Shown here: piece by piece, positions 1 to 64,000 of the stretch
How the letters are laid out: each line of letters starts with the position of its first letter
Position numbering within the stretch: position 1 is the stretch's first letter
Assembly (NCBI GenBank): GCA_964583105.1
Contig: CAZOUV010000001.1
Location: 65,617 to 129,616, forward strand
Length of the DNA stretch: 64,000 nucleotides
Direction of reading: 5' to 3'
From: an uncultured Gammaproteobacteria bacterium
GTDB lineage: Bacteria; Patescibacteriota; Microgenomatia; UBA8517
Notes under the pieces: generated by a model
The model's database searches: none
Told to the model about the DNA's origin: nothing
What the model saw: the letters and a program-made list of their open reading frames with translations, nothing else
Made by a program: the position numbers and the translations under genes

Positions 1-1
1 A

Positions 2-265
2 AGAACAAAAGGAGTTTGGACATCGGCAATTGGTTTGGTAGTAGATAACAATAAAATATATGCAGAAAGTTATACTACTGATACGATTTTTGTTTCTCAA
101 AAAAGTCCAAACAATACCCCCGGCGAGCCATTGAATTCTTTACAGATAGATCCGAAAACTGGAAGATATTTTACTGATCTAAAACCTGAAGAGTGGATAG
201 ATCTGCAGAAAAACAGGGAAAAGGGGTATATAGACTTCATGAAAAAGCATCTTCAGGAAATATAA
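2..265 (+). CDS. 3' end of a CDS running in from upstream (hypothetical protein); the frame is open from position 2
   Basis: Reading frame open from base 2 to TAA at 263-265; no recognisable domain in the 76 aa tail. Confidence 0.3.
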   Translation, partial: RTKGVWTSAIGLVVDNNKIYAESYTTDTIFVSQKSPNNTPGEPLNSLQIDPKTGRYFTDLKPEEWIDLQKNREKGYIDFMKKHLQEI

Positions 266-279
266 TGTGTTAAAATTTG

Positions 280-1821
280 ATGAGGATGAAAAAGTTCTTT
301 GGTGAGTGGAGATGGGTTATCTTTGTTGGTTTTCTTCTTTTGGTTTTTGCCTTTTTATTAAGAATATATAACTTGACCCTTCTTCCTGTTTTTGCGGATG
401 AGGCAATCTATATTCGCTGGTCTCAGATTATGAATGCCGAACCTACTTTAAGATTCTTGCCTCTTTCCGACGGAAAGCAACCTTTGTTTATGTGGATTTT
501 GATGTTTTTCGTAAATAAATTAAGTGACCCATTATTCGCAGGAAGAATTATTTCGGTTTTTTCAAGTATTGGAACCTTAATCGGAGTTTTTGCCGTAAGT
601 TATCTTCTTTTTAAAAATAAGATCCTTTCATTAATTTCTTCTTTTATCTGGGCAATTTGTCCGTTAAGTTTTTTCTTCGACAGGATGGCCTTGGTTGATT
701 CAATGCTTGCCATGTTTGGTATTTGGACTTTGTTTTTTGGAATTCTAACTGTAAAAACAAAAAGACTGGATATGGCTTTGATTGCGGGATTTATTTTTGG
801 ATGTGGAATGCTTACCAAATCTCCTGCTTTAATATTTTTACTTCTTCTTCCGCTTAGTTGGATTTTTCTTAAAAAACCTAAAGAATTATTTAAAGTAATT
901 CCACTTTATTTGGTTACCGCACTTGTCGGATACGGAATGTACAACATTTTAAGACTTGGTCCGAATTTTAATTTGATTGCCAGCCGAAATTTGGATTATG
1001 TTTTACCTCTGTCAAGACTTTGGACTTATCCCACGGATCCTTTAATTCCCCATATGATTGACGTTTTTGTTAAGTGGTTTCCTAAAATGGGTCCTTGGCC
1101 TATCCTACCTCTTATTCTTATGGCATTTTTAACTTCTTGGAAAGGGTATTGGAGAGAAAAAGTATTAATTACCCTTTCTTGGCTTGGACCACTGTTGGTT
1201 TTGGCCGAGTTTGGTAGAGCATTCACGGTCCGTTACATTCTTTTTATATTTCCAACTCTTTTTATATTTATTGCAACGGGAGTTTTGGCTAAAAACAAAA
1301 TTATTAAAGGTATCTATTATCTTTTCTTAATTATTTTTTCCGTAACGTCGCTTGTTTTTGATTATTATTTACTAACAAATCCTGCAAAGGCGGATTTGCC
1401 AAGAAGTGAAAGAAGCGGATATTTGGAAGAATGGACCGCAGGGGACGGAATAAAAGAGATTGCGGATTATCTTAAAGAAGAAGAACTGAAAGATCCCAAT
1501 AAAAAAATAGTTGTGGGAACCGAGGGGTATTTCGGAACTCTTCCCGACGGGCTTCAAATGTATCTTAATAAAAATCCAAAGATTATTGTTATCGGAGTGG
1601 GACTTGATTTAAGCGAAATTCCCAAAAGCCTTGCGGAATCGAAAGATGCAGGAAATAAAACATACCTTGTTATTAATGAATCCAGGTTTGGGGGCGATCC
1701 CGATAAATTAGGCTTAAAACTTATCGCAAGTTACCCAAAATCGCCCAGAAAAGACACCAAATCTAAGGAATTTTATCTTAAAGGTCCTCAGGAAGTATTA
1801 TTATTCTTTGAGCTTCAGTAA
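280..1821 (+). CDS. GT-C fold membrane glycosyltransferase, PMT/ArnT-like (GT39/GT83-like)
   Basis: TTG at 277, first ATG at 280; multi-TM protein with 'PVFADEAIYIRWSQ' DE motif in the first loop, resembling the ArnT 'DEARYA' / PMT DE motif; C-terminal soluble domain. Confidence 0.6.
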   Translation: MRMKKFFGEWRWVIFVGFLLLVFAFLLRIYNLTLLPVFADEAIYIRWSQIMNAEPTLRFLPLSDGKQPLFMWILMFFVNKLSDPLFAGRIISVFSSIGTLIGVFAVSYLLFKNKILSLISSFIWAICPLSFFFDRMALVDSMLAMFGIWTLFFGILTVKTKRLDMALIAGFIFGCGMLTKSPALIFLLLLPLSWIFLKKPKELFKVIPLYLVTALVGYGMYNILRLGPNFNLIASRNLDYVLPLSRLWTYPTDPLIPHMIDVFVKWFPKMGPWPILPLILMAFLTSWKGYWREKVLITLSWLGPLLVLAEFGRAFTVRYILFIFPTLFIFIATGVLAKNKIIKGIYYLFLIIFSVTSLVFDYYLLTNPAKADLPRSERSGYLEEWTAGDGIKEIADYLKEEELKDPNKKIVVGTEGYFGTLPDGLQMYLNKNPKIIVIGVGLDLSEIPKSLAESKDAGNKTYLVINESRFGGDPDKLGLKLIASYPKSPRKDTKSKEFYLKGPQEVLLFFELQ

Positions 1822-1836
1822 TGGTACAATTTAAGC

Positions 1837-3300
1837 GTGGAAGGCGAAATTGAGATAAATACGGTCAAAAGCCGTGCCGTAAGAGGTGTAGTTACCTTAA
1901 CCGGCAGAACCTTACTTTTAAATCTTATCTCTTTTGTTTCTCAAGGCCTTCTTTGGCTTTTTTTAAACCCCTCCCAATTCGGTACCTTTTTAATCGTTTC
2001 GGCAACAGTAAATTTTTTATCATATTTTGCCGACATTGGTTTGGGAGCGGCTCTTATTCAAAAGAAGGAAGTTCCCCAAGAGGTTGATTACAGAACCGTA
2101 TTTACTGTTCAGGAAATACTGGTAACAACAATCTTGGTTATAATTTTTCTTTTGGGCCCGACACTTACAAAAACACACTCCCTAACTCACGAGGGACTTA
2201 TGCTTTTATATGCCTTGGGAGGATCTTTTTTCTTAGCTTCTCTTAAAAATATTCCTTCGATTATGCTTGAAAGAAAACTGGAGTTTGGAAAATTTGTAAT
2301 TCCTCAGGTTTTGGAAAATATGGTTTACAGTATCTGCGTTGTTTTTTTTGCATGGAAAGGATTTGGTATTACAAGCTTTACCTATTCAGTTCTTATAAGG
2401 GGAGTCGTGGGTTTGGTTGCAATATACGTTCTTAATCCTTGGAAGCCTATGGTCGGTTTTTCCCTTAATTCTTTTAAAAATCTTATTAAATTTGGAATTC
2501 CCTACCAGTTAAATAATTTTTTGGCAACTCTTAAGGATGACGGTATGACAATTGTTTTGGGGGGAATTTTGGGGACTGCCGGAATAGGAATTTTAGGAAC
2601 GGCTCAAAAACTTGCCCAGTATCCTTTAAGGTTTTTCATGGATAATGTAACTAAAGTAACCTTTCCCGCATTTTCCCGGATGCAGGAAAATAGAGAAGAA
2701 CTTTCAAGAACTCTTTCCAGATCAATATTTTTTATTTGCTCCCTTGTCTTTCCTGCCCTTATTGGTCTTATCATAGTTTTTCCTAATATCATTGAGGCAA
2801 TTCCAAAGTATACGAAGTGGTCTCCTGTTTATCCTGTTTTGATATTTTTGGCGGTAAATTCTTTTTGGGCGGCAGCAACAACCCAGCTTACAAATTTTCT
2901 TAATGCGGTGGGGAAAATTAAAACCACCTTTAAGTTGATGATTATGTGGACTGCTCTTACCTGGGCTATGGTTCCTTTTTTTTCCAAATATTGGGGAGTA
3001 ACCGGAGCAGGAATTTCCTATATGATAATAGGATTTAGTTCGGCAATTGTCTTTTATATAGTTAAAAAACATATAGACTGGAAAATAGGTTATTCGGTAG
3101 GAATGCCTCTTATCTCGTCTTTGGCAATGGGTCTTATAATTTATATTGTTCAAAACTCACTTCGGGTTGGAGGATACAAAGAACTTATTGTTTTGGTTCT
3201 TCTTGGTCTAATTTTTTACTTTGGCTTTTTATATCTTCTTGTAGGAAGCTCATTAAGCGAAGATGTTAAAAAATCTGTTAAAACGTTTTTGGGAAAGTAG
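1837..3300 (+). CDS. wzx: Wzx-like oligosaccharide flippase (MOP superfamily polysaccharide biosynthesis protein)
   Basis: GTG start; ~12-14 TM; N-terminal 'RGVVTLTGRTLLLNLISFVSQGLLWLFLNPSQFG...GLGAALIQ' typical of PF01943/PF13440 flippases. Confidence 0.65.
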   Translation: MEGEIEINTVKSRAVRGVVTLTGRTLLLNLISFVSQGLLWLFLNPSQFGTFLIVSATVNFLSYFADIGLGAALIQKKEVPQEVDYRTVFTVQEILVTTILVIIFLLGPTLTKTHSLTHEGLMLLYALGGSFFLASLKNIPSIMLERKLEFGKFVIPQVLENMVYSICVVFFAWKGFGITSFTYSVLIRGVVGLVAIYVLNPWKPMVGFSLNSFKNLIKFGIPYQLNNFLATLKDDGMTIVLGGILGTAGIGILGTAQKLAQYPLRFFMDNVTKVTFPAFSRMQENREELSRTLSRSIFFICSLVFPALIGLIIVFPNIIEAIPKYTKWSPVYPVLIFLAVNSFWAAATTQLTNFLNAVGKIKTTFKLMIMWTALTWAMVPFFSKYWGVTGAGISYMIIGFSSAIVFYIVKKHIDWKIGYSVGMPLISSLAMGLIIYIVQNSLRVGGYKELIVLVLLGLIFYFGFLYLLVGSSLSEDVKKSVKTFLGK

Positions 3301-4978
3301 ATTAATTATTACCCTTATACTTTTAGGAAGCATAATCTGGTCTTTGACTATGGTAAGAAGTGGGTTGGTAACGCCAACCGGTATGGGATTTTGGGGAGCT
3401 AGTGGACATGACGGAGTTTGGCACATTGCTCTTGCCAATCAGTTAACCCAGTTTCCTTTCAAAAATCCCGTTTTTTCCGGAACATTTCTTCAGAACTATC
3501 ATTTCGGTTTCGATTTACTCATGGCATTTATTAATCTGGAAACGGGAATTTCTTTAAAAAATCTCTATTTTCAAATTCTTCCCCCGATTTTTGCATTCTT
3601 AATAGGTTTTTTAACTTATAAATTTGTTAAGTTATTGACCAAATCCAAAAAATCTGCATTTTGGTCTGCATTTTTTGTTTATTTCGGAGGAGGTTTGGGT
3701 TGGCTTGTCACCTTCTTAAGAAACGGAAAGTTTGACGGAGAAAGCATGTTTTGGTCACATCAGGCAATTTCAACTTTAGTCAATCCTCCATTTGCTCTTT
3801 CTTTGATTTTTATTCTTTCCGGACTTATTTTTCTTTTGAAATATAAAAAAAATAATAAGCCGTATTTATTGATATTGTCATCAATATTTTTTGGTCTTCT
3901 TATTGAAATAAAAGTCTATGCTGGGATTTTGGTTTTAGCGGGGCTTTTTATATCTTCTTTGTGGAGAGTTTTTAAAGAAAAGAAAAAAGATATTCTTTTT
4001 GTGTTTTTGATTTCACTGACAATCTCTCTGTTTTTGTTTTTTGAATTCGGCAGTAAAAATCCCCAAAGTTTAATCGTTTTTCAGCCCTTCTGGTTCTTGG
4101 AAACCATGATGGGCCTTAGCGACAGACTTGGATGGATTAAATTCCATTCGGCAATGACCACCTACAGAATGGGGGGGATTTGGATTAAGGCAATCTTGGC
4201 TTACGGGGTTGCTTTTATGATTTTTATTTTGGGAAACACGGGAACAAGAATTTTATTTATTAAGGAAGCTTTTAAAAAATATGATTCGACTAAAGTTTTT
4301 ATGTTAAGTGTAATTTTAACAGGTATTATAATTCCTACGTTTTTTTTGCAGAAGGGAACTCCGTGGAACACAATCCAGTTTTTTTATTATTCATTGTTTT
4401 TCTCTGCAATTTTAACAGGCATTGCGGTATCGCAGTTTAACAAGTATCTATTAACAGTTGTTGTACTGCTGACTCTCCCCACAACCATTGGAGCAATGAA
4501 GCATTATTTACCCAGAAATCCACCTGCTTTTCTTTCACCTTTAGAAATTGAAGCCTTAAATTTTTTAAAGAATGAGCCTAAGGGAGTGGTTTTAACATTT
4601 CCGTTTGATTCAATTAAGGCAAGAGAGGCGGAAGTTAATCCCCCAAGACCTTTATATTTATACGATTCAACCGCATACGTTTCGGCCTTTTCCGAAAAAA
4701 TTACTTTTCTGGAAGATCAGGTAAATTTGGATATAACAGGGTACAACTGGAAAGAGAGACTTGATGATATTAATAAATGGTACAAAGAACCAAATTTACA
4801 AAAAGCCAGAGAGTTTTTGAAAGAAAACAGTATTAAATATATTTATTGGCTGAAAGGGGATAAACAATATCTTTACGCCACGGAACAAAGATCTTTTTTG
4901 GGAGAAACAGATTTGGTGATCGAAAAAATATTTGAGAATAAAGAAGTAGGCATTTACATGGTAAAATCAGAGATATGA
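3263..4978 (+). CDS. Large polytopic membrane protein, 'GHDG-WHIAL' family (putative GT-C-like glycosyltransferase/polymerase); paralog of 22320-24152
   Basis: Shared motifs with the minus-strand gene 22320-24152: 'GASGHDGVWHIALANQ...FKNPVFSGTFLQNYHF' vs 'SAHGHDGTWHIALMEE...FENPIFAGEKLVNYHF', 'GGESMFW..Q..S...NPP' and a C-terminal 'YNW' domain. Confidence 0.5.
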   Translation: MLKNLLKRFWESRLIITLILLGSIIWSLTMVRSGLVTPTGMGFWGASGHDGVWHIALANQLTQFPFKNPVFSGTFLQNYHFGFDLLMAFINLETGISLKNLYFQILPPIFAFLIGFLTYKFVKLLTKSKKSAFWSAFFVYFGGGLGWLVTFLRNGKFDGESMFWSHQAISTLVNPPFALSLIFILSGLIFLLKYKKNNKPYLLILSSIFFGLLIEIKVYAGILVLAGLFISSLWRVFKEKKKDILFVFLISLTISLFLFFEFGSKNPQSLIVFQPFWFLETMMGLSDRLGWIKFHSAMTTYRMGGIWIKAILAYGVAFMIFILGNTGTRILFIKEAFKKYDSTKVFMLSVILTGIIIPTFFLQKGTPWNTIQFFYYSLFFSAILTGIAVSQFNKYLLTVVVLLTLPTTIGAMKHYLPRNPPAFLSPLEIEALNFLKNEPKGVVLTFPFDSIKAREAEVNPPRPLYLYDSTAYVSAFSEKITFLEDQVNLDITGYNWKERLDDINKWYKEPNLQKAREFLKENSIKYIYWLKGDKQYLYATEQRSFLGETDLVIEKIFENKEVGIYMVKSEI

Positions 4979-5832
4979 TATCGGTAGTTATAAATACACT
5001 AAACGACGAAGCACAAATTGCCCGTGCAATTGTCTCCGTAAAATCCTTGGCCGATGAAATTGTTCTTTGCGACATGGAATCGTCCGATAAAACAGTGGAG
5101 ATTGCAGAAAAACACGGAGCAAAAGTCTTTTCCCACAAAAAGGAAAGTTACGTTGAACTTGTTAGAAATTTTATGATTTCAAAAGCAGGTGGAGATTGGA
5201 TACTGATTTTGGATCCGGATGAAGAGATATCTTCGAAGCTTTCTTCAAAATTGAAAGAAATTGTTAAGAAAAACGAAGCCGATTATTACAGAATCCCAAG
5301 AAAAAATATTATTTTCGGAAAGTGGATGAAACATACCAACTGGTGGCCTGATTACAATATCCGATTTTTTAAGAAGGGGTTTGTTTCATGGAGCGAGGTT
5401 ATTCATGCCGTGCCTATGACTCAAGGGAAAGGTATGGATCTTCCCGAAAAAGAAGACAATGCAATCATTCATCATAACTATGAAAGCATTGATCAGTATT
5501 TCGAAAAAATGCTTCGCTATACCGAAGCACAGAAAGACAATCTCCTAAAAGGTGGCTATGTTTTTTCATGGAAGGATTTGATTAAAAAACCTCTGGGGGA
5601 GTTTTTGACTAGGTTTTTTTCGGCGGAAGGATTTAAAGACGGGGTTCACGGACTTATCCTTTCTTTGCTTCAGGCTTTTTCTGAACTTACCCTTTATGTC
5701 AAAATCTGGCAGAAACAGGGCTCAAGTGAAAAAGATTTGAGAAGAAGCGAACTTAGGGAAGAATTTAAAAAAGCAACCAAGGATGTAAAGTGGTGGGTAT
5801 CTAAAAAACTATCATGGCTAAAGTTTCTTTAA
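4975..5832 (+). CDS. Family 2 glycosyltransferase (LPS-core-type GT2 subfamily)
   Basis: N-terminal 'ISVVINTLNDE', 'ILDPDEEI' DxD-type motif, 'GKWMKHTNWWPDYNIRFF'; ATGA overlap with upstream gene; paralogous to 6722 and 32985. Confidence 0.7.
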   Translation: MISVVINTLNDEAQIARAIVSVKSLADEIVLCDMESSDKTVEIAEKHGAKVFSHKKESYVELVRNFMISKAGGDWILILDPDEEISSKLSSKLKEIVKKNEADYYRIPRKNIIFGKWMKHTNWWPDYNIRFFKKGFVSWSEVIHAVPMTQGKGMDLPEKEDNAIIHHNYESIDQYFEKMLRYTEAQKDNLLKGGYVFSWKDLIKKPLGEFLTRFFSAEGFKDGVHGLILSLLQAFSELTLYVKIWQKQGSSEKDLRRSELREEFKKATKDVKWWVSKKLSWLKFL

Positions 5833-6734
5833 TAATCCTCAATTGGAACGCACGAAAATTGACCCAGAGCGAACTTGAAAATGTTTCAAAGTTAAAAACA
5901 GGCAGTCATGAAGTTGAATGTTTGGTTATAGACAACGGTTCAACAGATGATTCTTTGGAAAAGCTTTCTATCTATCAGCTTCCCAATATGAATTATAAAT
6001 TTATGGAAACCAACGAAAATTTGGGATATGCGGGAGGAAATAACGTGGGACTTAAACATTCTCTGAAAAACAATTTTGACTATACAATTTTATTAAATAA
6101 TGACGTTGTCCTGCCCGAAGACTTGATTATCAAACTTGTCGATATTGCCGAAAAGGACAAAAAAATAGGACTTCTTTCCCCAAAAATGTATTTTGCCAAA
6201 GGCTATGAATTTCATAAAGACAGATATAAAGAAGAAGACTTGGGAAAAGTTATCTGGTTTGCGGGGGGAGTTATGGATTGGAAAAACATGTATACAGATC
6301 ACAGGGGAGTTGATGAAGTAGATAGCGGACAATACAACGAGGAAGCGGAAGTAGACAGTATAAACGGGGCATGCCTTCTTATGAGAAACAAGCTAATTAG
6401 CGATATTGGTTTACTTAAGGAGAAGTATTTTATGTATTGGGAGGACGCAGACTATTCAATTAGAGCAAAAAAAGCCGGATGGAAAGTCTTATACACCCCC
6501 GAAACCTTTATCTGGCACAAAGTATCTTCTTCATCTGCGGTGGGAAGTAATCTAAACGATTATTTTTTAACCAGAAACAGACTTGATTTTGGTTTAAGGT
6601 ATGCTCCTTTTAGAACAAAGCTGGCTTTAGTTAGAGAAAGTCTGAAATTTTTAGTTAATGGGAGAAGTTGGCAGAAAATCGGGGTCCGTGATTATTATCT
6701 TGGAAGGTGGGGTAAGGGATCATGGGGAAAATAA
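5814..6734 (+). CDS. Family 2 glycosyltransferase (rhamnosyltransferase-like GT2)
   Basis: 'VSLIILNWNARKLT...LVIDNGSTDDS', 'YWEDADYSIRAKKAGWKVLYTPETFIWHK' typical GT2 (WbbL-like) signatures. Confidence 0.7.
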   Translation: MAKVSLIILNWNARKLTQSELENVSKLKTGSHEVECLVIDNGSTDDSLEKLSIYQLPNMNYKFMETNENLGYAGGNNVGLKHSLKNNFDYTILLNNDVVLPEDLIIKLVDIAEKDKKIGLLSPKMYFAKGYEFHKDRYKEEDLGKVIWFAGGVMDWKNMYTDHRGVDEVDSGQYNEEAEVDSINGACLLMRNKLISDIGLLKEKYFMYWEDADYSIRAKKAGWKVLYTPETFIWHKVSSSSAVGSNLNDYFLTRNRLDFGLRYAPFRTKLALVRESLKFLVNGRSWQKIGVRDYYLGRWGKGSWGK

Positions 6735-7438
6735 AAATTTCGGCAATAGTTCTTATTGGAGGAAACTACGACAAAGAGCTTCTTAAAAAGTGTCTTAAAT
6801 CTTTGGAGTGGACTGATGAGATAGTAAAGGTGGAAAGCGAAAATATCCAAGGAAGTTTTTCTGAATGGAGAAATTACGGTGCAAAAAAAGCCTTGGGGGA
6901 ATGGCTTTTCTATGTTGATGCGGATGAGGAAGTAACACCTAAATTAAGGGAGGAAGTTCGGAGACAAATTCTTGAGGGAAAGTATCCTGCCTACGCAATT
7001 CCCAGAACAAACATTTTATTGGGAAAAAGAATGCGCTTTGGTGGGTGGAGTCCGGATTATGTTTTAAGGCTTATTAGGAAAGAGGTATTAGTCAAATGGG
7101 AAGGAAAACTTCACGAACAGCCGGTTATAAAAGGAGAAATCGGAAAATTAAAACAGCCTTTAATTCACAGATCCCACAGGAGTTTGACGGAAATGGTTGA
7201 AAAAACAAATGCATGGTCCGAAATCGAAGCAGATCTTTTATATAAATCGGGCCATCCCAAAATGAATATTTTCAGGTTTTGTTCAGCTGGTTTCAGGGAA
7301 TTTTGGCACAGGGGAATTGTTAAACTCGGATTTCTGGATGGAACAGTAGGGGTAATTGAAGTAATCTATCAGGTTTTCAGTAGGTTAATTACCTATTCCA
7401 AATTATGGGAAAAACAGTTAAAAAAGGAGACAATATAA
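6722..7438 (+). CDS. Family 2 glycosyltransferase (paralog of 4975 and 32985)
   Basis: 'ISAIVLIGGNYDKELLKKCLKSL', 'FYVDADEEV', 'KRMRFGGWSPDYVLRL'. Confidence 0.65.
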   Translation: MGKIKISAIVLIGGNYDKELLKKCLKSLEWTDEIVKVESENIQGSFSEWRNYGAKKALGEWLFYVDADEEVTPKLREEVRRQILEGKYPAYAIPRTNILLGKRMRFGGWSPDYVLRLIRKEVLVKWEGKLHEQPVIKGEIGKLKQPLIHRSHRSLTEMVEKTNAWSEIEADLLYKSGHPKMNIFRFCSAGFREFWHRGIVKLGFLDGTVGVIEVIYQVFSRLITYSKLWEKQLKKETI

Positions 7439-7803
7439 AAAAAATATACTATCGAAAATTAGTCAGGGATAAAATTCCTCAAAGGATAAAAGAATCAGGA
7501 GGAAGGTTTGAAATAAAAGCCTTATCCCAAATTGATTACAAAAAATATCTATTGGAAAAGGTAAGTGAAGAAGCGAGTGGAATATCTTTAGCAAAAAGCA
7601 GAAAGGAAGTAGCTAGCGAGATGGGGGATTTATTGGATGTTTTGGAAGAGGTGAAGACTCATTTTAAGATTAAACCTGAGGATTTAAAAGAATCAAGACA
7701 GAAAGAATTTCAAAGAAAAGGGGGCTTTAAGAAAAAAATATTTTTGATTTGGGCAGAAGATACGGGATATAAAACAAACGAAAAGAGGGGAAAAGCAAAA
7801 TGA
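7405..7803 (+). CDS. MazG-like nucleoside triphosphate pyrophosphohydrolase (all-alpha NTP-PPase)
   Basis: 'YRKLVRDKIPQRI' matches the conserved KLVRD(K/R)IPE motif of the MazG/HisE-like NTP-PPase family; 132 aa, acidic helical remainder. Confidence 0.45.
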   Translation: MGKTVKKGDNIKKIYYRKLVRDKIPQRIKESGGRFEIKALSQIDYKKYLLEKVSEEASGISLAKSRKEVASEMGDLLDVLEEVKTHFKIKPEDLKESRQKEFQRKGGFKKKIFLIWAEDTGYKTNEKRGKAK

Positions 7804-8822
7804 AAGCTGCAATATTCAATCCCTATTTAGATACCCTAGGTGGCGGTGAACGATATACACTTTCCTTTGCCAAGGTTTTGGCAGATAAAGGATATGTTGT
7901 GGACGTTGAGTGGAAAGACGGCTCAATAAGAGAAAAGCTTGAAGATAGATTGGGAATTGATTTATCCAAGATTAATTTTGTAAACGATGTTAAAAGGGGT
8001 TCGGGCTACGACCTTTGCTTTTGGGTATCGGACGGAAGCATTCCACTTCTTCACTCAAAGAAAAATATATTGCACTTCCAGGTTCCCTTTCATGACGTGG
8101 ACGGTAAAACTCTTTTTAATAAAATGAAACTTTTTAGAATAAATGAAGTTGTCTGTAATTCTAAATTTACCAAGGAGGTAATTGATAAAGAATTTGGAAT
8201 AGAAGGTACAGTTCTTTATCCGCCAGCGGATTTATTAAAAATAAGACCCAGAAGAAAAGAAGATATTATTTTGTATGTCGGAAGATTTTCGGAACTTGTC
8301 AGATCCAAAAGACAGGATATTCTGGTAGATGCGTTTAAGAAATTCTCCAAGGTTTTTCCCTTGTGGAAGATGATATTGGTAGGGGGAAGCGATGTGGGAG
8401 GAGGGGAGTTTGTGGAAAAATTGAAAGAAAAATCCAAAAATTACAACATTGAAATAGTTCAGGGGATAAGCTATTCCAACCTTCTCGATTTATACGGCAA
8501 AGCAAGATTTTTTTGGTCTGCAGCAGGATATGGAATAAACGAAAAACTTCATCCCGAACAGGTAGAACATTTTGGAATAACTACCGTTGAGGCTATGGCG
8601 GCAGGTGCCGTTCCTCTGGTATATAATGCCGGAGGGCAGAAAGAGATAATTAAAAACGGAGTTAGCGGTTATTTGTGGAATTCTGTTAATGAACTTGTAA
8701 AAATAACATCAGAATTAATTAAAAACAAATCGCATTTGGTTAAACTTTCCAAAGAGGCTAGATTAAGATCAGAAAATTTTAGTCAGGATTTATTTGAAAA
8801 AAATGTTTCTAATCTAATTTAA
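7800..8822 (+). CDS. GT4 (family 1-type, GT-B fold) glycosyltransferase
   Basis: C-terminal 'FGITTVEAMAAGAVPLVYNAGGQKEII' E-x7-E-like nucleotide-sugar binding motif; ~340 aa. Confidence 0.7.
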   Translation: MKAAIFNPYLDTLGGGERYTLSFAKVLADKGYVVDVEWKDGSIREKLEDRLGIDLSKINFVNDVKRGSGYDLCFWVSDGSIPLLHSKKNILHFQVPFHDVDGKTLFNKMKLFRINEVVCNSKFTKEVIDKEFGIEGTVLYPPADLLKIRPRRKEDIILYVGRFSELVRSKRQDILVDAFKKFSKVFPLWKMILVGGSDVGGGEFVEKLKEKSKNYNIEIVQGISYSNLLDLYGKARFFWSAAGYGINEKLHPEQVEHFGITTVEAMAAGAVPLVYNAGGQKEIIKNGVSGYLWNSVNELVKITSELIKNKSHLVKLSKEARLRSENFSQDLFEKNVSNLI

Positions 8823-8823
8823 G

Positions 8824-10350
8824 ATGAATAAAATTTTACAAAATACATTTAAGAAAAAAAGAGTATTTACTTTTTTACTTGTGATTATTTTTGTTCTTGC
8901 CTTTATCTTGAGGACAATGTTTTTGTTCAAAAACTCTCTTACTTTTGGTTACGATCAGGCAAGAGATGCGATTATATCCCAATCCATTCTTAATGGAGAT
9001 TTAAAGATTCAGGGACCTTCTGCTTCCACCCCCGGTCTTTATCACGGAGTTTTTTATTATTATCTTTTGGCACCTAGTTATTTAATAGGTTCCGGCAGCC
9101 CCGTTGCGGCGGCTTATTGGATTGCTTTTTTAAATTCCCTAACCGTATTTATAGTTTTTTATCTAGGCTTTCTGTTTACTAAAAAGCCCTGGATGGGAAT
9201 TTTAGCCTCTTTCCTGTTTGCAATTTCTTTTGAGGCAACCCAATATGCAACCTGGCTTTCTAATCCGACAATTGCCGTTTGGACGGTACCTTTAATTTAT
9301 CTTGGACTATGGTTATGGATTTCCGGAAGAGGCAAAATCGGTTCGGTTGTTGCGGCTTTGGGTTTCGGGCTTTCCATTCAATCCGAAATTTTTCTTCTTT
9401 ATCACATTATCCCGATTTGCATTTGGCTTTGGATAAGCCGCAAAGACATAAAAAGAAAACAAATATTTACATTTGCTTTTTGGTTTATAGCCGCAGTCAG
9501 CACAATGATTTTGGTTGAGTTTAAATTTGGCTTCAGAAGCATTCAGGGTTTTAAAACACTTGCACTGGGTGGGGAAACCAATCTTGCATATGCAAAATCA
9601 ATCGGGGATTATTTAATTCTTTACCTTAATCAGATAGGAAGAATATTTGCATTTAATCTGTACCCGGGAAATATCGGTTGGGGAGGAGCCGTAGTAATAA
9701 TTCTTGGAATATATTCTTTGATTAAAAAAAATAAAGTGGGAGCGTTTTTGGCAACATGGCTCTTTGCACATATTTGGGTAGTTACCGTCGGAGGAACAAG
9801 TACGCCCTTTTTAATGGTTGGAATAGGTCCCGCGGTGTCACTAATTGTTGCCTACTATCTTTTGAAATTTAAGTCATGGATTCCCATGGTTTTAATAGTT
9901 CTTGTAATAGTCTTCGGAAATATATCCATGATTTTAAAAGAAAACCCTAAAGGCTCGACCTTGTTTTCGATTCAAAAAGACATGCTTTTAAGTAAACAAA
10001 TGCAGGTTATAGATTACACCTATAAAGAGGCCAATGGAGATGAATTTAGTATCAATACACTTACTTCTCCTCTTTGGATAAATATTGTCTGGAGTTACCT
10101 ATATAAATGGTATGGTTTGCCTAAATACGGATATCTACCTTCTTTCCATGGACATGATCAGGTAGGCCAGATTGATTCACTGGTTCAAGTATCTCAACCC
10201 GCCAAAACCTCGTTTTTGATTATTGAGCCGATGGCGGGAATCCCTCCCCAGTATCTTGATTTGACGGTGGGAGAAGAAGATGTGGAAAGCAAACTTATAG
10301 ATGAGACAAGTTTCGGTGAACTTCGTGTTCAGAAACGTTTCGTAAAATGA
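8824..10350 (+). CDS. GT-C-like polytopic membrane glycosyltransferase (ArnT/PMT-related, divergent)
   Basis: N-terminal TM then 'FGYDQARDAI' acidic loop motif, ~11 TM, C-terminal soluble domain. Confidence 0.45.
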   Translation: MNKILQNTFKKKRVFTFLLVIIFVLAFILRTMFLFKNSLTFGYDQARDAIISQSILNGDLKIQGPSASTPGLYHGVFYYYLLAPSYLIGSGSPVAAAYWIAFLNSLTVFIVFYLGFLFTKKPWMGILASFLFAISFEATQYATWLSNPTIAVWTVPLIYLGLWLWISGRGKIGSVVAALGFGLSIQSEIFLLYHIIPICIWLWISRKDIKRKQIFTFAFWFIAAVSTMILVEFKFGFRSIQGFKTLALGGETNLAYAKSIGDYLILYLNQIGRIFAFNLYPGNIGWGGAVVIILGIYSLIKKNKVGAFLATWLFAHIWVVTVGGTSTPFLMVGIGPAVSLIVAYYLLKFKSWIPMVLIVLVIVFGNISMILKENPKGSTLFSIQKDMLLSKQMQVIDYTYKEANGDEFSINTLTSPLWINIVWSYLYKWYGLPKYGYLPSFHGHDQVGQIDSLVQVSQPAKTSFLIIEPMAGIPPQYLDLTVGEEDVESKLIDETSFGELRVQKRFVK

Positions 10351-11006
10351 CGCCTGCGTCAGGAAGTGTTAGAATTCCTAAAATGAAAAAGAAACAGACT
10401 CCTTTTAATTGGTATGATGAATCCATAAAAGTGGATTTTTTCCAAAGATTTTGGCACAGAACAAGATTTAGTCAGGTATCCAAGGCAGTAGAACCCGTTA
10501 AAGGTATAGTTTTAGATGTAGGATGCAATGACGGGACCTTTTCCAAGGTGATTTTTGACAAAACAAAGGCAAAAAGACTAATAGGTATCGACATAGAAAA
10601 AGATCCGATTCTCTGGGCAAGCAAACATCAAAAAATAGTTGGTTTAAGTTTTCAGACAGGAGATGCCGAAAACTTGAAATTTAAATCCAATTACTTTGAT
10701 GCGGTTTTTTGTCTGGAGGTATTGGAGCATGTTAAAAATCCCCTAAAGACGCTTCAGGAGTTAAAAAGAGTAATGAAAAAGGGTGGTTATGGAATCTTTT
10801 TAGTTCCATCCGACAGCCTCCTTTTTAGAATAATATGGTTTATTTGGTTGAATTTTTACCCTCGAGGCTGGGTATGGAGAGAAACTCATATACAAACTTA
10901 TAGGGGCAGTTATTTGCCTAAAGTTTGCAGAAAAGCCGGTTTTAAGGTCGAGAAGGACAAAAAATTTAATCTGGGCATGCTACACTTAGTAAAAGTAAGA
11001 AAATAA
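10347..11006 (+). CDS. Class I SAM-dependent methyltransferase (Methyltransf_11-like)
   Basis: 'VLDVGCNDGTFS' SAM motif I, 'FDAVFCLEVLEHVKNP' motif; ATGA overlap with upstream. Confidence 0.7.
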   Translation: MTPASGSVRIPKMKKKQTPFNWYDESIKVDFFQRFWHRTRFSQVSKAVEPVKGIVLDVGCNDGTFSKVIFDKTKAKRLIGIDIEKDPILWASKHQKIVGLSFQTGDAENLKFKSNYFDAVFCLEVLEHVKNPLKTLQELKRVMKKGGYGIFLVPSDSLLFRIIWFIWLNFYPRGWVWRETHIQTYRGSYLPKVCRKAGFKVEKDKKFNLGMLHLVKVRK

Positions 11007-11010
11007 CAAA

Positions 11011-11898
11011 ATGAAAGCTTCAATAATTATTCCTAACTTTAATGGAGAAAAGTTGTTGGCCCAAAACTTACCATTTCTGCTTAAGGCAATGGAAAATGGG
11101 GAAAATAAAATTGCCGAGATTATTGTTGTGGATGACGGTTCTTGGGATGGAAGCGTTAAACTTATTAAAACCAAATTTCCCCAGATTAAATTGATTAAAC
11201 ATACTAAAAACAGAGGTTTTTCCGCTTCTGTAAATACCGGAGCAAGAGCCGCAAAGGAAAAGTTAATAGTTTTACTTAATAGCGATGTTGTTCCAAGTGA
11301 AGATTTTTTATCAAGGACACTAAATTTATTTGAGGACAAAAATCTTTTTGCAGTTTCTATGCATGAACAAGGCTATGGTTGGGCAAAAGGAACCTTTAGT
11401 GACGGTTTTGTGGGGCTTGCCATGGGTGAAGAAGGAAATTCTGTTTTACCCAGCTTCTATGTAAGCGGGGGAAGCGGAGTATTTAAAAGAGAGATTTGGA
11501 TGGAGCTTGGGGGAATGGACGAAAAACTTCTTTCCCCTTTCTATTGGGAAGATATCGATATTTGCTACAGAGCTTTAAAAAGGGGATACTTGGTTGTTTG
11601 GAATCCCGAAGCAAAAGCGGTCCATAATCATGAATCTACTATCGGAAAATTGCCGAAAAAATTAGTTGCAAGAATTAGGGAAAGAAACCAGCTTATATTT
11701 ATTTGGAAAAATATTACAAGCAAGAACCTTACAAGAAAGCATTTTGCGGGACTTGCAAAAAGGTTTATTAAGCATCCCGGCTATCTAAGAATTATATTTA
11801 TGGCTTTGGCTAAATTGGGACTAATTATTAAAGCCAGAAAAAAAGAAGCCAAAGAATCGAAAGTGTCCGATGAAGCGATTTTTTCGAGATTTAATTAA
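11011..11898 (+). CDS. Family 2 glycosyltransferase
   Basis: 'ASIIIPNFNGEKLL...IIVVDDGSWDGS', 'LNSDVV', 'YWEDIDICYRALKRGY'. Confidence 0.7.
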   Translation: MKASIIIPNFNGEKLLAQNLPFLLKAMENGENKIAEIIVVDDGSWDGSVKLIKTKFPQIKLIKHTKNRGFSASVNTGARAAKEKLIVLLNSDVVPSEDFLSRTLNLFEDKNLFAVSMHEQGYGWAKGTFSDGFVGLAMGEEGNSVLPSFYVSGGSGVFKREIWMELGGMDEKLLSPFYWEDIDICYRALKRGYLVVWNPEAKAVHNHESTIGKLPKKLVARIRERNQLIFIWKNITSKNLTRKHFAGLAKRFIKHPGYLRIIFMALAKLGLIIKARKKEAKESKVSDEAIFSRFN

Positions 11899-11903
11899 TA
11901 ATT

Positions 11904-12734
11904 ATGGGAAAACTTCTTTCAATTGTTATAGCAAGTTTCAATACCAAGAGCCTTACACTGGGTTCTATAAATTCGGTTATTAAATCTAACCCCAAGGTGG
12001 ATTATGAAATTGTGGTTGTTGATGATGCATCATCCGATGGAAGTGCCGAGGCTTTAAAAGAAGTTGTTGAAAAAAATAAAAACATAAAATTACTCATAAA
12101 CAAAGAGAATTTGGGTTATGTCGGAACCAACAATAAAGGAATTAAAAAATCGTCTGGAAAATACATACTTCTTTTAAATTCCGATACGGTAGTTAAAAAT
12201 TCAGCACTGGATTCCTTGGTTGATTTTGCCGAAAACCATAATGATGCAGGAGTTGTCGGAGCAAGGCTTTTAAATCCCGACGGATCGGTACAGGCTTCCT
12301 GCTACCGTCTGCCGACAATTAAAAATGCGATATTAGAATATTGGTTTGGGAAAAAAGGACTTTTCGAAAAATATATTCCTTCGGGAGAAAATTATAGGGA
12401 AGTGGAAGCCTTGGTCGGAGCAGCTTTTTTAATTACTCCCAAGGCTTTGCAAAAGGTAGGAATGTTAAATACTGCCTACAAATCTTATTTTGAGGATTTG
12501 GATTACTGCCGTGCGGTAGGAAAAGCAGGCTTAAAAGTATATTATTTACCCAAGGCGGAAATTTTTCATTATCACGGAGCCTCGTTTAGCAAGCTTGGGA
12601 ATGAAAAAAACCGTTGGAAAAAACTTATTCCCTCAAGCAAAATTTATCACGGTTTGTTTGGACATTACTTAATTAATGCTATCATTTGGATAGGTCAAAA
12701 ATGGGCATTAACAAAAAAAACATTGTTTGGATAA
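11904..12734 (+). CDS. Family 2 glycosyltransferase
   Basis: 'LSIVIASFNTKSLT...IVVVDDASSDGS', 'LLLNSDTVV', 'YFEDLDYCRAV'. Confidence 0.7.
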   Translation: MGKLLSIVIASFNTKSLTLGSINSVIKSNPKVDYEIVVVDDASSDGSAEALKEVVEKNKNIKLLINKENLGYVGTNNKGIKKSSGKYILLLNSDTVVKNSALDSLVDFAENHNDAGVVGARLLNPDGSVQASCYRLPTIKNAILEYWFGKKGLFEKYIPSGENYREVEALVGAAFLITPKALQKVGMLNTAYKSYFEDLDYCRAVGKAGLKVYYLPKAEIFHYHGASFSKLGNEKNRWKKLIPSSKIYHGLFGHYLINAIIWIGQKWALTKKTLFG

Positions 12735-14377
12735 TTCTTCTTCTTTTATTAATTATTCCTACTTTCTGGAAGCTTTTAAGGCCCGGCTTTTTTTCCATGC
12801 AGGATGATTTGCAGGCATTCCGCATTTATGAAATGGATAAATGCTTTGATGACGGACAGATTCCCTGCCGCTGGGTTCCCGATGCGGGTTACAGGTACGG
12901 CTATCCTCAATTCAATTTTTATCCGCCCTCCGTTTACTACATTGGGGCAGTAATGCACAGGTTTGGAATTCAGTATATCGATGCCGTAAAAATTCTTTTT
13001 GTGGCGGGATATATTGTTTCTGCTTTAACAATGTTTTTACTTGTTAGCTCCTTATTGGGTCCATGGCCGGCTTTCGTTTCATCCGTTCTTTATTCATATG
13101 TTCCCTATAAGGCGGTTGAAGTCTTTGTAAGGGGGGCAATGAGTGAATTTTGGGCTCTTTCGATCTTTCCTTTGATTTTCCGGGCGGTTTATAAACTTAT
13201 AAAGACCGAAAAGAAAAAATATTTTATCTGGTTTTCCATATCCATTGCCCTTCTTGTTACCACACACAGTCTGATGACTTTAATATTTGCACCCTTTGCA
13301 GTTATCTGGGCGGCTTATTGGCTTTATGCCGAAAAGAAGTGGAAACATGTTTCAAAAGTTATATTATCAGGTCTTTTGGGAATTGGACTTTCGGCCCTTT
13401 TCCTATTACCTGTAATTTTTGAAAAGAAATTTGTTCATGTTGAATCTATGCTTTCCGGATATTTCGATTACAGGGCCCATTTTGTGAGTTTGTATAAAAT
13501 TTTTATTTCCCGAGAGTGGGGATACGGATCATCCGGATTTCCCAAAGAACTTCTTAACCTCTCGACGGGAATGGTTCAGTGGATTATAGGAATTGTTGCT
13601 GTAGTTTTGGGGATATTTAGCCGTAAAAAAGAAAAGAAACTTTCTTTACTACTGTTTATTCTGGCAGGATGTGAATTGATAGCTCTTTTTATGATGCATA
13701 TGAAATCAAGTTTTATCTGGGCGAAGCTTCCGTTTCTTTGGTGGCTTCAATTTCCATGGAGATATCTTTCCGTTAGTATTTTCCTTCTTTCCATCCTTGC
13801 CGGACTTGCGGTCTATTTATCATCCAAAGCAAAGTATGTTTTGGGAAGTTTGGCAATTATTGCGGCAATTGCATTAAATATCGGTTTTTTTACTCCGAAG
13901 GATTGGTTGAATATTTCCGACTCGGACAAATTTTCAGGAATTTCCTGGGAAAAGCAAATGACAATCAGCATTTTCGATTATCTGCCTATTTATGCAAAAT
14001 TGCCGCCCATAACGGAAGCTCCGAAACTACCTGAGGTATTGGAGGGCTCGGCGGATATTACCGATTATCAAAAAGGAAGCGATTTTCAAACCGGTAAATT
14101 TGAAGTTAGCCAAGAAGCTGTAATCCGGTTACCCCTTTTTGATTTTCCGGGAATGAAGGTTAGGGCAAACGGGGAAGTAATTAAACACAGTAATGACGAT
14201 TGCCGCGGCCAGGAATTTTGTCTTGGTCTTATAACTTTCAATCTTCCTAAAGGAAGCTATTTTATTGATGCAAGACTTACAGATACTCCCGTAAGGAAAA
14301 TTGGCAATTATTTGACAATAGCTAGCATGGTTACGCTTATTTGGTTCATAATTAGAAAGAAGAAGAATTCGAAATAA
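12701..14377 (+). CDS. Polytopic membrane protein, 'QDD' family copy 1 (putative GT-C-like glycosyltransferase); tandem paralog
   Basis: TTG at 12686, first ATG at 12701; 'FFSMQDDLQAFRIYEMDKCFDDGQIPCRWVPDAGYRYGYPQFNFY', 'YAPYKAVEVFVRGA', 'LQFPWRY'; C-terminal beta-rich domain plus C-terminal TM anchor. Confidence 0.5.
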   Translation: MGINKKNIVWIILLLLLIIPTFWKLLRPGFFSMQDDLQAFRIYEMDKCFDDGQIPCRWVPDAGYRYGYPQFNFYPPSVYYIGAVMHRFGIQYIDAVKILFVAGYIVSALTMFLLVSSLLGPWPAFVSSVLYSYVPYKAVEVFVRGAMSEFWALSIFPLIFRAVYKLIKTEKKKYFIWFSISIALLVTTHSLMTLIFAPFAVIWAAYWLYAEKKWKHVSKVILSGLLGIGLSALFLLPVIFEKKFVHVESMLSGYFDYRAHFVSLYKIFISREWGYGSSGFPKELLNLSTGMVQWIIGIVAVVLGIFSRKKEKKLSLLLFILAGCELIALFMMHMKSSFIWAKLPFLWWLQFPWRYLSVSIFLLSILAGLAVYLSSKAKYVLGSLAIIAAIALNIGFFTPKDWLNISDSDKFSGISWEKQMTISIFDYLPIYAKLPPITEAPKLPEVLEGSADITDYQKGSDFQTGKFEVSQEAVIRLPLFDFPGMKVRANGEVIKHSNDDCRGQEFCLGLITFNLPKGSYFIDARLTDTPVRKIGNYLTIASMVTLIWFIIRKKKNSK

Positions 14378-14380
14378 ATT

Positions 14381-16060
14381 ATGAAAAGGTTATTTAGTAA
14401 ATACTGGCCGATTCTTCTCATTTTCGGCTTAAGCTTTTTGGTTACCTGGCCGCTTTTTAAATATGGATATTTTTCCCACCAGGATGATTTGCAGGTAATC
14501 CGAATTTTTGAAATGAGGAAGTGTTTTGTAGACATGCAAATCCCCTGTAGATGGGTACCCGATATGGGCTGGGGTAATGGTTTTCCTCTGTTTAATTTTT
14601 ACGGGGTTTTTCCATACTATTTTGGAGCAATACTGAGTTATTTGGTAGGTTTTATAGGAGCTTCAAAGGTCCTATTTTATATTTCTTTAACCTTGGGAAG
14701 TTTTGGAATGTATTTTCTTGTAAAAAGCCTTTGGGGAAAACTTGCGGGGGTAACTTCCGCCGTTCTTTATCTTTTCGCCCCGTATAAGGCCCTTGATGTT
14801 TATGTTAGAGGTGCACTTGCAGAAAGCTTGGCACTTGCGATAATTCCTTTTGTTTTCTACTTTGGCTATAAGTTAGTTGTTTCAGAAAATATTAAAAAGT
14901 ACTGTTTTTTATTTACACTTTCATTATTTATATTCCTGACAACCCACAACATTATGGTTATATTATTTGCACCGTTTCTTTTTGTATGGTTAACTTATTG
15001 GCTATTAAAAAATAAATGGAAAAATTTTAAACCGGTATTAATTTCCGGTTTATTGGGATTTGGAATGGCTTCCTTTTTTCTTCTTCCTGCGTTTTTTGAA
15101 AAGAATTTAGTTCAGACAGAATCACTTCTTCGTTTTGAATTGGATTTTAGAGCCAATTATCTGAAATTAAGTCAATTGTTTTTTGACAGAATCTGGGGCT
15201 ACGGGACTTCAATTCCGGGTCCCGAAGGAGGAATGAATTTCCAGGTCGGCTGGCCGTACTGGTGGTTGGTGGCAGTTTCAGCAATTATTTTGTTTTTCCT
15301 AAAAACCAAAAGAAGCGTCAAGGTTCTTGTTGTTGGAATTATTGCTGTTTTTATTTTTTCCGTATTTATGACACACAATAAGTCGACTTTTATCTGGATT
15401 AACATTCCTCTTCTTAAATATTTTCAATTTCCTTGGCGCTTTTTATCCTTGTCAATTTTTACCGCCTCTTTATTGGGGGGATTTGTGGTTACTTTCTTCA
15501 AGGAAAAGCTGGGAATATATATCGCCGCAATAATTATCGTTTCGACGGTTGTTTTAAACTGGAATTATTTTAAGCCTAAAACTTTTTACTCAATTTCGGA
15601 TTCCGAAAAACTATCGGGAGAACCTTGGCAGGAACAGAGAAAGGGGGCAGTGTTGGATTATCTTCCAAAAACCGCACTGGAGCCTATGGAAGCTGCACAG
15701 GAAAGTCCCATTGTAAGATCCGGCATATCTGAGATATCCAATTTTATTAATCGTTCAAACCGTTGGGAATTTGATGTTGACGTTACAGACAAATCTGAAA
15801 TAGAAATCCCCGTATACTATTTTCCTAATTGGGAAGTAAAGGTGGATGGAAAAACATATCCTTTTTCCTACAGTAATTTATTGGGAAGAATTACTGTAGA
15901 ACTTGATATGGGTAATTATAAAATTGAAGGACATTTTAAAGATACTCCAATAAGAAAGGTGGCCAATATAATTACGATTTTAAGCGCAGTAGGATTTATT
16001 TATTATGTAAATAGAAAGAACTTAGGTAATAATTACATAAATGATATTCACAAAAAATGA
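14381..16060 (+). CDS. Polytopic membrane protein, 'QDD' family copy 2 (putative GT-C-like)
   Basis: 'YFSHQDDLQVIRIFEMRKCFVDMQIPCRWVPDMGWGNGFPLFNFY', 'FAPYKALDVYVRGA', 'FQFPWRF'. Confidence 0.5.
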   Translation: MKRLFSKYWPILLIFGLSFLVTWPLFKYGYFSHQDDLQVIRIFEMRKCFVDMQIPCRWVPDMGWGNGFPLFNFYGVFPYYFGAILSYLVGFIGASKVLFYISLTLGSFGMYFLVKSLWGKLAGVTSAVLYLFAPYKALDVYVRGALAESLALAIIPFVFYFGYKLVVSENIKKYCFLFTLSLFIFLTTHNIMVILFAPFLFVWLTYWLLKNKWKNFKPVLISGLLGFGMASFFLLPAFFEKNLVQTESLLRFELDFRANYLKLSQLFFDRIWGYGTSIPGPEGGMNFQVGWPYWWLVAVSAIILFFLKTKRSVKVLVVGIIAVFIFSVFMTHNKSTFIWINIPLLKYFQFPWRFLSLSIFTASLLGGFVVTFFKEKLGIYIAAIIIVSTVVLNWNYFKPKTFYSISDSEKLSGEPWQEQRKGAVLDYLPKTALEPMEAAQESPIVRSGISEISNFINRSNRWEFDVDVTDKSEIEIPVYYFPNWEVKVDGKTYPFSYSNLLGRITVELDMGNYKIEGHFKDTPIRKVANIITILSAVGFIYYVNRKNLGNNYINDIHKK

Positions 16061-16071
16061 TGTCTACATAA

Positions 16072-17727
16072 ATGATTAAAAAAATACTAAATAAGTATTT
16101 ATTTGTTCTCATTATTCTACTTTCTATTCCTGCCGTAAGGTATTTGTTTGTTCACGGCTTTTTTGGGGTTTCCGATGATCTTCATATAGGCTGGCTTTAC
16201 GAAATGGACAGGGTAATAAAGATGTTTCAGTTTCCTCCCAGGTTTGTTCCGGATTTAAGTTTCGGTTTTGGCTATCCGCTTTTTACTTTTGTTTATCCGC
16301 TTCCCTTTTATATTGGAGAAATTTTTTATCTTATCGGATTTTCCCTGGTTAACAGTGTCAAAATTGTTTTCGGTCTTTCAATACCTTTTTCGATGTATTT
16401 TATGTACAAATTCCTCAGAGAATTTTTACCCAAAGAACTTTCTTTTGCAGGATCGGTTCTTTATGTATATGCGCCATATAGAGCAGTGGAAATATTTGTA
16501 AGGGGAGGAATTGGAGAAATTGTGGCTTTTGTTTTTCTACCTCTTATTGCCTTGGCTTTTGTACGTTTAACTAGCGAAAAATTGTCCCTTAAATGGATCG
16601 GAATCTGCGCTTTTTCAATTGCCGCGTTGGTATTATCACACAATATCATGGCTTATATGTTTATGCCTTTTGCGATTGTTTTATTAATTGCCAGATTAAT
16701 CTTTTTGACCAAGAATAAAAAGAAAGCGGTTTCATTCAGTTTGGCGGGGATAACTTTGGGACTTTTAATCTCCAGTTATTTTTGGTTTCCTGCGATTTCA
16801 GAAAGTTATCTTATGCGCTACGATACCGTTTTTAATTTCTACGATCACTTTCCTACTCTCAGGCAATTTATTACTCCCTATTTCGGATATGGAGCATCTG
16901 TTCCGGGACCATATGACACAATGTCTTTCTATTTTGGAATAGTCGGAATTCTGGTTATCTTATTCGGTTTAATATTATTCGTTTTTAAATTTAAAAAGTT
17001 TTCAAAAGAAGAAAAAATATATTTTGTCTGGGGAACATTTGTCTTTTTTGTAAGTGTATTTATGATGAATTATCGTTCAGCCTTTTTGTGGAGAAACCTT
17101 CCACTTTTACCATATTTTCAATTTCCCTGGCGTTTTATTTCAATGATTACTTTCTGTACTCCCGTTTTTCTTTTGGCTTTCTCAAAACACAGATTTATGA
17201 AAATTATTTCTTTAATAGTAGCCGTTGGGGCAATTATTCTTAATTTTAATTATTTTAAAACAAGCGAATATTTAGGTAGGGAAGACGGGTACTATCTTAA
17301 TAGGTATATTCCGGTGCCTTCCGCCTCCGATGAATACAAAAAAACATCCGAGGAGTATTTAAGACTACCTAAGGAAACCCTTGAAAGACCATCGGAAAAT
17401 TTACCAAGGGCATATGCCGAAGTACCCGGCATTAAGCAAATTAACGAAGAAAATGCTCTTGATGCGGTAGTTTTAACGGATTACAAAGAAGAATTTATTC
17501 TTAATTACAATAAGTACTATTATCCCGGTTGGTTTGCTAGAATAGATGGAAAGAGGGTAGGGATTTTGCCCGGAAAGCCATACGGACAGATAACAATAGC
17601 AGTTCCGAAAGGAGAGCATAGGATAGAAGTAGGTTATAGAGAATCTCCTAAAAGACTGATGTTTGATTTAATGTCGCTGGTAGGTTGCGGGATTGGGCTA
17701 TTCTTGATTTTAAAAAAGTCTAAATGA
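16072..17727 (+). CDS. Polytopic membrane protein, 'QDD' family copy 3 (putative GT-C-like)
   Basis: 'GVSDDLHIGWLYEMDRVIKMFQFPPRFVPDLSFGFGYPLFTFVY', 'YAPYRAVEIFVRGG', 'FQFPWRF'. Confidence 0.5.
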   Translation: MIKKILNKYLFVLIILLSIPAVRYLFVHGFFGVSDDLHIGWLYEMDRVIKMFQFPPRFVPDLSFGFGYPLFTFVYPLPFYIGEIFYLIGFSLVNSVKIVFGLSIPFSMYFMYKFLREFLPKELSFAGSVLYVYAPYRAVEIFVRGGIGEIVAFVFLPLIALAFVRLTSEKLSLKWIGICAFSIAALVLSHNIMAYMFMPFAIVLLIARLIFLTKNKKKAVSFSLAGITLGLLISSYFWFPAISESYLMRYDTVFNFYDHFPTLRQFITPYFGYGASVPGPYDTMSFYFGIVGILVILFGLILFVFKFKKFSKEEKIYFVWGTFVFFVSVFMMNYRSAFLWRNLPLLPYFQFPWRFISMITFCTPVFLLAFSKHRFMKIISLIVAVGAIILNFNYFKTSEYLGREDGYYLNRYIPVPSASDEYKKTSEEYLRLPKETLERPSENLPRAYAEVPGIKQINEENALDAVVLTDYKEEFILNYNKYYYPGWFARIDGKRVGILPGKPYGQITIAVPKGEHRIEVGYRESPKRLMFDLMSLVGCGIGLFLILKKSK

Positions 17728-18989
17728 AAAAAATAATTTCAATAATTCTTGCGGTAGGGATAGTTTTAAGGATTTTTCTATCTTTTTCCACATACCATTC
17801 CGATGTTGCTCCGTTTGATTTTGCGGGAAAGGTAATTTCTCAAGGAAATATCACCAATTTCTATGACTATTTATGGAATCTTCCGGAAGACCATCCTTAT
17901 TTGAAAGTTTATCCGAGAAATCTTTTTAACTATCCTCCGCCAGTTTATTTTTTCTTAGGAGGAGTTTCTTTACTAACCACATGGATGGTTAATCCCGAGG
18001 TGTATGCCAATTTTATTCTTGATTTTCCTTCAACACTGGGCAATATTCAGCTTAATCTGCTGCTTTTTCTTTTGAAACTGCCTTACTTTTTCTTCGATAT
18101 AGCAATCGCCTATATGCTTATGGCATTCTTCAAAGAAGAAAAGAAGAAGTTGTGGATTTTTGGTTTATGGATATTTAATCCTATCAACCTTTACGCAACA
18201 TACATGGTAGGACAGTTTGATATTATTCCCACATTTTTATCAGTTTGGGTACTTTATTTGGTCTTAAAAAATAAGGAAAAGATTGATTCCATTAGTTTAA
18301 TACCAAGCGGTATTCTTTTGGGAGTTGGGGCAGCTTTTAAAATATTTCCACTTCTTTTTATTCTGCCTTTGGCGCTTTTGAAGAAAGACTGGTGGGGAAG
18401 AATTAAGGTTTTATGTTCAGGATTTCTGACCTATCTTGTTTTGGCTTTTCCGTTTATATTTTCAAAAGGCTTTAGGGCAACAGCTGCCCTTGCCGGTCAA
18501 ACCACCAAAAGCCTGTATGCCCAAATTCCTATTTCGGGAGGGGAATCGATAATTTTATTTTTAGCGGTTGTTGTATTTTTGTATTTGGTATTTATTTATA
18601 AAAAGACTGCAGCCGAAGATTTGTGGAAAAGATTTTTCCTAATGATGCTTACTTTTTTTGTTTTTACCCATTATCACCTTCAATGGTTTGTTTGGATTAC
18701 CCCGTTTTTGCTGATTGATTTAGTGAAATCAAATTTTAAAAATTGGGTGGCTATAGTATTAACACTTTTAAGCTATATTGGTTTGATGACATTTTTTGAT
18801 CCGGGTTTGACTGTTTGGTTATTTGCCCCCATCAATCCTTTGCTTTGGGGAGCCCCCGGGGTTTGGCAGCTTATTGGGTTAAATCCCGACATTAATATCT
18901 TTAGGAGCATTTTCCATACTTTATTTGTGGGTGCGGCTATCTATTATTTTTATATTCATTTTCCAAAAAATACGGAGAATAAACTATGA
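17724..18989 (+). CDS. Polytopic membrane protein, probable GT-C mannosyltransferase-like (GT87/DUF2029-like), tandem copy 1
   Basis: 'YHSDVAPFDF...NYPPPVYFFLG', 'LKLPYFFFDIAIAYMLMAFF...IFNPINLY'; paralogous to 18986-20188. Confidence 0.4.
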   Translation: MKKIISIILAVGIVLRIFLSFSTYHSDVAPFDFAGKVISQGNITNFYDYLWNLPEDHPYLKVYPRNLFNYPPPVYFFLGGVSLLTTWMVNPEVYANFILDFPSTLGNIQLNLLLFLLKLPYFFFDIAIAYMLMAFFKEEKKKLWIFGLWIFNPINLYATYMVGQFDIIPTFLSVWVLYLVLKNKEKIDSISLIPSGILLGVGAAFKIFPLLFILPLALLKKDWWGRIKVLCSGFLTYLVLAFPFIFSKGFRATAALAGQTTKSLYAQIPISGGESIILFLAVVVFLYLVFIYKKTAAEDLWKRFFLMMLTFFVFTHYHLQWFVWITPFLLIDLVKSNFKNWVAIVLTLLSYIGLMTFFDPGLTVWLFAPINPLLWGAPGVWQLIGLNPDINIFRSIFHTLFVGAAIYYFYIHFPKNTENKL

Positions 18990-20188
18990 AAAAACTATTA
19001 ATGTTGGCAATAGTATTAAGACTTCTTGTTTCCGCATTTTTATTTCACCCCGATATTAAAACTTACAATTTTCAAGCTTCCTTTTTGAGAAAGGGAGTTG
19101 TCAATATTTATTCCTATCTTATAGAAAATAAGAAAACATTACCCCTTAAGGATGAGTTTGTTTACTTTCCTCTTACCTATTTTATTCTTGGAGGCTATCA
19201 GGCAGTTACCTCCGGAATTTTGGGAAGCGGGTTTGATTCATGGCTTGCGGATGCAGGAGCCAATTCGGTAGTTGCCAACCCCAGTGTCTTTAAATATTTG
19301 GTAGTACTTAAATTTCCCTATTTGATACTGGATATTGGCATAGCCTTTCTTCTTTTAAACTATTTTAAGGACAAGAAAAAAGGGGAAAAAGCTTTCTATC
19401 TTTGGCTTTTTAATCCTTTTACAATTTTAATTATTTATGCCTTTTCCAATATAGATATATTTTCCGTTCTTTTAACTTTGGTTGCTTTTTTGTTTATTAA
19501 AAAAGAAAAACTTATTAAGGCGTCGGTCTTTTTGGGAATTGCATCATGTTTTAAACTTTATCCTTTGCTTTTTATACCATTTTTGTTTTTAAAGGGGAAA
19601 GATTTGAATGAAAAAATATTAGTGAGTTTGATACCCGTTCTTATTCTTCTTGCGGTTGTTTTACCTTTTTGGTCTCCCGCATTTGTTCAATCGGCACTTA
19701 TCTCGGGGCTTACAACAAGAATATTTAATCCCGGATTTGCGATAGGTTTTAACGAATCGATAATTGTAGGCTTTTTTATTTTATCGGCTTTGTTTTTTTA
19801 CGGCTGGCTGTCGGATAAAAAAATTAACCTGTTTAACTACTGGGTAGTTTTTTTGATTCTTATTTTTTCTTTCTCTCACTTTCATATAGCATGGCTTCTT
19901 TGGATAGCTCCCTTTATGGTAATTTTAGTAATTAAAAAACCATATTTATCTTTACCCATTCTTATTTTATCGGCCGTAGCAGTTGTTATTCCCATGTTTT
20001 ATCAGGACAGATCGATGACAATTTCATTGTTTAGAATTTATACAACATGGTACGATCTTCTTCCTACTCCTTTTGTTGTACTGCAAAAGATTTATGACCC
20101 CTATAATTTTATGAGTGTCCTACATTCTGCAATGGCGGGGGGACTGCTAATCATCGGATATAAGATTTTACATGAAGATAAAATATAA
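18986..20188 (+). CDS. Polytopic membrane protein, GT87/DUF2029-like, tandem copy 2
   Basis: 'FHPDIKTYNF...YFPLTYFILGG', 'LKFPYLILDIGIAFLLLNYF...LFNPFTIL'. Confidence 0.4.
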   Translation: MKKLLMLAIVLRLLVSAFLFHPDIKTYNFQASFLRKGVVNIYSYLIENKKTLPLKDEFVYFPLTYFILGGYQAVTSGILGSGFDSWLADAGANSVVANPSVFKYLVVLKFPYLILDIGIAFLLLNYFKDKKKGEKAFYLWLFNPFTILIIYAFSNIDIFSVLLTLVAFLFIKKEKLIKASVFLGIASCFKLYPLLFIPFLFLKGKDLNEKILVSLIPVLILLAVVLPFWSPAFVQSALISGLTTRIFNPGFAIGFNESIIVGFFILSALFFYGWLSDKKINLFNYWVVFLILIFSFSHFHIAWLLWIAPFMVILVIKKPYLSLPILILSAVAVVIPMFYQDRSMTISLFRIYTTWYDLLPTPFVVLQKIYDPYNFMSVLHSAMAGGLLIIGYKILHEDKI

Positions 20189-21719
20189 GCGATTTCTTCC
20201 ATTTATTATCCCTTTCCTTTTAATCTTTATTTTATTCAAAACGGGCAGTTTGAGAAATTTAAGCTACCACCTTATTCCGGAAAGTTATGTAATTTTAGAT
20301 GAAAGGGCAAATGTTTGGGCGGGATTGGGAATTCGTCAGAGCGGTATTCCCGCTGCATGGTCTATTTTAAAAGCCTACAGTAATGTAATAAATGGAGGTA
20401 CCGACAAATTTAACTTAACTGCGGATGATAAAAGTCCGTCTTTTCTGAATTTTAGAAATTTTCCGAAGCCTGTTCGGGGAGTTGTGGATATTGAATATAG
20501 GGTTGGTACAATACTGCAAACGCCATTGATGCAGCCATGGTTGGATCATCCACCGCTTGGTGTTTTGATCTTATCTTCTGCGGTTTCCTCACAGGTAGAT
20601 AAGTTTACGGACCTGATACCGGAAGAATTCCGAAGAACCAGTTTGTATTTGGCAGTAATTACGGGTTTTTTAATATATTTATTAGGTTGGCAGGTTTTTA
20701 AAAACCCCTTAATAGCTTTGATAGCTGTCACAATTTACGGAACAGGGTCAGCCTTTCTACTCTTGAGCCGCTACGCTTTATTGGAAAATGCTTTGAATCC
20801 GTTCATATTGCTTTGTCTGAATTTATTGGTTTTTGCCAATTATCTTTGGCTAAAGAAAAAACATTCTAAACATGTCAAAACATTAATCATTATTTCCGGA
20901 ATATTTACGGGAATGTCTGCCCTGATTAAATTATCGGGTTGGACAATGCTTCCGATCGGAATTGCTCTGCTTTATTTTTGGAAAATGGGCAAAAAAAATA
21001 TTCTTTTGTTTTCAATTCCGGCACTGTTGATTGGTTTATTGTATGCGGTTTGGGGGCTATATCTCGGTCCTGAAATATTTTTAAATATTTTTAAATACCA
21101 GGCAATAGAAAGAAGCTTTATTGGATCAATTAATTTTTTGGTTACCCTTGGACATATTGGTATAAAAAATTTTCCTTTGGATGGTTGGTGGACGGGAGGT
21201 TTTATAGCTTTGCTTCTTTTACCGAGAAAGAAAGAGTTTTTACCAGTGTTTGTCGGAGCTGTCGGATTTCTTTTATCAGCTTTATTTTTGGGCGGAGCCA
21301 ATTATCCTTGGTATTTTATCCCGATGATTCCTTTTTTGGTGCTTGCAGCAGCGTACTTAATTTGGCAAGTTGCGACAGAATTATCTTTCAAAAAAATATT
21401 AGTATTTTTTCTTTTGTTTTTTTCAACCAGCATGTATTGGGGTTATGGTGTTTATGAGGCAGCCCGGGAAGTTACTAATTATCAGCAGCCTTTTATGATT
21501 TACAGATTGTCTCTCGTGTTTTTTTTGGTTGCTGCTTTGATTCGAAAATATGTTCCTCGTTTCCAAAATAAGAAATTTAAAATAGTTTGGTTTTTGGCGG
21601 TTATGTCATTTTGTCTTTTAATGTTTTATTTAAATGTTAGAGGTTTTCGTTTTATTTTGACCAATTGGGGCAAGCTGCCGTCAATTTATACGCCGGGTAC
21701 TTTTACGGCAATACCGTAA
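20172..21719 (+). CDS. PMT/ArnT-like GT-C membrane glycosyltransferase (divergent)
   Basis: 'ILDERANVW' DE motif and downstream 'QPWLDHPPLGVL' resembling the PMT 'HPPL' motif; ~12 TM. Confidence 0.45.
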   Translation: MKIKYKRFLPFIIPFLLIFILFKTGSLRNLSYHLIPESYVILDERANVWAGLGIRQSGIPAAWSILKAYSNVINGGTDKFNLTADDKSPSFLNFRNFPKPVRGVVDIEYRVGTILQTPLMQPWLDHPPLGVLILSSAVSSQVDKFTDLIPEEFRRTSLYLAVITGFLIYLLGWQVFKNPLIALIAVTIYGTGSAFLLLSRYALLENALNPFILLCLNLLVFANYLWLKKKHSKHVKTLIIISGIFTGMSALIKLSGWTMLPIGIALLYFWKMGKKNILLFSIPALLIGLLYAVWGLYLGPEIFLNIFKYQAIERSFIGSINFLVTLGHIGIKNFPLDGWWTGGFIALLLLPRKKEFLPVFVGAVGFLLSALFLGGANYPWYFIPMIPFLVLAAAYLIWQVATELSFKKILVFFLLFFSTSMYWGYGVYEAAREVTNYQQPFMIYRLSLVFFLVAALIRKYVPRFQNKKFKIVWFLAVMSFCLLMFYLNVRGFRFILTNWGKLPSIYTPGTFTAIP

Positions 21720-21769
21720 ATATTAAATGCTTTAACATGATAGACAATGAGTGTTAGAATAATTGCTAT

Positions 21770-22369
21770 ATGAGAAAAATGATTTGGTTTACAACAGCTT
21801 CGGTTTTGTTTGTAATTTTTATTTTCCCTGCAATTATGGCTTTGACTATTAAGATGATTCCCGCGAAAGATCAACCTGGCTACGGTCCCAAAAGAATTTC
21901 TGTTTACGGAATAAAGGAACTTAGTCAGAAGTTTGTATCCTTAGAAAAAAATCTTACTGCAATAGGAACAACCGTTAAAAATCCAAACTTAAAAAATAAA
22001 AAAGAGGTGATCCTTGATTTGTATGATGTCAGCGGAAACTTGGTTAGAACCTCTATTCTAAACGGTTTCAATATAGGTGACGGAGATTTTGTTAAATTTG
22101 TTTTCGATGTCATACCCGATTCCGTGAACAAGGAATACAGACTCAGATTATCTTCTCCGACAGCAGGTGCCGACGAGATAGTAGAAGTTTTTTTAATGGA
22201 TAATCCAACGCCGGAAATTATTGAATATACTTTTGCTGAAGAAACATATCAGGGTGGAATTCCTTTGGTTACTTTTCATAAACCGGAAAATAAATGGGAA
22301 GTAATAAGAAGAATATATTCTAGTTGGCTTTCCAGACTTCTATTTCCCCGTTCTCAAAAAACAAAGTAA
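21770..22369 (+). CDS. Membrane-anchored hypothetical protein (N-terminal TM, extracytoplasmic beta-rich domain)
   Basis: ATG start; one N-terminal TM helix; no recognisable motif; its 3' end overlaps the convergent gene by ~50 nt. Confidence 0.4.
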   Translation: MRKMIWFTTASVLFVIFIFPAIMALTIKMIPAKDQPGYGPKRISVYGIKELSQKFVSLEKNLTAIGTTVKNPNLKNKKEVILDLYDVSGNLVRTSILNGFNIGDGDFVKFVFDVIPDSVNKEYRLRLSSPTAGADEIVEVFLMDNPTPEIIEYTFAEETYQGGIPLVTFHKPENKWEVIRRIYSSWLSRLLFPRSQKTK

Positions 22370-24152
22370 GACCAATAGTTTCGGGATTAACTTTCGGTCG
22401 TAGTATTTTTGGAAAATAGAGAATTTTCGAACGGGATTGCAGGAGAGTATCTTTTACATATTCTGGATCCGTACTTTCGAAAATAACTTTTTTAACTTCT
22501 TCCCTGGGTCTCCAGTTATAGTTCATAATATCTGCTTGTTCATAATCGTCAAAATATGTTCTTCTGGCGGATATGGCGGAGACATATGACGTATCAAACC
22601 AGTCCCAGATGTTGGGAGTTGCCCCTTCAAGATAAAGATATTGATTGTATGGTGGTGTAATAATTGTGGTTTCAACGGAAGTATTGGTTTTAATAAACTG
22701 CAGGGCTTCTATTTCGGATGATGATATTTTGGCAAAAGCAGGTCTTGAATAAAATTCAAGTAAAAGACCTATTTGCGTTGGGATCATTAAAATAATAATT
22801 ACAGGTATTAGGAATTTTACCTTAGCAGTAATTTTAGCTGTTGTAATTCCCGCTAAGATTCCGAAAAGAAGAACAAAATACTGCAGAAATTGACTGGAAT
22901 TTGAGGCAACTCCTTTTTGTAAAAACAAAAGAGGAAGAGTAAGTGAAATGACAATTATAGATTTAAAAATGATATGGGATTTTAGAAAATCCCAAAGCCC
23001 TATAAATCTCATACCTAAATTACCGAAGAAGAATATTAAAAAACCTATTCCTTCTAGCCAGATAACACGTTTCCAGTTATGTTCATAAATATATGTTTGA
23101 CGCCTTAATTCCCAATCAAGAAGGTTAAGTCGTGAGGGTTCAACAATCATGGTGCGTATATACCACCATGGTTGAAAGATTAAAAACGAAGCCGAACCTG
23201 AAGTGTTGGGTAAATAGATAATTGCTGCCAACATTCCGCTTGTTAGGGCCAGTAAAAGCAATTGAAATCTTTTTTCTTTAATAACCTGCCATACTCCGGC
23301 AATTCCCAAACCCGCAAAAACCACAACGGCGGCATAGACCTTAAAAGAAACAAGGCTTCCTGTTAGTATCGTGCAGATTAGAAAAAGAATTCTTTTTTGC
23401 AATTTAGCCTTTTGCTCTACCAGTAAAATTACAAAATAAATTATTGCTAGAACCAAAAAGTCGGAGATAATTTGAGGCGGGTTACCGCTTGCACTTTGGG
23501 GTTGGGTCGCCCAGAAAATACTTTCTCCTCCGATTGTTTTATTTTTAATATAGGTAACAATAAATCCGAAACTTCCCGCAAAATAAGTAAAAATCGTTGC
23601 CCAAAGGGAAGCGGAAAAATTTTTAGTAAGTTTTTTTGTGAGAAAAAATACTGAAGCTCCCAAGAAAAGGGAATAGAAAAAAGGAAAAATTCTAAAATAT
23701 AAATCAAAGTTTGAAATAGGCAGATATTTACTTACCATGGCGGGTAAAATGTCCGAGAAGAAATGATAATTAACCAGTTTTTCTCCCGCGAAGATCGGAT
23801 TTTCAAAAGGCCAGCCTTTTTTAATTTCTTCCATTAAGGCGATGTGCCAGGTTCCGTCATGACCGTGAGCACTCCAGAAAAGAATATCTCCGTTTTTAAA
23901 TATTCCGCTTGGGGAAATAACGGCAAGTTGACCCGCAATTCCCAGAGTAAATACTATTAAAACCAAAATTGTTTGAAGATTAAGTTTTATTTTTATTTGC
24001 CTGACAGTTTTAATCAGGGGTTTAATTGTTAACAACACTAAAATAATAAAAATTGGAATAATTAAGAAGGGAAGATTAAGAACTATCAAAAGATAGGAAA
24101 GAAGGGTTAAGGTTGTGAAAGCGGCAATTAACCCCATCAGTATTCTTTCCAT
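22320..24152 (-). CDS. Large polytopic membrane protein, 'GHDG-WHIAL' family (paralog of 3263-4978)
   Basis: Minus-strand ORF; TTG at 24156-24158, first ATG at 24150-24152; shared motifs with 3263-4978 (see above). Confidence 0.5.
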   Translation of the reverse strand: MERILMGLIAAFTTLTLLSYLLIVLNLPFLIIPIFIILVLLTIKPLIKTVRQIKIKLNLQTILVLIVFTLGIAGQLAVISPSGIFKNGDILFWSAHGHDGTWHIALMEEIKKGWPFENPIFAGEKLVNYHFFSDILPAMVSKYLPISNFDLYFRIFPFFYSLFLGASVFFLTKKLTKNFSASLWATIFTYFAGSFGFIVTYIKNKTIGGESIFWATQPQSASGNPPQIISDFLVLAIIYFVILLVEQKAKLQKRILFLICTILTGSLVSFKVYAAVVVFAGLGIAGVWQVIKEKRFQLLLLALTSGMLAAIIYLPNTSGSASFLIFQPWWYIRTMIVEPSRLNLLDWELRRQTYIYEHNWKRVIWLEGIGFLIFFFGNLGMRFIGLWDFLKSHIIFKSIIVISLTLPLLFLQKGVASNSSQFLQYFVLLFGILAGITTAKITAKVKFLIPVIIILMIPTQIGLLLEFYSRPAFAKISSSEIEALQFIKTNTSVETTIITPPYNQYLYLEGATPNIWDWFDTSYVSAISARRTYFDDYEQADIMNYNWRPREEVKKVIFESTDPEYVKDTLLQSRSKILYFPKILRPKVNPETIGLTLFFENGEIEVWKAN

Positions 24153-24176
24153 ACTCAAAGTATATATAATAATAGT
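24153..24176. promoter_or_regulatory. Divergent promoter region (TATATAAT) between 22320(-) and 24177(+)
   Basis: 24-nt AT-only gap 'actcaaagtatatataataatagt' between divergently oriented starts. Confidence 0.25.
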
Positions 24177-25793
24177 ATGACAAGGAAATATATCCTGATT
24201 CTTCTCGGGATTCTGCTTCTGGGATTTGTCCTTCGTGCCTATAAAGTTGCCCAGCTGCCCCTTTACGGGGATGAACTAACCATGGTTTATGATTCCTACT
24301 CCATTTTCAAAACAGGGAAAGATCAAACGGGAGATTTCCTTCCCCTTACTTTCAAAATGGGTGCGGGAAGGCCAGCAGGTTACGTTTATTTTTCCATTCC
24401 TTTTGTAGCAACTTTTGGTCCGGGTGCTTGGGGAGTAAGAGGATTATCGATTCTTTCAAGTCTGGGAATAATTTGGCTGATGTTTCTTCTTGGAAAAAAG
24501 CTTTTCAATGAAAAAATTGGCTTAATTGCATCTTTTCTGGTTGCGGTTTCTCCGTGGGATTTATCTTTAGCCAGAGGAGGGTTTGAGTCACATTTTGCAC
24601 TATTTTTGGCAATATCGGGATTATACCTACTTCTTAAAATAAAAGAATCCGGATGGAATTTTATTTTTGCCGTAATTCTTTGGGGAATAACCGTGAATAC
24701 CTATCCGACATATAAATTAATTCTTCCGATATTACTACCGGTAGTTATCTGGTACTTGGGGGGAGTTAAAAACATTCTGCCTAAAAATAAAAAACTTCTA
24801 CTCTTAGGAAGTATCTTCACGGTTGCAATTATCGGAGTAACTTTAAGTCAGACATTTACGGCAGGATCCGAAAACAGATTCTTAAATATTAATTTGTTTT
24901 CAAGCAGTAAAGGAACTGTTGAGCAGGATATCAACTTCAACCGTTCGGTCGATTCGGGTAGCAGTTTAACAAAAGAGATTTTTTACAACAAACCTCTTTC
25001 CTACCTTAAGCTTCTGGGGTCAAGCTATTTAAGCCATTTCTCGCTTGAGTATTTAATTGTGACTGGTGATAAAAACCCGAGACACAATATGACATCCTCG
25101 GGACTTATTTATGTTATTGAAATAATCACGGTTCTTTTAGGTTTCGGTTACTTTTATAATCTGAAGGAAAAGAGGAAGGATTTTATTTTAATTTTATTCT
25201 GGCTTTTGATTGCCCCTATCGGAGCAATTTTTATGCTTGATAATCATGGCTTAAGAACAAACTTCATGCTACCTCCATTAATTATTTTTTCTTCTATGGG
25301 AATATATCGTCTGATTAAAACCAGAAAACCAATTCTACTTATGGGAGTAATTCTCGTTTGGATGATTCAATTTGTGATAATTTTAGAGAGATTGTATTTT
25401 CTTTCTCCCAACAGGTTTGCCAGATTTTGGTCGAATATGGCAAAAACGGTAGCGACACAAAGCTTTAAAGAAAAAGACAACTATGATTTCGTTATTGTTT
25501 CTTCAAAAATTGACAATGTAGAATATGCCTACCAGGCTTATAACAGAATCGATCCGAATATTGTAATTAAGGAAAACAATCAGAAAACAACACTTAATAA
25601 TTATGACTTTAAAAAGTATGACAATGTTTATCTGGGTTCCGTTCCGGAAGGAAACCTTCTTTCGTTTTTGAATTCGTTGGAAGGAAGGGTAAAATATTAT
25701 GGAACGAGTGAAGATTCAAAAGTTTTGAGCGGGTATTTCGGATATTCTGATCTCGACGGAGTTTTTTCGGTGATATCTTATGAAAAAAGGTAA
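24177..25793 (+). CDS. PMT/ArnT-like GT-C glycosyltransferase (GT39/GT83-like), first of five tandem paralogs
   Basis: 'LPLYGDELTMVYDSYSIFKTGKDQTGDFLPL' DE motif in loop 1, 'SPWDLSLARGGFES', ~11 TM + C-terminal soluble domain. Confidence 0.65.
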   Translation: MTRKYILILLGILLLGFVLRAYKVAQLPLYGDELTMVYDSYSIFKTGKDQTGDFLPLTFKMGAGRPAGYVYFSIPFVATFGPGAWGVRGLSILSSLGIIWLMFLLGKKLFNEKIGLIASFLVAVSPWDLSLARGGFESHFALFLAISGLYLLLKIKESGWNFIFAVILWGITVNTYPTYKLILPILLPVVIWYLGGVKNILPKNKKLLLLGSIFTVAIIGVTLSQTFTAGSENRFLNINLFSSSKGTVEQDINFNRSVDSGSSLTKEIFYNKPLSYLKLLGSSYLSHFSLEYLIVTGDKNPRHNMTSSGLIYVIEIITVLLGFGYFYNLKEKRKDFILILFWLLIAPIGAIFMLDNHGLRTNFMLPPLIIFSSMGIYRLIKTRKPILLMGVILVWMIQFVIILERLYFLSPNRFARFWSNMAKTVATQSFKEKDNYDFVIVSSKIDNVEYAYQAYNRIDPNIVIKENNQKTTLNNYDFKKYDNVYLGSVPEGNLLSFLNSLEGRVKYYGTSEDSKVLSGYFGYSDLDGVFSVISYEKR

Positions 25794-26517
25794 AGTAGTT
25801 GTGGTAATGCCAGCATATAATGCCGCAAGAACGGTTAAGGATACGTATAAAGAAATTGATCCAAAGTATCGTAAACACATTATTCTGGTCGATGATCAAA
25901 GCAAGGATAATACCGTAGAAGTTGCCAAAAAATTAGGAATCGCTGTTTTTGCACACCCCAACAATTTGGGTTACGGAGGAAATCAAAAAACATGTTACTG
26001 GGAAGCTTTAAAACTGGATCCCGATGTTGTTGTTATGCTCCATCCGGATTATCAGTACGATGCGACAATGATGCCGTATCTTGTTCAGCCCATCTTGGAT
26101 GGAAAGTTTGATTTTATGTTCGGAAGCAGAATTGCAACAAAAAAGGGTGCTTTGGATGGGGGAATGCCCAAGCATAAGTACATAGTAAACAGGATTATCT
26201 GTTTTGTTCAAAATATTTTACTGGGTGTTAATTTTACGGAACATTTTTCGGGCTATCGTGCGTTTTCCAAAAAACTTCTTAAAACAATTCCTTTTCAAAG
26301 ATTTTCCAACGATTTTGGTTTTGATCAGGAAATGACCATTTCTGCTATAAGCCATAAAATGAGGATAGGTGAGGTACCAATTCCTACCCGTTATCACGAA
26401 AAACAATCCTCAATAAAATTCCTTAAAGGCTCGAAGTTTTTACTGGATGGTTTTTATACGATTTTCAAGTACCATCTTCACAGATTGGGGATTTTTAAAG
26501 ACAGAAGGTTTGCATGA
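25780..26517 (+). CDS. GT2, DPM1-like polyprenol-phosphate glycosyltransferase (soluble catalytic subunit)
   Basis: 'VVVMPAYNAARTV...ILVDDQSKDNT', 'HPDYQYD', 245 aa with no TM segment: dolichol/polyprenol-phosphate mannose synthase-like GT2. Confidence 0.6.
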   Translation: MKKGKVVVVMPAYNAARTVKDTYKEIDPKYRKHIILVDDQSKDNTVEVAKKLGIAVFAHPNNLGYGGNQKTCYWEALKLDPDVVVMLHPDYQYDATMMPYLVQPILDGKFDFMFGSRIATKKGALDGGMPKHKYIVNRIICFVQNILLGVNFTEHFSGYRAFSKKLLKTIPFQRFSNDFGFDQEMTISAISHKMRIGEVPIPTRYHEKQSSIKFLKGSKFLLDGFYTIFKYHLHRLGIFKDRRFA

Positions 26518-26822
26518 GAAAGTATATCTTATTGGTTTATTTTGTTCTTACCCTTTTTTTGCTGCTAAATATTTTAAATCCTAGAAAATATATTCTTTCG
26601 GGACTTGAAGCAGATAGAAATTTTACCAGACAGGAGTATTTGGGAGATGATTTGGGAAAAATATATAAAAACAGATTTGGGGTAGTCTTTTTTAATAAGG
26701 TTTACCCCGGGTTTATAAAGCTGGAATCAAATTTCTTCTCCGATTTGGGTAACATGTTTGTCTTTGTGCCTCTTTTCGGAATTTTATTATATGCAGGGTT
26801 AAAGAAGTTTAATGAGAAATAA
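26514..26822 (+). CDS. Small two-TM membrane protein (possible membrane anchor/partner for the adjacent DPM1-like GT2)
   Basis: 102 aa, hydrophobic helices at both termini; ATGA-coupled between a GT2 and a PMT-like gene. Confidence 0.35.
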   Translation: MRKYILLVYFVLTLFLLLNILNPRKYILSGLEADRNFTRQEYLGDDLGKIYKNRFGVVFFNKVYPGFIKLESNFFSDLGNMFVFVPLFGILLYAGLKKFNEK

Positions 26823-28404
26823 GTATTTTATATTATCTTTGATTGTGGTTTTGGCATTTGTCTTGAGATTTTATAAACTAGGAGAAGTTCCTTTGGGTTT
26901 TCATCAAGATGAAGTTTCTCAAGCCTACAATTCTTTTTCGGTTTTAAATACAGGGAGAGACCGTTATGGAGAATTATTGCCGATTTTATTTCGCTCTTTC
27001 GGTTCATATCAACCTCCCGTTTATACATACCTAACCCCTATTCCGATTTTTCTTTTTGGAAATACAATATTTGCTGCTAGGTTTACATCTGCCATATTTG
27101 GAGTTTTTATAGTTGCTGTTACTTATTTAATCGTTCTGACTTTGGTAAGGCATAAATATCAGCATAATTTGGCACTTTTATCGGCATTTACTATTGCAAT
27201 TTCACCTTGGTCCATACATTTCAGCAGAAGAGTAGTTGAAGGAAATTTGGGTCTTTTCTTTTTTCTTCTTTCCTTCTATTTATTTTTTCTGTCCTTTAAG
27301 AAAATTAAGTATTTTTTACCCGCGTGTCTTGTTTTAGGAATTTCAACCCACGCCTATTATTCGGAAAGGCTGATAAGTGTAATATTTCTTCCTGTTTTTC
27401 TTCTGTTTTTTAAATCATATTTTTTGAAATATAAAAAGATTGTGGTTGGCGGACTTATTGTTTTTTGTCTGGTTCTAATACCTCATTTAATAACCGTTGT
27501 GTCAGGAGCATTTTTTTCAAGATTTAATCAGGTGGGTTCATCCGGAAGCAGTTTTTTCTTGATTGAATTTATTAAACATTTTATAAGCTATTTTTCGCCC
27601 AAATATCTTTTTAGTGATGCGGGTAGCGGCTTGGCTCGCGTATCACCGAATCTGGGAGTCTTTTACGATTGGTTTTTCTTTCCTTTTTTAATCGGACTTT
27701 ATTATTTGGGCAAAATAATCGATGTTAAATATCTCAAGTTTCTGGGAATATTTACACTGATATCTCTCATACCGGTATCTTTGACGGGAGATGTATTTTA
27801 CCCTCTCAGGGCACTTGAATTTTTTTGGCTTCTTTCTTTTGTTATTTCGATTGGAATATTCAGAGCGGGAGAAATAATAAAACACAAAATAATTAAAAAA
27901 CTGATATTTTGTACTTTAATTGTGTATTCGCTGGGGAGTTTTTACGTTTCATATTTTGTTTTGTTTCAGCATGAAACTACAGAAAATGCCGGAAATACAT
28001 ATGTCAAGCTGTCTCAGGAATTAGAAAATTACAATGAATATAAAATTGTTTTGGATTCTACAAGAGATACCGCAGCGGGATTAAGAATGGCCTATTTTAG
28101 GAAATACGACCCCTTAAAACTTCAAGCATCCCTTAAAAATCAGCTTACGACGCCTTATTACAGCAGCAAGGTTGATCTTCAGGAACTTTATGTAGTTGAT
28201 AATATAGAGGCAAGATCTATTGATTGGAGAAAGGACAGGTGCAGTCCAAAGACAATTTTGGTCGGAGACAGTTTGGCGTTTTCGGATGAACAAATTAAGG
28301 AACACAATCTTAAAAAAGCTTTTGAAATAAAAGGTGTAAATAAAAATGTTGTACTTTACGGATACGAGACGAATCCCGATAAAAAGTGCATAATTAGTTT
28401 ATGA
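26812..28404 (+). CDS. PMT/ArnT-like GT-C glycosyltransferase, tandem paralog 2
   Basis: 'FHQDEVSQAYNSFSVLNTGRDRYGELLPILFRSFG...QPPVYTYL'. Confidence 0.65.
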   Translation: MRNKYFILSLIVVLAFVLRFYKLGEVPLGFHQDEVSQAYNSFSVLNTGRDRYGELLPILFRSFGSYQPPVYTYLTPIPIFLFGNTIFAARFTSAIFGVFIVAVTYLIVLTLVRHKYQHNLALLSAFTIAISPWSIHFSRRVVEGNLGLFFFLLSFYLFFLSFKKIKYFLPACLVLGISTHAYYSERLISVIFLPVFLLFFKSYFLKYKKIVVGGLIVFCLVLIPHLITVVSGAFFSRFNQVGSSGSSFFLIEFIKHFISYFSPKYLFSDAGSGLARVSPNLGVFYDWFFFPFLIGLYYLGKIIDVKYLKFLGIFTLISLIPVSLTGDVFYPLRALEFFWLLSFVISIGIFRAGEIIKHKIIKKLIFCTLIVYSLGSFYVSYFVLFQHETTENAGNTYVKLSQELENYNEYKIVLDSTRDTAAGLRMAYFRKYDPLKLQASLKNQLTTPYYSSKVDLQELYVVDNIEARSIDWRKDRCSPKTILVGDSLAFSDEQIKEHNLKKAFEIKGVNKNVVLYGYETNPDKKCIISL

Positions 28405-30050
28405 AGAAATATATATTACCGATTATTTTGACAGTAATTATCGTGTTGGCTTTTGGCCTGAGGTTTTATAAAGTTAAAACTATTCCACCTTCTCTAAATT
28501 GGGATGAAACCTCAATTGCCTATAATGCTTATTCAATACTAAAAACAGGCAGGGATGAATGGGGAAAGTCCTTTCCGCTTCATTTTAAATCTTACGGGGA
28601 ATATAAACTTCCGGCTCAAGTGTACGCTTCTATTCCTGGGATTTTTATTTTCGGTTTAAATGAGTTTGGAGTAAGGATTACTCCGGTAATTTACGGAACA
28701 TTAACGGTTTTACTTCTGTATTTTTTGGTTCAGGAAGCTTTCAGAAAAAAATCAGTATCGTTAATTTCGGCATTTTTATTAGCTGTTTCTCCATGGCACA
28801 TTCAATTAACCAGAGCATCTTTTGAATCATCATTTGCTCTTTTTTGGATTGTTGCGGGTATTTGGTTTTTGATTAAAGGTTTAAAGAAACCAAAATGGCT
28901 TATTTTTTCCATGATTCCTTTTGTAATCTCTGTGTATACATATAACTCCGCAAGGGTATTTACTCCGTTATTTTTATTTACCCTAGCAGTACTTTTCAGA
29001 AAGTATTTCTGGGAAAAGAGAAAATGGTTTTTAATTGCAGGAGCTTTATTTGCTGTTTTAATGCTTCCGCTTGTTCCTTTTGTTCTTTCCGGAGAAGCCT
29101 CGGCAAGATATAAGCTGGTAAGCATAACCGATGAAAAAGGACTGATTCCAAGAATAAATGAAAGAAGGGGGGCATCGACTCTTCCGTGGATATTTCCCAG
29201 AGCGGTTCATAATAAAGTAACCTATTTAAGTTTTTATTTTGCTAAAAACTATTTGGCCCACTTTACTCCCGATTTCCTTTTTGTAAATGGTGCAGGGCAC
29301 AGACAGCATCATGTGCAGGGGGTAGGGGAACTTTATTGGTTTCAGGCGCCATTTTTGCTCTTGGGAGTATTTTTCCTGATTAAAAAGAAAGACAGGAATT
29401 TAAAAATACTTATTCCTTGGCTTTTAATTGCATTTATTCCGGTTGCCATGACAAACGATAGTATTCCCAACGCATTAAGAACTTTAAATGCGGCTCCCGT
29501 ATATCAAATATTTTCTGCTCTGGGAATTTACTATTTGTGTACATTAATTAAAAACAAAAAAATATTTTATGTTCTAATGGGAATTTCAATATTGTTGTTT
29601 TTGGTTAATTTTTCTGTTTACCTTAAAAATCTATTTGTTGACTATTCCGTTAAGTATTCGCGTGACTGGCAGTATGGAAATAAAGAGGTTGTGGAATATA
29701 TAAAAAATAATCAGGATAAATATGATTTAATTACCTTTACAAGACATTATGGGGAGCCCCACATGTTTACTCTTTTTTACCTTAATTACGACCCCAATAA
29801 ATTTCAAAACAGTCCGAATATGGATAGATTTGAAACATACGATTGGGTAAGGGTTTTAAGATTTGATAAATTTTATTTTCCGGATCTTGGAGATGAAGGA
29901 ACCAAATATCAGGATGTGGTCAACGAAAATCCGGGAAAGAAGATACTATTTATTGGTAAACCTGGAGATTTCCCGAGCTACTTACCAAGGCTTTTGACTG
30001 TAAATTTCTTAAATGGCGATCTTGCTTTTGAAATCGTTGAAAAGAGATGA
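28401..30050 (+). CDS. PMT/ArnT-like GT-C glycosyltransferase, tandem paralog 3
   Basis: 'NWDETSIAYNAYSILKTGRDEWGKSFPLHFKSYGEYKLPAQVY', 'SPWHIQLTRASFES'. Confidence 0.65.
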   Translation: MKKYILPIILTVIIVLAFGLRFYKVKTIPPSLNWDETSIAYNAYSILKTGRDEWGKSFPLHFKSYGEYKLPAQVYASIPGIFIFGLNEFGVRITPVIYGTLTVLLLYFLVQEAFRKKSVSLISAFLLAVSPWHIQLTRASFESSFALFWIVAGIWFLIKGLKKPKWLIFSMIPFVISVYTYNSARVFTPLFLFTLAVLFRKYFWEKRKWFLIAGALFAVLMLPLVPFVLSGEASARYKLVSITDEKGLIPRINERRGASTLPWIFPRAVHNKVTYLSFYFAKNYLAHFTPDFLFVNGAGHRQHHVQGVGELYWFQAPFLLLGVFFLIKKKDRNLKILIPWLLIAFIPVAMTNDSIPNALRTLNAAPVYQIFSALGIYYLCTLIKNKKIFYVLMGISILLFLVNFSVYLKNLFVDYSVKYSRDWQYGNKEVVEYIKNNQDKYDLITFTRHYGEPHMFTLFYLNYDPNKFQNSPNMDRFETYDWVRVLRFDKFYFPDLGDEGTKYQDVVNENPGKKILFIGKPGDFPSYLPRLLTVNFLNGDLAFEIVEKR

Positions 30051-31435
30051 AAAGAATCGGTTTTTTTCTAAAAAACAACCTTTTACTTATACTTGTTCTT
30101 TCTGTTTTTTTAGTATCCCGTTTTTATAAAATAAGTCAGATTCCTTCTTCAGTTTATTGGGATGAGGCCTCAATCGGCTACAATGCATATTCGGTCTTAA
30201 AAACAGGAAAAGACGAGTGGGGAGAGTTTCTTCCGCTTCATTTTAGAGCATTTGGTGAATTTAAGCTTCCTGTTTATATCTATTCTGTAATGATCGCCGA
30301 ATCGGTGTTTGGATTAACACCACTGGCGGTAAGATTGCCGTCGGTTATTTACGGACTCTTTTCCATTCTGGGATTATATTTATTAACAAAAAAGATAACA
30401 GATAATAAAAAAATAGCTCTTATTTCTTCATTTTTGTTTAGTTTTATGCCGTGGTATTTTATTTTTTCCAGAACCGGTTATGAGGCAGTTGCCGGACTTA
30501 CGTTTTTTATTTATGCTATCTACTTTTTAATACTTTCGTTTGAAAAGAAAAGTTTCTTAATTATCTCTTCCTTTCTATTTATTTTGTCATTTTACAGCTA
30601 TAACAGTTTTAGGATTTTGGTTCCGTTATTCTTTCTTTCGGGACTGGTTGTTTATTATTTGAAAAACAAAAAACAAGGGACATTGGTTATTTTTGTTTCC
30701 TTGATAGTATTTTTATTAAGCTTATTTCCTGTTTATAAGTTATATCGGCAGGATTTTGGGTTAAACAGACTGCAAACGGTAGGAGTAACTCAAGGCCTGA
30801 TAAAAAATTATTTGACCCACTTGTCTTTTGATTTTTTGTTTGCCAGCGGCGATTCAAATCCGAGAAGTCAAATTCCGGGCAGCTCTCAACTTTTCTTAAT
30901 TGATTTACCTTTTGTTATATTGGGGTTAATCTATATCTTTAAGAAAAAGAACATTAAATATTATCTTATATTAATTACACTTCTAGCCTCTTTTATTCCT
31001 GCGGCAATTACCCGAGAATCTCCACACGCACTAAGAAGTATAACTGTGGCACCTTTATTTGCTTTAATTTCTTCATTCGGAATATATTTTTCTTTAGAGC
31101 TATTTAAGAAAAACAATAATAAAAATAAAAAATATTTATTAACAGGGATTATATCTTTATATCTGATTTATTTTGGTGTTTATTATTACAAATTTATAAC
31201 CAAATACAATTTGTTAACTTCAACAGACTGGCAGTATCCTTACAAAGAAATATTTACTACACAAAAAGAAGGCAAAGTTTCGGATAAATATGCTCAGCCT
31301 TATATTTTTGCTCTTTTTTACGGAAAAGTTGATCCAAAGGTATTTATCGAAACCAAGAAGTTGAATCCCGTTTCCGATTGGGGATTTTCGACAGTTAAGT
31401 CTTTTGATAAATTTGAATTTGTTAAATATGAGTAA
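30047..31435 (+). CDS. PMT/ArnT-like GT-C glycosyltransferase, tandem paralog 4
   Basis: 'YWDEASIGYNAYSVLKTGKDEWGEFLPLHFRAFGEFKLPVYIY'. Confidence 0.65.
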   Translation: MKRIGFFLKNNLLLILVLSVFLVSRFYKISQIPSSVYWDEASIGYNAYSVLKTGKDEWGEFLPLHFRAFGEFKLPVYIYSVMIAESVFGLTPLAVRLPSVIYGLFSILGLYLLTKKITDNKKIALISSFLFSFMPWYFIFSRTGYEAVAGLTFFIYAIYFLILSFEKKSFLIISSFLFILSFYSYNSFRILVPLFFLSGLVVYYLKNKKQGTLVIFVSLIVFLLSLFPVYKLYRQDFGLNRLQTVGVTQGLIKNYLTHLSFDFLFASGDSNPRSQIPGSSQLFLIDLPFVILGLIYIFKKKNIKYYLILITLLASFIPAAITRESPHALRSITVAPLFALISSFGIYFSLELFKKNNNKNKKYLLTGIISLYLIYFGVYYYKFITKYNLLTSTDWQYPYKEIFTTQKEGKVSDKYAQPYIFALFYGKVDPKVFIETKKLNPVSDWGFSTVKSFDKFEFVKYE

Positions 31436-32972
31436 AAAACTAACCTATCTTTTTTTAACGATTATTGTTTTAGCATCTGTTGTTACCAGATTCTATAAAC
31501 TGGGAAAAGTTCCGGTTGGTTTTACATGGGATGAAGCAGCAGTTGGTTATAATGCCTATACGATTCTTCATTGGGGGAAAGATGAATGGGGAAAAACTCT
31601 TCCTATTACTTTTAAATCTTTTGGGGATGACAAAAATCCGGCTCACGTATATTTGACTGCTCCTTTTGTTGGAATTTTTGGATTAAACGAGTGGGCAACA
31701 AGAGCTTCATCGGCTTTTTTCGGGGTACTACTTGTATTTATATCATTTTTCCTGGCAAAGACACTGTTTAAAAGTAGGACCATCGGTTTAATTACTGCGC
31801 TTTTTTTAAGCATATCGCCCTTTAATATTCAATTTTCCCGTTTCAATCATGAACTTAATTTTGCCGTTTTTTTCTTCATGGCAGGAATCTACCTCTTTTT
31901 TAAGGGATTAAGAAAGAAAAACTGGATGGTTATTCTATCTTTTGTTTTTTTGGGGTTGGACCTTCTTACATACCAAAGCGCTAAAGTAGTTACCCCGATA
32001 CTTGTAATTTTGTTAATAATCTTAAATATTAAAAAACTTTTAAAAGTAAAAAAGTATTTTATTGCAGGGTTGGTTATTTATTTATTATTTGTTAGTCTTC
32101 TTTTTATCAAACCTCAGTTATTGGGTGGGGCCAGATTAAAGCAAACTTCGATAGCGGAACCAAAAGTTGTATTAGCAAGGTATTTTGAGTACTTCAGCCC
32201 TAAATTCTTGTTTGTTTCGGGGGATGACAATCCACGTCACTCGATTCAGACGGTAGGTACTTTTTACTGGCTTGACTTACCTCTTCTTATTATCGGTTTA
32301 TTGGTAGTTTTGTGGAGACTTTTTGTTAAAAAAGATACAAAAATGCTTTTTTTACTGACATGGGTATTTTTGGCTCCCTTGCCCGGAGCGGCCAGTAGCA
32401 GCTTGCCCCATGTCTCCCGTGCTATGTTTATTACAGGAAGCTGGTTGATGATATCCGCTTTGGGAGCATATACGGTAATTTCAATACTGAAAAATAAATA
32501 CTACCGAATAATAATGGGTATTTTGTTGGTTGTGGTCTCGGGATATTTTCTGTCAAGGTATCTTAAAGACTATTTTGTCAAATACGATCAAAGGTATGCA
32601 ATAGAATGGATTTACGGAATGAAAGATATCGTTAAATTTGCGGATAAATTTGATTTTGACAGGGTTTATATGACGGAAAGCATGATGCAGCCTTATATAT
32701 TTTTCCTGTATTATCTGCAAACACCTCTGCCTGAATATTTAAGTTCCGTAAAATACAATGAAACCAAAAGTGCTCCTTCAAACGTGGTTTATTCCTACGG
32801 GAAATATCAGTTTATTTGGGATGAATACCAAAGTGTTCCCTACATGGGAGCTCTTTATGTTGTAAGACCCAGCGTCTATGACGGGCTTTTTTATAAAATG
32901 AGCTTTGATGTTGTCAAACTGATAAAATATCCTGACGGGACGGATGCATTCTATTTGGTTGTGGGGCACTAG
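31428..32972 (+). CDS. PMT/ArnT-like GT-C glycosyltransferase, tandem paralog 5
   Basis: ATG at 31428 (ATGAGTAA overlap with upstream stop; an upstream in-frame start at 31404 is also possible); 'TWDEAAVGYNAYTILHWGKDEWGKTLPITFKSFGDDKNPAHVY'. Confidence 0.65.
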   Translation: MSKKLTYLFLTIIVLASVVTRFYKLGKVPVGFTWDEAAVGYNAYTILHWGKDEWGKTLPITFKSFGDDKNPAHVYLTAPFVGIFGLNEWATRASSAFFGVLLVFISFFLAKTLFKSRTIGLITALFLSISPFNIQFSRFNHELNFAVFFFMAGIYLFFKGLRKKNWMVILSFVFLGLDLLTYQSAKVVTPILVILLIILNIKKLLKVKKYFIAGLVIYLLFVSLLFIKPQLLGGARLKQTSIAEPKVVLARYFEYFSPKFLFVSGDDNPRHSIQTVGTFYWLDLPLLIIGLLVVLWRLFVKKDTKMLFLLTWVFLAPLPGAASSSLPHVSRAMFITGSWLMISALGAYTVISILKNKYYRIIMGILLVVVSGYFLSRYLKDYFVKYDQRYAIEWIYGMKDIVKFADKFDFDRVYMTESMMQPYIFFLYYLQTPLPEYLSSVKYNETKSAPSNVVYSYGKYQFIWDEYQSVPYMGALYVVRPSVYDGLFYKMSFDVVKLIKYPDGTDAFYLVVGH

Positions 32973-32984
32973 AATGCACTAGGA

Positions 32985-33851
32985 ATGAAGATTATGAAAA
33001 AAAAGCTATCGGTGGTACTTGCCACAAGAAACGAAGAAAATAATATCGAAAGATGCATAAATTCGGTGAAGGAAATTGCCGATGAAATTGTTGTTGTTGA
33101 TGAGTATTCAACAGACAAAACCAGAGAAATCGCCCAAAAGTTGGGAGCAAAAGTATTTTTGGAAAAACACCATGATATTTTCCACATAACAAAGCAAATT
33201 GCCCTTGAGAAAGCAATGGGGGAATGGATTTTACAATTGGATGCTGATGAGGTTGTTACTACGGAACTTGCCGAAGAAATAAAGACGATCCTTAACGGAG
33301 AAAAATCAACTGTTGATACCAACAAACAAAGACTTTTTGAAAAACACCAAAAATTAATCGAAAATAGGGACGGAAAAGTAGGAAAAGAAGACGGTGAAAT
33401 TGCAGGTTATTTTATAGCCCGTAAAAACATGTTTTTGGGAAAACCTCTGATTCATGCGGGAGTATATCCCGATGGGGTAATAAGGTTGGTTATGAAAGGA
33501 AAGGCCGGATTTCCCCAAAAGTCTGTACATGAACAGATATCGGTTGACGGAAAAGTATCGTGGTTGAATTCCGATCTGGAACATTATGATTCACCAACCC
33601 TAAGAAGATACTTTGAACGGATGAACCGCTATACGGATCTGCATGCCGAAGAACTAAACGAAAGAAAAGCTCCCAAAAATATTTTATATTTTATTTATTA
33701 TTCATTTTTTAAATCTTTCTGTGTTTTTATTAATTTATTTATACTTCACAAAGGTTTTTTGGACGGAGTATATGGTTTTTTCTGGAGTTTATTTTCTTCT
33801 TGGCATTATCCGGTTGCGTATTTTAAATATTTAACCAAAAAGGTAGCATAA
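32985..33851 (+). CDS. Family 2 glycosyltransferase (paralog of 4975 and 6722)
   Basis: 'LSVVLATRNEENNIERCINSVKEIADEIVVVDEYSTDKT', 'LQLDADEVV'; A8 tract in codons 4-7. Confidence 0.65.
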   Translation: MKIMKKKLSVVLATRNEENNIERCINSVKEIADEIVVVDEYSTDKTREIAQKLGAKVFLEKHHDIFHITKQIALEKAMGEWILQLDADEVVTTELAEEIKTILNGEKSTVDTNKQRLFEKHQKLIENRDGKVGKEDGEIAGYFIARKNMFLGKPLIHAGVYPDGVIRLVMKGKAGFPQKSVHEQISVDGKVSWLNSDLEHYDSPTLRRYFERMNRYTDLHAEELNERKAPKNILYFIYYSFFKSFCVFINLFILHKGFLDGVYGFFWSLFSSWHYPVAYFKYLTKKVA

Positions 33852-33854
33852 ATT

Positions 33855-34583
33855 ATGGAATTAAAAGGAAAAACTATACTGATAACGGGTGCAAGTAAGG
33901 GAATGGGCAATTCCATAACTAAGAAACTAGCTAAAGATGGAGTTAATCTTATACTTGTTGCCAGAAACGAGGATAATTTAAAAGATTTAGTAAAGAGTTT
34001 GGGTGAGGGAAGACATAAATATTATTCCTGCGACCTTGGGAAACAGGAAGAGGTTACAAAACTTGCAGAAAATATATCCAAAGATTACGAAAAGATAGAT
34101 GTTCTTATAAACGGAGCGGGTATTGGGATTTATAAGCCGATAGAGGAAGTAACTTATGAGGAGTGGAGAAATTCTTTTGCGGTAGGTCTTGATGCCGTTT
34201 ACTTTCTGACTCAAAAATTGCTTCCGCTTCTTGATAAGTCCGAAAAGCCTTTGGTAATTAATATTGGATCTGGCATGGGGGTAATTCCTGCTCCCGGAAG
34301 AAGTGTCTATTGTTCACTCAAATTTGCGCTAAGAGGAATGACACTAAGTCTTGCGGAAGAATTTAAAAGAACCAAGACACAATTTGTACTTCTTACCTTG
34401 GGAAGTGTTCTTACTGGTTTTGGTCCCAAAAGCCTGGAAGAGAAAAAAAGCGAAGGAAAAGCCTATTTGACTCCGGAATGGGTAGCGGATAGAGTTTCGG
34501 AGATAATCAAGGAAGACGGCAAAGAGGTGGAATACACTTTTTATCCTTCAGATTACAAAGAAGAGTGGGAAGCTGTAAAATAG
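33855..34583 (+). CDS. Short-chain dehydrogenase/reductase (SDR) family oxidoreductase
   Basis: 'ILITGASKGMGNS' Rossmann motif, 'NGAG', catalytic 'YCSLK' (YxxxK). Confidence 0.75.
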   Translation: MELKGKTILITGASKGMGNSITKKLAKDGVNLILVARNEDNLKDLVKSLGEGRHKYYSCDLGKQEEVTKLAENISKDYEKIDVLINGAGIGIYKPIEEVTYEEWRNSFAVGLDAVYFLTQKLLPLLDKSEKPLVINIGSGMGVIPAPGRSVYCSLKFALRGMTLSLAEEFKRTKTQFVLLTLGSVLTGFGPKSLEEKKSEGKAYLTPEWVADRVSEIIKEDGKEVEYTFYPSDYKEEWEAVK

Positions 34584-34587
34584 TAGT

Positions 34588-35580
34588 ATGCGAGTCGGAA
34601 TTGATCTTGGCGGAAGTCATGGTGGGCATGAAGAAAGAGGAATAGGAGTACATACAAACGAGCTATTTAATGCCCTTAAATCCTTAAAAAGTAAGGAAGT
34701 TGAAATATCAGAGTATAAACCCGGGAATAAATACGATCTTGTTCATTACACGGTATTTAAGCCTTTCAGTTTTTCGCTTCCTTTTAAAAAACCCGCCAAA
34801 AAAGTCGTTCTGACGATACATGATTTTATTCCTCTTATTTATCCCAAGCATTACCCTTCCGGAATTAAGGGAAAAATAATTTTTCTAATTCAGAAGTATC
34901 TTATTAAGAAAAATGTTGATGCGATAATTACCATTTCCGAGACATCCAAGAAAGATATCTGCAGGTTTTTGGGAGTTAGTCCTGAAAAAGTATATGTTAT
35001 CTACCTTGCACCAAAGAAGATATTTAAAAAAATAGAAGATGAGAAAGTAAAAAGGGAAATAATTGAAAAATACGATCTTCCTAAGAAATTTGTTCTTTAT
35101 GTCGGGGACGTAAATTACAACAAAAACATTCCCAATTTAATAAAAGCTGCAAAACTTGCCAAATTACCTTTGGTTATCTGTGGCAAGCAGGCAAAAGAAA
35201 TTGAAACAAAAGATCTTAATCATCCAGAACTTTTGCATTTGAAAAACATTGATTGGTCGGGTGTTTTAAGATTGGGTTTTGTTTCGGATGAAGACCTTGG
35301 TGTTATCTATAATTTGGCAACTGTTTATTGTCAGCCTTCTTTATATGAAGGTTTCGGACTTCCTGTTTTGGAGGCTTTATCTTGCGGCTGTCCCGTGGTT
35401 GCTTCCAAAACACAAGCATTGATTGAAATTGCCGAAGATTTAGGAGTTTTTGTTGACCCCAAAGATCCTATGGATATCGCCAAGGGCATAAATAATTTTG
35501 TAAGACCCTCAAAACCACCAAGAGAATATTCTTGGGAAAAAACTGCAAAAGAAACACGATCCCTCTATGAAAAAATCTGA
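34588..35580 (+). CDS. GT4 (GT-B) glycosyltransferase
   Basis: C-terminal 'EGFGLPVLEALSCGCPVVASK' motif; ~330 aa. Confidence 0.7.
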   Translation: MRVGIDLGGSHGGHEERGIGVHTNELFNALKSLKSKEVEISEYKPGNKYDLVHYTVFKPFSFSLPFKKPAKKVVLTIHDFIPLIYPKHYPSGIKGKIIFLIQKYLIKKNVDAIITISETSKKDICRFLGVSPEKVYVIYLAPKKIFKKIEDEKVKREIIEKYDLPKKFVLYVGDVNYNKNIPNLIKAAKLAKLPLVICGKQAKEIETKDLNHPELLHLKNIDWSGVLRLGFVSDEDLGVIYNLATVYCQPSLYEGFGLPVLEALSCGCPVVASKTQALIEIAEDLGVFVDPKDPMDIAKGINNFVRPSKPPREYSWEKTAKETRSLYEKI

Positions 35581-36748
35581 TTTTAAATTCCTGATAGGTT
35601 CTTTTTTAAGTTGGAGAATAATTCTTTTTATAGTTTCTTTTTTTTCAACAATACTAATTCCAGTTTTTGGAAACAGATTTCCTTATGCAGATAGAGTACT
35701 TGAAGTAACAAAACTTCCTTCGTGGATCTGGGGTTTTGGAAACTTCGATGGGGTGCACTATTTAAGGATTGCCCAGAATTTATATTCTTCCGATTTTACC
35801 CAAGCCTTTTTCCCTTTATATCCTCTTATAATTCGATTTTTTAATATTTTTCCAAAAAATGGTTTTTTGAATTTAAGATTATTTACAGATCCTTCTTATT
35901 TTTATACCGCTATGGTTTTGTCGGTAATAATTTTTGCTACTGCTTTATACTTTTTGTTTAAGTTATTTTCCGAAACATACGGAAAACAAATTGCAAAAAT
36001 ATCGATACTTATTTTGCTTTCTTTTCCGACGGCGTTTTATTTCGGATCGGTATATTCGGAGTCTTTGTTTTTACTACTTACGGTTTTAACTTTTTGGTTT
36101 GTTAAAAAGGACAATTTTATAGTTGCGGGTATATTTGCTGCTTTGGCCTCTGCAACAAAAATTCAAGGGGTTTTATTATTAGTATTTTTAATAATTGAAC
36201 TGATTAGTAAATATAAAGAAGGTATCAAAAAATTAAGGAATGAAATTGTTAGGGATATTTTAGGAATAATTCTTGCTCCATCAGGACTTATTTTTTATAT
36301 GATCTATCTAAAGAATTTAACCGGTAATTATTTTTATTTTCTTACTTCACAACCAGCTTTCGGGGCAGAAAGAAGTAGTATCCCCATGGTTCTACTTCCT
36401 CAGGTAATTTACAGATATTTTAAGATTATTTTTACAGTAAACCCTTTAAGTTTGCCGTTTTTTAATGCTTTTATGGAGCTTTCTCTAAGTATTGTAGTTA
36501 TAACACTTCTAATTATTGCATTTAAGAAAATGAGGTTTTCCTATTGGCTGTTTTCATTTTTGGTGGTTGTTTTGCCTACCTTGACGGGTACACTGTCTTC
36601 AATGCCCAGATATGTACTTTTGGTTTTTATGTTAATTCCTTTTATTGCAGAGAAATTTAAGAAAAGAACCAAATACATTATAATTGTCCAATCCGTTTTA
36701 CAAATTATTCTATTGGGACTTTTTGTCAGGGGTTATTGGGTAGCATGA
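35567..36748 (+). CDS. PIG-V/GPI-mannosyltransferase-II-like (GT76-like) GT-C membrane glycosyltransferase
   Basis: 'FGNFDGVHYLRIAQNLYSSDFTQAFFPLYPL' matches the PIG-V family 'WDaeHFlhIAe.GY...AFFPLyP' signature; ~9-10 TM. Confidence 0.5.
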   Translation: MKKSDFKFLIGSFLSWRIILFIVSFFSTILIPVFGNRFPYADRVLEVTKLPSWIWGFGNFDGVHYLRIAQNLYSSDFTQAFFPLYPLIIRFFNIFPKNGFLNLRLFTDPSYFYTAMVLSVIIFATALYFLFKLFSETYGKQIAKISILILLSFPTAFYFGSVYSESLFLLLTVLTFWFVKKDNFIVAGIFAALASATKIQGVLLLVFLIIELISKYKEGIKKLRNEIVRDILGIILAPSGLIFYMIYLKNLTGNYFYFLTSQPAFGAERSSIPMVLLPQVIYRYFKIIFTVNPLSLPFFNAFMELSLSIVVITLLIIAFKKMRFSYWLFSFLVVVLPTLTGTLSSMPRYVLLVFMLIPFIAEKFKKRTKYIIIVQSVLQIILLGLFVRGYWVA

Positions 36749-37983
36749 AAGAAAAAATAAAAATCTTTATGAAACACCCTCTTTTTAGCGGGAGTGCAAT
36801 TATGGTTGGTGGTACTATGATGGCCAATGTAATTAACTACGTTTACCATCTGGTGATGGGAAGGAACTTGGGACCGGTTGATTATGGTGTTTTGGCAAGT
36901 ATTTATTCTATCCTTTACCTTGTAGGAATTATTCCCACCTCGGCAAGTATGGCTATTGTGAAGTTTGTTTCTTCTGCTGAACACCAAGAAGTATATTCGA
37001 TTTTCCACGCAATTAGAAAATTTGTTTTCAAACTTTCGATATTTTTATCAATTTTAGTTTTCTTTTTATCTCCTTTAATTTCAGATTTTTTAAAAATTCA
37101 AAATCCGCTTTCGATAATGCTCATATCACCCATATTATTTTTGACTTTAACGACATTAGTTAACCAGTCTACTTCACAGGGCTTATTGAAGTTTACTGGA
37201 ACAGTAATACCTACCCTGATCTCTTCGCTTATAAAGTTATTTTTGGGATTACTGTTGGTTTTTCTTGGTTGGTCGGTTGTTGGGGCTACGTTTGCAATTG
37301 TGGTTGGACTAGGCTTGGCTTTTGTTTATAGTCACCTTTTCATTAAGAGAATTTTACCAAAAACTAAAATTAAAAAATACGATTTGAAAAAGTTTTTTAA
37401 ATATTCTATTCCGGTACTTCTACAGGCACTTGCATTCACATCTCTTTTTTCGACAGATGTTTTACTAGTTAAACATTTCTTTGATCCCTTTCAGGCAGGT
37501 ATATATGCCGCGTTGTCTACTTTGGGAAAAATCATTTATTTTGCCACATCTCCCGTTGTTGCGACCATGTTTCCTATCGTTTCTAAAAGACAAAACACTG
37601 GTGAGAATTACAGAAAAGTTTTTTGGCTTACAATGCTTGCTGTATTCGGGATTTCGTCAATTGTTACTTTGCTTTATTGGCTTTTCCCTGGTGTTGCCAT
37701 AAACCTACTTTATGGTTCAGAATATCTTTTAGCTAAAGGCTATCTTGCTTGGATGGGTTTATTTATGCTCTTTTTTGCTTTGACCCATCTTCTCATAAAT
37801 TACTCATTATCCTTGGGAAAAGTGAAAGTGGTGGCGATACCGTTGGTTGGGGCTTTTTTGCAGATAATATTAATCTGGTTTTTGCACAACGATATTCTTA
37901 CTGTTATTAAAATATCCTTGATAATCACTATTGTGATGTTTTTGTCTGTTGGGGTATATTTGAAGTATAATTCAAAACAATGA
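36736..37983 (+). CDS. wzx: Wzx-like oligosaccharide flippase (second copy)
   Basis: ~12 TM; 'SGSAIMVGGTMMANVINYVYHLVMGRNLGPVDYGVLAS' typical flippase N-terminus. Confidence 0.6.
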   Translation: MGSMKEKIKIFMKHPLFSGSAIMVGGTMMANVINYVYHLVMGRNLGPVDYGVLASIYSILYLVGIIPTSASMAIVKFVSSAEHQEVYSIFHAIRKFVFKLSIFLSILVFFLSPLISDFLKIQNPLSIMLISPILFLTLTTLVNQSTSQGLLKFTGTVIPTLISSLIKLFLGLLLVFLGWSVVGATFAIVVGLGLAFVYSHLFIKRILPKTKIKKYDLKKFFKYSIPVLLQALAFTSLFSTDVLLVKHFFDPFQAGIYAALSTLGKIIYFATSPVVATMFPIVSKRQNTGENYRKVFWLTMLAVFGISSIVTLLYWLFPGVAINLLYGSEYLLAKGYLAWMGLFMLFFALTHLLINYSLSLGKVKVVAIPLVGAFLQIILIWFLHNDILTVIKISLIITIVMFLSVGVYLKYNSKQ

Positions 37984-38711
37984 AATTTCTTTCGGTTATA
38001 GTCCCTGCATACAAACAGGAAAAAACCATAAAACAGGATTTAAAAAATATTGTTTCTACCCTTGAAAATGGACTTATTGGTACAGACTTTGAAGTAATAT
38101 GCGTTGTTGATGGTTTTTTGGACAGAACTTTTGAAAATGCAAAAAGTATAAAATCCGAAAAGCTCAAGGTTTTTGGATATAAAGAAAATAAAGGCAAGGG
38201 ATTTGCGGTTAGGTATGGAATGAAGAGGGCAAAGGGTGACCTAATCTCCTTTTTGGATGCGGGAATGGAAATAAGCCCCAAAAGCGTAATGATGCTTATG
38301 GCTCATCTCGAATGGTATAACGCTGATATTATTGTTGGCTCCAAAAGACATTCTGTATCAAGAGTCAATTATTCTCTTACAAGAAAAATTATCAGTTTTT
38401 TTTATCACGTTGGGGTAAAAATACTTTTTGGACTTGACTTAAACGATACCCAGAGCGGGATAAAAATATTTAAAAGAAAGGTTGTTGAAAAGATACTCCC
38501 AAAACTTTTAGTGAAAAGATATGCCATGGATATAGAAATGCTTGCTTTAGCAAATCATATTGGTTTTGACCGTATCTTCGAGGGTCCAATCGAAGTACAT
38601 TTTGACAAAGAGACCAGTCGCGTTAACTGGAAAGATGGATTGAAAGCCATTTGGGATACTGTCGCAGTTTTTTATCGCCTCAAGATTTTAAGGTATTATG
38701 ACCGTAACTAG
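37980..38711 (+). CDS. GT2, DPM1-like polyprenol-phosphate glycosyltransferase
   Basis: 'LSVIVPAYKQEKTI...EVICVVDG', 'GYKENKGKGFAVRYGMKRAKGDLISFLDAG'; no TM. Confidence 0.6.
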   Translation: MKFLSVIVPAYKQEKTIKQDLKNIVSTLENGLIGTDFEVICVVDGFLDRTFENAKSIKSEKLKVFGYKENKGKGFAVRYGMKRAKGDLISFLDAGMEISPKSVMMLMAHLEWYNADIIVGSKRHSVSRVNYSLTRKIISFFYHVGVKILFGLDLNDTQSGIKIFKRKVVEKILPKLLVKRYAMDIEMLALANHIGFDRIFEGPIEVHFDKETSRVNWKDGLKAIWDTVAVFYRLKILRYYDRN

Positions 38712-40179
38712 TTTTGTTAAAAAACACAAACTATTACTGCCGGCAATTTTGGTTTTAATTTTGTTTTTTGGGCTTTATGGAAATACTCTTTTTATGTTTT
38801 TCTCACAGGATGATTTTTTTCACCTCAAACTTGGTCAATTATCAATAAACAATAATGTTTTAGATATTTTTTCTTTCAGATCATTTAATGACAGGGGCGG
38901 AGTATATTTTTACCGCCCGATTTTTAGAGAGTTGTTATATAAATATTTCTATCAGATATTCGGATTTAATTCTTTTCCTTTTCGTATTTTGCAGTTTTTA
39001 ATTCTGTTTCTTAATTCTTTCTTAATTTATTTTATTCAAATTAAGTTGACTAAATCCAAGTTTATTTCGATCTTCTCAAGTTTTTTTAGTTTGTTTGCGG
39101 TAGCCAATATCGGCGTGCTTTCCTATCTTGCGGGTGGAATTCAGGTTAGTGGGATGGTCTTTTTTTCTCTGTTATCCATAATTTTTTATCTTAAATATTT
39201 AGAAAAAGAATCTTTCTTAAAATTTTTTATATTCGTTATTTTTAATATTCTCGCACTATGCTCTCACGAAATATCTGTTTCATTACCGTTAATATATTTA
39301 CTTATTTATATATATGTTAGGGGTTTTACTAAAGAAAATATTATAAAAAGTTTAAAGTTGAATTTTTTTTCATTTTCATTAAGTATATCTCTTCTTGCGG
39401 CCGAGATTTTTGTGATAGGTCTTCCCTTAAATGAGGCTCAATACGGAATAAGTTTATCTTTAACAAAAATACTTAATTCATATTTTTGGTATGGACTATG
39501 GTCTTTGGGGATTCCCGAAATGCTTATTGATTTTGTAGGTCCGGGTTTTAATTTGAACCCAGATTTGATGCGCTTTTGGGGGGTATATTTTATCTTTATT
39601 TTCTCCTCGTTTGTCTGTTTATTGTTAATTTTTATTACGAATATCAAAAAAATAATAAATGACAAAAGGTTTTGGTTCTTTTCCGTATTTTTTATTTTAG
39701 GTATTTTTCCTGTAATTCTTGTTCCTTTACATAAACAATATGTCTATCTTTCTCTGGTTATTTTTGCTGTCGGAGCTATTCTGGGAATAATTGCTGAAAA
39801 AATAAAATCAAAAATATTTTTACTTGTTTTTATTTTTTCGGTTGTTGTTTTAAATATTTCCTCTATTTTTCTTGCTCAAAAAACATATTGGGCTTTAAGT
39901 AGAAATGAAATCTCTGAAGTTATTATTAATCAGATAAAAAGAGAATATCCTTCTCTTCCCAAGGGATCAAAAATATATATAATCAACGATCCAAATTACC
40001 CAAATTTGGGCAAAGATTGGGGAGGATCATCCACACAGGCTTCGGTTATTTTATCGGGCAGTGACGGTTTGCAAATGCTATATAATGATTTAATCCTGAA
40101 AGTTTATTATGAGGATATCAAAAAACCTGAAGCATACGATGAATTTATAGTTATTAGTCCAAGGGTAGAAAGAAAATAG
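38698..40179 (+). CDS. Polytopic membrane protein, 'QDD'-family-related (putative GT-C-like)
   Basis: 'MFFSQDDFFHLKLGQ' after TM1, the same F-x-QDD placement as 12701/14381/16072; ~11 TM, C-terminal soluble domain. Confidence 0.4.
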   Translation: MTVTSFVKKHKLLLPAILVLILFFGLYGNTLFMFFSQDDFFHLKLGQLSINNNVLDIFSFRSFNDRGGVYFYRPIFRELLYKYFYQIFGFNSFPFRILQFLILFLNSFLIYFIQIKLTKSKFISIFSSFFSLFAVANIGVLSYLAGGIQVSGMVFFSLLSIIFYLKYLEKESFLKFFIFVIFNILALCSHEISVSLPLIYLLIYIYVRGFTKENIIKSLKLNFFSFSLSISLLAAEIFVIGLPLNEAQYGISLSLTKILNSYFWYGLWSLGIPEMLIDFVGPGFNLNPDLMRFWGVYFIFIFSSFVCLLLIFITNIKKIINDKRFWFFSVFFILGIFPVILVPLHKQYVYLSLVIFAVGAILGIIAEKIKSKIFLLVFIFSVVVLNISSIFLAQKTYWALSRNEISEVIINQIKREYPSLPKGSKIYIINDPNYPNLGKDWGGSSTQASVILSGSDGLQMLYNDLILKVYYEDIKKPEAYDEFIVISPRVERK

Positions 40180-40180
40180 A

Positions 40181-41311
40181 ATGAATATATTGGTACTAAG
40201 CTGGAGAGACCCAAAACACCCACTTGCCGGTGGAGCGGAGCAGGTTATGCATGAACATATGGAGGGTTGGGTAAAAAAAGGACATAAAGTCACTCTTTTT
40301 GCATCAAGCTTCAGGGGAAACAATTTAAAAAAAGAAGTTTTGGACGGGATACAAATATTGAGAAGAGGTAATCAGCTTTTCGGAGTGCACGTATTGGCGC
40401 TTTTTTGGTATTTAAGAAAAGGAAAAAGAAATAAATACGATTTGGTGGTTGATCAGTTCCATGGAATACCGTTCTTTGCTCCGATTTATGCAAAGACCAG
40501 AGTTATGGCAGTTTTACAGGAGGTTGCCGGAAGTGTGTGGTTTAAAAACGATTTACCTTTCCCCTTTAATTACATTATTGGTTTAGTCGGTTTTGTTTTT
40601 GAACCTTTTATCTTTTTACTTTACCGTAAAATACCTTTTATGGTGGGTTCGAATTCCGCAAAAGAAGATTTGATAAAAATGGGTTTAAAACCGGATAGTA
40701 TTACAATTATCCCGCATGGGGTAATAATTCCGAAAATTTTACCAAATAATGAGAAACCCAAAACAAAAACTATTACATATTTGGGTGCGTTGGCCAAAGA
40801 CAAGGGGGTAGAGGACGCAATAAGGTCTTTTGCGTTTTTAAATAAAAAAGGAAAATACAATTTTTGGATTGTGGGAAGGGGAGGTAGGAGGTATCAACTG
40901 AAATTACAGGAATTAGTTAATAAACTTGGATTAAAGGTTAAATTTTGGGGATATGTAGATGAAGATAAAAAATTTGAGATTTTACGTAAATCCCATTTGC
41001 TTGTTAATCCTTCCATACGCGAAGGTTGGGGACTTGTTAATATAGAGGCAAACGCAATGGGCACTCCAGTAATTGCCTACAAATCTCCTGGTTTGGTCGA
41101 TTCGGTTAATAACGGAGTAAGTGGTTTGTTTGTGGCCGAAAATACACCCCAAGCCATAGCGGATACGATTTTAAGAATACTTAGTGACGAAAAAAAGTAT
41201 AATAAGATACAAACAAGCTCGATTAACTGGAGCAGAAACTTTAATTGGGAAAAATCCCGTAAATTAAGTTTATCTCTTATTGACAGGGTTGTTAATTCTG
41301 AATATATTTAA
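40181..41311 (+). CDS. GT4 (GT-B) glycosyltransferase
   Basis: 'EGWGLVNIEANAMGTPVIAYKSPGLVDSV' motif. Confidence 0.7.
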   Translation: MNILVLSWRDPKHPLAGGAEQVMHEHMEGWVKKGHKVTLFASSFRGNNLKKEVLDGIQILRRGNQLFGVHVLALFWYLRKGKRNKYDLVVDQFHGIPFFAPIYAKTRVMAVLQEVAGSVWFKNDLPFPFNYIIGLVGFVFEPFIFLLYRKIPFMVGSNSAKEDLIKMGLKPDSITIIPHGVIIPKILPNNEKPKTKTITYLGALAKDKGVEDAIRSFAFLNKKGKYNFWIVGRGGRRYQLKLQELVNKLGLKVKFWGYVDEDKKFEILRKSHLLVNPSIREGWGLVNIEANAMGTPVIAYKSPGLVDSVNNGVSGLFVAENTPQAIADTILRILSDEKKYNKIQTSSINWSRNFNWEKSRKLSLSLIDRVVNSEYI

Positions 41312-41314
41312 CGT

Positions 41315-41812
41315 ATGAAGAATCTCTTAAAAGTCCTTTTTTCTTTTATCTTTTTTCTGGTTTTGGCGGTTCCTGTTTTTTCCCAGACTACACCACTTTC
41401 TTCCGATCTTAATTCTTTTGAAATTTTCTGGCCTGTTGCTGCAGGTAAAACTGTCGGCGAGCCTTTATACAAACTTAAGCTTTTTAAGGAGAAAGTAAGA
41501 GGAATGCTTATTTTTGGGGATATCCAAAAGGCCGATTATGCGCTTTTTTTGTCAACAAAGAGATTGGTTGAAGCAGAGAAACTTATCAACTTGAATCAGG
41601 TTGATAGTGCAAAGCAGACAATTTCTGCAATGTATGATCAGCTGAAAGTAGTTTCGGAAAATGTTTCCAATAAAGAGGGAGCCGATAAGGAGGATATTGA
41701 CGAGATAAACATAAAGCTGGAGAAACTTGAAATGTTTGTTGGTTGGCTTGCTTCAAGGAACGAAGAGTACAAAGATCAGTTAATGGAGGTTTTAAATGAG
41801 TTGTTTATGTAA
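41315..41812 (+). CDS. Secreted hypothetical protein (signal peptide, helical)
   Basis: N-terminal 'MKNLLKVLFSFIFFLVLAVPVFSQ' signal-peptide-like; remainder charged/helical. Confidence 0.4.
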   Translation: MKNLLKVLFSFIFFLVLAVPVFSQTTPLSSDLNSFEIFWPVAAGKTVGEPLYKLKLFKEKVRGMLIFGDIQKADYALFLSTKRLVEAEKLINLNQVDSAKQTISAMYDQLKVVSENVSNKEGADKEDIDEINIKLEKLEMFVGWLASRNEEYKDQLMEVLNELFM

Positions 41813-41822
41813 ATAAGAATAT

Positions 41823-42557
41823 TTAATTTTCTTCTTCTTTTATCAAAATCCAAAAAAAGGTGGGTGTGAAGTATTTGAGTGTTTTAGACAAAAACAGCGG
41901 TATTGCGGGGTTTTTATAACCGAACTTTTTCGGTTTGTTTAATATTTCGGGTGTATAGTCCACCATTTTAAACTTTTTAACCAAAGTTTTTAGCTGCCAG
42001 TAGGATAGGGGGTTTTCCCAATATTCGTCTTTATTTCTAAAAATTTTAATATATATATTTGCCATTTTTTTGGGTAAATAAGATAGAAAGGGAAGATTGT
42101 AATGAACCTCCATCGGCCAAAACCTGTTTATTGCTGCAAAATAGCAAACTCCACCCGGTTTTAAAACTCTGTATATTTCGTTCATAAGTTTTTGGGGGTT
42201 AGATACGTGCTCGTAAACTTGGGAGCAAATTACAATATCATAGCTTCCGTTTTTGTATTTAAGATTCATTGCGTCTTCGATTTCAAACTTTAGGTTTTCT
42301 TTTTTGTATTTTTTATTGGCATACTCAACGGCTTTTTTGTCGATATCAATTCCTGTTAAATTTTTTATCGATTTGGAAATTTCGTTATCTATTATTCCTG
42401 TCGAAGAACCCACATCCAAGACATTGAGATTATTAAGGTTTTTGTTTTTGAAATAATCCTTCAGTAATTTAACTATTCTTACACCTTTTTCTACCCTTGA
42501 GGAGTGTTCATACATTTGTCTTCTCCCTTCCGCGTAATCTTCCTGATATTTTTTCAT
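41823..42557 (-). CDS. Class I SAM-dependent methyltransferase
   Basis: 'VLDVGSSTGIIDN', 'DIVICSQVYEHVSNPQKLMNEIYRVLKPGG'. Confidence 0.7.
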   Translation of the reverse strand: MKKYQEDYAEGRRQMYEHSSRVEKGVRIVKLLKDYFKNKNLNNLNVLDVGSSTGIIDNEISKSIKNLTGIDIDKKAVEYANKKYKKENLKFEIEDAMNLKYKNGSYDIVICSQVYEHVSNPQKLMNEIYRVLKPGGVCYFAAINRFWPMEVHYNLPFLSYLPKKMANIYIKIFRNKDEYWENPLSYWQLKTLVKKFKMVDYTPEILNKPKKFGYKNPAIPLFLSKTLKYFTPTFFWILIKEEEN

Positions 42558-42581
42558 TCCAGTTAGTATAATACATATATT
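42558..42581. promoter_or_regulatory. Divergent promoter region with TATAAT -10 box (42567-42572) 9 nt upstream of the 42582 ATG
   Basis: 24-nt gap between divergent starts contains a perfect TATAAT; implies a (near-)leaderless transcript for the epimerase operon. Confidence 0.3.
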
Positions 42582-43487
42582 ATGAAAGTTTTAGTAACCG
42601 GGGCAAGCGGTTTTATTGGAGGAAACATAATTTCTCTTTTTAAGAAAGAAGGGATAGACGTATTACCCCTTATAAGAAAAGGGGAATATGGAGATTTAAG
42701 AAACTATTCGTCTCTAAGGGAAACAACAAAAAATGTTGATGTTGTCGTTAATTGCGCGGCAGCACTTTTGCACCACCATCTTAACGAAAAAGATTTTTGG
42801 GATATAAATGTCTGGGGATTAAAAAATCTGGTTAATGCATGTATTGAAAATAAAATAAAAAAGCTTATTCATTTTTCGACGGTTGCCGTATTTGGTCCTA
42901 CGGATAAAAAAGGTTTTGACGAAAGAGCAAAAATTGATTTTACCGATATTTATTCTCAAACCAAGCATGAGGGAGACAAAATTATTAGATCGGTTCCTTC
43001 AAATCTACAAAGTATCATAATTCGTCCCACCATAGCTTATGGCCCGGGAGACACAAGGCCGGTAATTTATAGATTATTTAAGATGGTCAAAAAACACGTT
43101 GGATTAACAATTAATGGTGGAGAGAATTATATTCATACGGCATATGTCGGAAATATCGCAAACGCTGTTTATCTGGCAGTAAGAAAGGATTTTCATTCGG
43201 GAGAGGATGTAATTATAGGGGATGAGTATTGTCCAAAAATGAGAGAGATAATTGAAACAATTTCAAAAGTTCAAAATAAAAAGTATTTGAAGGTTTCCGT
43301 CCCATTATTTCCAGCAAAAGTAGTAGGAAAGATATTGGGATTGGAAAAAACTGTTAAATTTGTTTCCGAGAATAGGAGATACAAAATTGAAAAAGCAAAA
43401 AAAATATTGGGTTATAACCCAGAAACCGATTTATATCAAGGTATGAAAAGTACATATGATTGGTACAGAAAAAAAAATTTGATTTAA
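42582..43487 (+). CDS. NAD-dependent epimerase/dehydratase family protein
   Basis: 'MKVLVTGASGFIGGNI' Rossmann motif, catalytic 'YSQTK' (YxxxK). Confidence 0.75.
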   Translation: MKVLVTGASGFIGGNIISLFKKEGIDVLPLIRKGEYGDLRNYSSLRETTKNVDVVVNCAAALLHHHLNEKDFWDINVWGLKNLVNACIENKIKKLIHFSTVAVFGPTDKKGFDERAKIDFTDIYSQTKHEGDKIIRSVPSNLQSIIIRPTIAYGPGDTRPVIYRLFKMVKKHVGLTINGGENYIHTAYVGNIANAVYLAVRKDFHSGEDVIIGDEYCPKMREIIETISKVQNKKYLKVSVPLFPAKVVGKILGLEKTVKFVSENRRYKIEKAKKILGYNPETDLYQGMKSTYDWYRKKNLI

Positions 43488-43489
43488 AA

Positions 43490-44707
43490 ATGAATATTTG
43501 CATTCTTACACATACTTTTCCCAGAAACGAAAAAGATAGCTCTGCTGCTTTTATGAAGGATTTTGCCCAAGGTTTAGTTTCCGTGGGTCACAGGGTTTTT
43601 GTTCTTACTCCTTTTGATAAAGAATTTAAACGCGATAACGATACTTTTAAGGTTGTTAACTATAAATATATTTGGCCGGATTTTTTGCACAGACTTGGTT
43701 ATTCAAGATCGATGGGTGCAGATGTAAATCTTAAACTTATTAATTTTCTTCTTATCCCCTTTATGTCGTTATTTTCCACAGTTTCTCTTATCAAACTTGT
43801 TAAAAAAGAAAAAATAGAGCTTATAAATGTTCATTGGATATTACCAAACGGTGTTGCTGCATATATTTGTTCTTTTATAACAAAAATTCCATATGTAGTT
43901 ACTCTTCCGGGAACGGATGTATATCTTGCCGGCAAAAATTGTATTTTTAAAAATATTGCCAAAATTATTGCAAACGCATCGTCCGGAATTGTTTCAAACA
44001 GCAAGTTTTTGTTAAAAAGGTTTTTATCTTTTAAAATTAAAAAAACAAGAACTGCAGTTATTCCTTACCCCGTAGACGCTTCCATTTATAGACCTTTTGT
44101 AAACAATGTTAGTAGGTTAAAGAATATGCTCGGAATATCTGAAAAAGATTCTGTTATTTTGGCAGTCGGAAGATTGGTTTACAAAAAAGGTTTTGGATAT
44201 CTTTTGGATGCTATTCCCGATGTTTTAAAAGAGTTACCAAACACAAAACTTATTATCGGTGGGTCGGGAGACTTAAAGGGAGATCTTATTCAAAAAACAA
44301 AAAACAACAGTATTGAGGATAATGTTGTTTTTGCAGGAAATATAAATAGAGATGAAATTTTGGATTACTATAATTTGGCTGATATTTTTGTTACCCCTTC
44401 AATAATTGATGAAAAGGGAAATTTTGATGGAGGACCCGTGACCTCATATGAATCTATGGCTTGCGGAAAGCCCCAAGTTGCAACAAACATTTTGGGAGTT
44501 TCTGATATTATTGTTGACGGGGTAAACGGGTATAAAGTAAAACCCAAAAACTCCAACGAATTATCCGACGCAATAATCAAGTTATTGAAAGACAAAAGCA
44601 AAAGAAAAAATATGGGAGAAGTAAACAGGAAATTAATAGCCAAAGAATTCAGTATAAGAGCGATAGGATCGAAATATGATGAAATTTTTAAAGAAGTTAT
44701 CAAATAA
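43490..44707 (+). CDS. GT4 (GT-B) glycosyltransferase
   Basis: First ATG at 43490 ('MNICILTHTFP'); TTG at 43460 is upstream in frame; C-terminal GT4-type fold; A9 tract at 43469-43477 just upstream. Confidence 0.65.
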   Translation: MNICILTHTFPRNEKDSSAAFMKDFAQGLVSVGHRVFVLTPFDKEFKRDNDTFKVVNYKYIWPDFLHRLGYSRSMGADVNLKLINFLLIPFMSLFSTVSLIKLVKKEKIELINVHWILPNGVAAYICSFITKIPYVVTLPGTDVYLAGKNCIFKNIAKIIANASSGIVSNSKFLLKRFLSFKIKKTRTAVIPYPVDASIYRPFVNNVSRLKNMLGISEKDSVILAVGRLVYKKGFGYLLDAIPDVLKELPNTKLIIGGSGDLKGDLIQKTKNNSIEDNVVFAGNINRDEILDYYNLADIFVTPSIIDEKGNFDGGPVTSYESMACGKPQVATNILGVSDIIVDGVNGYKVKPKNSNELSDAIIKLLKDKSKRKNMGEVNRKLIAKEFSIRAIGSKYDEIFKEVIK

Positions 44708-46730
44708 AACCTGGTTAATAATTACCGGAATTTTCTTTATTGCCGGTCTTATTACTCTTCCCGATTATGGAATTAACTGGGATACAATCAATCATCTTCC
44801 CAGGGGACAGGTTTACTTACATTATTTTTTAACAGGTAAAAAGGATTACTCGGATTTTCCTGATTTTTTCAAAGAATGGCAAAAGCTGGGAGAGTGGTAC
44901 TGGCAAAAAGGTAATACTATATTTTTTAAACCGGATATTCCCAAAGAGAGTGTACCAAGGGTAAGCCTTTATCAACGCGCTGGTGTTGATTTTAATTATT
45001 TCATGAAGAAAGACGGTGGACACCCACCGTTAAGTGATATTTTGTCTTCGTTTTTTAATTACATCCTTTTTCAAAAATTGGGAATTATCAACGATGTTGA
45101 TTCCTACAGAATTTACGGGATTTTATTGGCAACTTCCCTCGTGGGTCTTATCTTCTCTTGGGTCAGGAAAAATTACGGAAGTTTATCGGCGGGGGTGTCG
45201 GCTTTGAGTCTTTCCCTATATCCTTTGTTTTGGTCCGAGAGTCATTTTAACGGTGAGAAAGATATTCCCGAGACTGTTTATTTGAGTTTTTTCCTTTTTT
45301 CAATCTGGCAGACGGTAAAAAAGAAAAACTGGAAATGGATGATTCTTACAGGAATATTTTTTGGACTTGCTTTAGGAACCAAGTTTAACATTCTTTTTTC
45401 GCTATTTATCTTTTTGCCATGGATTTTGATTGTAGGCAAAAAAGTATTGGTTAAGAAGTGGTTTTGGATATCTTCAATTACTGCAATATTAATAGGTTTA
45501 ACAATATTTATGGGATCCTGGCCTTATTTGTGGGCAGACCCAGTTGCAAGAATCCAGGAAGTTTTTGGATTCTATAAAGAAATTGGGACCGAAGCTGCTA
45601 ACGGAATTAATACTTATCCGATTCTCGGAGTTTTATATACCACACCCATTCTGATTTTAATCCTTTTCTTTTTTGGTGTTGCCAAAACAATAAAAGATAT
45701 TATTAAAAAGAAAAATTACGAATTGGGATTATTGGCACTTATTTGGTTTTGTGTAACCATGGGAAGAGTCATCTTTCCTGGAGCTTCTATTTACGGTGGA
45801 TTAAGGCAGATTATGGAATATATACCTGCGATGACAATTCTTTCCGGAATAGGAGCGGGGTATATTGCACTAAAGATTAAAGAAAAGATTAAAGTAGAAA
45901 AACAATTGGTTGAAGCAGCTTTTGTTGTTTTGACAACTATATTGTTATTGATACCAATTATTAAAATACACCCTAATCAAAATGCGTATTTCAATTTTCT
46001 TATAGGTGGTCTTTCGGGAGCTAAAGAGAAGAATTTTCCCTATTGGGGAAACACTTTCGGCGCGGCATATAGACAGGCTGCGGATTGGGTTAATCAGAAT
46101 GCCGAAAAAGATGCAAATATGGCTTATGCATATGAACTTATTCCAAATATTCCGAGGATTTGGATAAGAACGGATATAAATCTTCACAATAGCAACAGAA
46201 GCGGATATTTAAGAAAGGGGGAGTATGTAATAACCCTTCCTTACCAAGGAACCGAAGACAGATCGTATTTTGATATGTATTTAAGAAAGTTTTTAAAACC
46301 CGTTTATGAATCAAAAGTTGACGGTGTTTCGGTTGTTACCGTTTGGAAAAACGACAATGAACATCTTAATCAAGATTGGAACGAAAAAATTGCAAGAAAT
46401 GTAAAACTAGATAAAACAGCAAATTCCATAGTTTTTACCTTACCTGAGTCTGAAGATATTTCCAGACTGGAAATTAATTATGGAGAGTGGGGTTGCTCCG
46501 AACTTGAAATCGGAAAGGTCTTCATATCCTTGGATGGGAATTTGTGGACCGGTCTTCCAGGAGTTCTTCCAAGAGACTGGTTGATTCCTGTTCAAGGACA
46601 GCAACCAAAGGAGGGTAAGTTTATCTATCCTTTCGTTGGGCAAAACACAAAATATATAAGAATAGAAGTTGCTCCGGAAGACACTTGTCTTAAAAATATA
46701 GTAAATTACAATATTTTTTATATTGAATGA
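44676..46730 (+). CDS. GT-C membrane glycosyltransferase (PMT/ArnT-related) with C-terminal lectin/discoidin-like domain
   Basis: 'LPDYGINWDTINHLPRGQ' loop motif; ~12 TM; C-terminal ~120 aa 'RLEINYGEWGCSELEIGKVFISLDGNLWTG...NTKYIRIEVAPEDTCLKN' beta-sandwich-like. Confidence 0.5.
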   Translation: MMKFLKKLSNKTWLIITGIFFIAGLITLPDYGINWDTINHLPRGQVYLHYFLTGKKDYSDFPDFFKEWQKLGEWYWQKGNTIFFKPDIPKESVPRVSLYQRAGVDFNYFMKKDGGHPPLSDILSSFFNYILFQKLGIINDVDSYRIYGILLATSLVGLIFSWVRKNYGSLSAGVSALSLSLYPLFWSESHFNGEKDIPETVYLSFFLFSIWQTVKKKNWKWMILTGIFFGLALGTKFNILFSLFIFLPWILIVGKKVLVKKWFWISSITAILIGLTIFMGSWPYLWADPVARIQEVFGFYKEIGTEAANGINTYPILGVLYTTPILILILFFFGVAKTIKDIIKKKNYELGLLALIWFCVTMGRVIFPGASIYGGLRQIMEYIPAMTILSGIGAGYIALKIKEKIKVEKQLVEAAFVVLTTILLLIPIIKIHPNQNAYFNFLIGGLSGAKEKNFPYWGNTFGAAYRQAADWVNQNAEKDANMAYAYELIPNIPRIWIRTDINLHNSNRSGYLRKGEYVITLPYQGTEDRSYFDMYLRKFLKPVYESKVDGVSVVTVWKNDNEHLNQDWNEKIARNVKLDKTANSIVFTLPESEDISRLEINYGEWGCSELEIGKVFISLDGNLWTGLPGVLPRDWLIPVQGQQPKEGKFIYPFVGQNTKYIRIEVAPEDTCLKNIVNYNIFYIE

Positions 46731-48133
46731 AGAAAATACATTGGGAACTTTTGTTTTTATTTTTAATTACCGTTTTATTTATCTTTGTTTATTCATATAG
46801 AATTCTTCAATTCCCCATTTTTGAAGATGAGGCAGAACTTCTTTTTTTTGCTGAAAGAATAATAAAGAACCCATTTAAGAATTTGTTAATATCTATGCAA
46901 TATGGTCCACTACCCGCCCTTTCTTGGTTTACGGCTTTTGGTGGATACCTTGTCGGAGATACCTTGTTGGGGGGGAGATTGGTAAATGTTTTTTTTGCAT
47001 CCAGTCTTATTAGTTGGTTTTATTTAATTGGCAAAATATATAAACTTCCAAGAAGATTTTTTATTTTTGGATCACTTGTCATCTTTTTTTCTCCAATATT
47101 GCTTTTAAACTCAAGGGTGGCTTTATGGGATACTTCTGTAATGACATTCTCTGCATGGTCCTTATATTTTTTTCTACTTTACAGTAAAAACAAAAATATA
47201 CAAATTATGTTAATTTTTATTTTGATGACTTCAATTTCACTACTGATAAAATTTACTTCATTTTTTATCCTACCGTCTATATTGATAATTTCTTTACAAC
47301 ACAAATCGAAACATTTTTTAAAAATTATTGCTATTCCGATAGCTCTATCCTTAATATTTGTGGCTTTGTTTACAGGATCATCTTTGGAAGATGCAGGAGT
47401 AAGTTTGATCCAAAAAGGCAATAATATTGAAGCTATTTTAAAAATTAAGGAAAATATTTACCTTTTTATAAATTGGGCAAAGATTTATTATTTGCCGTTT
47501 ATGCTATTTCCTTTATTGTTTTTGCTTATTTATCGTAAACATAAAAAAGAAAAGATTTGCGAATTATTAATTTTGATGGCAATTTGGTTTACGACCTCTT
47601 TATTGATGATGATTTTCCTGAACAGATTTTTTTATCCGAGACATATTTTAATTTTGCTAGTGCCGTTAACGGTTTTAGCTTCTTATCTATTAACTCGTAT
47701 CAGATTTTCTATGGCCATATTTTTATTACTATTAGTTATTGTCTGGAATTTTCCTTTATTTAAAAATATAGTTATCAGTCATCATTTGGCAAAAATTGCA
47801 AAAGAAGATCGATTTCAATATTTTGAAGATTATACTTCAGGGATAAACATTGATAGTATTTCTAATGCAATATCAAGGGTGTTGGATGGCAAACAGACAG
47901 TTGTTTGGACCGATAAGAGTTGGGTGATGAGGTATGGTTTGGAAAGAAGTTTTAAAAATTACCAAAATGTTAGTTTTAGAACATTTGAAAACAAAGAGAA
48001 TATAGTTTTTGACAAAAAAGACAATAATCTTGTTATTGCCAATAAATGGGAGCCAGGTAACATAAAAGATTTGAAACTATTGGAAGATTTCAGTTGGAAT
48101 AATCACAAACATCAATATTTATTTTCTTTTTGA
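46727..48133 (+). CDS. GT-C membrane glycosyltransferase (ArnT/PMT-like)
   Basis: 'FPIFEDEAELLFFAERI' DE motif; ~11 TM; C-terminal soluble domain. Confidence 0.55.
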   Translation: MKKIHWELLFLFLITVLFIFVYSYRILQFPIFEDEAELLFFAERIIKNPFKNLLISMQYGPLPALSWFTAFGGYLVGDTLLGGRLVNVFFASSLISWFYLIGKIYKLPRRFFIFGSLVIFFSPILLLNSRVALWDTSVMTFSAWSLYFFLLYSKNKNIQIMLIFILMTSISLLIKFTSFFILPSILIISLQHKSKHFLKIIAIPIALSLIFVALFTGSSLEDAGVSLIQKGNNIEAILKIKENIYLFINWAKIYYLPFMLFPLLFLLIYRKHKKEKICELLILMAIWFTTSLLMMIFLNRFFYPRHILILLVPLTVLASYLLTRIRFSMAIFLLLLVIVWNFPLFKNIVISHHLAKIAKEDRFQYFEDYTSGINIDSISNAISRVLDGKQTVVWTDKSWVMRYGLERSFKNYQNVSFRTFENKENIVFDKKDNNLVIANKWEPGNIKDLKLLEDFSWNNHKHQYLFSF

Positions 48134-49020
48134 TGAAGTGAAACAATCATTTCAGCTAAGAGTCCTGTTGTAATTAACTGAACTCCTATAATCATCAAAA
48201 GTATTCCCAAAAAGAGAAGCGGGTGTTTGTACTGTATGCTTCCGGTTGTAAATCTTAAGTAGGTAATATAGAGTCCTATTACAAATCCGAAAAAGAAAGA
48301 AACAATCCCTGCTGTCCCAAAAAAGTGTGCAGGGCGTTTTAGATACCCTGTTAAAAATACGACAGTCATCATATCCAAAAATCCTTTGATGTTTCTTTGC
48401 CATCCGAATTTACTTTTACCGTATTTTCTGCGTCTGTGTTCGACAACCACTTCAGTCACTTTGTAGTTCTGTTTTTCTGCAATTATCGGAATATATTTAT
48501 AGAGTTCACCATAAAGATGTAGGTTTTTTGCAACTTCCTTTCTGTATGCCTTAAATCCGCAGTTTAAATCATGAATTTTAATTCCAGTTAAAAGTCTGCT
48601 TACCCAATTGCCTATCTTTGAAGGAATTGTTTTTGACAAAGGATCGTGTCTTTCCTTTTTCCATCCGGAAACGACATCGTAACCATCGTTTAATTTATTC
48701 AGAAATTTTTGTATCTCTTTGGGATTGTCTTGAAGATCTCCGTCCATTGAGAATATGATTTCGCCTTGGGCAAGATCAAAGCCGTGCTGTAAAGCAACGG
48801 ATTTTCCGAAAGTACCCCTGTGTTTTATTATCTTTATTCTTTTATCCTTATTTTTAAGTTTTTCGATAACAGAATGGGTTGCATCTGTGGAGCCGTCATC
48901 GATAAATATAAATTCAAAATTATCTGTAATCTTTTTAAGGTTAGAAATAAGCTCTTGATAGAGAATGGGAAGGTTTTTCTCCTCGTTTTTGACCGGAATA
49001 ACAAAAGAAAGCTCTATCAT
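48112..49020 (-). CDS. GtrB/ArnC-like polyprenol-phosphate glycosyltransferase (GT2 with C-terminal TM anchor)
   Basis: 'LSFVIPVKNEEKNL', 'FIFIDDGSTDAT', 'FSMDGDLQDNPKEI' (the ArnC/GtrB 'DGDLQDPPE' motif), two C-terminal TM helices. Confidence 0.75.
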   Translation of the reverse strand: MIELSFVIPVKNEEKNLPILYQELISNLKKITDNFEFIFIDDGSTDATHSVIEKLKNKDKRIKIIKHRGTFGKSVALQHGFDLAQGEIIFSMDGDLQDNPKEIQKFLNKLNDGYDVVSGWKKERHDPLSKTIPSKIGNWVSRLLTGIKIHDLNCGFKAYRKEVAKNLHLYGELYKYIPIIAEKQNYKVTEVVVEHRRRKYGKSKFGWQRNIKGFLDMMTVVFLTGYLKRPAHFFGTAGIVSFFFGFVIGLYITYLRFTTGSIQYKHPLLFLGILLMIIGVQLITTGLLAEMIVSLHQKENKY

Positions 49021-49064
49021 TTTTGTTATAACCGATTATACATTAAATATGTTAATATTTGCCT
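49021..49064. promoter_or_regulatory. Divergent AT-rich promoter region between 48112(-) and 49065(+)
   Basis: TTGTTA and TATACA/TAATAT hexamers in the 44-nt gap; only inferred. Confidence 0.25.
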
Positions 49065-49796
49065 ATGTATAAGGCGAAAACCGTTTCCGTTATTTTTGGG
49101 ACGTACAGAGAGAAAAAATCCATTAGAAAGGCAATTGACGATATCTTTTCCACTGGTTTTGTTGATGAAGTTGTCGTTGTAAACAACAACGCTGAAAAAG
49201 GAACGGATACCGAAATTAAAAAAACAAAAGCAAAGCTATATTATGAAAAAAGACAAGGATATGGTTGGGCGTATCAGGCGGCAATGGCAAATGCTACGGG
49301 TGATTATATTATTACAACCGAAGTTGACGGTACGTTTGACGCAAAAGATATTGAAAGACTCTTGGTATACGCCGAAGATTATGAAATCGTACAGGGCTCA
49401 AGGACGAGTTTGATTGGTTCTCTTGAAGGAATAAACGGAATGAATTTGACAAGAAAATGGATGAATGTTTTTGTGGCAAAGACAATAGAATTTCTTTTCA
49501 ATACAAACGCACTTACAGATGTCGGTTGCACATTCAGGCTTATAAAAAGAAAGACTTACAATAAATTAAAAAAATACTGGGTTAAAAAAGACGCACTTTT
49601 TAATACCGAAGTTTTGGTCTCGGCAATAGCCAATAAGGTAAGTTTTGTGGAAATTCCAGTTTCTTATCGCAAAAGAGTCGGTAAATCGCAGATACTGGGA
49701 AGTTTCATGAAGGAAGCCCAGTGGGCCATAAAAATACAAATCTATATATTCTACAGTTGGCTTAGATTTATAATTAAAAAGATATATGGCAAGTAA
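49065..49796 (+). CDS. GT2, DPM1-like polyprenol-phosphate glycosyltransferase
   Basis: TTG at 49059, first ATG at 49065; 'VSVIFGTYREKKSI', 'EVDGTFDAKDI', no TM. Confidence 0.55.
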   Translation: MYKAKTVSVIFGTYREKKSIRKAIDDIFSTGFVDEVVVVNNNAEKGTDTEIKKTKAKLYYEKRQGYGWAYQAAMANATGDYIITTEVDGTFDAKDIERLLVYAEDYEIVQGSRTSLIGSLEGINGMNLTRKWMNVFVAKTIEFLFNTNALTDVGCTFRLIKRKTYNKLKKYWVKKDALFNTEVLVSAIANKVSFVEIPVSYRKRVGKSQILGSFMKEAQWAIKIQIYIFYSWLRFIIKKIYGK

Positions 49797-50799
49797 GTTG
49801 GCTAAAGTTTCCATAGTAATTGCTACCCTTAACTCGGGCAGGACTATTGTTCCATGCCTTTCGTCAATCTCCACACAAAAATATTCCGGAGAAGTTGAGA
49901 TAGTTATTGCTGACGGAGGAAGCACAGATTCCACAATTGAAATCGCCGAATCTTTTCGAGCTAAGATAGTTACAAACCCACTCAAGACTGGAGAAGCAGG
50001 TAAAGCGGTCGGAATTAGAAAGGCGACAGGCGAAATTATTGCCCTTATTGATTCCGATAATATTCTCCCCGATGATTTATGGCTTGAAAAGATGGTAAGG
50101 CCATTTTCAAATTCCGAAGTTGTCGCCACGGAACCTTTATATTTTACCTACAGAAAAAGCGACAAATTATTAACTAGATATTTTGCACTTTTGGGAATGG
50201 GGGATCCACTAACGCTTTTTTTGGGAAACTATGATCGTCTAAGCCACCTTACAGGTAAATGGACTGAGATGAAAATCAAAACCAAAGAGAAAAAAGATTT
50301 AATAGAACTTTATTTGAGGGATAAAATGCCAACCATAGGAGCAAACGGCTTTTTGATCAGAAAAAAAGAAATTGAAAGATATATACCTTCAAAATATCTT
50401 TTTGATATCGATTTGCTTAAGGAAATTGCTGCCGATAGACAAATTTTGGTGGTAAAAGTAAAAATCGGAATAATCCATATCTTTAGTGGAGATATTGCAA
50501 CTTTTATAAGGAAGCAAAAAAGAAGAATACGGGATTTTTTGCATTACAGAAAATCAGGTATGAGGAAGGATCAGGTTGATAAAATAACATCTATTTGGGG
50601 AGTGACAAAATTTATTGCTTCTTGTTTGACGGTTGTTCCACTTGTATTTCAGTCAATCAAAGGTTATTTGAAAAAACCCGATCCTGCTTGGTTTTTTCAC
50701 CCATTGGCTTGCTATATTACTTTATTTGTTTATTCAACGGAGTTAGTTAGAAGTTTTTTTACAACATCCGAATTAAACAGAACTAACTGGAAACAATGA
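49786..50799 (+). CDS. Family 2 glycosyltransferase
   Basis: 'VSIVIATLNSGRTI...EIVIADGGSTDST', 'LIDSDNILP'. Confidence 0.65.
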   Translation: MASKLAKVSIVIATLNSGRTIVPCLSSISTQKYSGEVEIVIADGGSTDSTIEIAESFRAKIVTNPLKTGEAGKAVGIRKATGEIIALIDSDNILPDDLWLEKMVRPFSNSEVVATEPLYFTYRKSDKLLTRYFALLGMGDPLTLFLGNYDRLSHLTGKWTEMKIKTKEKKDLIELYLRDKMPTIGANGFLIRKKEIERYIPSKYLFDIDLLKEIAADRQILVVKVKIGIIHIFSGDIATFIRKQKRRIRDFLHYRKSGMRKDQVDKITSIWGVTKFIASCLTVVPLVFQSIKGYLKKPDPAWFFHPLACYITLFVYSTELVRSFFTTSELNRTNWKQ

Positions 50800-51836
50800 A
50801 AAATTATCCTCTTGTATCTATTCTTATGGCCAATTGGAATGGTGGGAAAGTATACGAAGATACACTATCTTCGCTTTCAAAAATAACCTATCCGAATTGG
50901 GAACTAGTGGTTGTAGATAACGGTTCTTCTGACGGAACAACCAAACTTCCACTTAATCGGAAGTTTGGTATTAAAAAATTTAAGTTAATAGAAAACAAAA
51001 CAAATTTGGGATTTGCTCCGGCCAATAATCAAGGATATGAAGTCTCAAGGGGTAAATACATTCTTCTTTTAAATAACGACACCTTGGTGGAAAAAGACTT
51101 TTTGGAAATTATGGTTAAAAAAATGGAAAAAGACGCAACTATTGGGGTAATGCAGCCCAAAATAAAGATGATGGATAATCCCGAGCTTTTGGACAATGCA
51201 GGGTCTTTTTTTACCAATATTGGATTTCTGGAACACTGGGGATTTATGAAAAATGACGGACTGGAGTTTAATATAGAAAAAGATGTGTTTTCAGTGAAGG
51301 GCGCATGTATGCTTACAAGAAAAAGCCTAATTGAAAAATTGGGTTTATTTGACGACGATTTTATATCTTACTTTGAGGAAAGCGATTACTGTTGGAGAGT
51401 TTGGCTTGCTGGTCTCAGGTGTGTATTTTACCCGGCAACTTTTATCCGTCATAAAGTGGGTTTTACCATAAGAAGACTTGATGTCGGAAACTTAAACTGG
51501 CATTACTATAAAAATAGGATATGTTCTCTTATAAAGAACTTGGGGATAGCGAGATTATTCCTTATTCTACCCGTTCATCTATGCATTTCCGTTGCAATTT
51601 CAATCGCATTTATTCTTAAGGGGCAACTATCAAGTTCTGCGATAGTCTGGAAGGCAATATGGTGGAATCTGGTTAATATCAGAAAGACACTAATTAAACG
51701 TAAAAAAGTTCAAAATATGCGAAAAGTGAGTGATTCTTTACTTTTCAAAAAAATATCAAGACCCATCGACTTAAAAATGTTTATTGGTGATTTTGCCAGA
51801 GTCAGTAAGGATATTTCCCTAAGAAAAACTAGATGA
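50796..51836 (+). CDS. Family 2 glycosyltransferase with C-terminal membrane segment
   Basis: 'VSILMANWNGGKVY...LVVVDNGSSDGT', 'LLNNDTLV', 'YFEESDYCWRVWLAG'; C-terminal TM helix. Confidence 0.65.
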   Translation: MKNYPLVSILMANWNGGKVYEDTLSSLSKITYPNWELVVVDNGSSDGTTKLPLNRKFGIKKFKLIENKTNLGFAPANNQGYEVSRGKYILLLNNDTLVEKDFLEIMVKKMEKDATIGVMQPKIKMMDNPELLDNAGSFFTNIGFLEHWGFMKNDGLEFNIEKDVFSVKGACMLTRKSLIEKLGLFDDDFISYFEESDYCWRVWLAGLRCVFYPATFIRHKVGFTIRRLDVGNLNWHYYKNRICSLIKNLGIARLFLILPVHLCISVAISIAFILKGQLSSSAIVWKAIWWNLVNIRKTLIKRKKVQNMRKVSDSLLFKKISRPIDLKMFIGDFARVSKDISLRKTR

Positions 51837-53064
51837 TTTTTGGTTTTGGAACCGGAATTATGAATTTTCCCCCCGCCCTTTTATAATATTCGAGTTTTTG
51901 AATAATCGGTTTTGCGTAATTCCAAGAAAGGATTAAAAGGTAGTCCGGAGGATTTTTCTTTATTTCTGCTACTTTCAGAATGGGTATATGTGTTCCGGGT
52001 GTAAATAGACCTACCTTAAGTGGATTATCGTCAACTATGTATTCCAGGATTTTTTTATCAATTGCAAAATAGTTTAAAAGGGTAGTGGATCTTCCCGGAG
52101 CTCCGTAACCTGCGATTTTTTTGCCCTGTTTTTTAAGCTTAAGGAGCATTTTGTTTAAATCAGTTTTTGTTTTTTTGATTTTCTTAAAGAAAATATCATA
52201 AGTGGGAATTTTATTAAGTTTATTTTCTTTTTCCAATTTCAAGTATTTTGAAACCGATTTCGAAGTTTTAAATTTACCTATACTTTTTTGAACAAATATC
52301 ATTAAAGATCCTCCTTGAACGGGAGTTTTTTTAATATCAACTATTTTCATTTTGAATCTTTGGAAAAATTTACTTAAAGGTGAAATTGCCAGATATGAAA
52401 GGTGTTCATGATAAATTGAATCGAAAACATTATCTTTGATTAGGTTTAAAACATAAGGAAATTCGATAATAAAAACACCGTTGTCGTCGAGAAGTATGTT
52501 CACCGCTTTAACGATTTCATCCAAATCGTTTATGTGAGCAAATACGTTGTTGGCCGGAATTATTTGTGCCTTGCCGTATTTTTTGACAATTTTTGCCGAG
52601 ATTTTTGTATTAAAAAAATCCGCAATTGTGTAAATGCCTTCAGCCGTAGCAGTTCTTGCGATATTTTTTGCAGGATCAACCCCAAGCACTTTTAAGCCCC
52701 CTTTTTTGAATTCTTTAAGAAGTGTTCCGTCGTTACTTCCAATTTCTACAACCAGACTCATTTTGGTAGGTTTGATTTTTTTTATGACCGTTTCGGCGTA
52801 GGTCACAAAATGATCTTTCATTACACTTGATAAATAAGTATAGGAAGAAAACATTAATTCAGGATTTACAACATGAGAAAGCTGGAGCTGTCCGCAGTCT
52901 TTGCAAAAGTTCACCTTAAGAGGAAAGATATTTTCTTTGCTGTTTAAATCTTTCTTTTTAAGGAGATTATTTGGTGGGGGACTATTACCTAGATCGATTA
53001 CAGGTTTTAGATCTATCGACTTACATAGGCGACAACGCTTGAGAATAAATGCGGGTTTTGTCAT
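51829..53064 (-). CDS. NDP-hexose C-methyltransferase family protein (TylCIII/EvaC-like; Zn-ribbon + SAM MTase + C-MTase C-terminal domain)
   Basis: N-terminal 'CRLCKS...CKDCGQLQL' Zn-ribbon (Methyltransf_13-like), 'VVEIGSNDGTLLKEFKKGGLKVLGVDP' SAM site, ~410 aa like TylC3. Confidence 0.6.
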   Translation of the reverse strand: MTKPAFILKRCRLCKSIDLKPVIDLGNSPPPNNLLKKKDLNSKENIFPLKVNFCKDCGQLQLSHVVNPELMFSSYTYLSSVMKDHFVTYAETVIKKIKPTKMSLVVEIGSNDGTLLKEFKKGGLKVLGVDPAKNIARTATAEGIYTIADFFNTKISAKIVKKYGKAQIIPANNVFAHINDLDEIVKAVNILLDDNGVFIIEFPYVLNLIKDNVFDSIYHEHLSYLAISPLSKFFQRFKMKIVDIKKTPVQGGSLMIFVQKSIGKFKTSKSVSKYLKLEKENKLNKIPTYDIFFKKIKKTKTDLNKMLLKLKKQGKKIAGYGAPGRSTTLLNYFAIDKKILEYIVDDNPLKVGLFTPGTHIPILKVAEIKKNPPDYLLILSWNYAKPIIQKLEYYKRAGGKFIIPVPKPKII

Positions 53065-53453
53065 TTGACAAGGGTAACTCTTACGATTTCTTTCTCGTAT
53101 TTTTTCTGATCCCTTTCCTCGGTCGTAAATACGTAGAAGACTGTGTCTTCGAGAAACCTGGTTGCGTGAATTACATTCGGCCCAGTAAGAACCAAATCCC
53201 CAGCCTTCATTAATACGCTCTGTATTTTTGCCTTTGGCTTATCTGCCGGTTTTTCATAGTATCTTAATTTACCGCTTTCAAGAATAATCCAGTGATGATC
53301 CCTTTTGTGATAATGGTTTGCTCGGAGAGTACCTTTCTTGCTTGTAATTCTTAAAATCGACTTGACGCGGATTTTGTCGGGATCAAGAATTCTGGTAATT
53401 CCCCCCCTTTCGTCAATAAATTCTGGTTTGGTATGAACAATCTTTATTTTCAT
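53061..53453 (-). CDS. Cupin-fold sugar-nucleotide isomerase/epimerase (FdtA/WxcM-like or WbuC-like)
   Basis: 130 aa single cupin; 'ANHYHKRDHHW' His cluster, 'GPNVIHATRF'; lies between rfbB and the C-methyltransferase. Confidence 0.45.
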   Translation of the reverse strand: MKIKIVHTKPEFIDERGGITRILDPDKIRVKSILRITSKKGTLRANHYHKRDHHWIILESGKLRYYEKPADKPKAKIQSVLMKAGDLVLTGPNVIHATRFLEDTVFYVFTTEERDQKKYEKEIVRVTLVK

Positions 53454-53459
53454 AGAATA

Positions 53460-54488
53460 CTAGCGATTGTAATTTATGGAATTTACAAAATCAACAACCA
53501 TCTGTTTAACAAGACCTTTTTTTCTCGATTTGATTAAAGGTTCCCACCACCACCTGTTATTCGCGTACCAAAAAACGGTTTTTTTAAGCCAGTTTTCAAA
53601 AGAATCTTCCGGTTTCCATCCAAGTTTTAAAATTTTTGAATTGTCTATGGCATACCTGAAATCATTAACAGCTCTATCTCCGACAAATCCTATTAGAGAA
53701 GAATCTTCACCAAAAATATTGACAATATTTGTAGCAACTTCTAGATTTGTTTTTTCTACTCCTCCCACGCAGTAACTTTCCCCGATTTTTCCGTTTTTTA
53801 TAATCAAATCAACCGCTCGGTTATGATCGTCAACGGATATCCACGATCTTATGTTTTTGCCTTCTCCAGCAAGAGGAATCTTTTGTTTATTAAGAATTTT
53901 AGTAATGAAATTCGGTATCATTTTTTCGGGATCTTGATAAGGACCGAAATTGTTTGAACAATTTGTAATGGTCACCGGAAGACCGTATGCAGTGTAATAA
54001 CTTTTAACCATTAAATCGCTTGCTGCCTTACTTGCGGCATAAGGACTTTTTGGATTAAGATGTGTATTTTCATTAAAAGGGGGATCATTTGGTTTCAATT
54101 CACCGAATACTTCATCCGTAGAAATATGATGAAACCTTTTCCTTCCGTGTCTAAGGCAGGCATCTAGAAGAACGCATGTGCCCGAAACATTGGTTCTAGC
54201 AAAAACCATCGGATCTTCAATGGATCTGTCGACATGGCTTTCTGCCGCAAAATGTACAACCAAATCCACATCTTTAATGACAGAATCAACATCGTATTTG
54301 TTGACTATATCTCCCTTGAAAAATGTATAATGCGGGTTTTTGTCAACTCCCTTAAGATTTTCCAAATGTCCGGCGTAAGTTAATTTATCAAAATTTACTA
54401 TATGATCTTCGGGGTATTTATTAAGCCAATAGCGGATAAAATTGCTTCCTATAAAACCCGCTCCGCCGGTAATTAATAATTTAGACAT
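53460..54488 (-). CDS. rfbB: dTDP-glucose 4,6-dehydratase
   Basis: 'LITGGAGFIGSNF', 'LTYAGHLENL', 'HFAAESHVDRSIEDP', 'TNVSGTCVLLDA', catalytic 'YAASKAASD'. Confidence 0.9.
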   Translation of the reverse strand: MSKLLITGGAGFIGSNFIRYWLNKYPEDHIVNFDKLTYAGHLENLKGVDKNPHYTFFKGDIVNKYDVDSVIKDVDLVVHFAAESHVDRSIEDPMVFARTNVSGTCVLLDACLRHGRKRFHHISTDEVFGELKPNDPPFNENTHLNPKSPYAASKAASDLMVKSYYTAYGLPVTITNCSNNFGPYQDPEKMIPNFITKILNKQKIPLAGEGKNIRSWISVDDHNRAVDLIIKNGKIGESYCVGGVEKTNLEVATNIVNIFGEDSSLIGFVGDRAVNDFRYAIDNSKILKLGWKPEDSFENWLKKTVFWYANNRWWWEPLIKSRKKGLVKQMVVDFVNSINYNR

Positions 54489-55179
54489 AGATTTTCCACC
54501 AGAATTTAAACATGCTTAACAATAATTTGAAAATATTTCTTGTATCCGTGATCTTACTTGCACCCGCAAATCTAGGTCTGTAGGGTGAAGCAATCTCGGC
54601 AATTTTAAGACCTCTTTTTTGAAATTCTATCAGTGTTTCAACCAGGCAAAATAGTCCAGAGTTTGAATCTATTGTAAGTTTGGTAAGTTCCTTCCTTTTC
54701 CAAATATAAGACCAATGCACATCTTCGTACTTGATACCAAATAATAGTCTATAAAGAAGCATTCCTCCGTAAGAAAGAATAAATCTGTATAAATCATAGT
54801 CTATTCTTTTTCCCCTTATTCCGATGGTTAAGTCATAATTTCCCATTACCTTAATGCTGTTTACCATATCTCGTATAAGATCTTGCCCGTTTCCCTGCAT
54901 GTTTGCGACATAATCTTTTTTTGCTGTTTTTATTCCTATAGCCAATGCTTTCGCATAGCCGAAGTGTTTTTGAGAAATTACATTTACTCTTTTAAATTTT
55001 TTCCCAAAAGATTTTATAATTGCGGGAGTTTTATCTTTTGAACCGTCATCGATAATTATTATTTCGAAATTTGAAACAAGTTGGGGAAGATTTTTTAATG
55101 TATCATCCAAAACATAGCCTATTGAATTTTCTTCGTTATAAACAGGAATAATAATTGAAAGAGACGGACTCTTTTTCAT
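54481..55179 (-). CDS. GT2, DPM1-like polyprenol-phosphate glycosyltransferase
   Basis: 'LSIIIPVYNEENSI', 'EIIIIDDGSKDKT', 232 aa with no TM. Confidence 0.6.
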   Translation of the reverse strand: MKKSPSLSIIIPVYNEENSIGYVLDDTLKNLPQLVSNFEIIIIDDGSKDKTPAIIKSFGKKFKRVNVISQKHFGYAKALAIGIKTAKKDYVANMQGNGQDLIRDMVNSIKVMGNYDLTIGIRGKRIDYDLYRFILSYGGMLLYRLLFGIKYEDVHWSYIWKRKELTKLTIDSNSGLFCLVETLIEFQKRGLKIAEIASPYRPRFAGASKITDTRNIFKLLLSMFKFWWKIYV

Positions 55180-55208
55180 TTGAGCCGATTGTATGGATAA
55201 AGCCGGAG

Positions 55209-55916
55209 TTAGTCAAGAAGACCAAGACGCATTTTTAACGCTTCACTAAACATTGAATATGCTGTTTTAAAATTACCAAGGCTTGTTTTGCCCGCTTTTC
55301 TTGGTTTGTAGTAGGATTTTGCTTCAACAACTTTAAAATTATTTTTTAATGCTTTAATAACTATCTCTGTATCAAAAAATGGTGTTACGGAATTAATTTT
55401 AATTTTTTTGAATATTTCTTTTCTGTACGCCTGTGACCATCCCACATCTTTATACTTAAGACCAAAAAGAAGATATATCATAGCTAAATATCCCCAAGAA
55501 AAAAGTTTTCTAAGAGGTGTGTAATCGAAACGATTGGTCCTAACCCCCAAAACAATATCGGCTTTTTCTATCTTTTTAAGAAGGTCCACTTGATCCGAGA
55601 ATGGCTGTTGTCCATCACCTTCTATATATAGTATTGTTTCCTTTCTTGCATTTTTGATTCCTGTTTTCCATGCCGTTGCCAAACCCATATTTTTCTTATG
55701 ACTAACAGCTCTTACGTTTTTATATTTATTGGCAAGATTTTGGGCAACCTTTCCGGTTTTATCGCTAGACCCGTCGTTAATAATAATAATTTCGAAATCT
55801 TCGCAGATTTTATTTGCGTAAAAATTCGTATCTTTGATAAGTTTAGGCAAGTTTCCTTCCTCGTTGTATGAGGGGATGATTACGGAGAGGGATTTATTGA
55901 ACTTAAAGGTTTTCAT
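55209..55916 (-). CDS. GT2, DPM1-like polyprenol-phosphate glycosyltransferase
   Basis: 'LSVIIPSYNEEGNL', 'EIIIINDGSSDKT', 235 aa with no TM. Confidence 0.6.
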   Translation of the reverse strand: MKTFKFNKSLSVIIPSYNEEGNLPKLIKDTNFYANKICEDFEIIIINDGSSDKTGKVAQNLANKYKNVRAVSHKKNMGLATAWKTGIKNARKETILYIEGDGQQPFSDQVDLLKKIEKADIVLGVRTNRFDYTPLRKLFSWGYLAMIYLLFGLKYKDVGWSQAYRKEIFKKIKINSVTPFFDTEIVIKALKNNFKVVEAKSYYKPRKAGKTSLGNFKTAYSMFSEALKMRLGLLD

Positions 55917-55938
55917 TCGTGATATTATATTTCAAGTC

Positions 55939-56667
55939 ATGCTTAAAAGCCATTATAAAGATGTGTTTCAAAATCAGTTTAGACATTGGTGGTATTTGGG
56001 AATGGCCGAAATAAACAAAATTCTCTTAAATAAATATCTGCCTAAAAAACACAATCTTAAAATACTTGATGCCGGGTGTGGTCCAGGTGCTATGCTTAAG
56101 GTCCTTAAAAGTTATGGAGAAGTTATCGGAATTGATTTATCGGACGAAGCTTTGAAATATGCAGGTACGATTGCTAAAGTTCAAAAGGGAAATATCATCA
56201 AAACAAAATTTAAAAAAGAAAGTTTTGATCTGATTATCTGTATGGATGTTCTTTATCACACATGGGTTAGGGACGAAGCCTTGGCTTTGAGGGAATTTGC
56301 AAGGATAATAAAAAAAGGAGGTCTTCTTCTATTAAGGGAACCTGCGTATGATTGGATGAGAGGAAGAGAGGACAGAGGAAGTCTTACAGCAAGAAGGTTT
56401 TCGAAAAAAAGATTAAAAAAATCCTTAACCGATAATGGATTTGATGTTGTCAGAATGTCCCATGCAAATTTTTTTCTTTTTCCGGCCGTTCTTATTATTC
56501 GGCTTTTAACAATGGCTAAAATTAAAACAGGTAAAAGTGACATGATTTTTCCTTCTAAGTTGATAAATTCAATTTTTGTTTATTTATTAAAGACCGAAGG
56601 TAATCTTATGAAATATCTGTCTTTACCTTTCGGAAGTTCTTTAATCTCTGTTTCAAGAAAAGTATAA
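55939..56667 (+). CDS. Class I SAM-dependent methyltransferase
   Basis: First ATG at 55939 (an upstream in-frame start at 55834 would overlap the divergent gene by 83 nt); 'ILDAGCGPGAMLKVL', 'LLLLREP'. Confidence 0.65.
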   Translation: MLKSHYKDVFQNQFRHWWYLGMAEINKILLNKYLPKKHNLKILDAGCGPGAMLKVLKSYGEVIGIDLSDEALKYAGTIAKVQKGNIIKTKFKKESFDLIICMDVLYHTWVRDEALALREFARIIKKGGLLLLREPAYDWMRGREDRGSLTARRFSKKRLKKSLTDNGFDVVRMSHANFFLFPAVLIIRLLTMAKIKTGKSDMIFPSKLINSIFVYLLKTEGNLMKYLSLPFGSSLISVSRKV

Positions 56668-56676
56668 TAATCCTTC

Positions 56677-57738
56677 ATGTACAAAGATTTATTTGAGAAA
56701 GCAAAACTAAATGAAAGAAAAAGATTAAACCTACCGGAGGGTATAAGTGAAATTAAAGGAAAAAGGGTTTTTAAGATGCTTGATGTCATACTTCCCGAAT
56801 CAGTAATTTTGCCACATAAACAAGTAACAACTGGGGTTATTGAAAAACTAACCTGTATTTATGGAGAAGTATTTGTGGTTTATTTAAACGAAAAAGGGAA
56901 AATAATTAAAGTCTTTTATCTCGACTCAAGAAAGAAAGATAACATTACAATCCCCCTCGGTGTTTATCATTCCATTGTTGCAATTTCTCCGGTTGTTTTA
57001 AAGGAAGAGATGGGGCAGCCAAAAACAAGTTTATATGATTCCAAAAAAGATAAAATATTTGCTCAATGGGGAAAAGATGTTATGAGAAATGTAAACGAAA
57101 GTATCCGAAGATTTTATGCGATAGGCCTTTACGCAAAAAAACCTTGGGAAAAATTCCTTTCGCGTTTTAAATTCTGGGAAGAACCATATGAGGTTGTTGA
57201 CAGAATGCTTCCCGATAGGGGGGTGATAACGGAGTTGGGTTGTGGTGAGGGACTTCTCTGTAATTACCTTGCAATTGCCAAACCCCAAAGAAAAATAATC
57301 GGAATAGAATTGGTCTCCCAAAGAATGAAATTGGCAGAAAAAGGAATTAAAAACACTTCATATAAGGTGGGAGATGTTGTAAAAACTCCTTTTAAGAAAG
57401 CAGATGCATTTATTCTTTTCCATGTTCTTCATCATCTTCCGGGTAAAAAAGCACAAGAAAAGGTATTGTTAAAAGCAAAAAATGCTTTAAATAAAGGCGG
57501 AAAACTTATAATTGTCGATGTGCATGTAACTTTTACTCTTAAATATCTTGCTGCTTGGGTTGCCGATCACTTTCTTGTCCCTTGGGTTTTTGAAAAAAGG
57601 TTTTTTACTCGAGCCTATTTCAGAACCGAACGGGAATGGAAAAAGACTCTTAATAATTTAGGGTTTCGTGTAAAAACAAGAGTTGAAACCAGAGGAAGAC
57701 CCTTCCCCAATATCGTTTTTGAGTGTAATCTGCCTTGA
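56677..57738 (+). CDS. Two-domain protein: N-terminal cupin-like (WxcM/WbuC-like) domain fused to a class I SAM methyltransferase
   Basis: N-terminal ~130 aa beta-rich '[16 protein letters not shown]'; C-terminal '[12 protein letters not shown]', '[12 protein letters not shown]', 'GGKLIIVDV'. Confidence 0.5.
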
Positions 57739-57796
57739 TGTCATTTATCCGAATTTATTGGACAAAACAGATTGTTTTAAATATACTTCTTCTCAT

Positions 57797-58894
57797 ATGA
57801 TTCCTCTTGTTGATGTCGGAAGGTTGCATAAACCCTTAAGAAAAGAGATTGATGCTGCCATCAAAAAAGTGATTGATTCTTCACAGTTTGTTTTTGGAGA
57901 AGATTTATCAAAATTTGAATCTGAATTTGCAAAATATTGCGATTGTAAATACGCACTTGGCGTAGGAAACGGCGGCGATGCATTAAGACTTGCGATTTTG
58001 GCTTTGGGAATAGGTCCGGGTGATGAAGTTATTTCCGTAGCCAATACTTTTACAGCAACCATAGACTGCGTTATCCATGCAGGAGCAAAACCGGTTTTGG
58101 TGGATTGTGACGAATACTTCAATATAGATGTAGATCAAATAGAAAAGGCAATTACTAAAAAAACCAAAGCTATTATCCCTGTTCATCTTTATGGTCAACC
58201 GGCCAGAATGGATAAAATTATGAAAATTGCTAAAAAGTATAAGTTATTTGTTATAGAGGATTGCGCACAGGCCCATGGAGCGGAACATATGGGTAAAAAA
58301 GTCGGATCTTTTGGGAATGTCGGTTGTTTTTCCTTTTATCCGGGGAAAAATTTGGGTGCAATGGGGGATGGGGGAATGCTTGTGACTAATAATAAATCTT
58401 TGTATAACAAACTTGAAAAATTAAGATTTTTCGGACAGGGAAAAAATAAGTATCATCATGAATTCGTTGGTTTTAATTCAAGATTGGATAATATCCAGGC
58501 TGCCATATTAAGAATAAAACTGAAATACCTTGATAAATGGAATATTCAAAGAAAAGAAATAGTTAAAACTTATAACAAACTTCTTGATGGGGTTGTTGAA
58601 ACTCCCAAAGAAATTAAAGACGCAAAACATGTATATCACCTCTATGTAGTAAAAACCCCAAAAAGAGACGGACTTCTTGAATACCTTGCCAAGAATAATA
58701 TTTTTGCAGGTATTCATTATCCGATTCCGCTTCATCTTCTTGATGCACATAAAAAATTACAATACAAAAATGGAGATTTCCCATCATCCGAGAAAAATGC
58801 AAAGACAATAATTTCTCTTCCCGTTTTTCCAGGAATGAGTAAAAGTGAGATTAAAGAAGTGTCTACCTCAATCAAAAAATTTCTTGTCAAATGA
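57797..58894 (+). CDS. DegT/DnrJ/EryC1/StrS-family sugar aminotransferase (PLP-dependent)
   Basis: ATG at 57797 (TTG 57683 upstream in frame); '[14 protein letters not shown]', '[14 protein letters not shown]', '[16 protein letters not shown]' (Lys for PLP). Confidence 0.85.
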
Positions 58895-61068
58895 AGATTC
58901 TTCGGATCACAAAAAAAAAGTATTTATTGGTAGCAATCTTATTGGTGTCTGCAATTCTTCGTTTTGTTGCTGTAAAACCGGGATATAATCCATACCATGG
59001 AGATGAAACTGCGATATGGGGAAGCGCTTCGGTAATGGTTAAGGAAGATACATTAGATCCCGGAAGATATGATTATCCCGGAACCGCTGCTACTATTAAT
59101 GCCTTCTTTTATAAATTTGTTTTTATCCCTCTTTCTTGGACAAAATTTACCCTTAGTAATTTTTGGGATATCGTAGATGGAAAGATAAAAATTCCGCTCA
59201 TCGAGAAAGAAAAGGATAAAATATTTGCAACACAAATAATAGGAGAAAGGGAAATAAACTCACTTTTTTGGTCAAGGTATATAACGGCGGCTTTTGGTGT
59301 AGGAACCGTATTTTTGATTTACCTTTTAGGAAAAAAAATGTTCTCCGAGGATATTGGTCTTTTGACATCATTATTTTTGGCATTTAATTATAAAAACGTA
59401 GTAAATTCTCATTTAGTGCTCCCAGATATTTACAATGCATTCTTTTTCATTCTTGCTATGATTGCATTTTGGAATTTGTATAAAAACAGTTCCGCAAAGA
59501 ATTATCTTTTGGCTGGGATTGCTGCAGGAATTTCATTCAGTGTTAAATATCAATCTTTCGTATTTTTACCGTTGCTTTTGATCCATCTAGCGATAAGTTT
59601 TAAAAACGGTTTTAGTCTGAAAAAACTTTTTGGCATTTATGCAATCGTTTCCGCATTTTCCATAATTCTTATTTTTCTTATTACGAATCCTTATTTTTTT
59701 ATAAACATAGAATATGTTTTTACCAAAATGAATGAAGAGTTTATAAAATATGGGATGGGAACAAATACTCTTAATCTTTTTCCTTATTCATACCTTTATC
59801 ATATTGATTATGGTCCAGTATTGTCTTTTATTGTGATATTGGGAACGTTGTCGGCAGTTTTTAAAGATAAATTCAAGAGTGTATTTTTACTTTCGGCAAT
59901 TGTCCCAGCATTTTATCTTTTCATATACTATTCAAGAGGTGGTTTCTACATAAGAAACTTTATTCCTTTGACACCGTTTCTTTTTCTTTTTGCTTCTAAC
60001 TTAATTTGCACCACAAAATTAAAAAAATGGTTTATTTCGATTCCTTTGATTATTCTTGCCATATATATCCCTGCCAAGAATTCGATAATCAGCTCTTATT
60101 GGTATACAAAACCATGGGGATATGAAATATTATCGAAGTGGCTAAAAGATCATATACCCAATGATGCGAAAATAGCATCCCACCCTTTTGACAGGTCTAT
60201 TTTGGCCGTTAAAACTAAAACTACGGAATTTTCTCCAAACGAAGCATTTTCCCTAATGGAACACAAGGAAAACGGTGCAGAATATGTGGTTGAGAATCTT
60301 GCATGGGCATCACTGCCTTTCTATTTTTGGATGAATTACAACTTAAATGAAGTAAACATTTTGTGGAATAAACCCGTTGATATTATGAGAAATACTTTTC
60401 ATGGTCTTGCTGCGGAAGAAATGCTGCGCTATATGATTTTTGCAAACGACAGATCTTGGCAAAGTCCTGATATGTTTTTTGTAATGGTCAAACTTCCCGA
60501 TTGGCCAAAAACCGAAATGAAAGAGATTGCGAAATTTGACTTTAATCAAAATTATCAAGATTGGAAAAACTATGGTGGATCAGGACAGGCAAAATTTACG
60601 TACGAGAATGATATGATATCTTTTTCGCCCGGGGGAGAAAGATACCCAAATGTAAGAATAACATCTCCATTAATAAACATTAAATCCGGACATCTTTATA
60701 ATATTGAAGGATTTATTAAGACTGAGAAAATTCTCAATTCCAAGGAACGGGAAGGATTTTTAAGAATTGATTTTTGGACTGACAATCCAGATTTAAATAA
60801 AACTGGCATAATATCCAGTGTCTCTTCAAGGGTCTACGGAACTGATAATTGGATCAAAAAAGAAATATTCGAAAGAGCACCCGAAAATGCGAAATATCTG
60901 ACTGTTAGTTTTCAAGTCTATTCGACTTCGGTTACAAAAATTTTGTTTGATAATATATCCATTAAGGAGTCTTTTTCGCCCGTCGAAAATATTACTAAAA
61001 AAGAACCATATATCAACAAGAAAATTGATTTAAACTTCCTTTATCCCAATTCGCACGGAAATTTATAA
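58891..61068 (+). CDS. GT-C membrane glycosyltransferase (PMT/ArnT-like) with C-terminal carbohydrate-binding-module-like domain
   Basis: '[16 protein letters not shown]' DE motif; ~12 TM; C-terminal ~180 aa jelly-roll-like ('[13 protein letters not shown]...[23 protein letters not shown]'); A9 tract in codons 7-9. Confidence 0.55.
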
Positions 61069-61069
61069 T

Positions 61070-62452
61070 ATGACATTTATATCTATTCAATTTGTAATTT
61101 TTTTTCTTATTGTCTCCTTTCTCTATTTTCTGATCCCCTATAAATTTAGATGGCTTCTTTTACTTATTGCAGGAATAATTTTTTACATAAGTTTTATTCC
61201 TGTTTACGTTTTGTTTTTGTTTTTTCTGATAATTGTTGACTACTTGGCGGCCATATTTATTTCAAAATCAAAAGGTAAGAGAAGGATAGTATTTTTGTTC
61301 GTTAGCATACTTTCAACTTTAAGCGCTCTTTTTATTTTTAAATACTATAATTTCTTTGTTGTAAATTTCGAAAGTTTTATTAGATTTTGGGATTGGAATT
61401 ATAGTCCTAAGCTTTTGAAATTTGCGCTTCCCGTTGGATTGTCCTTTCATACTTTTCAGAGCCTTGCCTATGTTATTGAGGTTTATAGAAAGAAACAAAA
61501 AGTAGAGAAACATTTGGGAATATATGCGCTATACGTAATGTTTTATCCCCAACTTATGGCGGGACCAATTGAAAGACCGGGACATATGCTTCCTCAATTT
61601 AGAAAAAAACATTATTTTGAATATGAACGGGTAGTCAGGGGTTTAAGGTTGATGCTTTGGGGAGCGTTTCAAAAAGTGGTAATTGCAGATCAGGCGGCAA
61701 AGGTCGTCAATTATGTTTACGGAGGAGCACACCTTCATAACGGTTTAAGTTTAATTATTGCAACAATACTTTTTACTTTTCAGATATTTTGTGATTTTGA
61801 TGGTTACACTAATATTGCAAGGGGTGCCGCAAGGGTGATGGGGTTTGAACTTATATTAAACTTCAAAAGACCGTATTTGGCAGAAACTTTTAAGGATTTC
61901 TGGCATAGATGGCACATTTCTCTTTCTTCCTGGTTTAGAGATTATATTTATATTCCTTTAGGTGGAAGCAGGGTGGGATATTTAAGACTTGTTTTTAATA
62001 TAATGGTCACCTTCGTTCTAAGTGGACTTTGGCACGGAGCCAATTGGACATTTATTGTTTGGGGAGCTCTTCATGGAATCTTCCTTGTCCTTTTCAGCGA
62101 CAGACTTAAATCCAAACTTTTGGTTTTTTTGTTTGTAACATTTGCCTGGATATTTTTCAGGGCAGAGAGTATGGATGTTGCTATCCACATAATAAAAAAT
62201 CTGTTTAATCGTTGGTCTCTGGAGATTATGGGCGGAAAGTTCTTGGATATGAAATTAATCAATTGGATAATTCTTCTTGCAAGTATTTTTGTAATGTTTG
62301 TTATACACAAAATACAGGAAAGAAAAAGTATCCAAAAAATATTTGAAAATAGACCTGCTTTTTCAAGGTGGGTAGTTTATTATGCCGTTCTTATTTTAAT
62401 TTTGGCATTTTCGTTTAGGGGTAGAGAACATTTTATTTATTTCCAGTTTTAA
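61070..62452 (+). CDS. MBOAT-family membrane-bound O-acyltransferase (AlgI/DltB-like)
   Basis: 'FWHRWHISLSSWFRDYIYIPLGG' with the invariant His; ~10 TM. Confidence 0.85.
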   Translation: MTFISIQFVIFFLIVSFLYFLIPYKFRWLLLLIAGIIFYISFIPVYVLFLFFLIIVDYLAAIFISKSKGKRRIVFLFVSILSTLSALFIFKYYNFFVVNFESFIRFWDWNYSPKLLKFALPVGLSFHTFQSLAYVIEVYRKKQKVEKHLGIYALYVMFYPQLMAGPIERPGHMLPQFRKKHYFEYERVVRGLRLMLWGAFQKVVIADQAAKVVNYVYGGAHLHNGLSLIIATILFTFQIFCDFDGYTNIARGAARVMGFELILNFKRPYLAETFKDFWHRWHISLSSWFRDYIYIPLGGSRVGYLRLVFNIMVTFVLSGLWHGANWTFIVWGALHGIFLVLFSDRLKSKLLVFLFVTFAWIFFRAESMDVAIHIIKNLFNRWSLEIMGGKFLDMKLINWIILLASIFVMFVIHKIQERKSIQKIFENRPAFSRWVVYYAVLILILAFSFRGREHFIYFQF

Positions 62453-63607
62453 ATGAGAAAAGAAAAAAAAGAAGTTAAAAATTTTTTATTGAAGTTTCTG
62501 GTTTTTTCCTTTCCTATTCTTTTGGTTGTGGGATACATAGTTTATACAGGACTTGTTCTTCCTGTTGATTATTTTACTTTTAGGGCTTGGGAGGCATTAA
62601 GTGTTTACAAAAAGAACGATATTTTATCTGGTCCATTTTACCCCAACATGCATTTGACTAAAACGGAATTGGGGGATTTGTCAGGGCTTTCAAAATATCC
62701 TGTCGCAAAAGAAGTTGAGTGGTATACGGATAAATATGGATATAGAATAAAAAATTATAAAGATAGAAATTACCAAATAGTCATTATTGGAGACTCAAGT
62801 ATTGCTGGATCAGCATTAACTCAAGACAAAACAATTTCCGAAATAATATATCAAAAAACAGGTTTGGGAGTTTATCCTTATGCCCCCTCCAACTTTAATA
62901 ATTATTTAAAAGAAAAACGTTTCAAAGATAATCCTCCTAAAATAGTGGTTATTGGATCTGTGGAGAAGCTGGTTTTGGGTATGTCTGAAGTTTTACCAAA
63001 AGAGGAGCTCGTTTCTAAAAATATTCCATGGTCTTCTTGGGGGATTGTCTCCTATTTTGCTATTATGGAAGACAGGCTTAAAAAAGATACTTTTGTAAAT
63101 TACATTCGAGCAAGATTTAAAGAAATACCGAGATACTTAAAAGAACCCGGTTTTAAACCCAGGAAACCAGGCGTTCTTACTATCGAAAATCCAGGTTTTG
63201 GATTAAGAAGTGAGATGGTTTTTTATTCGGAACCCGAGGCTTACTTTAAATTATGGAAGGAAAGTGAAATTAATAGGGTTGTTTTTGCACTTAATCAGTA
63301 TATAGAAGAATTGGCTAAAACAAGTACAAAACTTATTTTTATGCCTATTCCCAACAAGGAAAATATTTATTGGAGACAGGTTAAGGGTGGAATTTGGACA
63401 AACAATCTTAAAAGGTTGGTTGATAAAGCTAATGAATCGGGAATTGCAACTGTTGATTTATGGTCGGTATATAATAGCTTGTACAATAAAAATCCAGACA
63501 GGCTTTTATACCATACGGACGATACGCATTGGAATGAGTATGGGGTAGATGTTGCCAGCGATAAATTAATTGAGAAGATAAATGAAATTAGTAAAGAAAA
63601 TAATTGA
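62453..63607 (+). CDS. AlgX/AlgJ/DltD-like SGNH-type acyltransferase partner of the MBOAT
   Basis: N-terminal TM anchor, 'VIIGDSSIAGS' GDS block, 'HTDDTHWNEYG' DxxH block; directly follows the MBOAT gene. Confidence 0.6.
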   Translation: MRKEKKEVKNFLLKFLVFSFPILLVVGYIVYTGLVLPVDYFTFRAWEALSVYKKNDILSGPFYPNMHLTKTELGDLSGLSKYPVAKEVEWYTDKYGYRIKNYKDRNYQIVIIGDSSIAGSALTQDKTISEIIYQKTGLGVYPYAPSNFNNYLKEKRFKDNPPKIVVIGSVEKLVLGMSEVLPKEELVSKNIPWSSWGIVSYFAIMEDRLKKDTFVNYIRARFKEIPRYLKEPGFKPRKPGVLTIENPGFGLRSEMVFYSEPEAYFKLWKESEINRVVFALNQYIEELAKTSTKLIFMPIPNKENIYWRQVKGGIWTNNLKRLVDKANESGIATVDLWSVYNSLYNKNPDRLLYHTDDTHWNEYGVDVASDKLIEKINEISKENN

Positions 63608-64000
63608 TTTTTTAAGTAAGCATTATTGGGTTTTTATTCTTGTTGTTGTTTTAATTTCCTACGGACAGCTTATATTTATGTTTCCCTGGCAGGATGATCA
63701 CGCCCTAATGTTTAAGCTGGCAAACATCGAGGGAAGAGCTGGGTATTTAGGAACCGGTCTTTTCGGAGAAGGGCCATATAAATATACGGCATTTTATCTT
63801 TACTCTATTTATCGTCTTTTTGGGTTTAGCACAGTATTGTTTTTCCTCGAATCTTTGATTTTTTATTTTATTGCCGCATTTTTTGTTTACAAAGTTTTTT
63901 CAAAAATACTTGATGAAAAGACTGGTAAAATTGCGGGATTTATTTTTGCCTGTGGGTATATTGCAAATGACGGATTTGTAAGACTTTATAATTCGGTAGG
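63582..64000 (+). CDS. 5' part of a polytopic membrane protein, 'QDD'-family-related (runs off the window)
   Basis: 'MKLVKKIIDF...LVVVLISYGQLIFMFPWQDDHALMFKLAN' with the same F-x-QDD motif after TM1; no stop before the window end. Confidence 0.45.
   Translation, partial: MKLVKKIIDFLSKHYWVFILVVVLISYGQLIFMFPWQDDHALMFKLANIEGRAGYLGTGLFGEGPYKYTAFYLYSIYRLFGFSTVLFFLESLIFYFIAAFFVYKVFSKILDEKTGKIAGFIFACGYIANDGFVRLYNSV

Follow-up and report, generated by a model that had tools for sequence, protein, structure and literature searches.

Does a chromosomal locus crowded with glycosyltransferases encode a variable kit for decorating the cell surface, or a fixed series of enzymes that build one complex polymer? 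The window analysed here, a 64-kb stretch of DNA, raises this question. Its 55 ORFs of at least 120 aa (g01-g55, 277-63607), all scanned against Pfam, include 38 glycosyltransferases, namely 20 GT-C-type membrane enzymes, 14 GT2 and 4 GT4 (Table 1).

Content, packing and origin of the locus

The same scans recovered two Wzx flippases, five methyltransferases, an MBOAT/AlgX pair and a dTDP-sugar tailoring cassette; the tailoring genes include a dTDP-glucose 4,6-dehydratase, a sugar 3-C-methyltransferase, a DegT aminotransferase, cupins and SDRs. A sequence-only reading had counted about 38 glycosyltransferases (some 20 GT-C enzymes dominating, about 14 GT2, four GT4) and listed two Wzx flippases, five methyltransferases, an MBOAT/AlgX pair and an NDP-sugar tailoring cassette, and the present inventory matches it almost gene for gene. 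The head-to-tail packing into long co-directional units (280-22369 and 24177-41812) that it described is likewise evident: of 47 junctions between genes on the same strand, 30 are overlaps and the median spacing is -4 nt, no gap exceeds 50 bp, the coding fraction is 99.6% (maximal ORFs), and every gene in 277-22369 and 24177-41812 lies on the + strand.

The left edge of the locus is marked by the end of a Ham1/RdgB-like gene, the product of which is 66% identical to that of the Ham1p_like gene preceding the g01 orthologue in L048 and L049. On the right the locus extends past the window, since a GT-C-like ORF (28% identical to g33) runs off the edge. A chimeric assembly, a possibility raised by the sequence-only reading itself, is unlikely given that G+C is even across the window (0.31-0.38) and that its gene order is seen again in independent assemblies of relatives.

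Named homologues of g03, g09 and g18 all derive from Woesebacteria, Microgenomates, Dojkabacteria or the 'Patescibacteria group', and the top genome match of the 4,6-dehydratase (g47) is Daviesbacteria. The earlier guess of a Patescibacteria-like source is therefore correct. With moderate confidence, which applies to the pathway reading below as well, we assign the window to the chromosome of a Woesebacteria-like bacterium within the Microgenomates (Patescibacteria).

Table 1. Features of the window, in order of position, with the evidence for each assignment.
Gene	Position	Strand	Assignment	Evidence
	2..265	+	Ham1/RdgB-like NTP pyrophosphatase, 3' end	left edge of glyco-locus
g01	277..1821	+	GT-C (PMT_2)	PMT_2 42.9 bits vs cut-off 26.1; ADE motif after TM1; orthologues 63-81%
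g02	1837..3300	+	Wzx-type flippase no. 1	Polysacc_synt_3 5e-50; orthologues 69-75%
g03	3263..4978	+	Pfam-less GT-C, oligosaccharyltransferase-like fold	adjoins Wzx
g04	4975..5832	+	GT2, cytoplasmic	Glycos_transf_2 2.3e-18
g05	5814..6734	+	GT2	Glyco_tranf_2_3 6.7e-14
g06	6722..7438	+	GT2, divergent	Glycos_transf_2 24.2 bits vs 23.3; g04 paralogue, 5.6e-29
g07	7405..7803	+	small soluble protein, weakly MazG-like	NCBIfam mazG 2e-4, far under cut-off; no Pfam match
g08	7800..8822	+	GT4	Glycos_transf_1 4.7e-24
g09	8824..10350	+	GT-C, distant PMT_2-like	homologues and hhalign
g10	10347..11006	+	SAM methyltransferase	Methyltransf_11 1e-22
g11	11011..11898	+	GT2	Glycos_transf_2 5e-24
g12	11904..12734	+	GT2	Glycos_transf_2 2.1e-27
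g13	12686..14377	+	GT-C (YfhO/PTPS_related type), array member 1	39% identity to g14, full length; QDD motif; orthologues 84-87%
g14	14381..16060	+	GT-C (PTPS_related), array member 2	PF10131 53.0 bits vs 26.4
g15	16072..17727	+	GT-C, array member 3	29-31% to g13/g14, full length; weak PMT_2 match; orthologue 79%
g16	17724..18989	+	GT-C (GT87-like)	g17 paralogue; 83% orthologue in L051 has GT87 match
g17	18986..20188	+	GT-C (GT87-like)	GT87 24.1 bits, just below cut-off of 25; HPD motif after TM1
g18	20172..21719	+	GT-C (PMT/ArnT-like)	PF02366 in nearly all of 88 homologues
g19	21770..22369	+	membrane-anchored 199-aa protein	accompanies g17 and g20; orthologues at same position, L051 80%, L050 36%
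g20	22320..24158	-	GT-C, second g03-family member	32% identity to g03, 5e-83
g21	24177..25793	+	GT-C (PMT_2), array member	PMT_2 36.9 bits
g22	25780..26517	+	soluble Dpm1/AglJ/PpgS-like GT2, candidate polyprenyl-P-sugar synthase	NCBIfam AglJ 1.6e-26; PpgS 3.5e-19, 2-220 of 226
	26514..26822	+	two-helix small membrane ORF, 3' of g22	ORF list; no match in family scans
g23	26812..28404	+	GT-C (PMT_2/PMT)	PMT_2 40.9 bits, PMT 28.9 bits
g24	28401..30050	+	GT-C (PMT_2/PMT)	PMT_2 46.8 bits, PMT 38.5 bits
g25	30047..31435	+	GT-C (PMT_2)	PMT_2 36.2 bits
g26	31404..32972	+	GT-C (PMT_2/PMT)	PMT_2 54.5 bits, PMT 39.0 bits
g27	32985..33851	+	GT2	Glycos_transf_2 3.5e-19; orthologues 49-64%
g28	33855..34583	+	short-chain dehydrogenase	adh_short 8e-45
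g29	34588..35580	+	GT4	Glycos_transf_1 2.5e-29
g30	35567..36748	+	GT-C (PIG-V/GT87-like)	Mannosyl_trans2 39.8 bits vs 22.4
g31	36736..37983	+	Wzx-type flippase no. 2	Polysacc_synt_3 6.3e-19; orthologues 49-59%
g32	37980..38711	+	Dpm1/PgfS-like GT2, candidate polyprenyl-P-sugar synthase	NCBIfam PgfS 1.1e-16, PpgS 1.5e-10; orthologues 66-72%
g33	38698..40179	+	probable GT-C, lineage-specific	PMT_2 21.1 bits, below cut-off; QDD motif
g34	40181..41311	+	GT4	Glycos_transf_1 2.2e-36; orthologues 55-64%
g35	41315..41812	+	secreted DUF5667 protein, conserved locus member	DUF5667 1.1e-11
g36	41823..42557	-	SAM methyltransferase	Methyltransf_11 2.9e-25
g37	42582..43487	+	NAD-dependent sugar epimerase/reductase	Epimerase 1.9e-30
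g38	43460..44707	+	GT4	Glycos_transf_1 9.9e-41
g39	44676..46730	+	GT-C (PMT_2), large C-terminal domain	PMT_2 51.1 bits; orthologues 48-52%
g40	46727..48133	+	GT-C (PMT_2-like)	PMT_2 25.8 bits vs 26.1; BLAST to g01 2.5e-10; hhalign 92%
g41	48112..49020	-	ArnC/GtrB-type polyprenyl-phosphate glycosyltransferase	full-length matches: ArnC 9hwj 7.9e-39, GtrB 5eke 3.1e-27
g42	49059..49796	+	Dpm1/AglJ-like GT2, candidate polyprenyl-P-sugar synthase	AglJ 2.1e-19; Dol-P-hexose transferase 2.5e-17, 2-192 of 213
g43	49786..50799	+	GT2, two predicted C-terminal membrane helices	Glycos_transf_2 4.4e-22; TM peaks
g44	50796..51836	+	GT2, two predicted C-terminal membrane helices	Glycos_transf_2 6.3e-24; orthologues 65-66%
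g45	51829..53064	-	NDP-hexose 3-C-methyltransferase	Methyltransf_14 2.9e-55; MtmC 4rv9 3.9e-91; TcaB9 2e-64
g46	53061..53453	-	small cupin, possibly keto-sugar isomerase or epimerase	Cupin_2 5e-5, below cut-off
g47	53460..54488	-	dTDP-glucose 4,6-dehydratase	TIGR01181 427 bits vs cut-off 365
g48	54481..55179	-	small soluble GT2, Dpm1/ArnC-like	Glycos_transf_2 3.7e-22; AglJ 1.6e-11, 3-216 of 293
g49	55209..55916	-	small soluble GT2, Dpm1/ArnC-like	ArnC model 3.9e-20; AglJ 1.6e-14
g50	55834..56667	+	SAM methyltransferase	Methyltransf_11 4.2e-20
g51	56677..57738	+	WbuC-cupin + methyltransferase fusion	TIGR04366 WbuC 50.6 bits vs 42; Methyltransf_11 5.5e-12
g52	57683..58894	+	DegT/PseC-type sugar aminotransferase	PF01041 1.7e-118
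g53	58891..61068	+	GT-C (PMT/PMT_2), 725 aa	PMT 52.5 bits, PMT_2 44.1 bits
g54	61070..62452	+	MBOAT O-acyltransferase (DltB/AlgI/PatA-like)	MBOAT 1.2e-23; DltB model 1.9e-37, below cut-off
g55	62453..63607	+	membrane-anchored AlgX/SGNH-like MBOAT partner	PF16822 ALGX 40.2 bits vs 26.5
	63582..64000	+	21st GT-C-like gene, 5' part	PMT_2 16.7 bits, weak; PWQDD motif after TM1

GT-C enzymes and candidate synthases of their sugar donors

That the large membrane proteins are GT-C enzymes, as had been proposed, is borne out by Pfam gathering scores for half of them (g01, g14, g21, g23, g24, g25, g26, g30, g39 and g53); the other ten were called from a structure model, Pfam matches of homologues, paralogy or profile comparison. 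An acidic motif immediately C-terminal to TM1 is present in all 20 candidates, and the Wzx and MBOAT proteins, employed as negative controls, gave less than 1% in the hhalign test used for the GT-C calls. The Pfam scan of g09 itself returned no match, and some of its homologues at 60-72% identity carry PF13231 or PF02366; g09 reached 97.3% in hhalign against the PMT_2 array of the window, and an invariant FGYDQARD follows TM1. The g18 family reached only 26.6% against this array. For g33, hhalign gave 84% to the PMT_2 array at the equivalent position and relatives carry a secreted DUF3863-like gene in its place; it is only probably a GT-C.

Six GT2 enzymes resemble polyprenyl-phosphate sugar synthases, which makes the proposed lipid-linked (polyprenol-P-monosaccharide) system plausible. 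The match of g41 to ArnC and GtrB covers its C-terminal membrane helices (TM peaks 237-271), and g22 matched the DPMS structure 5mlz at 4.2e-7; the matches of the Dpm1-like GT2s lie far under the NCBIfam equivalog cut-offs. In L049 the place of the small ORF following g22 is taken by an unrelated small three-helix ORF. Comparison of g46 with the PDB gave nothing informative, and the family scans of g19 gave no match.

In the window as well as in L046-L051, Wzx has a g03-family gene as its neighbour, and one representative protein (P0366) is a fusion of Wzx, a secreted domain and the g03 domain. Membership of g20 is reflected in 100% by hhalign against the g03-family profile, and its orthologue in L050 is 56% identical. 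The g03/g20 family has a fold like that of oligosaccharyltransferases and is the best candidate for en bloc transfer or polymerisation of the Wzx-exported unit.

Conservation of gene order in relatives

The suggestion that the locus is a combinatorial system is contradicted for its first third. In L051 and L047, g01-g17 and g19 are collinear with the window at 52-87% identity, while L050 keeps g17, g19, g20 (- strand) and g18 together; the GT-C paralogues of 277-22369 each have an orthologue of their own at 79-87%, as compared to 29-39% among themselves. Further on, most of 32985-51836 (g27-g44) keeps its relative order, at 24-72%, across the more distant L053 and L056-L058 combined. In five related loci the DUF5667 gene lies downstream of the g34 orthologue, directly beside it in some and at a distance of 5-7 kb in others. 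The retained gene order suggests fixed, non-redundant enzymes and not a shuffling repertoire. Identity among the paralogues is just 25-39%, while every one has an orthologue of its own, which indicates old enzymes, retained one by one.

Since relatives retain much of the gene order, the most likely product of the locus is a complex sugar polymer of the cell surface. We consider it fairly probable that the locus is a mostly conserved assembly line by which a glycopolymer of the envelope is made, a secondary cell-wall polysaccharide or lipoglycan, and not a variable decoration kit. Counting against this assembly line, the matches of the PMT_2 array g21-g26 in the retrieved loci are just 29-38%. 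For the minus-strand cassette g45-g49 these loci contained only the bait dehydratase and one 44% match for g45; g50-g55 were not traced in relatives. Counting against a glycopolymer as the product, PMT-type enzymes also serve in protein O-glycosylation.

A proposed pathway

The enzyme families of the proposed assembly line are given by sequence, and the chemistry is what we infer from them. The cytoplasmic GT2 and GT4 enzymes (g04-06, g08, g11-12, g27, g29, g34, g38, g43-44) would assemble oligosaccharides on a polyprenyl phosphate carrier, the units being modified by the SDR, epimerase and methyltransferases, and the dTDP-sugar cassette (g45-47, g51-52) would supply an aminated and/or 3-C-methylated 6-deoxyhexose. 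The two Wzx flippases (g02, g31) would then flip the lipid-linked intermediates across the membrane to its outer side. The Dpm1/ArnC/GtrB-like GT2s (g22, g32, g41, g42, g48, g49) would place single sugars on polyprenyl phosphate, and at least 20 GT-C enzymes may use these outside the membrane, each adding a defined residue or branch, much as do the mycobacterial Emb/Aft/Mpt/PimE enzymes acting on arabinogalactan and lipoarabinomannan, or YfhO, GtlB and GacL of Gram-positive wall polymers. The g03/g20 family would receive the exported unit, and the product may finally be O-acylated outside the cell by g54/g55. Pairs of MBOAT and SGNH/AlgX proteins are typical for O-acetylation of extracytoplasmic glycans (AlgI/J/X, PatA/B).

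Counting against this pathway, Pfam scans of the window revealed neither an initiating phosphoglycosyl transferase of the WecA/MraY or WbaP/PglC type nor a Wzy, chain-length regulator, LCP or WaaL ligase, or GtrA flippase, and the annotated flanks of relatives likewise lack all of these. GacI/J/K/L, the enzymes of the streptococcal group A carbohydrate, offer a precedent for combining a Wzx-type flippase, a soluble GT-A and a GT-C (PMC8035078). A bacterium with a tiny genome here devotes 64 kb to 38 sugar-transferring enzymes, 20 of which are membrane enzymes predicted to work outside the cell.

Layout and gene content of the locus

From 277 to 63607 the window is tiled by 55 ORFs of at least 120 aa, here numbered g01 to g55 from left to right, with a coding fraction of 99.6% (maximal ORFs) and intergenic gaps of at most 50 bp throughout. 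Neighbouring genes on the same strand overlap at 30 of 47 junctions, the median spacing being -4 nt. Every gene in 277-22369, like every gene in 24177-41812, lies on the + strand, which bears out the two long co-directional units (280-22369 and 24177-41812) claimed in an earlier, sequence-only reading of this DNA. The strand switches at 22.3-24.2 kb, 41.8-42.6 kb, 48.1-49.1 kb and 51.8-55.9 kb, and G+C is even across the window (0.31-0.38). The divergent genes g20 (-) and g21 (+) have start codons only 18 bp apart as maximal ORFs (24158-24177), so that either their promoters are contained in coding sequence or translation really begins at codons farther inside the genes. No tRNA genes or Rfam families were found in the 64 kb. 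A mobile element or defence island was considered and dropped, since the Pfam matches of the window ORFs include no integrase, transposase or phage genes.

A Pfam scan of every ORF identified 14 GT2 and four GT4 enzymes, two Wzx-type flippases, five methyltransferases and an MBOAT gene with an AlgX/SGNH-like gene at its end, together with an SDR, an NAD-dependent epimerase, two cupins and a DegT aminotransferase. The two Wzx, the tailoring cassette, the five methyltransferases and the MBOAT/AlgX pair recognised in the sequence-only reading are thereby reproduced. Pfam scans of the window revealed no initiating phosphoglycosyl transferase, Wzy, chain-length regulator, LCP/WaaL ligase or RmlA (Wzy_C, EpsG, Bac_transf, Glycos_transf_4 (MraY/WecA), Wzz and LytR_cpsA_psr being absent from the matches), and the annotated flanks of relatives show none of these genes either; initiator, Wzy, chain-length regulator and ligase may be encoded elsewhere in the genome. 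The small protein g07 lies inside a GT2/GT4 operon, and no counterpart of it was detected among the fetched related loci.

Coordinates of individual features of the locus (window positions)
Feature	Position	Strand	Basis or remark
Ham1-like pyrophosphatase	2-265		left neighbour of the glyco-locus; same gene precedes the g01 orthologue in one relative
g02, Wzx flippase	1837-3300	+	Polysacc_synt_3, 5e-50
g03	3263-4978		no Pfam match
g07, small soluble protein	7405-7803		faint MazG-like (NTP pyrophosphohydrolase) match
Methyltransferase	10347-11006		Pfam
g19, membrane-anchored protein	21770-22369		199 aa; no family match
g20	22320-24158	-	32% identical paralogue of g03
Two-helix membrane ORF	26514-26822		102 aa
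g31, Wzx flippase	36736-37983	+	Polysacc_synt_3, 6.3e-19
g33, probable GT-C	38698-40179
g35, secreted DUF5667 protein	41315-41812		165 aa
Methyltransferase	41823-42557	-	Pfam
g45, sugar 3-C-methyltransferase	51829-53064	-	MtmC (4rv9), 3.9e-91; TcaB9, 2e-64
g47, dTDP-glucose 4,6-dehydratase		-	TIGR01181, 427 bits against a cut-off of 365
Methyltransferase	55834-56667		Pfam
g51, WbuC-cupin/methyltransferase fusion	56677-57738		Pfam
MBOAT	61070-62452		Pfam
AlgX/SGNH-like protein	62453-63607		Pfam; directly after MBOAT
21st GT-C-like ORF	from 63582, continuing past the window end		sequence match and post-TM1 motif

Six of the GT2 enzymes (g22, g32, g41, g42, g48 and g49) resemble polyprenyl-phosphate sugar synthases. 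The strongest case is g41, which matches ArnC (7.9e-39) and GtrB (3.1e-27) over its full length, C-terminal membrane helices included. Nearly the full length of the AglJ, PpgS and dolichyl-phosphate hexose transferase models is matched by g22 and g42, the former also matching the Pyrococcus Dol-P-Man synthase; the matches of g32, g48 and g49 are similar, and all five of these Dpm1/AglJ/PpgS-like enzymes score below the NCBIfam equivalog cut-offs. The lipid-linked monosaccharide donors proposed in the sequence-only reading are thus plausible. No GtrA-type flippase was detected by Pfam in the ORFs of at least 120 aa or in the 102-aa ORF that directly follows the soluble Dpm1-like g22 and fills the sole apparent gap. 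In a related locus (L049, 1994-2299) the equivalent position is taken by an unrelated 101-aa ORF with three predicted helices. The arrangement of g22 and the small ORF recalls GacI/GacJ, and homology was not found; the ORF was rejected as a GacJ or GtrA homologue, as neither family match nor homology supports it.

The deoxysugar cassette (51829-58894, g45-g52) encodes a 4,6-dehydratase, a 3-C-methyltransferase, a small cupin, the WbuC-cupin/methyltransferase fusion and the DegT aminotransferase. From these families a Patescibacteria surface glycan that contains a branched-chain and/or amino 6-deoxyhexose is predicted. Among the fetched loci the closest match of g45 is in a Nanoarchaeota MAG (44%), and the cupin g46 has only marginal matches to oxalate-decarboxylase cupins in the PDB.

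The GT-C enzymes and the g03/g20 family

Ten of the 20 large polytopic proteins pass the gathering score of a curated GT-C model (PMT_2, PMT, PTPS_related or PIG-V), and five others of the 20 have sub-threshold GT-C matches at the equivalent N-terminal position. A crude hydropathy scan of the 20 gave 6-15 hydrophobic peaks per candidate. An acidic motif (DE, DD, DxxxD, HD or HPD) occurs about 10-30 residues past TM1 in every candidate and in a partial 21st, and the negative controls Wzx and MBOAT scored below 1% probability in the hhalign test applied to the candidates.

Homologues of g09 are 60-78% identical to it and some carry PMT_2 or PMT matches; the g09 family profile aligned with the PMT_2 array of the window (g21-g26, of which g22 is a GT2) at an hhalign probability of 97.3% and found no match in the PDB even at E <= 10. 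Nearly all homologues of g18 carry PF02366, and g13 and g15 are paralogous over their full length to g14, a PTPS_related protein. The GT87-like g17 reaches 24.1 bits against a cut-off of 25, its neighbour g16 has an 83% orthologue with a GT87 match, and g40, at 25.8 bits against a cut-off of 26.1, also matches g01. For g33 the PMT_2 match is 21 bits, with an hhalign probability of 84% at the equivalent position, which makes it a probable GT-C. AlphaFold2 models were made of g03 and g33; that of g33, from a single sequence, was unusable (pLDDT 44, pTM 0.26), and structural likeness to solved GT-C enzymes was seen for g03. Since ten proteins pass Pfam and ten are supported separately, the earlier tally of about 20 GT-C, 14 GT2 and four GT4 enzymes is right, and the dominance of GT-C enzymes stands.

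The profile of the g03 family (46 members) found no PDB chain at E <= 10, and the fold was therefore established by modelling. The model of g03 built from 46 sequences (pLDDT 86.5, pTM 0.89) ranked the oligosaccharyltransferases (OSTs) STT3, AglB and PglB on top in Foldseek (E 2e-9 to 1e-6), followed by AftA, ArnT, AftD and Pmt4 at E 1e-4 or worse, with AftB and PimE among the further matches. The GT-C fold expected in the sequence-only reading is accordingly recovered for g03. In g03 and g20 a GT-C membrane domain is predicted to be joined to a C-terminal mixed alpha/beta domain that resembles that of OSTs. The WWDYG motif of OSTs binds the +2 Ser/Thr of the sequon. Neither this motif nor WWD[YWF]G, WWD or relaxed variants occurs in g03, g20 or 270 family members, and canonical OST membership (GT66) was therefore rejected for the family, which further differs from STT3, AglB and PglB in lacking sequence matches to the PDB and, for g03 at E <= 0.01, to the STT3 Pfam model (PF02516).

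The family comprises 1,704 representative clusters at E <= 1e-3 and 921 at E <= 1e-30, has no Pfam model, and all named members seen belong to Patescibacteria. When the unknown membrane proteins of the window were compared with NCBIfam, the sole match was that of g03 to TIGR03662 (Chlor_Arch_YYY), at 20 bits against a cut-off of 300. TIGR03662 is an uncharacterised membrane family of Chloroflexi and Archaea. Together with an invariant N-T-I-Q-F-F-Y-Y stretch at g03 residues 369-376, this match hints at a distant link between the two families.

A g03-family gene directly follows Wzx in the window and in six related loci (L046-L049 and L051, and L050, where the protein is fused to a secreted N-terminal domain). 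An additional N-terminal secreted domain of about 480 aa is found in about 30 of the best 150 representatives. One homologue from outside the window (P0366, 1,639 aa) combines Wzx (Polysacc_synt_3, 9.5e-55), a secreted DUF3863-like domain and a g03-type GT-C domain; it is the sole protein of such length among the best 150 representatives and may either be genuinely fused or reflect an error of gene calling.

One may tentatively suggest that the g03/g20 family handles the unit exported by Wzx, by transfer or by polymerisation. Haloarchaeal N-glycosylation uses an oligosaccharide begun by an AglJ-type enzyme on polyprenyl monophosphate, and AglJ/Dpm1-like initiation on such a carrier was considered here because the locus lacks a phosphoglycosyl transferase. 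Put together, g03 and g20 might form a new OST-like class of GT-C enzymes that acts after Wzx, transfers the flipped lipid-linked oligosaccharide en bloc or polymerises it onto a non-sequon acceptor (wall glycan, lipid or protein), and replaces Wzy and the LCP/WaaL ligases, possibly with initiation of the AglJ/Dpm1 kind; this joint reading is speculative and, in our judgement, rather doubtful.

A proposed assembly line and its known counterparts

The best explanation of the locus is an assembly line for an envelope glycopolymer, the chemistry of which we infer from the enzyme families found. The six synthase-like GT2 enzymes would load polyprenyl phosphate and so supply lipid-linked monosaccharides to the GT-C enzymes, and the remaining eight GT2 and four GT4 enzymes would build lipid-linked units in the cytoplasm, where the SDR, the epimerase, the methyltransferases and the dTDP-sugar enzymes would tailor them. 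The two Wzx may flip oligosaccharide units, monosaccharide carriers or both, since a proposal for the streptococcal Gac system has a Wzx-type protein flip C55-P-GlcNAc (PMC8035078). Outside the cell, the MBOAT/AlgX pair would O-acylate the product. Pairs of this type act on polysaccharides (alginate, peptidoglycan, Bacillus wall polysaccharide), which speaks modestly for a glycan acceptor.

This donor logic would be that of two known kinds of system. In the Gram-positive multi-component transmembrane glycosylation systems (CsbB/GtcA/YfhO, GtlA/GtlB and GacI/GacJ/GacK/GacL), a GT-A/GT2 enzyme makes the polyprenyl-phosphate sugar, a flippase moves it (Wzx-type in Gac) and a GT-C enzyme transfers the sugar outside (PMC8035078). 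By analogy g22, g32, g41, g42, g48 and g49 would be the GT-A components, g02 and g31 the flippases and the 20 GT-C enzymes the transferases; a polyprenyl-phosphate sugar synthase (g41) and GT-C enzymes predicted to act outside the cytoplasm are present, and the YfhO/PTPS_related and PMT_2 Pfam types are common to both. The multi-component systems have one GT-C each, with one to four scattered over a genome, and only decorate a polymer made elsewhere, whereas the window clusters 20 or more GT-C enzymes that outnumber the cytoplasmic glycosyltransferases, and has no GtrA-type flippase.

The second counterpart would be mycobacterial arabinogalactan and lipoarabinomannan assembly. There, EmbA-C, AftA-D, MptA-C and PimE are GT-C enzymes that use decaprenyl-phosphate-arabinose and polyprenyl-phosphate-mannose, and most of the heteropolysaccharide is built outside the membrane by a series of non-redundant enzymes. 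In the window, 20 distinct GT-C enzymes with individual orthologues in relatives would fit this pattern, provided that they act in series. GT87-like and PIG-V-like members are present (g16, g17 and g30), and the g03 model resembles AftA, AftB, AftD and PimE, a likeness that for AftA, AftB and AftD is structural only. No UbiA-type PRPP transferase, DprE1/DprE2, GT53, GT85 or GT89 family member, or Emb-type carbohydrate-binding module was found among the Pfam matches of the window. In M. tuberculosis, roughly 15-20 GT-C genes are scattered across 4.4 Mb; here 64 kb contain a number comparable to that whole complement, in a genome that is expected to measure ~1 Mb, about a quarter of that size.

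The Wzx, the GT2/GT4 blocks, the NDP-sugar genes and the methyl- and acyltransferases in one cluster of co-directional genes are shared with Wzx/Wzy clusters for O-antigen, capsule or SCWP. Unlike these, the window is without Wzy, initiator, chain-length regulator and ligase, and more than half of its transferases are GT-C enzymes, a feature such clusters do not have.

The locus could also hold several independent pathways side by side with no single product, namely a Wzx polymer (277-22369), a second Wzx polymer or capsule (32985-51836), the variable deoxysugar cassette and an O-acetylation module. The two Wzx genes, the separate conservation of two synteny blocks in different relatives, the four strand switches and the absence of the cassette where relatives keep its neighbours would all fit such a composition, which is a reasonable possibility, if somewhat unlikely, given contiguous clustering over 63 kb without unrelated genes and the recurrence of GT-C-rich surroundings near these genes in distant relatives. 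It overlaps with the assembly line and differs from it only in the number of end products.

General protein O-glycosylation is another alternative, in which PMT-like GT-C enzymes would add polyprenyl-phosphate sugars to Ser/Thr of S-layer proteins, pilins or lipoproteins and their paralogues would extend the O-glycans; actinobacterial Pmt and the streptococcal PgfS/PgfM1 and GtrB/PgtC2 pairs are parallels. We consider it unlikely. PMT_2 is a GT-C core of general type that ArnT, GtlB and further enzymes acting on lipids or polymers also have, the two Wzx, the twelve cytoplasmic GT2/GT4 enzymes and the MBOAT/AlgX pair are traits of polysaccharide pathways, no Ser/Thr-rich candidate acceptor was found among the window proteins, and g03 is without the sequon-binding motif.

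Conservation, lineage and significance of the locus

In the first block (277-22369), g01-g17 and g19 are kept in order at 52-87% identity in two related loci, L051 (on a 157-kb NCBI contig) and L047 (on a JGI contig). A more distant locus, L048, retains g01-g12 at 59-75%, and in the still more distant L050 g17, g19, g20 (-) and g18 remain together. Most of g27-g32, g34, g35, g38, g39, g41, g43 and g44, in the second conserved block (32985-51836), are recovered in the same relative order in L053, L056, L057 and L058 jointly (24-72%), no one locus being complete and a few positions shifting. The small protein g19 is kept beside GT87-like genes in L051 and beside g17- and g20-like genes in L050. 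Five related loci have g35 downstream of a g34-type GT4, in some of them as the next gene and in the rest at a distance of several kb; g35 may have a structural or regulatory role in the pathway.

Within the window, paralogues share only 25-39% identity with one another, and the members of g13-g15 (YfhO/PTPS_related) and g16-g17 (GT87-like) each have their own orthologue at 79-87%. The low identity among paralogues and the one-to-one orthology indicate that the arrays of the first block are old and that every copy has been retained. As judged from sequence comparison, this fits distinct, non-redundant reactions over a combinatorial or rapidly diversifying set.

Other positions vary. The slot between a g32-like GT2 and a g34-like GT4, which in the window holds the lineage-specific g33, is occupied in relatives (L052-L058) by the gene for a secreted protein that is about 400 aa long and weakly matches DUF3863; the same DUF3863-like domain is fused N-terminally to many g03-family proteins. 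The PMT_2 array g21-g26 has matches of only 29-38% among the fetched loci. Relatives that keep the flanking genes lack g45-g49 (-; 3-C-methyltransferase, cupin, dehydratase and two GT2), the best matches of which are scattered across phyla, a Nanoarchaeota MAG among them.

The sequence-only reading had suggested a combinatorial glycosylation system, with surface glycans that plausibly mediate host attachment. Taken further, this would make the locus a fast-evolving repertoire, its paralogue arrays diversifying the surface for host attachment or phage evasion. The presence of tandem arrays, the exchange of g33 for an unrelated gene, the divergence of g21-g26 and the seemingly exchangeable g45-g49 speak for this idea. 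It is contradicted for the first third of the locus, where gene order is conserved and ancient paralogues have one-to-one orthologues in the same order, and repeats, recombinases, transposases or features of phase variation were not seen among the ORFs; as a description of the locus it is quite improbable.

All named homologues of g03, g09 and g18 are from Candidatus Woesebacteria, Microgenomates, Dojkabacteria or the "Patescibacteria group", so that the Patescibacteria origin suggested earlier holds, the taxonomy resting on named homologues, not on marker genes. Among genomes, the dehydratase is matched best by a Daviesbacteria MAG (61%). Several MAG records titled 'TPA_asm: uncultured Gammaproteobacteria bacterium' occur among the genome-contig matches of this dehydratase (L002, L003, L005-L007, L011, L015 and L045; homologues 56-59%), and L051, whose assembly follows a similar accession pattern, shares 21 kb of collinear gene order with the window; for the records so titled the taxon labels look doubtful. 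That assembly joined glycosylation genes of several organisms is conceivable for a contig of metagenome type and is extremely improbable here, as G+C is uniform, three window proteins 17 kb apart have 100% matches on one 151,413-bp NCBI contig, and the gene order is recovered in independent JGI, ENA, NCBI and Logan assemblies.

The individual enzyme classes are all known. What is unusual is the presence of 20-21 GT-C enzymes in 64 kb, their ratio to cytoplasmic glycosyltransferases, an architecture kept across the lineage and the Wzx-linked OST-like family. A full-text literature search found no description of GT-C-rich loci in Patescibacteria; this is weak evidence, and the claim of novelty is provisional since coverage was incomplete. 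For one Parcubacteria genome, 20 glycosyltransferases were reported genome-wide and polysaccharides or a glycosylated S-layer were speculated upon (PMC5220378). Being compact, co-linear and for the most part conserved, the set of some 20 GT-C enzymes described here is an attractive target of heterologous reconstitution.

The genomes of Patescibacteria are very small, these bacteria presumably live attached to other cells, and to our knowledge their surface chemistry is essentially unknown. With Woesebacteria genomes at ~1 Mb, at least 64 kb in one glycan locus amounts to roughly 6% of the genome. Since so much sequence is devoted to it, and much of it is conserved, the product is a leading candidate for the role of main envelope polymer and of the molecule met by hosts and phages. 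The g03 family could show how a Wzx-dependent pathway runs without Wzy or a known ligase. If the OST-like reading of g03 and g20 is true, the main surface glycan of these bacteria would be made by a route undescribed in Bacteria and finished by an unprecedented series of about 20 GT-C enzymes.

What the first reader, a model, noticed from the sequence alone, without database searches (positions are those of the whole stretch)
3263..4978. Paralogous pair of large membrane proteins with a 'GHDG-x-WHIAL' signature on opposite strands (3263-4978 and 22320-24152)
Two 570-610 aa polytopic proteins share extended collinear motifs: 'G(A/S)(S/A)HGHDG.WHIAL', 'F.NP.F.G..L.NYHF', 'GGES.FW..Q..S...NPP', and a C-terminal 'D(S/T)(T/S)(A/Y)VSA(F/I)S...(T/Y)F..D....(D/N)I..YNW' domain. 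I do not recognise this His/Asp-rich signature from a named family. Its position in an extracytoplasmic loop of a multi-TM protein inside a glycan locus suggests a catalytic site, either metal- or phosphate-binding (polymerase, ligase or GT-C-like transferase).
Basis: seen in the sequence. Interest (0 to 1): 0.6.

Follow-up and report, generated by a model that had tools for sequence, protein, structure and literature searches.

The report
Undescribed OST-like membrane glycosyltransferase pair
The two proteins are real paralogues of an unnamed family of membrane glycosyltransferases, shaped like the enzymes that attach ready-made sugar chains to proteins, and one of them sits in a gene cluster kept across a whole group of tiny uncultured bacteria, right next to the transporter that flips sugar chains across the membrane.

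Summary
ORF A (3263-4978 +, 571 aa) and ORF B (22320-24158 -, 612 aa) are 32% identical over 509 residues (E 2e-84), and all four motifs are present in both.

Neither protein, nor any of 77 diverse relatives, matches a Pfam family. No PDB sequence matches. The only named link is a weak match to TIGR03662 (Chlor_Arch_YYY) in 2 of 77 members.

An AlphaFold model of A (pLDDT 85) matches only GT-C glycosyltransferases with high probability. The oligosaccharyltransferase subunits STT3, AglB and PglB come first. The model has the GT-C_A layout:
- seven membrane helices;
- a first outer loop with two helices, the first carrying the invariant Asp50 of 'GHDG';
- a long fourth outer loop;
- four more helices and an outer C-terminal domain.

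All strongly conserved residues lie on the predicted outer face. The OST hallmark WWDYG is absent.

The family has at least 1,700 clusters at 50% identity, and every named source is Patescibacteria/Microgenomates. In 58 of 71 related genomes a Wzx-type flippase lies directly upstream of A, and three GT2 genes and a GT4 gene follow. Some lineages fuse A to an outer hydrolase/deacetylase-like domain, and one protein also carries the flippase.

Best reading: an outward-facing GT-C transferase acting on a flipped lipid-linked glycan. Donor and acceptor are unknown. It is a new family of a known kind, of moderate interest.

The parts
3263..4978 (+). Paralogue A, 571 aa. Predicted 11-helix GT-C_A glycosyltransferase with an outer C-terminal alpha/beta domain (residues 416-571).
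   Evidence: ORF; AF2 model pLDDT 85, pTM 0.88; Foldseek top hits STT3/AglB/PglB; 1477 homologues, none named.
3404..3433 (+). GHDGVWHIAL signature (residues 48-57). The Asp50 codon is 3410-3412. It lies in the first helix (47-61) of outer loop 1 and is the proposed catalytic base or metal ligand.
   Evidence: Sequence; D50 invariant and H54 98% in 77 diverse members; helix assignment; GT-C_A rule (PMC13503287).
22320..24158 (-). Paralogue B, 612 aa from TTG 24158 or 610 aa from ATG 24152. Same family, with two extra N-terminal membrane helices (13 predicted). GHDGTWHIAL is at residues 99-108, nt 23835-23864.
   Evidence: orthologues at 63-84% identity; conserved context.
1837..3300 (+). Wzx-type MOP flippase (Polysacc_synt_3), 487 aa. 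Its stop overlaps the start of A by 38 nt.
   Evidence: Pfam E 5e-50; NCBIfam MOP flippase, O-glycosylation flippase and TuaB, all below cut-off; directly upstream of A in 58 of 71 loci; fused with the family domain in P0156.
4975..8822 (+). Three GT2 genes (4975-5832, 5814-6734, 6722-7438) and one GT4 gene (7800-8822), the conserved downstream partners of A. Presumed cytoplasmic assembly of the lipid-linked glycan.
   Evidence: Pfam; synteny in nearly all of 80 loci; first GT2 within 400 nt downstream in 62 of 75 loci.
8824..10350 (+). 508-aa membrane protein with no Pfam hit. It is a distant PMT_2-like GT-C and a frequent member of the operon.
   Evidence: hhalign against the window's PMT_2 paralogues: 94.5% probability, 291 columns; synteny.
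10347..12734 (+). SAM methyltransferase (10347-11006) and two more GT2 genes (11011-11898, 11904-12734), frequent distal members of the operon.
   Evidence: Pfam; synteny.
21770..22369 (+). 199-aa protein with an N-terminal membrane helix and no family hit. It is convergent with B, overlaps B's 3' end by 50 nt, and is a conserved neighbour of B orthologues.
   Evidence: found next to B at 56-57% identity in L010, L013 and L022; proteins of 191-207 aa at or near that position in L083 and L084.

Best explanation
A and B are paralogous members of an undescribed family of GT-C_A membrane glycosyltransferases whose overall architecture is closest to the oligosaccharyltransferase catalytic subunits.

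Shown or predicted: the active site faces the outside of the cell.

Inferred:
- Asp50 (Asp101 in B), in the first helix of outer loop 1, acts as the catalytic base or metal ligand. His49, His54, Asn78-Tyr79-His80 and Glu160-Trp164 of outer loops 1 and 2 assist it.
- Basic and polar residues at the outer membrane boundary hold the phosphate(s) of a polyprenyl-linked donor. These are Lys217, Arg288 in the long fourth loop, Asn325/Arg329, and Asn369/Gln372.
- The last four helices and the C-terminal domain choose the acceptor.

For A, the donor is most likely the lipid-linked oligosaccharide built by the adjacent GT2 and GT4 enzymes and flipped by the translationally coupled Wzx-type flippase. 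A would then transfer it, probably en bloc, to an acceptor on the cell surface, either a protein or a wall polymer.

B would do the same chemistry on another donor or acceptor, within the neighbouring array of GT-C enzymes.
For: Fold:
- The AF2 model is confident.
- All 21 Foldseek hits at E <= 1e-3 are GT-C enzymes. STT3 gives 6e-10 with TM 0.54, followed by AglB, PglB and DPY19.
- The isolated AglB C-terminal domain also matches, with probability 0.99.

Architecture: 7 helices, then a long outer loop, then 4 helices and an outer domain. Outer loop 1 has two helices, and the invariant Asp sits in the first. This is the published GT-C_A definition (PMC13503287).

Topology: cytoplasmic loops hold 3-4 Lys/Arg in 8-11 residues. 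All positions conserved at 80% or more lie in outer loops, at outer helix ends or in the C-terminal domain.

Coupling to the flippase:
- A's start overlaps the flippase stop by 38 nt here and in L001.
- The flippase is adjacent in 58 of 71 loci and upstream in 12 more.
- One representative (P0156) carries flippase, X domain and family domain in a single 1639-aa chain.

Glycan substrate:
- All 40 representatives longer than 850 aa, of the 150 listed, carry an outer X domain. Its model matches glycoside hydrolase/deacetylase folds: 3lm3, CE4 enzymes including ArnD, and GH57.
- The operon encodes five GT2, one GT4 and a methyltransferase.

Retention: the gene is kept in complete genomes of about 0.8-0.9 Mb (L047, L062, L069).
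Against: - No sequence-level link to any characterised enzyme. Pfam, NCBIfam above cut-off, and PDB profiles give nothing. hhalign against the window's own PMT_2 proteins gives only 50% probability.
- TM-scores to OSTs are only about 0.5.
- The OST motif WWDYG is absent from all 77 members. A has 11 predicted helices, not 13.
- No priming phosphoglycosyl transferase was found in the 64-kb window, so the nature of the lipid-linked donor is not established.
- B has no flippase of its own.
- The flippase fusion is a single representative, and its DNA was not checked.
Confidence: 0.55

Rival explanations
1. Single-sugar GT-C transferase. Like ArnT, PMT, YfhO or archaeal AglS, A and B add one monosaccharide from a polyprenyl-monophosphate sugar to a surface glycan or protein. 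The flippase next to A serves the acceptor's own precursor, not A's donor.
For: Most GT-C_A enzymes work this way (PMC13503287). The window holds many short GT2 genes of the kind that make polyprenyl-P-sugars, beside at least 15 other GT-C genes. B sits inside such an array without a flippase. No priming phosphoglycosyl transferase for a pyrophosphate-linked oligosaccharide is in the window.
Against: The best structural matches are the en bloc transferases, not ArnT or PMT (Pmt4 only 6e-3; ArnT is not among the 50 matches listed). Wzx-type MOP flippases usually move oligosaccharide-carrying lipids, whereas monosaccharide carriers use small GtrA- or ArnE/F-type flippases (general knowledge). 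The adjacency, start-stop overlap and fusion tie A to the Wzx protein.
Confidence: 0.25
2. Glycan polymerase. A plays the Wzy role and joins flipped repeat units into a polymer, which a separate enzyme then attaches to the wall.
For: Flippase and polymerase genes are classic partners in Wzx/Wzy loci. No Wzy_C or O-antigen-ligase Pfam hit exists in the window that could fill this role. The fused glycoside hydrolase/deacetylase-like domain suggests a polysaccharide product.
Against: No Wzy, WaaL or SEDS structure appears among the 50 fold matches listed. No chain-length regulator (Wzz) was found in the window. The C-terminal domain resembles that of an OST (3vu0_B).
Confidence: 0.12
3. Genuine N-oligosaccharyltransferase. 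A and/or B are highly diverged STT3/AglB/PglB orthologues that glycosylate Asn in N-x-S/T sequons.
For: The top fold matches are OSTs. The operon content (flippase, GT2s, GT4, a second GT-C, a methyltransferase) resembles archaeal agl and Campylobacter pgl clusters (from memory, not tested).
Against: No Pfam STT3 match even at E <= 1. WWDYG is absent in all 77 members. A has 11 rather than 13 helices. Profile searches of PDB sequences find no OST.
Confidence: 0.05
4. Not an enzyme: a transporter, scaffold or anchor that merely shares an all-helical membrane fold.
For: No activity has been measured. Weak Foldseek hits to transporters exist.
Against: Those transporter hits have probability 0.04-0.16 and TM about 0.1, against probability 1.00 for GT-C enzymes. 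The invariant residues are polar or charged and all lie on the outer face, including an Asp at the canonical catalytic position.
Confidence: 0.03

Closest known systems
Oligosaccharyltransferase catalytic subunits STT3 / AglB / PglB (CAZy GT66, Pfam STT3)
   Same: Best structural matches (8agb_A E 6e-10, 7e9s_A, 5ogl_A). GT-C_A membrane module with an acidic residue early in outer loop 1, a long flexible outer loop with conserved acidic and basic residues (FLET...DR), and a C-terminal outer alpha/beta domain (3vu0_B match). Encoded beside a flippase and cytoplasmic glycosyltransferases.
   Different: No detectable sequence similarity. No WWDYG motif. 11 predicted helices in A. A different signature set (GHDG.WH, NYH, GES.FW, QKG..WNTIQ). 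TM-score only about 0.5.
Other GT-C_A enzymes: DPY19 C-mannosyltransferase, PMT/Pmt4, PimE, EmbB, ArnT-like PMT_2 proteins (many in this window)
   Same: Shared fold, outer-face active site, and polyprenyl-linked donors as a class property (PMC13503287).
   Different: Weaker structural matches than the OSTs. hhalign to the window's own PMT_2 paralogues gives only 50% probability over 88 columns. PMT_2 proteins carry a D-E type motif in loop 1 rather than GHDG.WH.
TIGR03662 Chlor_Arch_YYY domain (related to Pfam DUF2298), function unknown
   Same: The only named sequence family with any signal. A residues 308-568 match model positions 484-727 at E 1.8e-4. 2 of 77 members match, best E 4e-8. The shared part is the last four helices plus the C-terminal domain.
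   Different: Scores are far below the curated cut-off (20 against 300 bits). 75 of 77 members do not match. No Pfam DUF2298 hit. That family is itself uncharacterised.
Wzy polymerases and WaaL/PglL ligases of Wzx-dependent pathways
   Same: They hold the same place in the pathway logic: the outer-face enzyme that takes over the flipped lipid-linked glycan, encoded next to Wzx.
   Different: Different fold class. None appears among the 50 fold matches listed, and there is no Wzy_C Pfam hit.
Arn pathway (ArnC GT2, ArnD deformylase, ArnE/F flippase, ArnT GT-C)
   Same: In some lineages the family domain is fused to, or preceded by, a deacetylase-superfamily domain whose model matches ArnD among others (8t0j). 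The combination of GT2, flippase and GT-C is also shared.
   Different: The X domain is predicted to be outside the cell, whereas ArnD acts on the cytoplasmic face (general knowledge). The flippase here is Wzx-type. X is absent from this window.

Membership tests
GT-C_A glycosyltransferase fold class | Structural similarity to solved GT-C_A enzymes | tested here: met
   All 21 Foldseek hits at E <= 1e-3 are GT-C enzymes, with probability 1.00. The model has pLDDT 85.
GT-C_A glycosyltransferase fold class | N-terminal conserved module of seven membrane helices followed by a variable C-terminal module (PMC13503287) | tested here: met
   Model helices at 13-31, 98-126, 129-154, 175-197, 200-216, 218-239 and 243-262. 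Then loop 263-306, four helices (307-415) and an outer domain. This is a prediction, not an experiment.
GT-C_A glycosyltransferase fold class | First outer loop with two helices, the first carrying an acidic catalytic base | tested here: met
   Helices 47-61 and 82-94 lie in loop 32-97. Asp50 is invariant in 77 members at 27-54% identity to A.
GT-C_A glycosyltransferase fold class | Uses a polyprenyl-phosphate-linked sugar donor | not testable with these tools
   Supported only by context: the adjacent Wzx flippase and GT2/GT4 genes.
Oligosaccharyltransferase STT3/AglB/PglB (GT66) | Match to the Pfam STT3 model, or to OST sequences in the PDB | tested here: not met
   No STT3 hit at E <= 1 and none in 77 members. 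PDB profile searches find no OST.
Oligosaccharyltransferase STT3/AglB/PglB (GT66) | WWDYG motif in the C-terminal outer domain | tested here: not met
   No W[WYF]D[YFW]G or WWD in any of 77 members. A has no WW at all.
Oligosaccharyltransferase STT3/AglB/PglB (GT66) | Thirteen membrane helices | tested here: inconclusive
   A is predicted to have 11. B has two extra N-terminal hydrophobic segments, giving 13, but these are added before helix 1 (sequence).
Oligosaccharyltransferase STT3/AglB/PglB (GT66) | Acidic residues in outer loops 1, 2 and 5 that bind the metal (D56, D154/D156 and E319 in PglB; from memory) | tested here: inconclusive
   Candidates exist: D50, E160 (93%), and E280 (at least 90% within the close alignment A1; not among the positions conserved at 80% or more in the diverse set of 77). 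Equivalence could not be checked, because no structural superposition is available.
TIGR03662 Chlor_Arch_YYY | Score above the curated cut-off (300 bits) | tested here: not met
   20.3 bits for A and none for B. 2 of 77 members match weakly.
PMT_2 / ArnT-like GT-C (Pfam PF13231) | Pfam match or profile-profile homology | tested here: not met
   No Pfam hit. hhalign probability 50% over 88 columns.
Wzy polymerase / WaaL ligase | Wzy_C Pfam match or similarity to the WaaL/SEDS-like fold | tested here: not met
   No Pfam hit and no such structure among the 50 Foldseek matches listed.

The most novel reading that the evidence does not exclude
The A family is the missing terminal enzyme of a surface glycosylation pathway universal to Microgenomates. 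On this reading it is an OST-like GT-C that has lost the N-sequon-reading WWDYG element. It works as a physical unit with its Wzx flippase, as suggested by the overlapping genes and, in at least one lineage, a single flippase-hydrolase-like-transferase polypeptide. The flipped lipid-linked oligosaccharide would then be handed directly from flippase to transferase and placed on a non-Asn acceptor, either a wall polymer or O-linked sites on a protein. That would be a new class of bacterial oligosaccharyltransferase with built-in substrate channelling.
Probability: 0.25. Interest if true: 0.7.

Novelty: new variant of a known kind. Interest (0 to 1): 0.45.

Why it matters
Microgenomates and other Patescibacteria are tiny, mostly uncultured, host-dependent bacteria, and their surface chemistry is essentially unknown. 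This family has no Pfam or curated NCBI model. It has at least 1,700 clusters at 50% identity and is kept, with its operon, in genomes under 1 Mb. That suggests the glycan it handles is central to their envelope or to host attachment.

Recognising the family as an OST-like GT-C with a defined candidate catalytic Asp gives three things:
- an annotation for thousands of 'hypothetical proteins';
- a concrete mutational target;
- a candidate new transferase for glyco-engineering.

The flippase-transferase fusion, if real, would be a natural test case for substrate hand-over between flipping and transfer.

Tried and rejected
- Sequence routes to a named family all failed. These were Pfam on A, B and 75 relatives, NCBIfam and PDB profile searches with 27- and 77-sequence alignments. 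The only PDB hits were chance matches to triose-phosphate isomerase at E > 1.
- hhalign against the window's seven PMT_2 paralogues gave 50% probability, which is not usable.
- The X domain found in fused relatives was searched for in the window by tblastn at E <= 10 and is absent.
- No priming phosphoglycosyl transferase, Wzz or O-antigen-ligase domain was found in the 64 kb.
- Five literature searches found nothing on this family. The terms were Patescibacteria + oligosaccharyltransferase; GT-C + candidate phyla radiation; GT-C fold + AlphaFold; DUF2298; and Microgenomates + glycosyltransferase.
- The exact-sequence cluster look-up gave no names.
- The transporter and plain N-OST readings were considered and set aside for the reasons given under the rivals.
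Full report
OBSERVATION. ORF A (3263..4978 +, 571 aa) and ORF B (22320..24158 -, 612 aa from a TTG) are both present. BLASTP of one against the other gives 32% identity over 509 collinear residues, E = 2e-84. The four motif blocks are present in both, with trivial corrections: the shared core is GHDG.WHIAL, and A has 'DGES'. An HMM of the family finds only these two genes in six-frame translations of the window.

NO NAMED FAMILY. Pfam gives nothing for A or B at E <= 1 and nothing consistent for 77 diverse members. NCBIfam gives only a sub-threshold match of A's C-terminal half to TIGR03662, Chlor_Arch_YYY (20 bits against a cut-off of 300). That match is seen in 2 of 77 members, best E 4e-8. 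Profile searches of all PDB sequences find no relative. Five literature searches found nothing about the family.

SIZE AND RANGE OF THE FAMILY.
- 1477 homologues of A and 564 of B passed E <= 1e-3 among the word-sharing candidates.
- 1697 representatives at 50% identity were found in an exhaustive HMM scan, 917 of them at E <= 1e-30.
- Every source name is Patescibacteria: Woesebacteria, Microgenomates, Dojkabacteria, Blackburnbacteria, Amesbacteria, Shapirobacteria.
- Many records titled 'uncultured Gammaproteobacteria' share the same synteny as the Woesebacteria loci and are evidently mislabelled.
- The window has about 34-37% G+C.

FOLD. An AlphaFold2 model of A built on a 27-sequence alignment is confident (mean pLDDT 85, pTM 0.88). 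Foldseek against the PDB returns 21 hits at E <= 1e-3, all with probability 1.00 and all GT-C glycosyltransferases:
- yeast and human STT3 (best 8agb_A, E 6e-10, TM 0.54);
- archaeal AglB;
- bacterial PglB;
- the DPY19 C-mannosyltransferase.

Pmt4, PimE and EmbB follow more weakly. The isolated C-terminal globular domain of an AglB (3vu0_B) also matches with probability 0.99. Transporter hits have probability of 0.16 or less. No Wzy, WaaL or SEDS structure appears among the 50 matches listed.

ARCHITECTURE. The secondary structure of the model fits the published definition of the GT-C_A class. That definition is a conserved N-terminal module of seven membrane helices, a first outer loop with two helices of which the first carries the catalytic base, a bridging fourth loop, and a variable C-terminal module (PMC13503287). 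In A:
- helices at 13-31, 98-126, 129-154, 175-197, 200-216, 218-239 and 243-262;
- outer loop 1 (32-97) with helices 47-61 and 82-94;
- a long loop at 263-306;
- four more helices up to residue 415;
- an alpha/beta domain at 416-571.

B has two additional hydrophobic segments before helix 1, followed by a Lys/Arg-rich loop. That keeps the same orientation (sequence).

TOPOLOGY AND CONSERVATION. The N-terminus and the short loops predicted to be cytoplasmic carry 3-4 Lys/Arg in 8-15 residues each. An exception is the last such loop, 387-396, which has one. This fits an N-in topology. In 77 representatives at 27-54% identity to A, the conserved positions are:
- invariant: G34, D50, Y79, H80, W164, N174, K217, N325, N369, Q372;
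- at least 90%: S33, W53, H54, P69, N78, E160, F163, Q167, P275, W277, G324, R329, Q363, G365, Y376, Y472, D485, Y528 and a few others.

None of the positions conserved at 80% or more lies in a predicted cytoplasmic loop. They cluster in outer loop 1 (15 positions), outer loop 2 (6), the one-residue loop at K217, outer loop 4, the outer ends of helices 8 and 10, and the C-terminal domain. Asp50 of GHDG sits in the first helix of loop 1, the canonical place for the GT-C_A catalytic base. The specific roles of the histidines, Glu160, Arg288, Lys217 and the Asn/Gln residues are inference only.

NOT A CANONICAL OST. WWDYG or any WWD is absent from all 77 members. There is no STT3 Pfam signal. A has 11 predicted helices rather than 13. 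I therefore do not file the family under GT66.

GENOMIC CONTEXT OF A. A's start codon overlaps by 38 nt the stop of a 487-aa Wzx-type MOP flippase. That protein matches Polysacc_synt_3 at E 5e-50. It also gives sub-threshold NCBIfam matches to the MOP flippase, O-glycosylation flippase and TuaB models. Downstream follow GT2, GT2, GT2, GT4, a 508-aa protein, a SAM methyltransferase and two more GT2 genes. The 508-aa protein is a distant PMT_2-like GT-C by hhalign (94.5%).

CONSERVATION OF THAT CONTEXT. The same order is found at 58% protein identity in L001, including the 38-nt overlap, and across 80 species-level genomes.
- In 58 of 71 loci with enough upstream DNA, the flippase is within 300 nt of the family gene.
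- In 12 more it lies 0.7-2.5 kb upstream.
- The first GT2 is within 400 nt downstream in 62 of 75 loci.
- The gaps are filled in at least four loci by an extra domain, X, and in L036 by a PMT_2-like GT-C plus a methyltransferase.

The gene is present in complete chromosomes of 0.8-0.9 Mb (L047, L062, L069).

FUSIONS. Forty of the best 150 representatives are longer than 850 aa. All 40 carry, N-terminal to the family domain, a membrane-anchored soluble domain X of about 430 aa. Hydropathy places X outside the cell, with the following loop (RNKLSEIRRKKAK in P0122) inside. That preserves the topology of the family domain. X also occurs as a stand-alone protein of about 675 aa in the same phylum, sometimes with a Pfam DUF3863 hit. 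Its AF2 model (pLDDT 81) matches 3lm3, a putative glycoside hydrolase/deacetylase, at E 3.5e-15. CE4 deacetylases follow, including peptidoglycan deacetylases and ArnD, and then GH57 and GH38 enzymes. One representative, P0156 (1639 aa), is flippase + X + family domain in one chain. Its flippase part is 50% identical to the window's flippase. X is absent from this window.

CONTEXT OF B. B orthologues (63-84% identity among the best 120) keep a fixed position. B is a lone gene on the opposite strand inside a long array of PMT_2, GT87-like and PTPS_related GT-C genes. It is convergent with a protein of about 200 aa that has no family hit, which here is 21770-22369. B has no flippase of its own.

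THE WINDOW AS A WHOLE. All 64 kb form a glycan island. It contains:
- at least 15 GT-C-type genes, about 17 GT2 and 5 GT4;
- two MOP flippases;
- methyltransferases;
- sugar dehydratase, epimerase, aminotransferase and C-methyltransferase genes;
- an MBOAT/AlgX-like pair.

No priming phosphoglycosyl transferase, Wzz or O-antigen-ligase domain was found.

MECHANISM (inferred). The cytoplasmic GT2 and GT4 enzymes, with the methyltransferase, build a glycan on a polyprenyl phosphate carrier. The Wzx-type protein flips it. A, made in step with the flippase and in some lineages joined to it, binds the carrier's phosphate(s) at the outer membrane boundary through K217, R288, N325/R329 and N369/Q372. 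It uses Asp50, helped by H49/H54, N78-Y79-H80 and E160, to activate the acceptor or hold a metal. It then transfers the glycan, most likely as a block, to an acceptor selected by helices 8-11 and the C-terminal domain.

I put about 0.85 on 'outward-facing GT-C glycosyltransferase' and about 0.45 on 'en bloc transfer of the flipped oligosaccharide'. The combined statement is scored 0.55. The main rivals are:
- a single-sugar transferase using a polyprenyl-monophosphate sugar (0.25);
- a Wzy-like polymerase role (0.12);
- a true but diverged N-OST (0.05);
- a non-enzyme (0.03).

The gene content of the operon resembles the archaeal agl and Campylobacter pgl clusters. That resemblance is from memory and was not tested.

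NOVELTY AND VERDICT. The fold class and the pathway logic are known. The family itself has no model in Pfam or NCBIfam and no characterised or solved relative detectable by sequence. Its motif set differs from every described GT-C family I could test. The tight flippase coupling and the fusions are unusual. I rate it a new variant of a known kind, of moderate interest (0.45). It is useful for annotating Patescibacteria and as an experimental target, but it is not a surprise in kind.

Noticed in passing
window 1-64000: The whole window is one glycan island: at least 15 GT-C-type genes (PMT_2/PMT, PTPS_related, YfhO-like, GT87, PIG-V-like), about 17 GT2 and 5 GT4. No priming phosphoglycosyl transferase, Wzz or O-antigen-ligase domain was found.
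   Followed up: partly
window 35567-38711: A second MOP flippase (36736-37983) sits between a PIG-V/GT87-like GT-C (35567-36748) and a GT2 (37980-38711). This is a second flippase + GT-C module of a different type.
   Followed up: no
window 61070-63607: An MBOAT acyltransferase is followed by an AlgX-like SGNH protein. This pair is typical of O-acylation of an extracytoplasmic polymer.
   Followed up: no
window 51829-58894: A cluster for a modified sugar: a C-methyltransferase (Methyltransf_13/14), a GDP-mannose-dehydratase-like enzyme, two GT2, two SAM methyltransferases and a DegT-type aminotransferase.
   Followed up: no
window 3263-3350: The NCBI protein for A (P0001, 542 aa) starts at Met30, which would delete the first membrane helix. 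Homologues align from residue 1 and G22/W26 are conserved, so the 3263 start is more likely.
   Followed up: partly
window 21770-22369: A 199-aa protein with one N-terminal membrane helix and no family hit. It is convergent with B, overlaps B's 3' end by 50 nt, and is conserved next to B orthologues in other genomes.
   Followed up: partly
relatives P0122-P0268; loci L042, L043, L070, L074, L082 (about 6000-7900 in L042, L043 and L074): An extracellular DUF3863-like glycoside hydrolase/deacetylase-fold domain is fused to, or encoded just before, the family gene in some lineages. It also exists as a common stand-alone protein of about 675 aa in Woesebacteria. It has only one invariant His, so it probably lacks the CE4 His-His-Asp metal site.
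   Followed up: partly
L036 5412-8004: In this Woesebacteria genome a PMT_2-like GT-C (580 aa) and a methyltransferase (293 aa) are inserted between the flippase and the A orthologue. This shows the operon is plastic.
   Followed up: no
loci L003, L007, L009, L010 and many others: Dozens of records titled 'uncultured Gammaproteobacteria bacterium' carry the same operon as named Woesebacteria/Microgenomates MAGs. The titles look like submitter placeholders, not real taxonomy.
   Followed up: no
L026 13466-17123; L027 14977-16701: Some genomes hold additional B-like copies (37-42% identity to B) a few kb downstream of A. The family therefore has more than two paralogous lineages.
   Followed up: no

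What the first reader, a model, noticed from the sequence alone, without database searches (positions are those of the whole stretch)
12686..17727. Triple tandem array of a 'F-x-QDD[LF]' membrane protein family with uncharacterised motifs (further copies at 38698 and 63582)
12701, 14381 and 16072 encode ~550-560 aa proteins sharing 'QDDLQ..RI.EM.KCF.D.QIPCRWVPD.G.G.G.P.FNFY', 'YAPYKA.(E/D)V(F/Y)VRGA', 'THN(I/L)M.(I/L)(I/L)FAPF' and 'FQFPWR(F/Y)LS.SIF'. Each has a C-terminal beta-rich domain ending in a single TM anchor. The same F-x-QDD placement just after TM1 recurs in 38698-40179 and in the truncated gene at 63582. An acidic DD loop motif right after the first helix is the GT-C hallmark, but I cannot assign the family with confidence. 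YfhO-like, PTPS-related-membrane-protein and DUF2079-type families are candidates. It may be a poorly described glycosyltransferase or polymerase family.
Basis: partly seen in the sequence, partly recalled or inferred. Interest (0 to 1): 0.7.

Follow-up and report, generated by a model that had tools for sequence, protein, structure and literature searches.

The report
Three tandem GT-C membrane glycosyltransferase paralogs
Three neighbouring genes encode related membrane enzymes of a known but never-tested family (Pfam PF10131) that most likely attach lipid-carried sugars to a cell-surface glycan of a tiny Patescibacteria bacterium; this is a real but fairly ordinary feature.

Summary

The "further copies" at 38698 and 63582 are not copies. 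They belong to a different GT-C family that shares only the superfamily's acidic loop-1 motif.

Three things are new here:
- The A-B-C order is ancient and conserved in 47 of 83 related loci.
- The upstream GT2 is fused to A in several genomes.
- A GtrB/ArnC-like GT2 is fused to this GT-C family in at least 37 protein clusters.

These fusions point to polyprenyl-phosphate-sugar-dependent glycosylation outside the membrane. Donor, acceptor and product remain unknown. The genes are new members of a known, uncharacterised family, of modest interest.

The parts
12701..14377 (+). Paralog A, 558 aa from ATG 12701 (the same ORF opens at TTG 12686, 563 aa). PF10131-like GT-C membrane protein.
   Evidence: ORF. 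BLASTP to B gives 39% identity, E 5e-133. PF10131 scores 16.7 bits and YfhO 16.8 bits, both below cut-off. hhalign to the family profile gives 100%. NCBI's gene call is 558 aa.
14381..16060 (+). Paralog B, 559 aa. Bona fide PF10131 (PTPS_related) member, with 11 TM helices, an outward beta-sandwich and a 12th TM helix.
16072..17727 (+). Paralog C, 551 aa. The most divergent copy, with S-D-D in place of Q-D-D.
   Evidence: BLASTP to B gives 31% identity, E 5e-69. Its only Pfam hit is PMT_2 at 21.7 bits, below cut-off. hhalign to the family profile gives 100% over 534 columns.
12803..12808 (+). Codons of the loop-1 Asp-Asp of A (gat gat, preceded by cag for Q).
   Evidence: Sequence. The first Asp is kept in 98% of A orthologs; the rest are gaps.
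14483..14488 (+). Codons of D35-D36 of B, the candidate catalytic acidic pair in the first outward loop.
   Evidence: D35 is invariant in alignment A1. It is D in 89% of 163 distant representatives, with nearly all the rest gaps. D36 is D in only 57-66% of distant members.
16174..16179 (+). Codons of D35-D36 of C (motif VSDDLH).
   Evidence: D35 is 100% conserved in 40 C orthologs.
15710..15937 (+). Beta-sandwich domain of B (residues 444-519), on the outer side of the membrane. Possibly an acceptor- or carbohydrate-binding module.
15947..16012 (+). Terminal TM helix of B (residues 523-544), which returns the C-terminus to the cytoplasm.
   Evidence: Helix in the model, followed by a basic tail.
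11904..12734 (+). GT2 (GT-A fold) glycosyltransferase that overlaps the start of A. Its orthologs are fused to the N-terminus of A in other genomes.
   Evidence: Pfam Glycos_transf_2 at 96.6 bits. Fusions of 790-832 aa occur in P0127, P0141, P0148, P0234, L018, L037, L045 and L078. NCBIfam similarity is to the rhamnosyltransferase/EpsD/MftF class, all below cut-off.
12713..12720 (+). A8 run inside the GT2/A overlap. It reads A_AAA_AAA in the GT2 frame, so a -1 slip or one extra A would produce a GT2::A fusion.
   Evidence: Sequence. Similar -1 overlaps with A6-A7 runs occur in L017, L024 and L072. Not tested further.
38698..40179 (+). Not part of the array. A separate GT-C family with the same Q-D-D placement after TM1.
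63582..64000 (+). Not part of the array. A truncated GT-C-like ORF (139 aa in the window), probably related to the 38698 family.
   Evidence: BLASTP to the 38698 protein gives 27% identity, E 4e-4. hhalign to A2 gives 51-67% and to A1 gives 0.3%.

Best explanation
A, B and C are three specialised isoenzymes of one GT-C-fold glycosyltransferase family (Pfam PF10131, the misleadingly named PTPS_related).

Proposed mechanism:
- Each enzyme sits in the cytoplasmic membrane with its N- and C-termini inside.
- Each presents a conserved acidic and basic pocket on the outer face. The pocket residues are D35/D36, R57, R143, E148, H189, E240 and the QFPWR motif at 349-353.
- The enzyme takes a sugar from a polyprenyl-phosphate-linked donor that was made in the cytoplasm and flipped outward.
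- It transfers that sugar to a growing cell-surface glycan or glycoconjugate. The C-terminal beta-sandwich probably helps hold the acceptor.
- The three copies are co-transcribed and non-redundant. They most likely add different residues or linkages in succession, possibly as a complex.
- A works together with the cytoplasmic GT2 encoded just upstream.

Shown here: the paralogy, family membership of B, the GT-C fold, the outward position of the conserved residues, conservation of the first Asp, the conserved A-B-C order, and the GT2 fusions.

Inferred: the donor class, catalysis by D35, the acceptor, the division of labour among the copies, and any complex formation.
For: Family and fold:
- PF10131 hit for B above threshold. 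PF10131 is a GT-C clan member (PMC7801869).

Active site:
- D35, R57, R143, E148, H189, E240 and QFPWR are nearly invariant in each of the A, B and C ortholog groups and in 163 distant representatives. None of the three looks like a dead copy.
- All these residues fall in outward loops of a topology that obeys the positive-inside rule.

Non-redundancy:
- Orthologs of A, B and C are 45-80% identical across genomes, against 29-39% between paralogs.
- The order A-B-C is kept in 33 loci, plus 14 loci with a fourth copy, out of 83.
- A neighbour-joining tree groups genes by position in the array.

Donor class and pathway:
- At least 37 protein clusters carry a GT2 domain fused in front of this GT-C. 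The domain is closest to GtrB (5eke, E 4e-20), ArnC and dolichol-phosphate-mannose synthase.
- The upstream GT2 of this window is fused to A in at least 8 other sequences.
- Across 80 loci the family sits between an ArnC/DPM1-like GT2 with a PMT_2-type GT-C on one side and a Wzx-type flippase on the other.
- By definition, GT-C enzymes use polyisoprenol-linked donors (PMC6801728). Multi-component systems of GT-A, flippase and GT-C are described in PMC8035078.
Against: - No member of PF10131 has been characterised in the searchable literature, so donor and acceptor rest on analogy.
- The GT2 fused to A is of the rhamnosyltransferase/EpsD-like type, not the GtrB/ArnC type. In this window it is not evidence for donor synthesis.
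- No GtrA-type flippase was recognised in the window.
- A and C do not reach the Pfam threshold on their own.
- Complex formation rests only on gene order and on rare B::C fusions (P0121/L050).
Confidence: 0.7

Rival explanations
1. The three proteins are en-bloc transferases, ligases or polymerases. They would take a Wzx-flipped undecaprenyl-diphosphate-linked oligosaccharide and either polymerise it or attach it to protein or cell wall, like an oligosaccharyltransferase or an O-antigen ligase/polymerase, rather than adding single sugars from polyprenyl-monophosphate donors.
For: - Across loci the family lies directly next to a Wzx-type flippase.
- No Wzy or O-antigen-ligase family hit was found anywhere in the window, so that role is unassigned.
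- A rhamnosyltransferase-like GT2, which would build a lipid-linked glycan, is fused to A.
Against: - At least 37 clusters fuse a GtrB/ArnC/DPMS-like polyprenyl-monophosphate-sugar synthase domain to this family.
- The 3263-4978 family, which also follows Wzx in most loci, is an equally good candidate for a polymerase.
- Three conserved non-redundant copies fit stepwise additions better than one ligation step. This last point is inference.
Confidence: 0.2
2. The array is a recent, largely redundant duplication, for example for dosage or antigenic variation, and the copies do not have distinct roles.
For: Tandem same-strand paralogs with similar length and architecture. Some genomes carry one, two or four copies.
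Against: - Paralogs are only 29-39% identical, while each has 45-80% identical orthologs in the same position in dozens of species-level genomes.
- All three keep the conserved polar residues.
Confidence: 0.03
3. The proteins are not enzymes. They would be transporters or flippases, scaffolds, or pterin-related proteins as the Pfam name suggests.
For: The Pfam name mentions 6-pyruvoyl-tetrahydropterin synthase. The proteins are polytopic membrane proteins.
Against: - No hit to a PTPS catalytic domain.
- Transporters appear in Foldseek only at probability 0.25 or less.
- The family keeps GT-C-type outward acidic and basic residues.
Confidence: 0.03

Closest known systems
Pfam PF10131, PTPS_related membrane proteins (GT-C clan CL0111)
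   Same: B scores 53 bits against the 26.4-bit threshold. [quoted passage not shown] A and C are full-length paralogs of B.
   Different: Only profile positions 1-337 of 621 are matched. The C-terminal beta-sandwich and terminal TM are not covered. A and C fall below the threshold on their own. The family has no tested function.
YfhO / CsbB / GtcA-type multi-component transmembrane glycosylation systems of Gram-positive bacteria (PMC8035078, PMC5836110)
   Same: A GT-C enzyme with an outward acidic motif, an extracellular accessory domain and genes for GT-A partners next to it. There are weak YfhO matches, including one between the C-terminal region of B and YfhO positions 762-820.
   Different: YfhO scores 11.9-16.8 bits against a 28.5-bit threshold, so these are not members. 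The proteins are about 300 aa shorter. No GtrA-type flippase was found. Here there are three conserved paralogs, and the acceptor is unknown.
GT136 (ORF12 of Citrobacter youngae O1), a GT-C that adds ribofuranose from undecaprenyl-phosphate-ribose (PMC11127046)
   Same: The same overall plan as described in the paper: 11 TM helices, a small helical domain after TM1 and a beta-rich domain after TM11 (one search compared).
   Different: This family has an extra terminal TM helix. GT136 works as a single enzyme with a MATE flippase.
Mycobacterial embC-embA-embB arabinosyltransferases and yeast Pmt1-Pmt2
   Same: Paralogous GT-C enzymes that use polyprenyl-phosphate sugars. The three emb genes are tandem and are known to act as homo- and heterodimers (from my own knowledge of the EmbA-EmbB and Pmt1-Pmt2 structures 7bvf and 6p2r, both of which appear).
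The 38698-40179 family and the PMT_2-type GT-C genes of the same window
   Same: GT-C fold with an acidic pair at the same place after TM1. They are remote profile-level homologs.
   Different: About 20% identity, a different C-terminal domain and no terminal TM. An HMM of the trio's family does not find them.

Membership tests
Pfam PF10131 (PTPS_related) | Score at or above the curated gathering threshold (26.4 bits) | tested here: met
   B scores 53.0 bits, E 2.7e-14. A scores 16.7 bits and C has no hit, so the test is met only for B. A and C are tied to B by full-length BLASTP (E 5e-133 and 5e-69) and by PF10131 hits recorded for their orthologs in L001.
GT-C glycosyltransferase superfamily | Polytopic membrane fold of the GT-C type | tested here: met
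GT-C glycosyltransferase superfamily | Conserved acidic residue(s) in the first extracytoplasmic loop | tested here: met
   D35 is invariant in A1, 98-100% in the A, B and C groups, and 89% (the rest mostly gaps) in 163 distant representatives. D36 is 57-96%. The loop lies outside by the positive-inside rule.
GT-C glycosyltransferase superfamily | Use of a polyisoprenyl-phosphate-linked sugar donor | not testable with these tools
   Support is indirect only: GtrB/ArnC-like GT2 fusions in at least 37 clusters and neighbouring polyprenyl-phosphate GT2 genes.
Pfam PF09586 (YfhO) | Score at or above the gathering threshold (28.5 bits) | tested here: not met
   A scores 16.8 bits, B 11.9 bits and C has no hit.
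Pfam PF13231 / PF02366 (PMT_2 / PMT, GT39-like) | Score at or above the gathering threshold (26.1 / 22.7 bits) | tested here: not met
   C scores 21.7 bits for PMT_2. A and B have no hit.
DUF2079 | Any Pfam match | tested here: not met
   The family is not among the hits listed up to E=1 for A, B or C.
Three-component (GT-A / flippase / GT-C) extracytoplasmic glycosylation system | A polyprenyl-phosphate sugar synthase GT-A and a flippase encoded with the GT-C | tested here: inconclusive
   ArnC/PgfS-, AglJ- and PpgS-like GT2 genes are in the window (48112-49020, 25780-26517, 37980-38711, 55209-55916), as are two Wzx-type flippases. None is adjacent to the trio in this genome, the adjacent GT2 is of another type, and no GtrA family hit was found.
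6-pyruvoyl-tetrahydropterin synthase (the enzyme in the Pfam name) | Presence of a PTPS catalytic domain | tested here: not met
   No PTPS domain hit in A, B or C. The name is historical.

The most novel reading that the evidence does not exclude
A, B and C form an obligate hetero-oligomeric GT-C assembly line that builds a cell-envelope glycan specific to Microgenomates. Paralog A would be physically coupled to a cytoplasmic GT2, either by natural fusion or, in this genome, by a -1 frameshift at the A8 run. One polypeptide would then act on the same lipid-linked intermediate on both faces of the membrane. That two-sided glycosyltransferase architecture has not been described for characterised GT-C enzymes.
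Probability: 0.12. Interest if true: 0.6.

Novelty: new member of a known kind. Interest (0 to 1): 0.33.

Why it matters
Patescibacteria (CPR) have genomes of roughly 1 Mb, yet this 64-kb window is almost entirely glycan-biosynthesis genes, including about 18 GT-C-like membrane enzymes. Their envelope chemistry is essentially unknown.

The trio belongs to a very large family that nobody has characterised: 17,545 representative clusters at E<=1e-3. The conserved A-B-C order and the two kinds of GT2 fusion give concrete, testable hypotheses about donor class and pathway partners for PF10131. The Pfam name has also misled annotation towards pterin metabolism. For a specialist this is a useful annotation and a target list, not a surprise.

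Tried and rejected
- NCBIfam gave no hit for A, B, C or the neighbouring GT-C genes.
- A sequence search of PDB with the family profile found nothing meaningful (E>0.5).
- The afdb50 fold library was not available.
- The look-up of encoding contigs could not locate the window's own protein P0001, and the cluster look-up gave no names or accessions. The source organism is therefore inferred only from relatives (Woesebacteria, Daviesbacteria, Microgenomates).
- A single-sequence hhalign of the 38698 protein against the family profile gave 0.7%. This understated the remote relationship that the profile-profile comparison later showed.
- The promoter and terminator scan of 7000-24500 gave no more sites than shuffled sequence.
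- The small ORF 26514-26822 was considered as a GtrA-type flippase and rejected. It has two TM helices around a soluble segment and no GtrA hit.
- The idea that the upstream GT2 11904-12734 makes the polyprenyl-phosphate donor was not supported. Only its N-terminal half resembles ArnC/PgfS, while its full length resembles rhamnosyltransferase/EpsD-type enzymes.
- Model coordinates are not exposed to the sandbox, so distances between conserved residues could not be measured.
Full report
**Observation**

The window holds three head-to-tail ORFs on the + strand: 12686/12701-14377 (A, 563/558 aa), 14381-16060 (B, 559 aa) and 16072-17727 (C, 551 aa). They are separated by 3 and 11 nt, and C overlaps the next gene by 4 nt. 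All-against-all BLASTP of the window's ORFs shows they are full-length paralogs: A-B 39% identity (E 5e-133), A-C 29% (2e-58), B-C 31% (5e-69).

C reads VSDDLH, FQFPPRFVPD and SHNIMAYMFMPF. NCBI's own gene calls for these sequences are 558, 559 and 551 aa.

**Family and fold**

- hmmscan places B in Pfam PF10131 (PTPS_related) at 53 bits against a threshold of 26.4.
- A reaches only 16.7 bits for PF10131 and 16.8 for YfhO. C reaches only 21.7 bits for PMT_2. All are below threshold, and DUF2079 is not matched. NCBIfam has nothing.
- PF10131 is one of the families of the Pfam GT-C clan and is listed as function unknown (PMC7801869).
- I found no functional study of it. It appears only as a gene name in two Clostridium acetobutylicum expression tables.
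- The family is large. More than 2,500 close relatives were found, mostly from Patescibacteria, Microgenomates and Woesebacteria. A profile search gave 17,545 representative clusters at E<=1e-3.

An AlphaFold model of B, built on a 42-sequence alignment, has pLDDT 86.9 and pTM 0.89.

- Foldseek gives the same list. Transporters appear only at noise level.
- A sequence-only search of PDB finds nothing.

**Anatomy**

The model and hydrophobicity give 11 TM helices. They also give a helical segment in the first outward loop, a long low-confidence outward loop (residues 240-290), a beta-sandwich (444-519) and a twelfth TM helix (523-544). This topology puts 10 Lys/Arg in the short inward loops and 4 in the short outward loops.

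**Conservation**

I aligned 51 A-type, 51 B-type and 40 C-type orthologs, 77 other locus copies and 163 distant representatives.

- The first Asp (D35 in B) is essentially invariant.
- The second Asp is 86-96% conserved within the trio's ortholog groups but only 57-66% in distant members.
- The residue before it is usually His. The family motif is therefore H/Q/S-D-D rather than Q-D-D.
- R57, R143, G144, E148, H189, E240 and QFPWR (349-353) are nearly invariant in all three ortholog groups, so none of the three looks like an inactive copy.
- All of these residues lie in predicted outward loops.

**The claimed extra copies**

The ORFs at 38698-40179 and 63582-end do carry F-x-QDD after TM1. But neither BLASTP nor an HMM of the family connects them to the trio.

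- With a 29-sequence alignment of the 38698 family, profile-profile comparison gives 95% probability, E 2.4e-8 and 20% identity, with the DD motifs aligned.
- The trio's profile relates at a similar remote level to the PMT_2-type gene 30047-31435, compared as a single sequence (80%). The 38698 profile relates to PMT_2-type genes at 81-91%.
- Eight other membrane proteins in the window have D-E at the equivalent position.

These ORFs are therefore different GT-C families, not further copies.

**Comparative genomics**

A scan of species-representative genomes returned more than 550 related loci, of which 80 were kept. They come from Woesebacteria, Daviesbacteria, Blackburnbacteria and other Microgenomates/Patescibacteria.

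- With three further loci fetched by exact protein look-up, that makes 83 related loci. After classifying every family ORF against the window's three proteins, the order A-B-C is found in 33 of them, and A-B-C plus a fourth copy in 14.
- Orthologs are 45-80% identical, while paralogs are 29-39% identical.
- A neighbour-joining tree groups genes by their position in the array. Single-copy genes fall on the A side.
- The triplication is therefore old and the copies are not redundant.
- Start and stop codons typically overlap, and no terminator signal above chance lies between the genes. This fits co-transcription.

**Fusions**

- The GT2 gene just upstream (11904-12734) is fused to the N-terminus of A orthologs in P0127, P0141, P0148, P0234, L018, L037, L045 and L078.
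- That GT2 resembles rhamnosyltransferase/EpsD/MftF-type enzymes over its full length. It resembles ArnC/PgfS only over its N-terminal half.
- A different fusion is more informative. P0151 and at least 36 further clusters (757-842 aa, 47-85% identical, PF00535 plus PF10131, including one from Candidatus Blackburnbacteria) place a GT2 domain in front of this GT-C.
- In P0151, that domain is closest to GtrB (5eke, E 4e-20), ArnC (2e-15), dolichol-phosphate-mannose synthase (3e-12), PgfS and AglJ.
- These are the enzymes that load sugars onto polyprenyl phosphate.
- B::C and other tandem fusions also occur (P0121/L050, P0123), as do fusions of B to PMT_2-type or 38698-type GT-C proteins (P0167, P0170, P0256).

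**Neighbourhood**

In most loci the family lies between two groups of genes. On one side are an ArnC/DPM1-like GT2 and a PMT_2-type GT-C. On the other are a Wzx-type flippase, a conserved unknown membrane protein (the 3263-4978 family), and further GT2 and GT4 genes.

In the window's own clade the order is GT4, unknown 508-aa membrane protein, methyltransferase, GT2, GT2, A, B, C, two GT87-like genes, a 199-aa protein and a reverse-strand 612-aa membrane protein.

The whole window is a glycan-biosynthesis island. It holds about 18 GT-C-like genes, about 14 GT2, 4 GT4, two Wzx-type flippases, methyltransferases, sugar-nucleotide enzymes, and an MBOAT with an AlgX-like pair.

**Interpretation**

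The best-supported reading is that A, B and C are GT-C glycosyltransferases. They would act on the outer face of the membrane with polyprenyl-phosphate-linked donors, each adding a distinct residue or linkage to a surface glycan, with A functionally tied to the upstream GT2. I put this at about 0.7.

- The fold, the outward conserved residues, the orthology pattern and the fusions are shown.
- Donor, acceptor, catalysis and any complex are inferred.
- The main rival, at about 0.2, is en-bloc transfer or polymerisation from undecaprenyl-diphosphate-linked glycan. It is kept alive by the equally high matches to oligosaccharyltransferases, by the adjacency to Wzx, and by the absence of any recognised Wzy or ligase in the window.
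- Recent redundant duplication and non-enzymatic roles are contradicted.

**Novelty**

These are new members of a known but uncharacterised family. [quoted passage not shown] That name is misleading, because no PTPS domain is present.

The conserved A-B-C array and the two GT2 fusion types are useful new observations that make the family's function testable. A specialist in bacterial glycobiology would not be surprised by them.

Noticed in passing
window 12686-12734 (A8 run at 12713-12720): The GT2 gene and paralog A overlap by 34-49 nt, with A in the -1 frame. The overlap holds an A8 run that reads A_AAA_AAA in the GT2 frame, a classic slippery heptamer. A -1 slip, one extra A from transcriptional slippage, or a homopolymer assembly error would give a GT2::A fusion (...WALTKK-NIVWIILL...) like the natural fusions in other genomes. 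L017, L024 and L072 have the same -1 overlap with A6-A7 runs.
   Followed up: partly
window 1-64000: Nearly the whole 64-kb window is glycan-biosynthesis genes: about 18 GT-C-like membrane proteins from several families, about 14 GT2, 4 GT4, two Wzx-type flippases and five SAM methyltransferases. That is a very large share of a genome likely to be about 1 Mb.
   Followed up: partly
window 25780-28404; L001 19603-21644: A compact, overlapping set of three genes: an AglJ/PpgS-like GT2 (245 aa), a 102-aa protein with two TM helices and no family hit, and a PMT/PMT_2-type GT-C. The same set is conserved in L001. It looks like a minimal donor-synthase plus GT-C unit with an unknown small partner that is not GtrA-like.
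   Followed up: partly
window 3263-4978 (+) and 22320-24158 (-): Two paralogous polytopic membrane proteins (32% identity, E 2.5e-76) with no Pfam hit and only a weak chlor_Arch_YYY match. The 3263-4978 type follows the Wzx flippase in most related loci, so it is a candidate for the missing polymerase or ligase.
   Followed up: no
window 8824-10350: A 508-aa protein with about 10 TM helices and no Pfam or NCBIfam hit. It has GYDQARD just after TM1 and is conserved next to ArnC-like GT2 genes in many related loci. It may be another unrecognised GT-C-like family.
   Followed up: no
window 38698-38793: The public gene call for this protein is 461 aa, starting at Met33 (MFFSQDD...). That start would delete TM1. 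The 493-aa ORF overlaps the upstream GT2 by 14 nt, homologs are 470-506 aa, and the model shows a helix at 13-32. The longer start is more likely correct.
   Followed up: partly
window 51829-54488 (-) and 57683-58894 (+): A sugar C-methyltransferase (Methyltransf_14/13), a small cupin, an NDP-sugar 4,6-dehydratase and a DegT-type aminotransferase lie close together. This suggests synthesis of an unusual methylated amino-deoxy sugar for the glycan.
   Followed up: no
window 61070-63607: An MBOAT membrane acyltransferase is followed by a protein with an AlgX-like SGNH domain. This pairing is typical of extracytoplasmic O-acetylation of a polysaccharide.
   Followed up: no
L004-L083 record titles: Many MAGs that carry this Microgenomates-type locus are titled 'uncultured Gammaproteobacteria' or 'Pseudomonadales'. 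One 5-kb contig with 78% identity to B is in a 'Bdellovibrionales' bin. These are probably placeholder labels or mis-binning.
   Followed up: no
P0147 (1670 aa), P0154 (3329 aa), P0123 (1116 aa): Very long predicted proteins contain two to five stretches matching this family. They are either real multi-module fusions or gene-calling and assembly artefacts.
   Followed up: no
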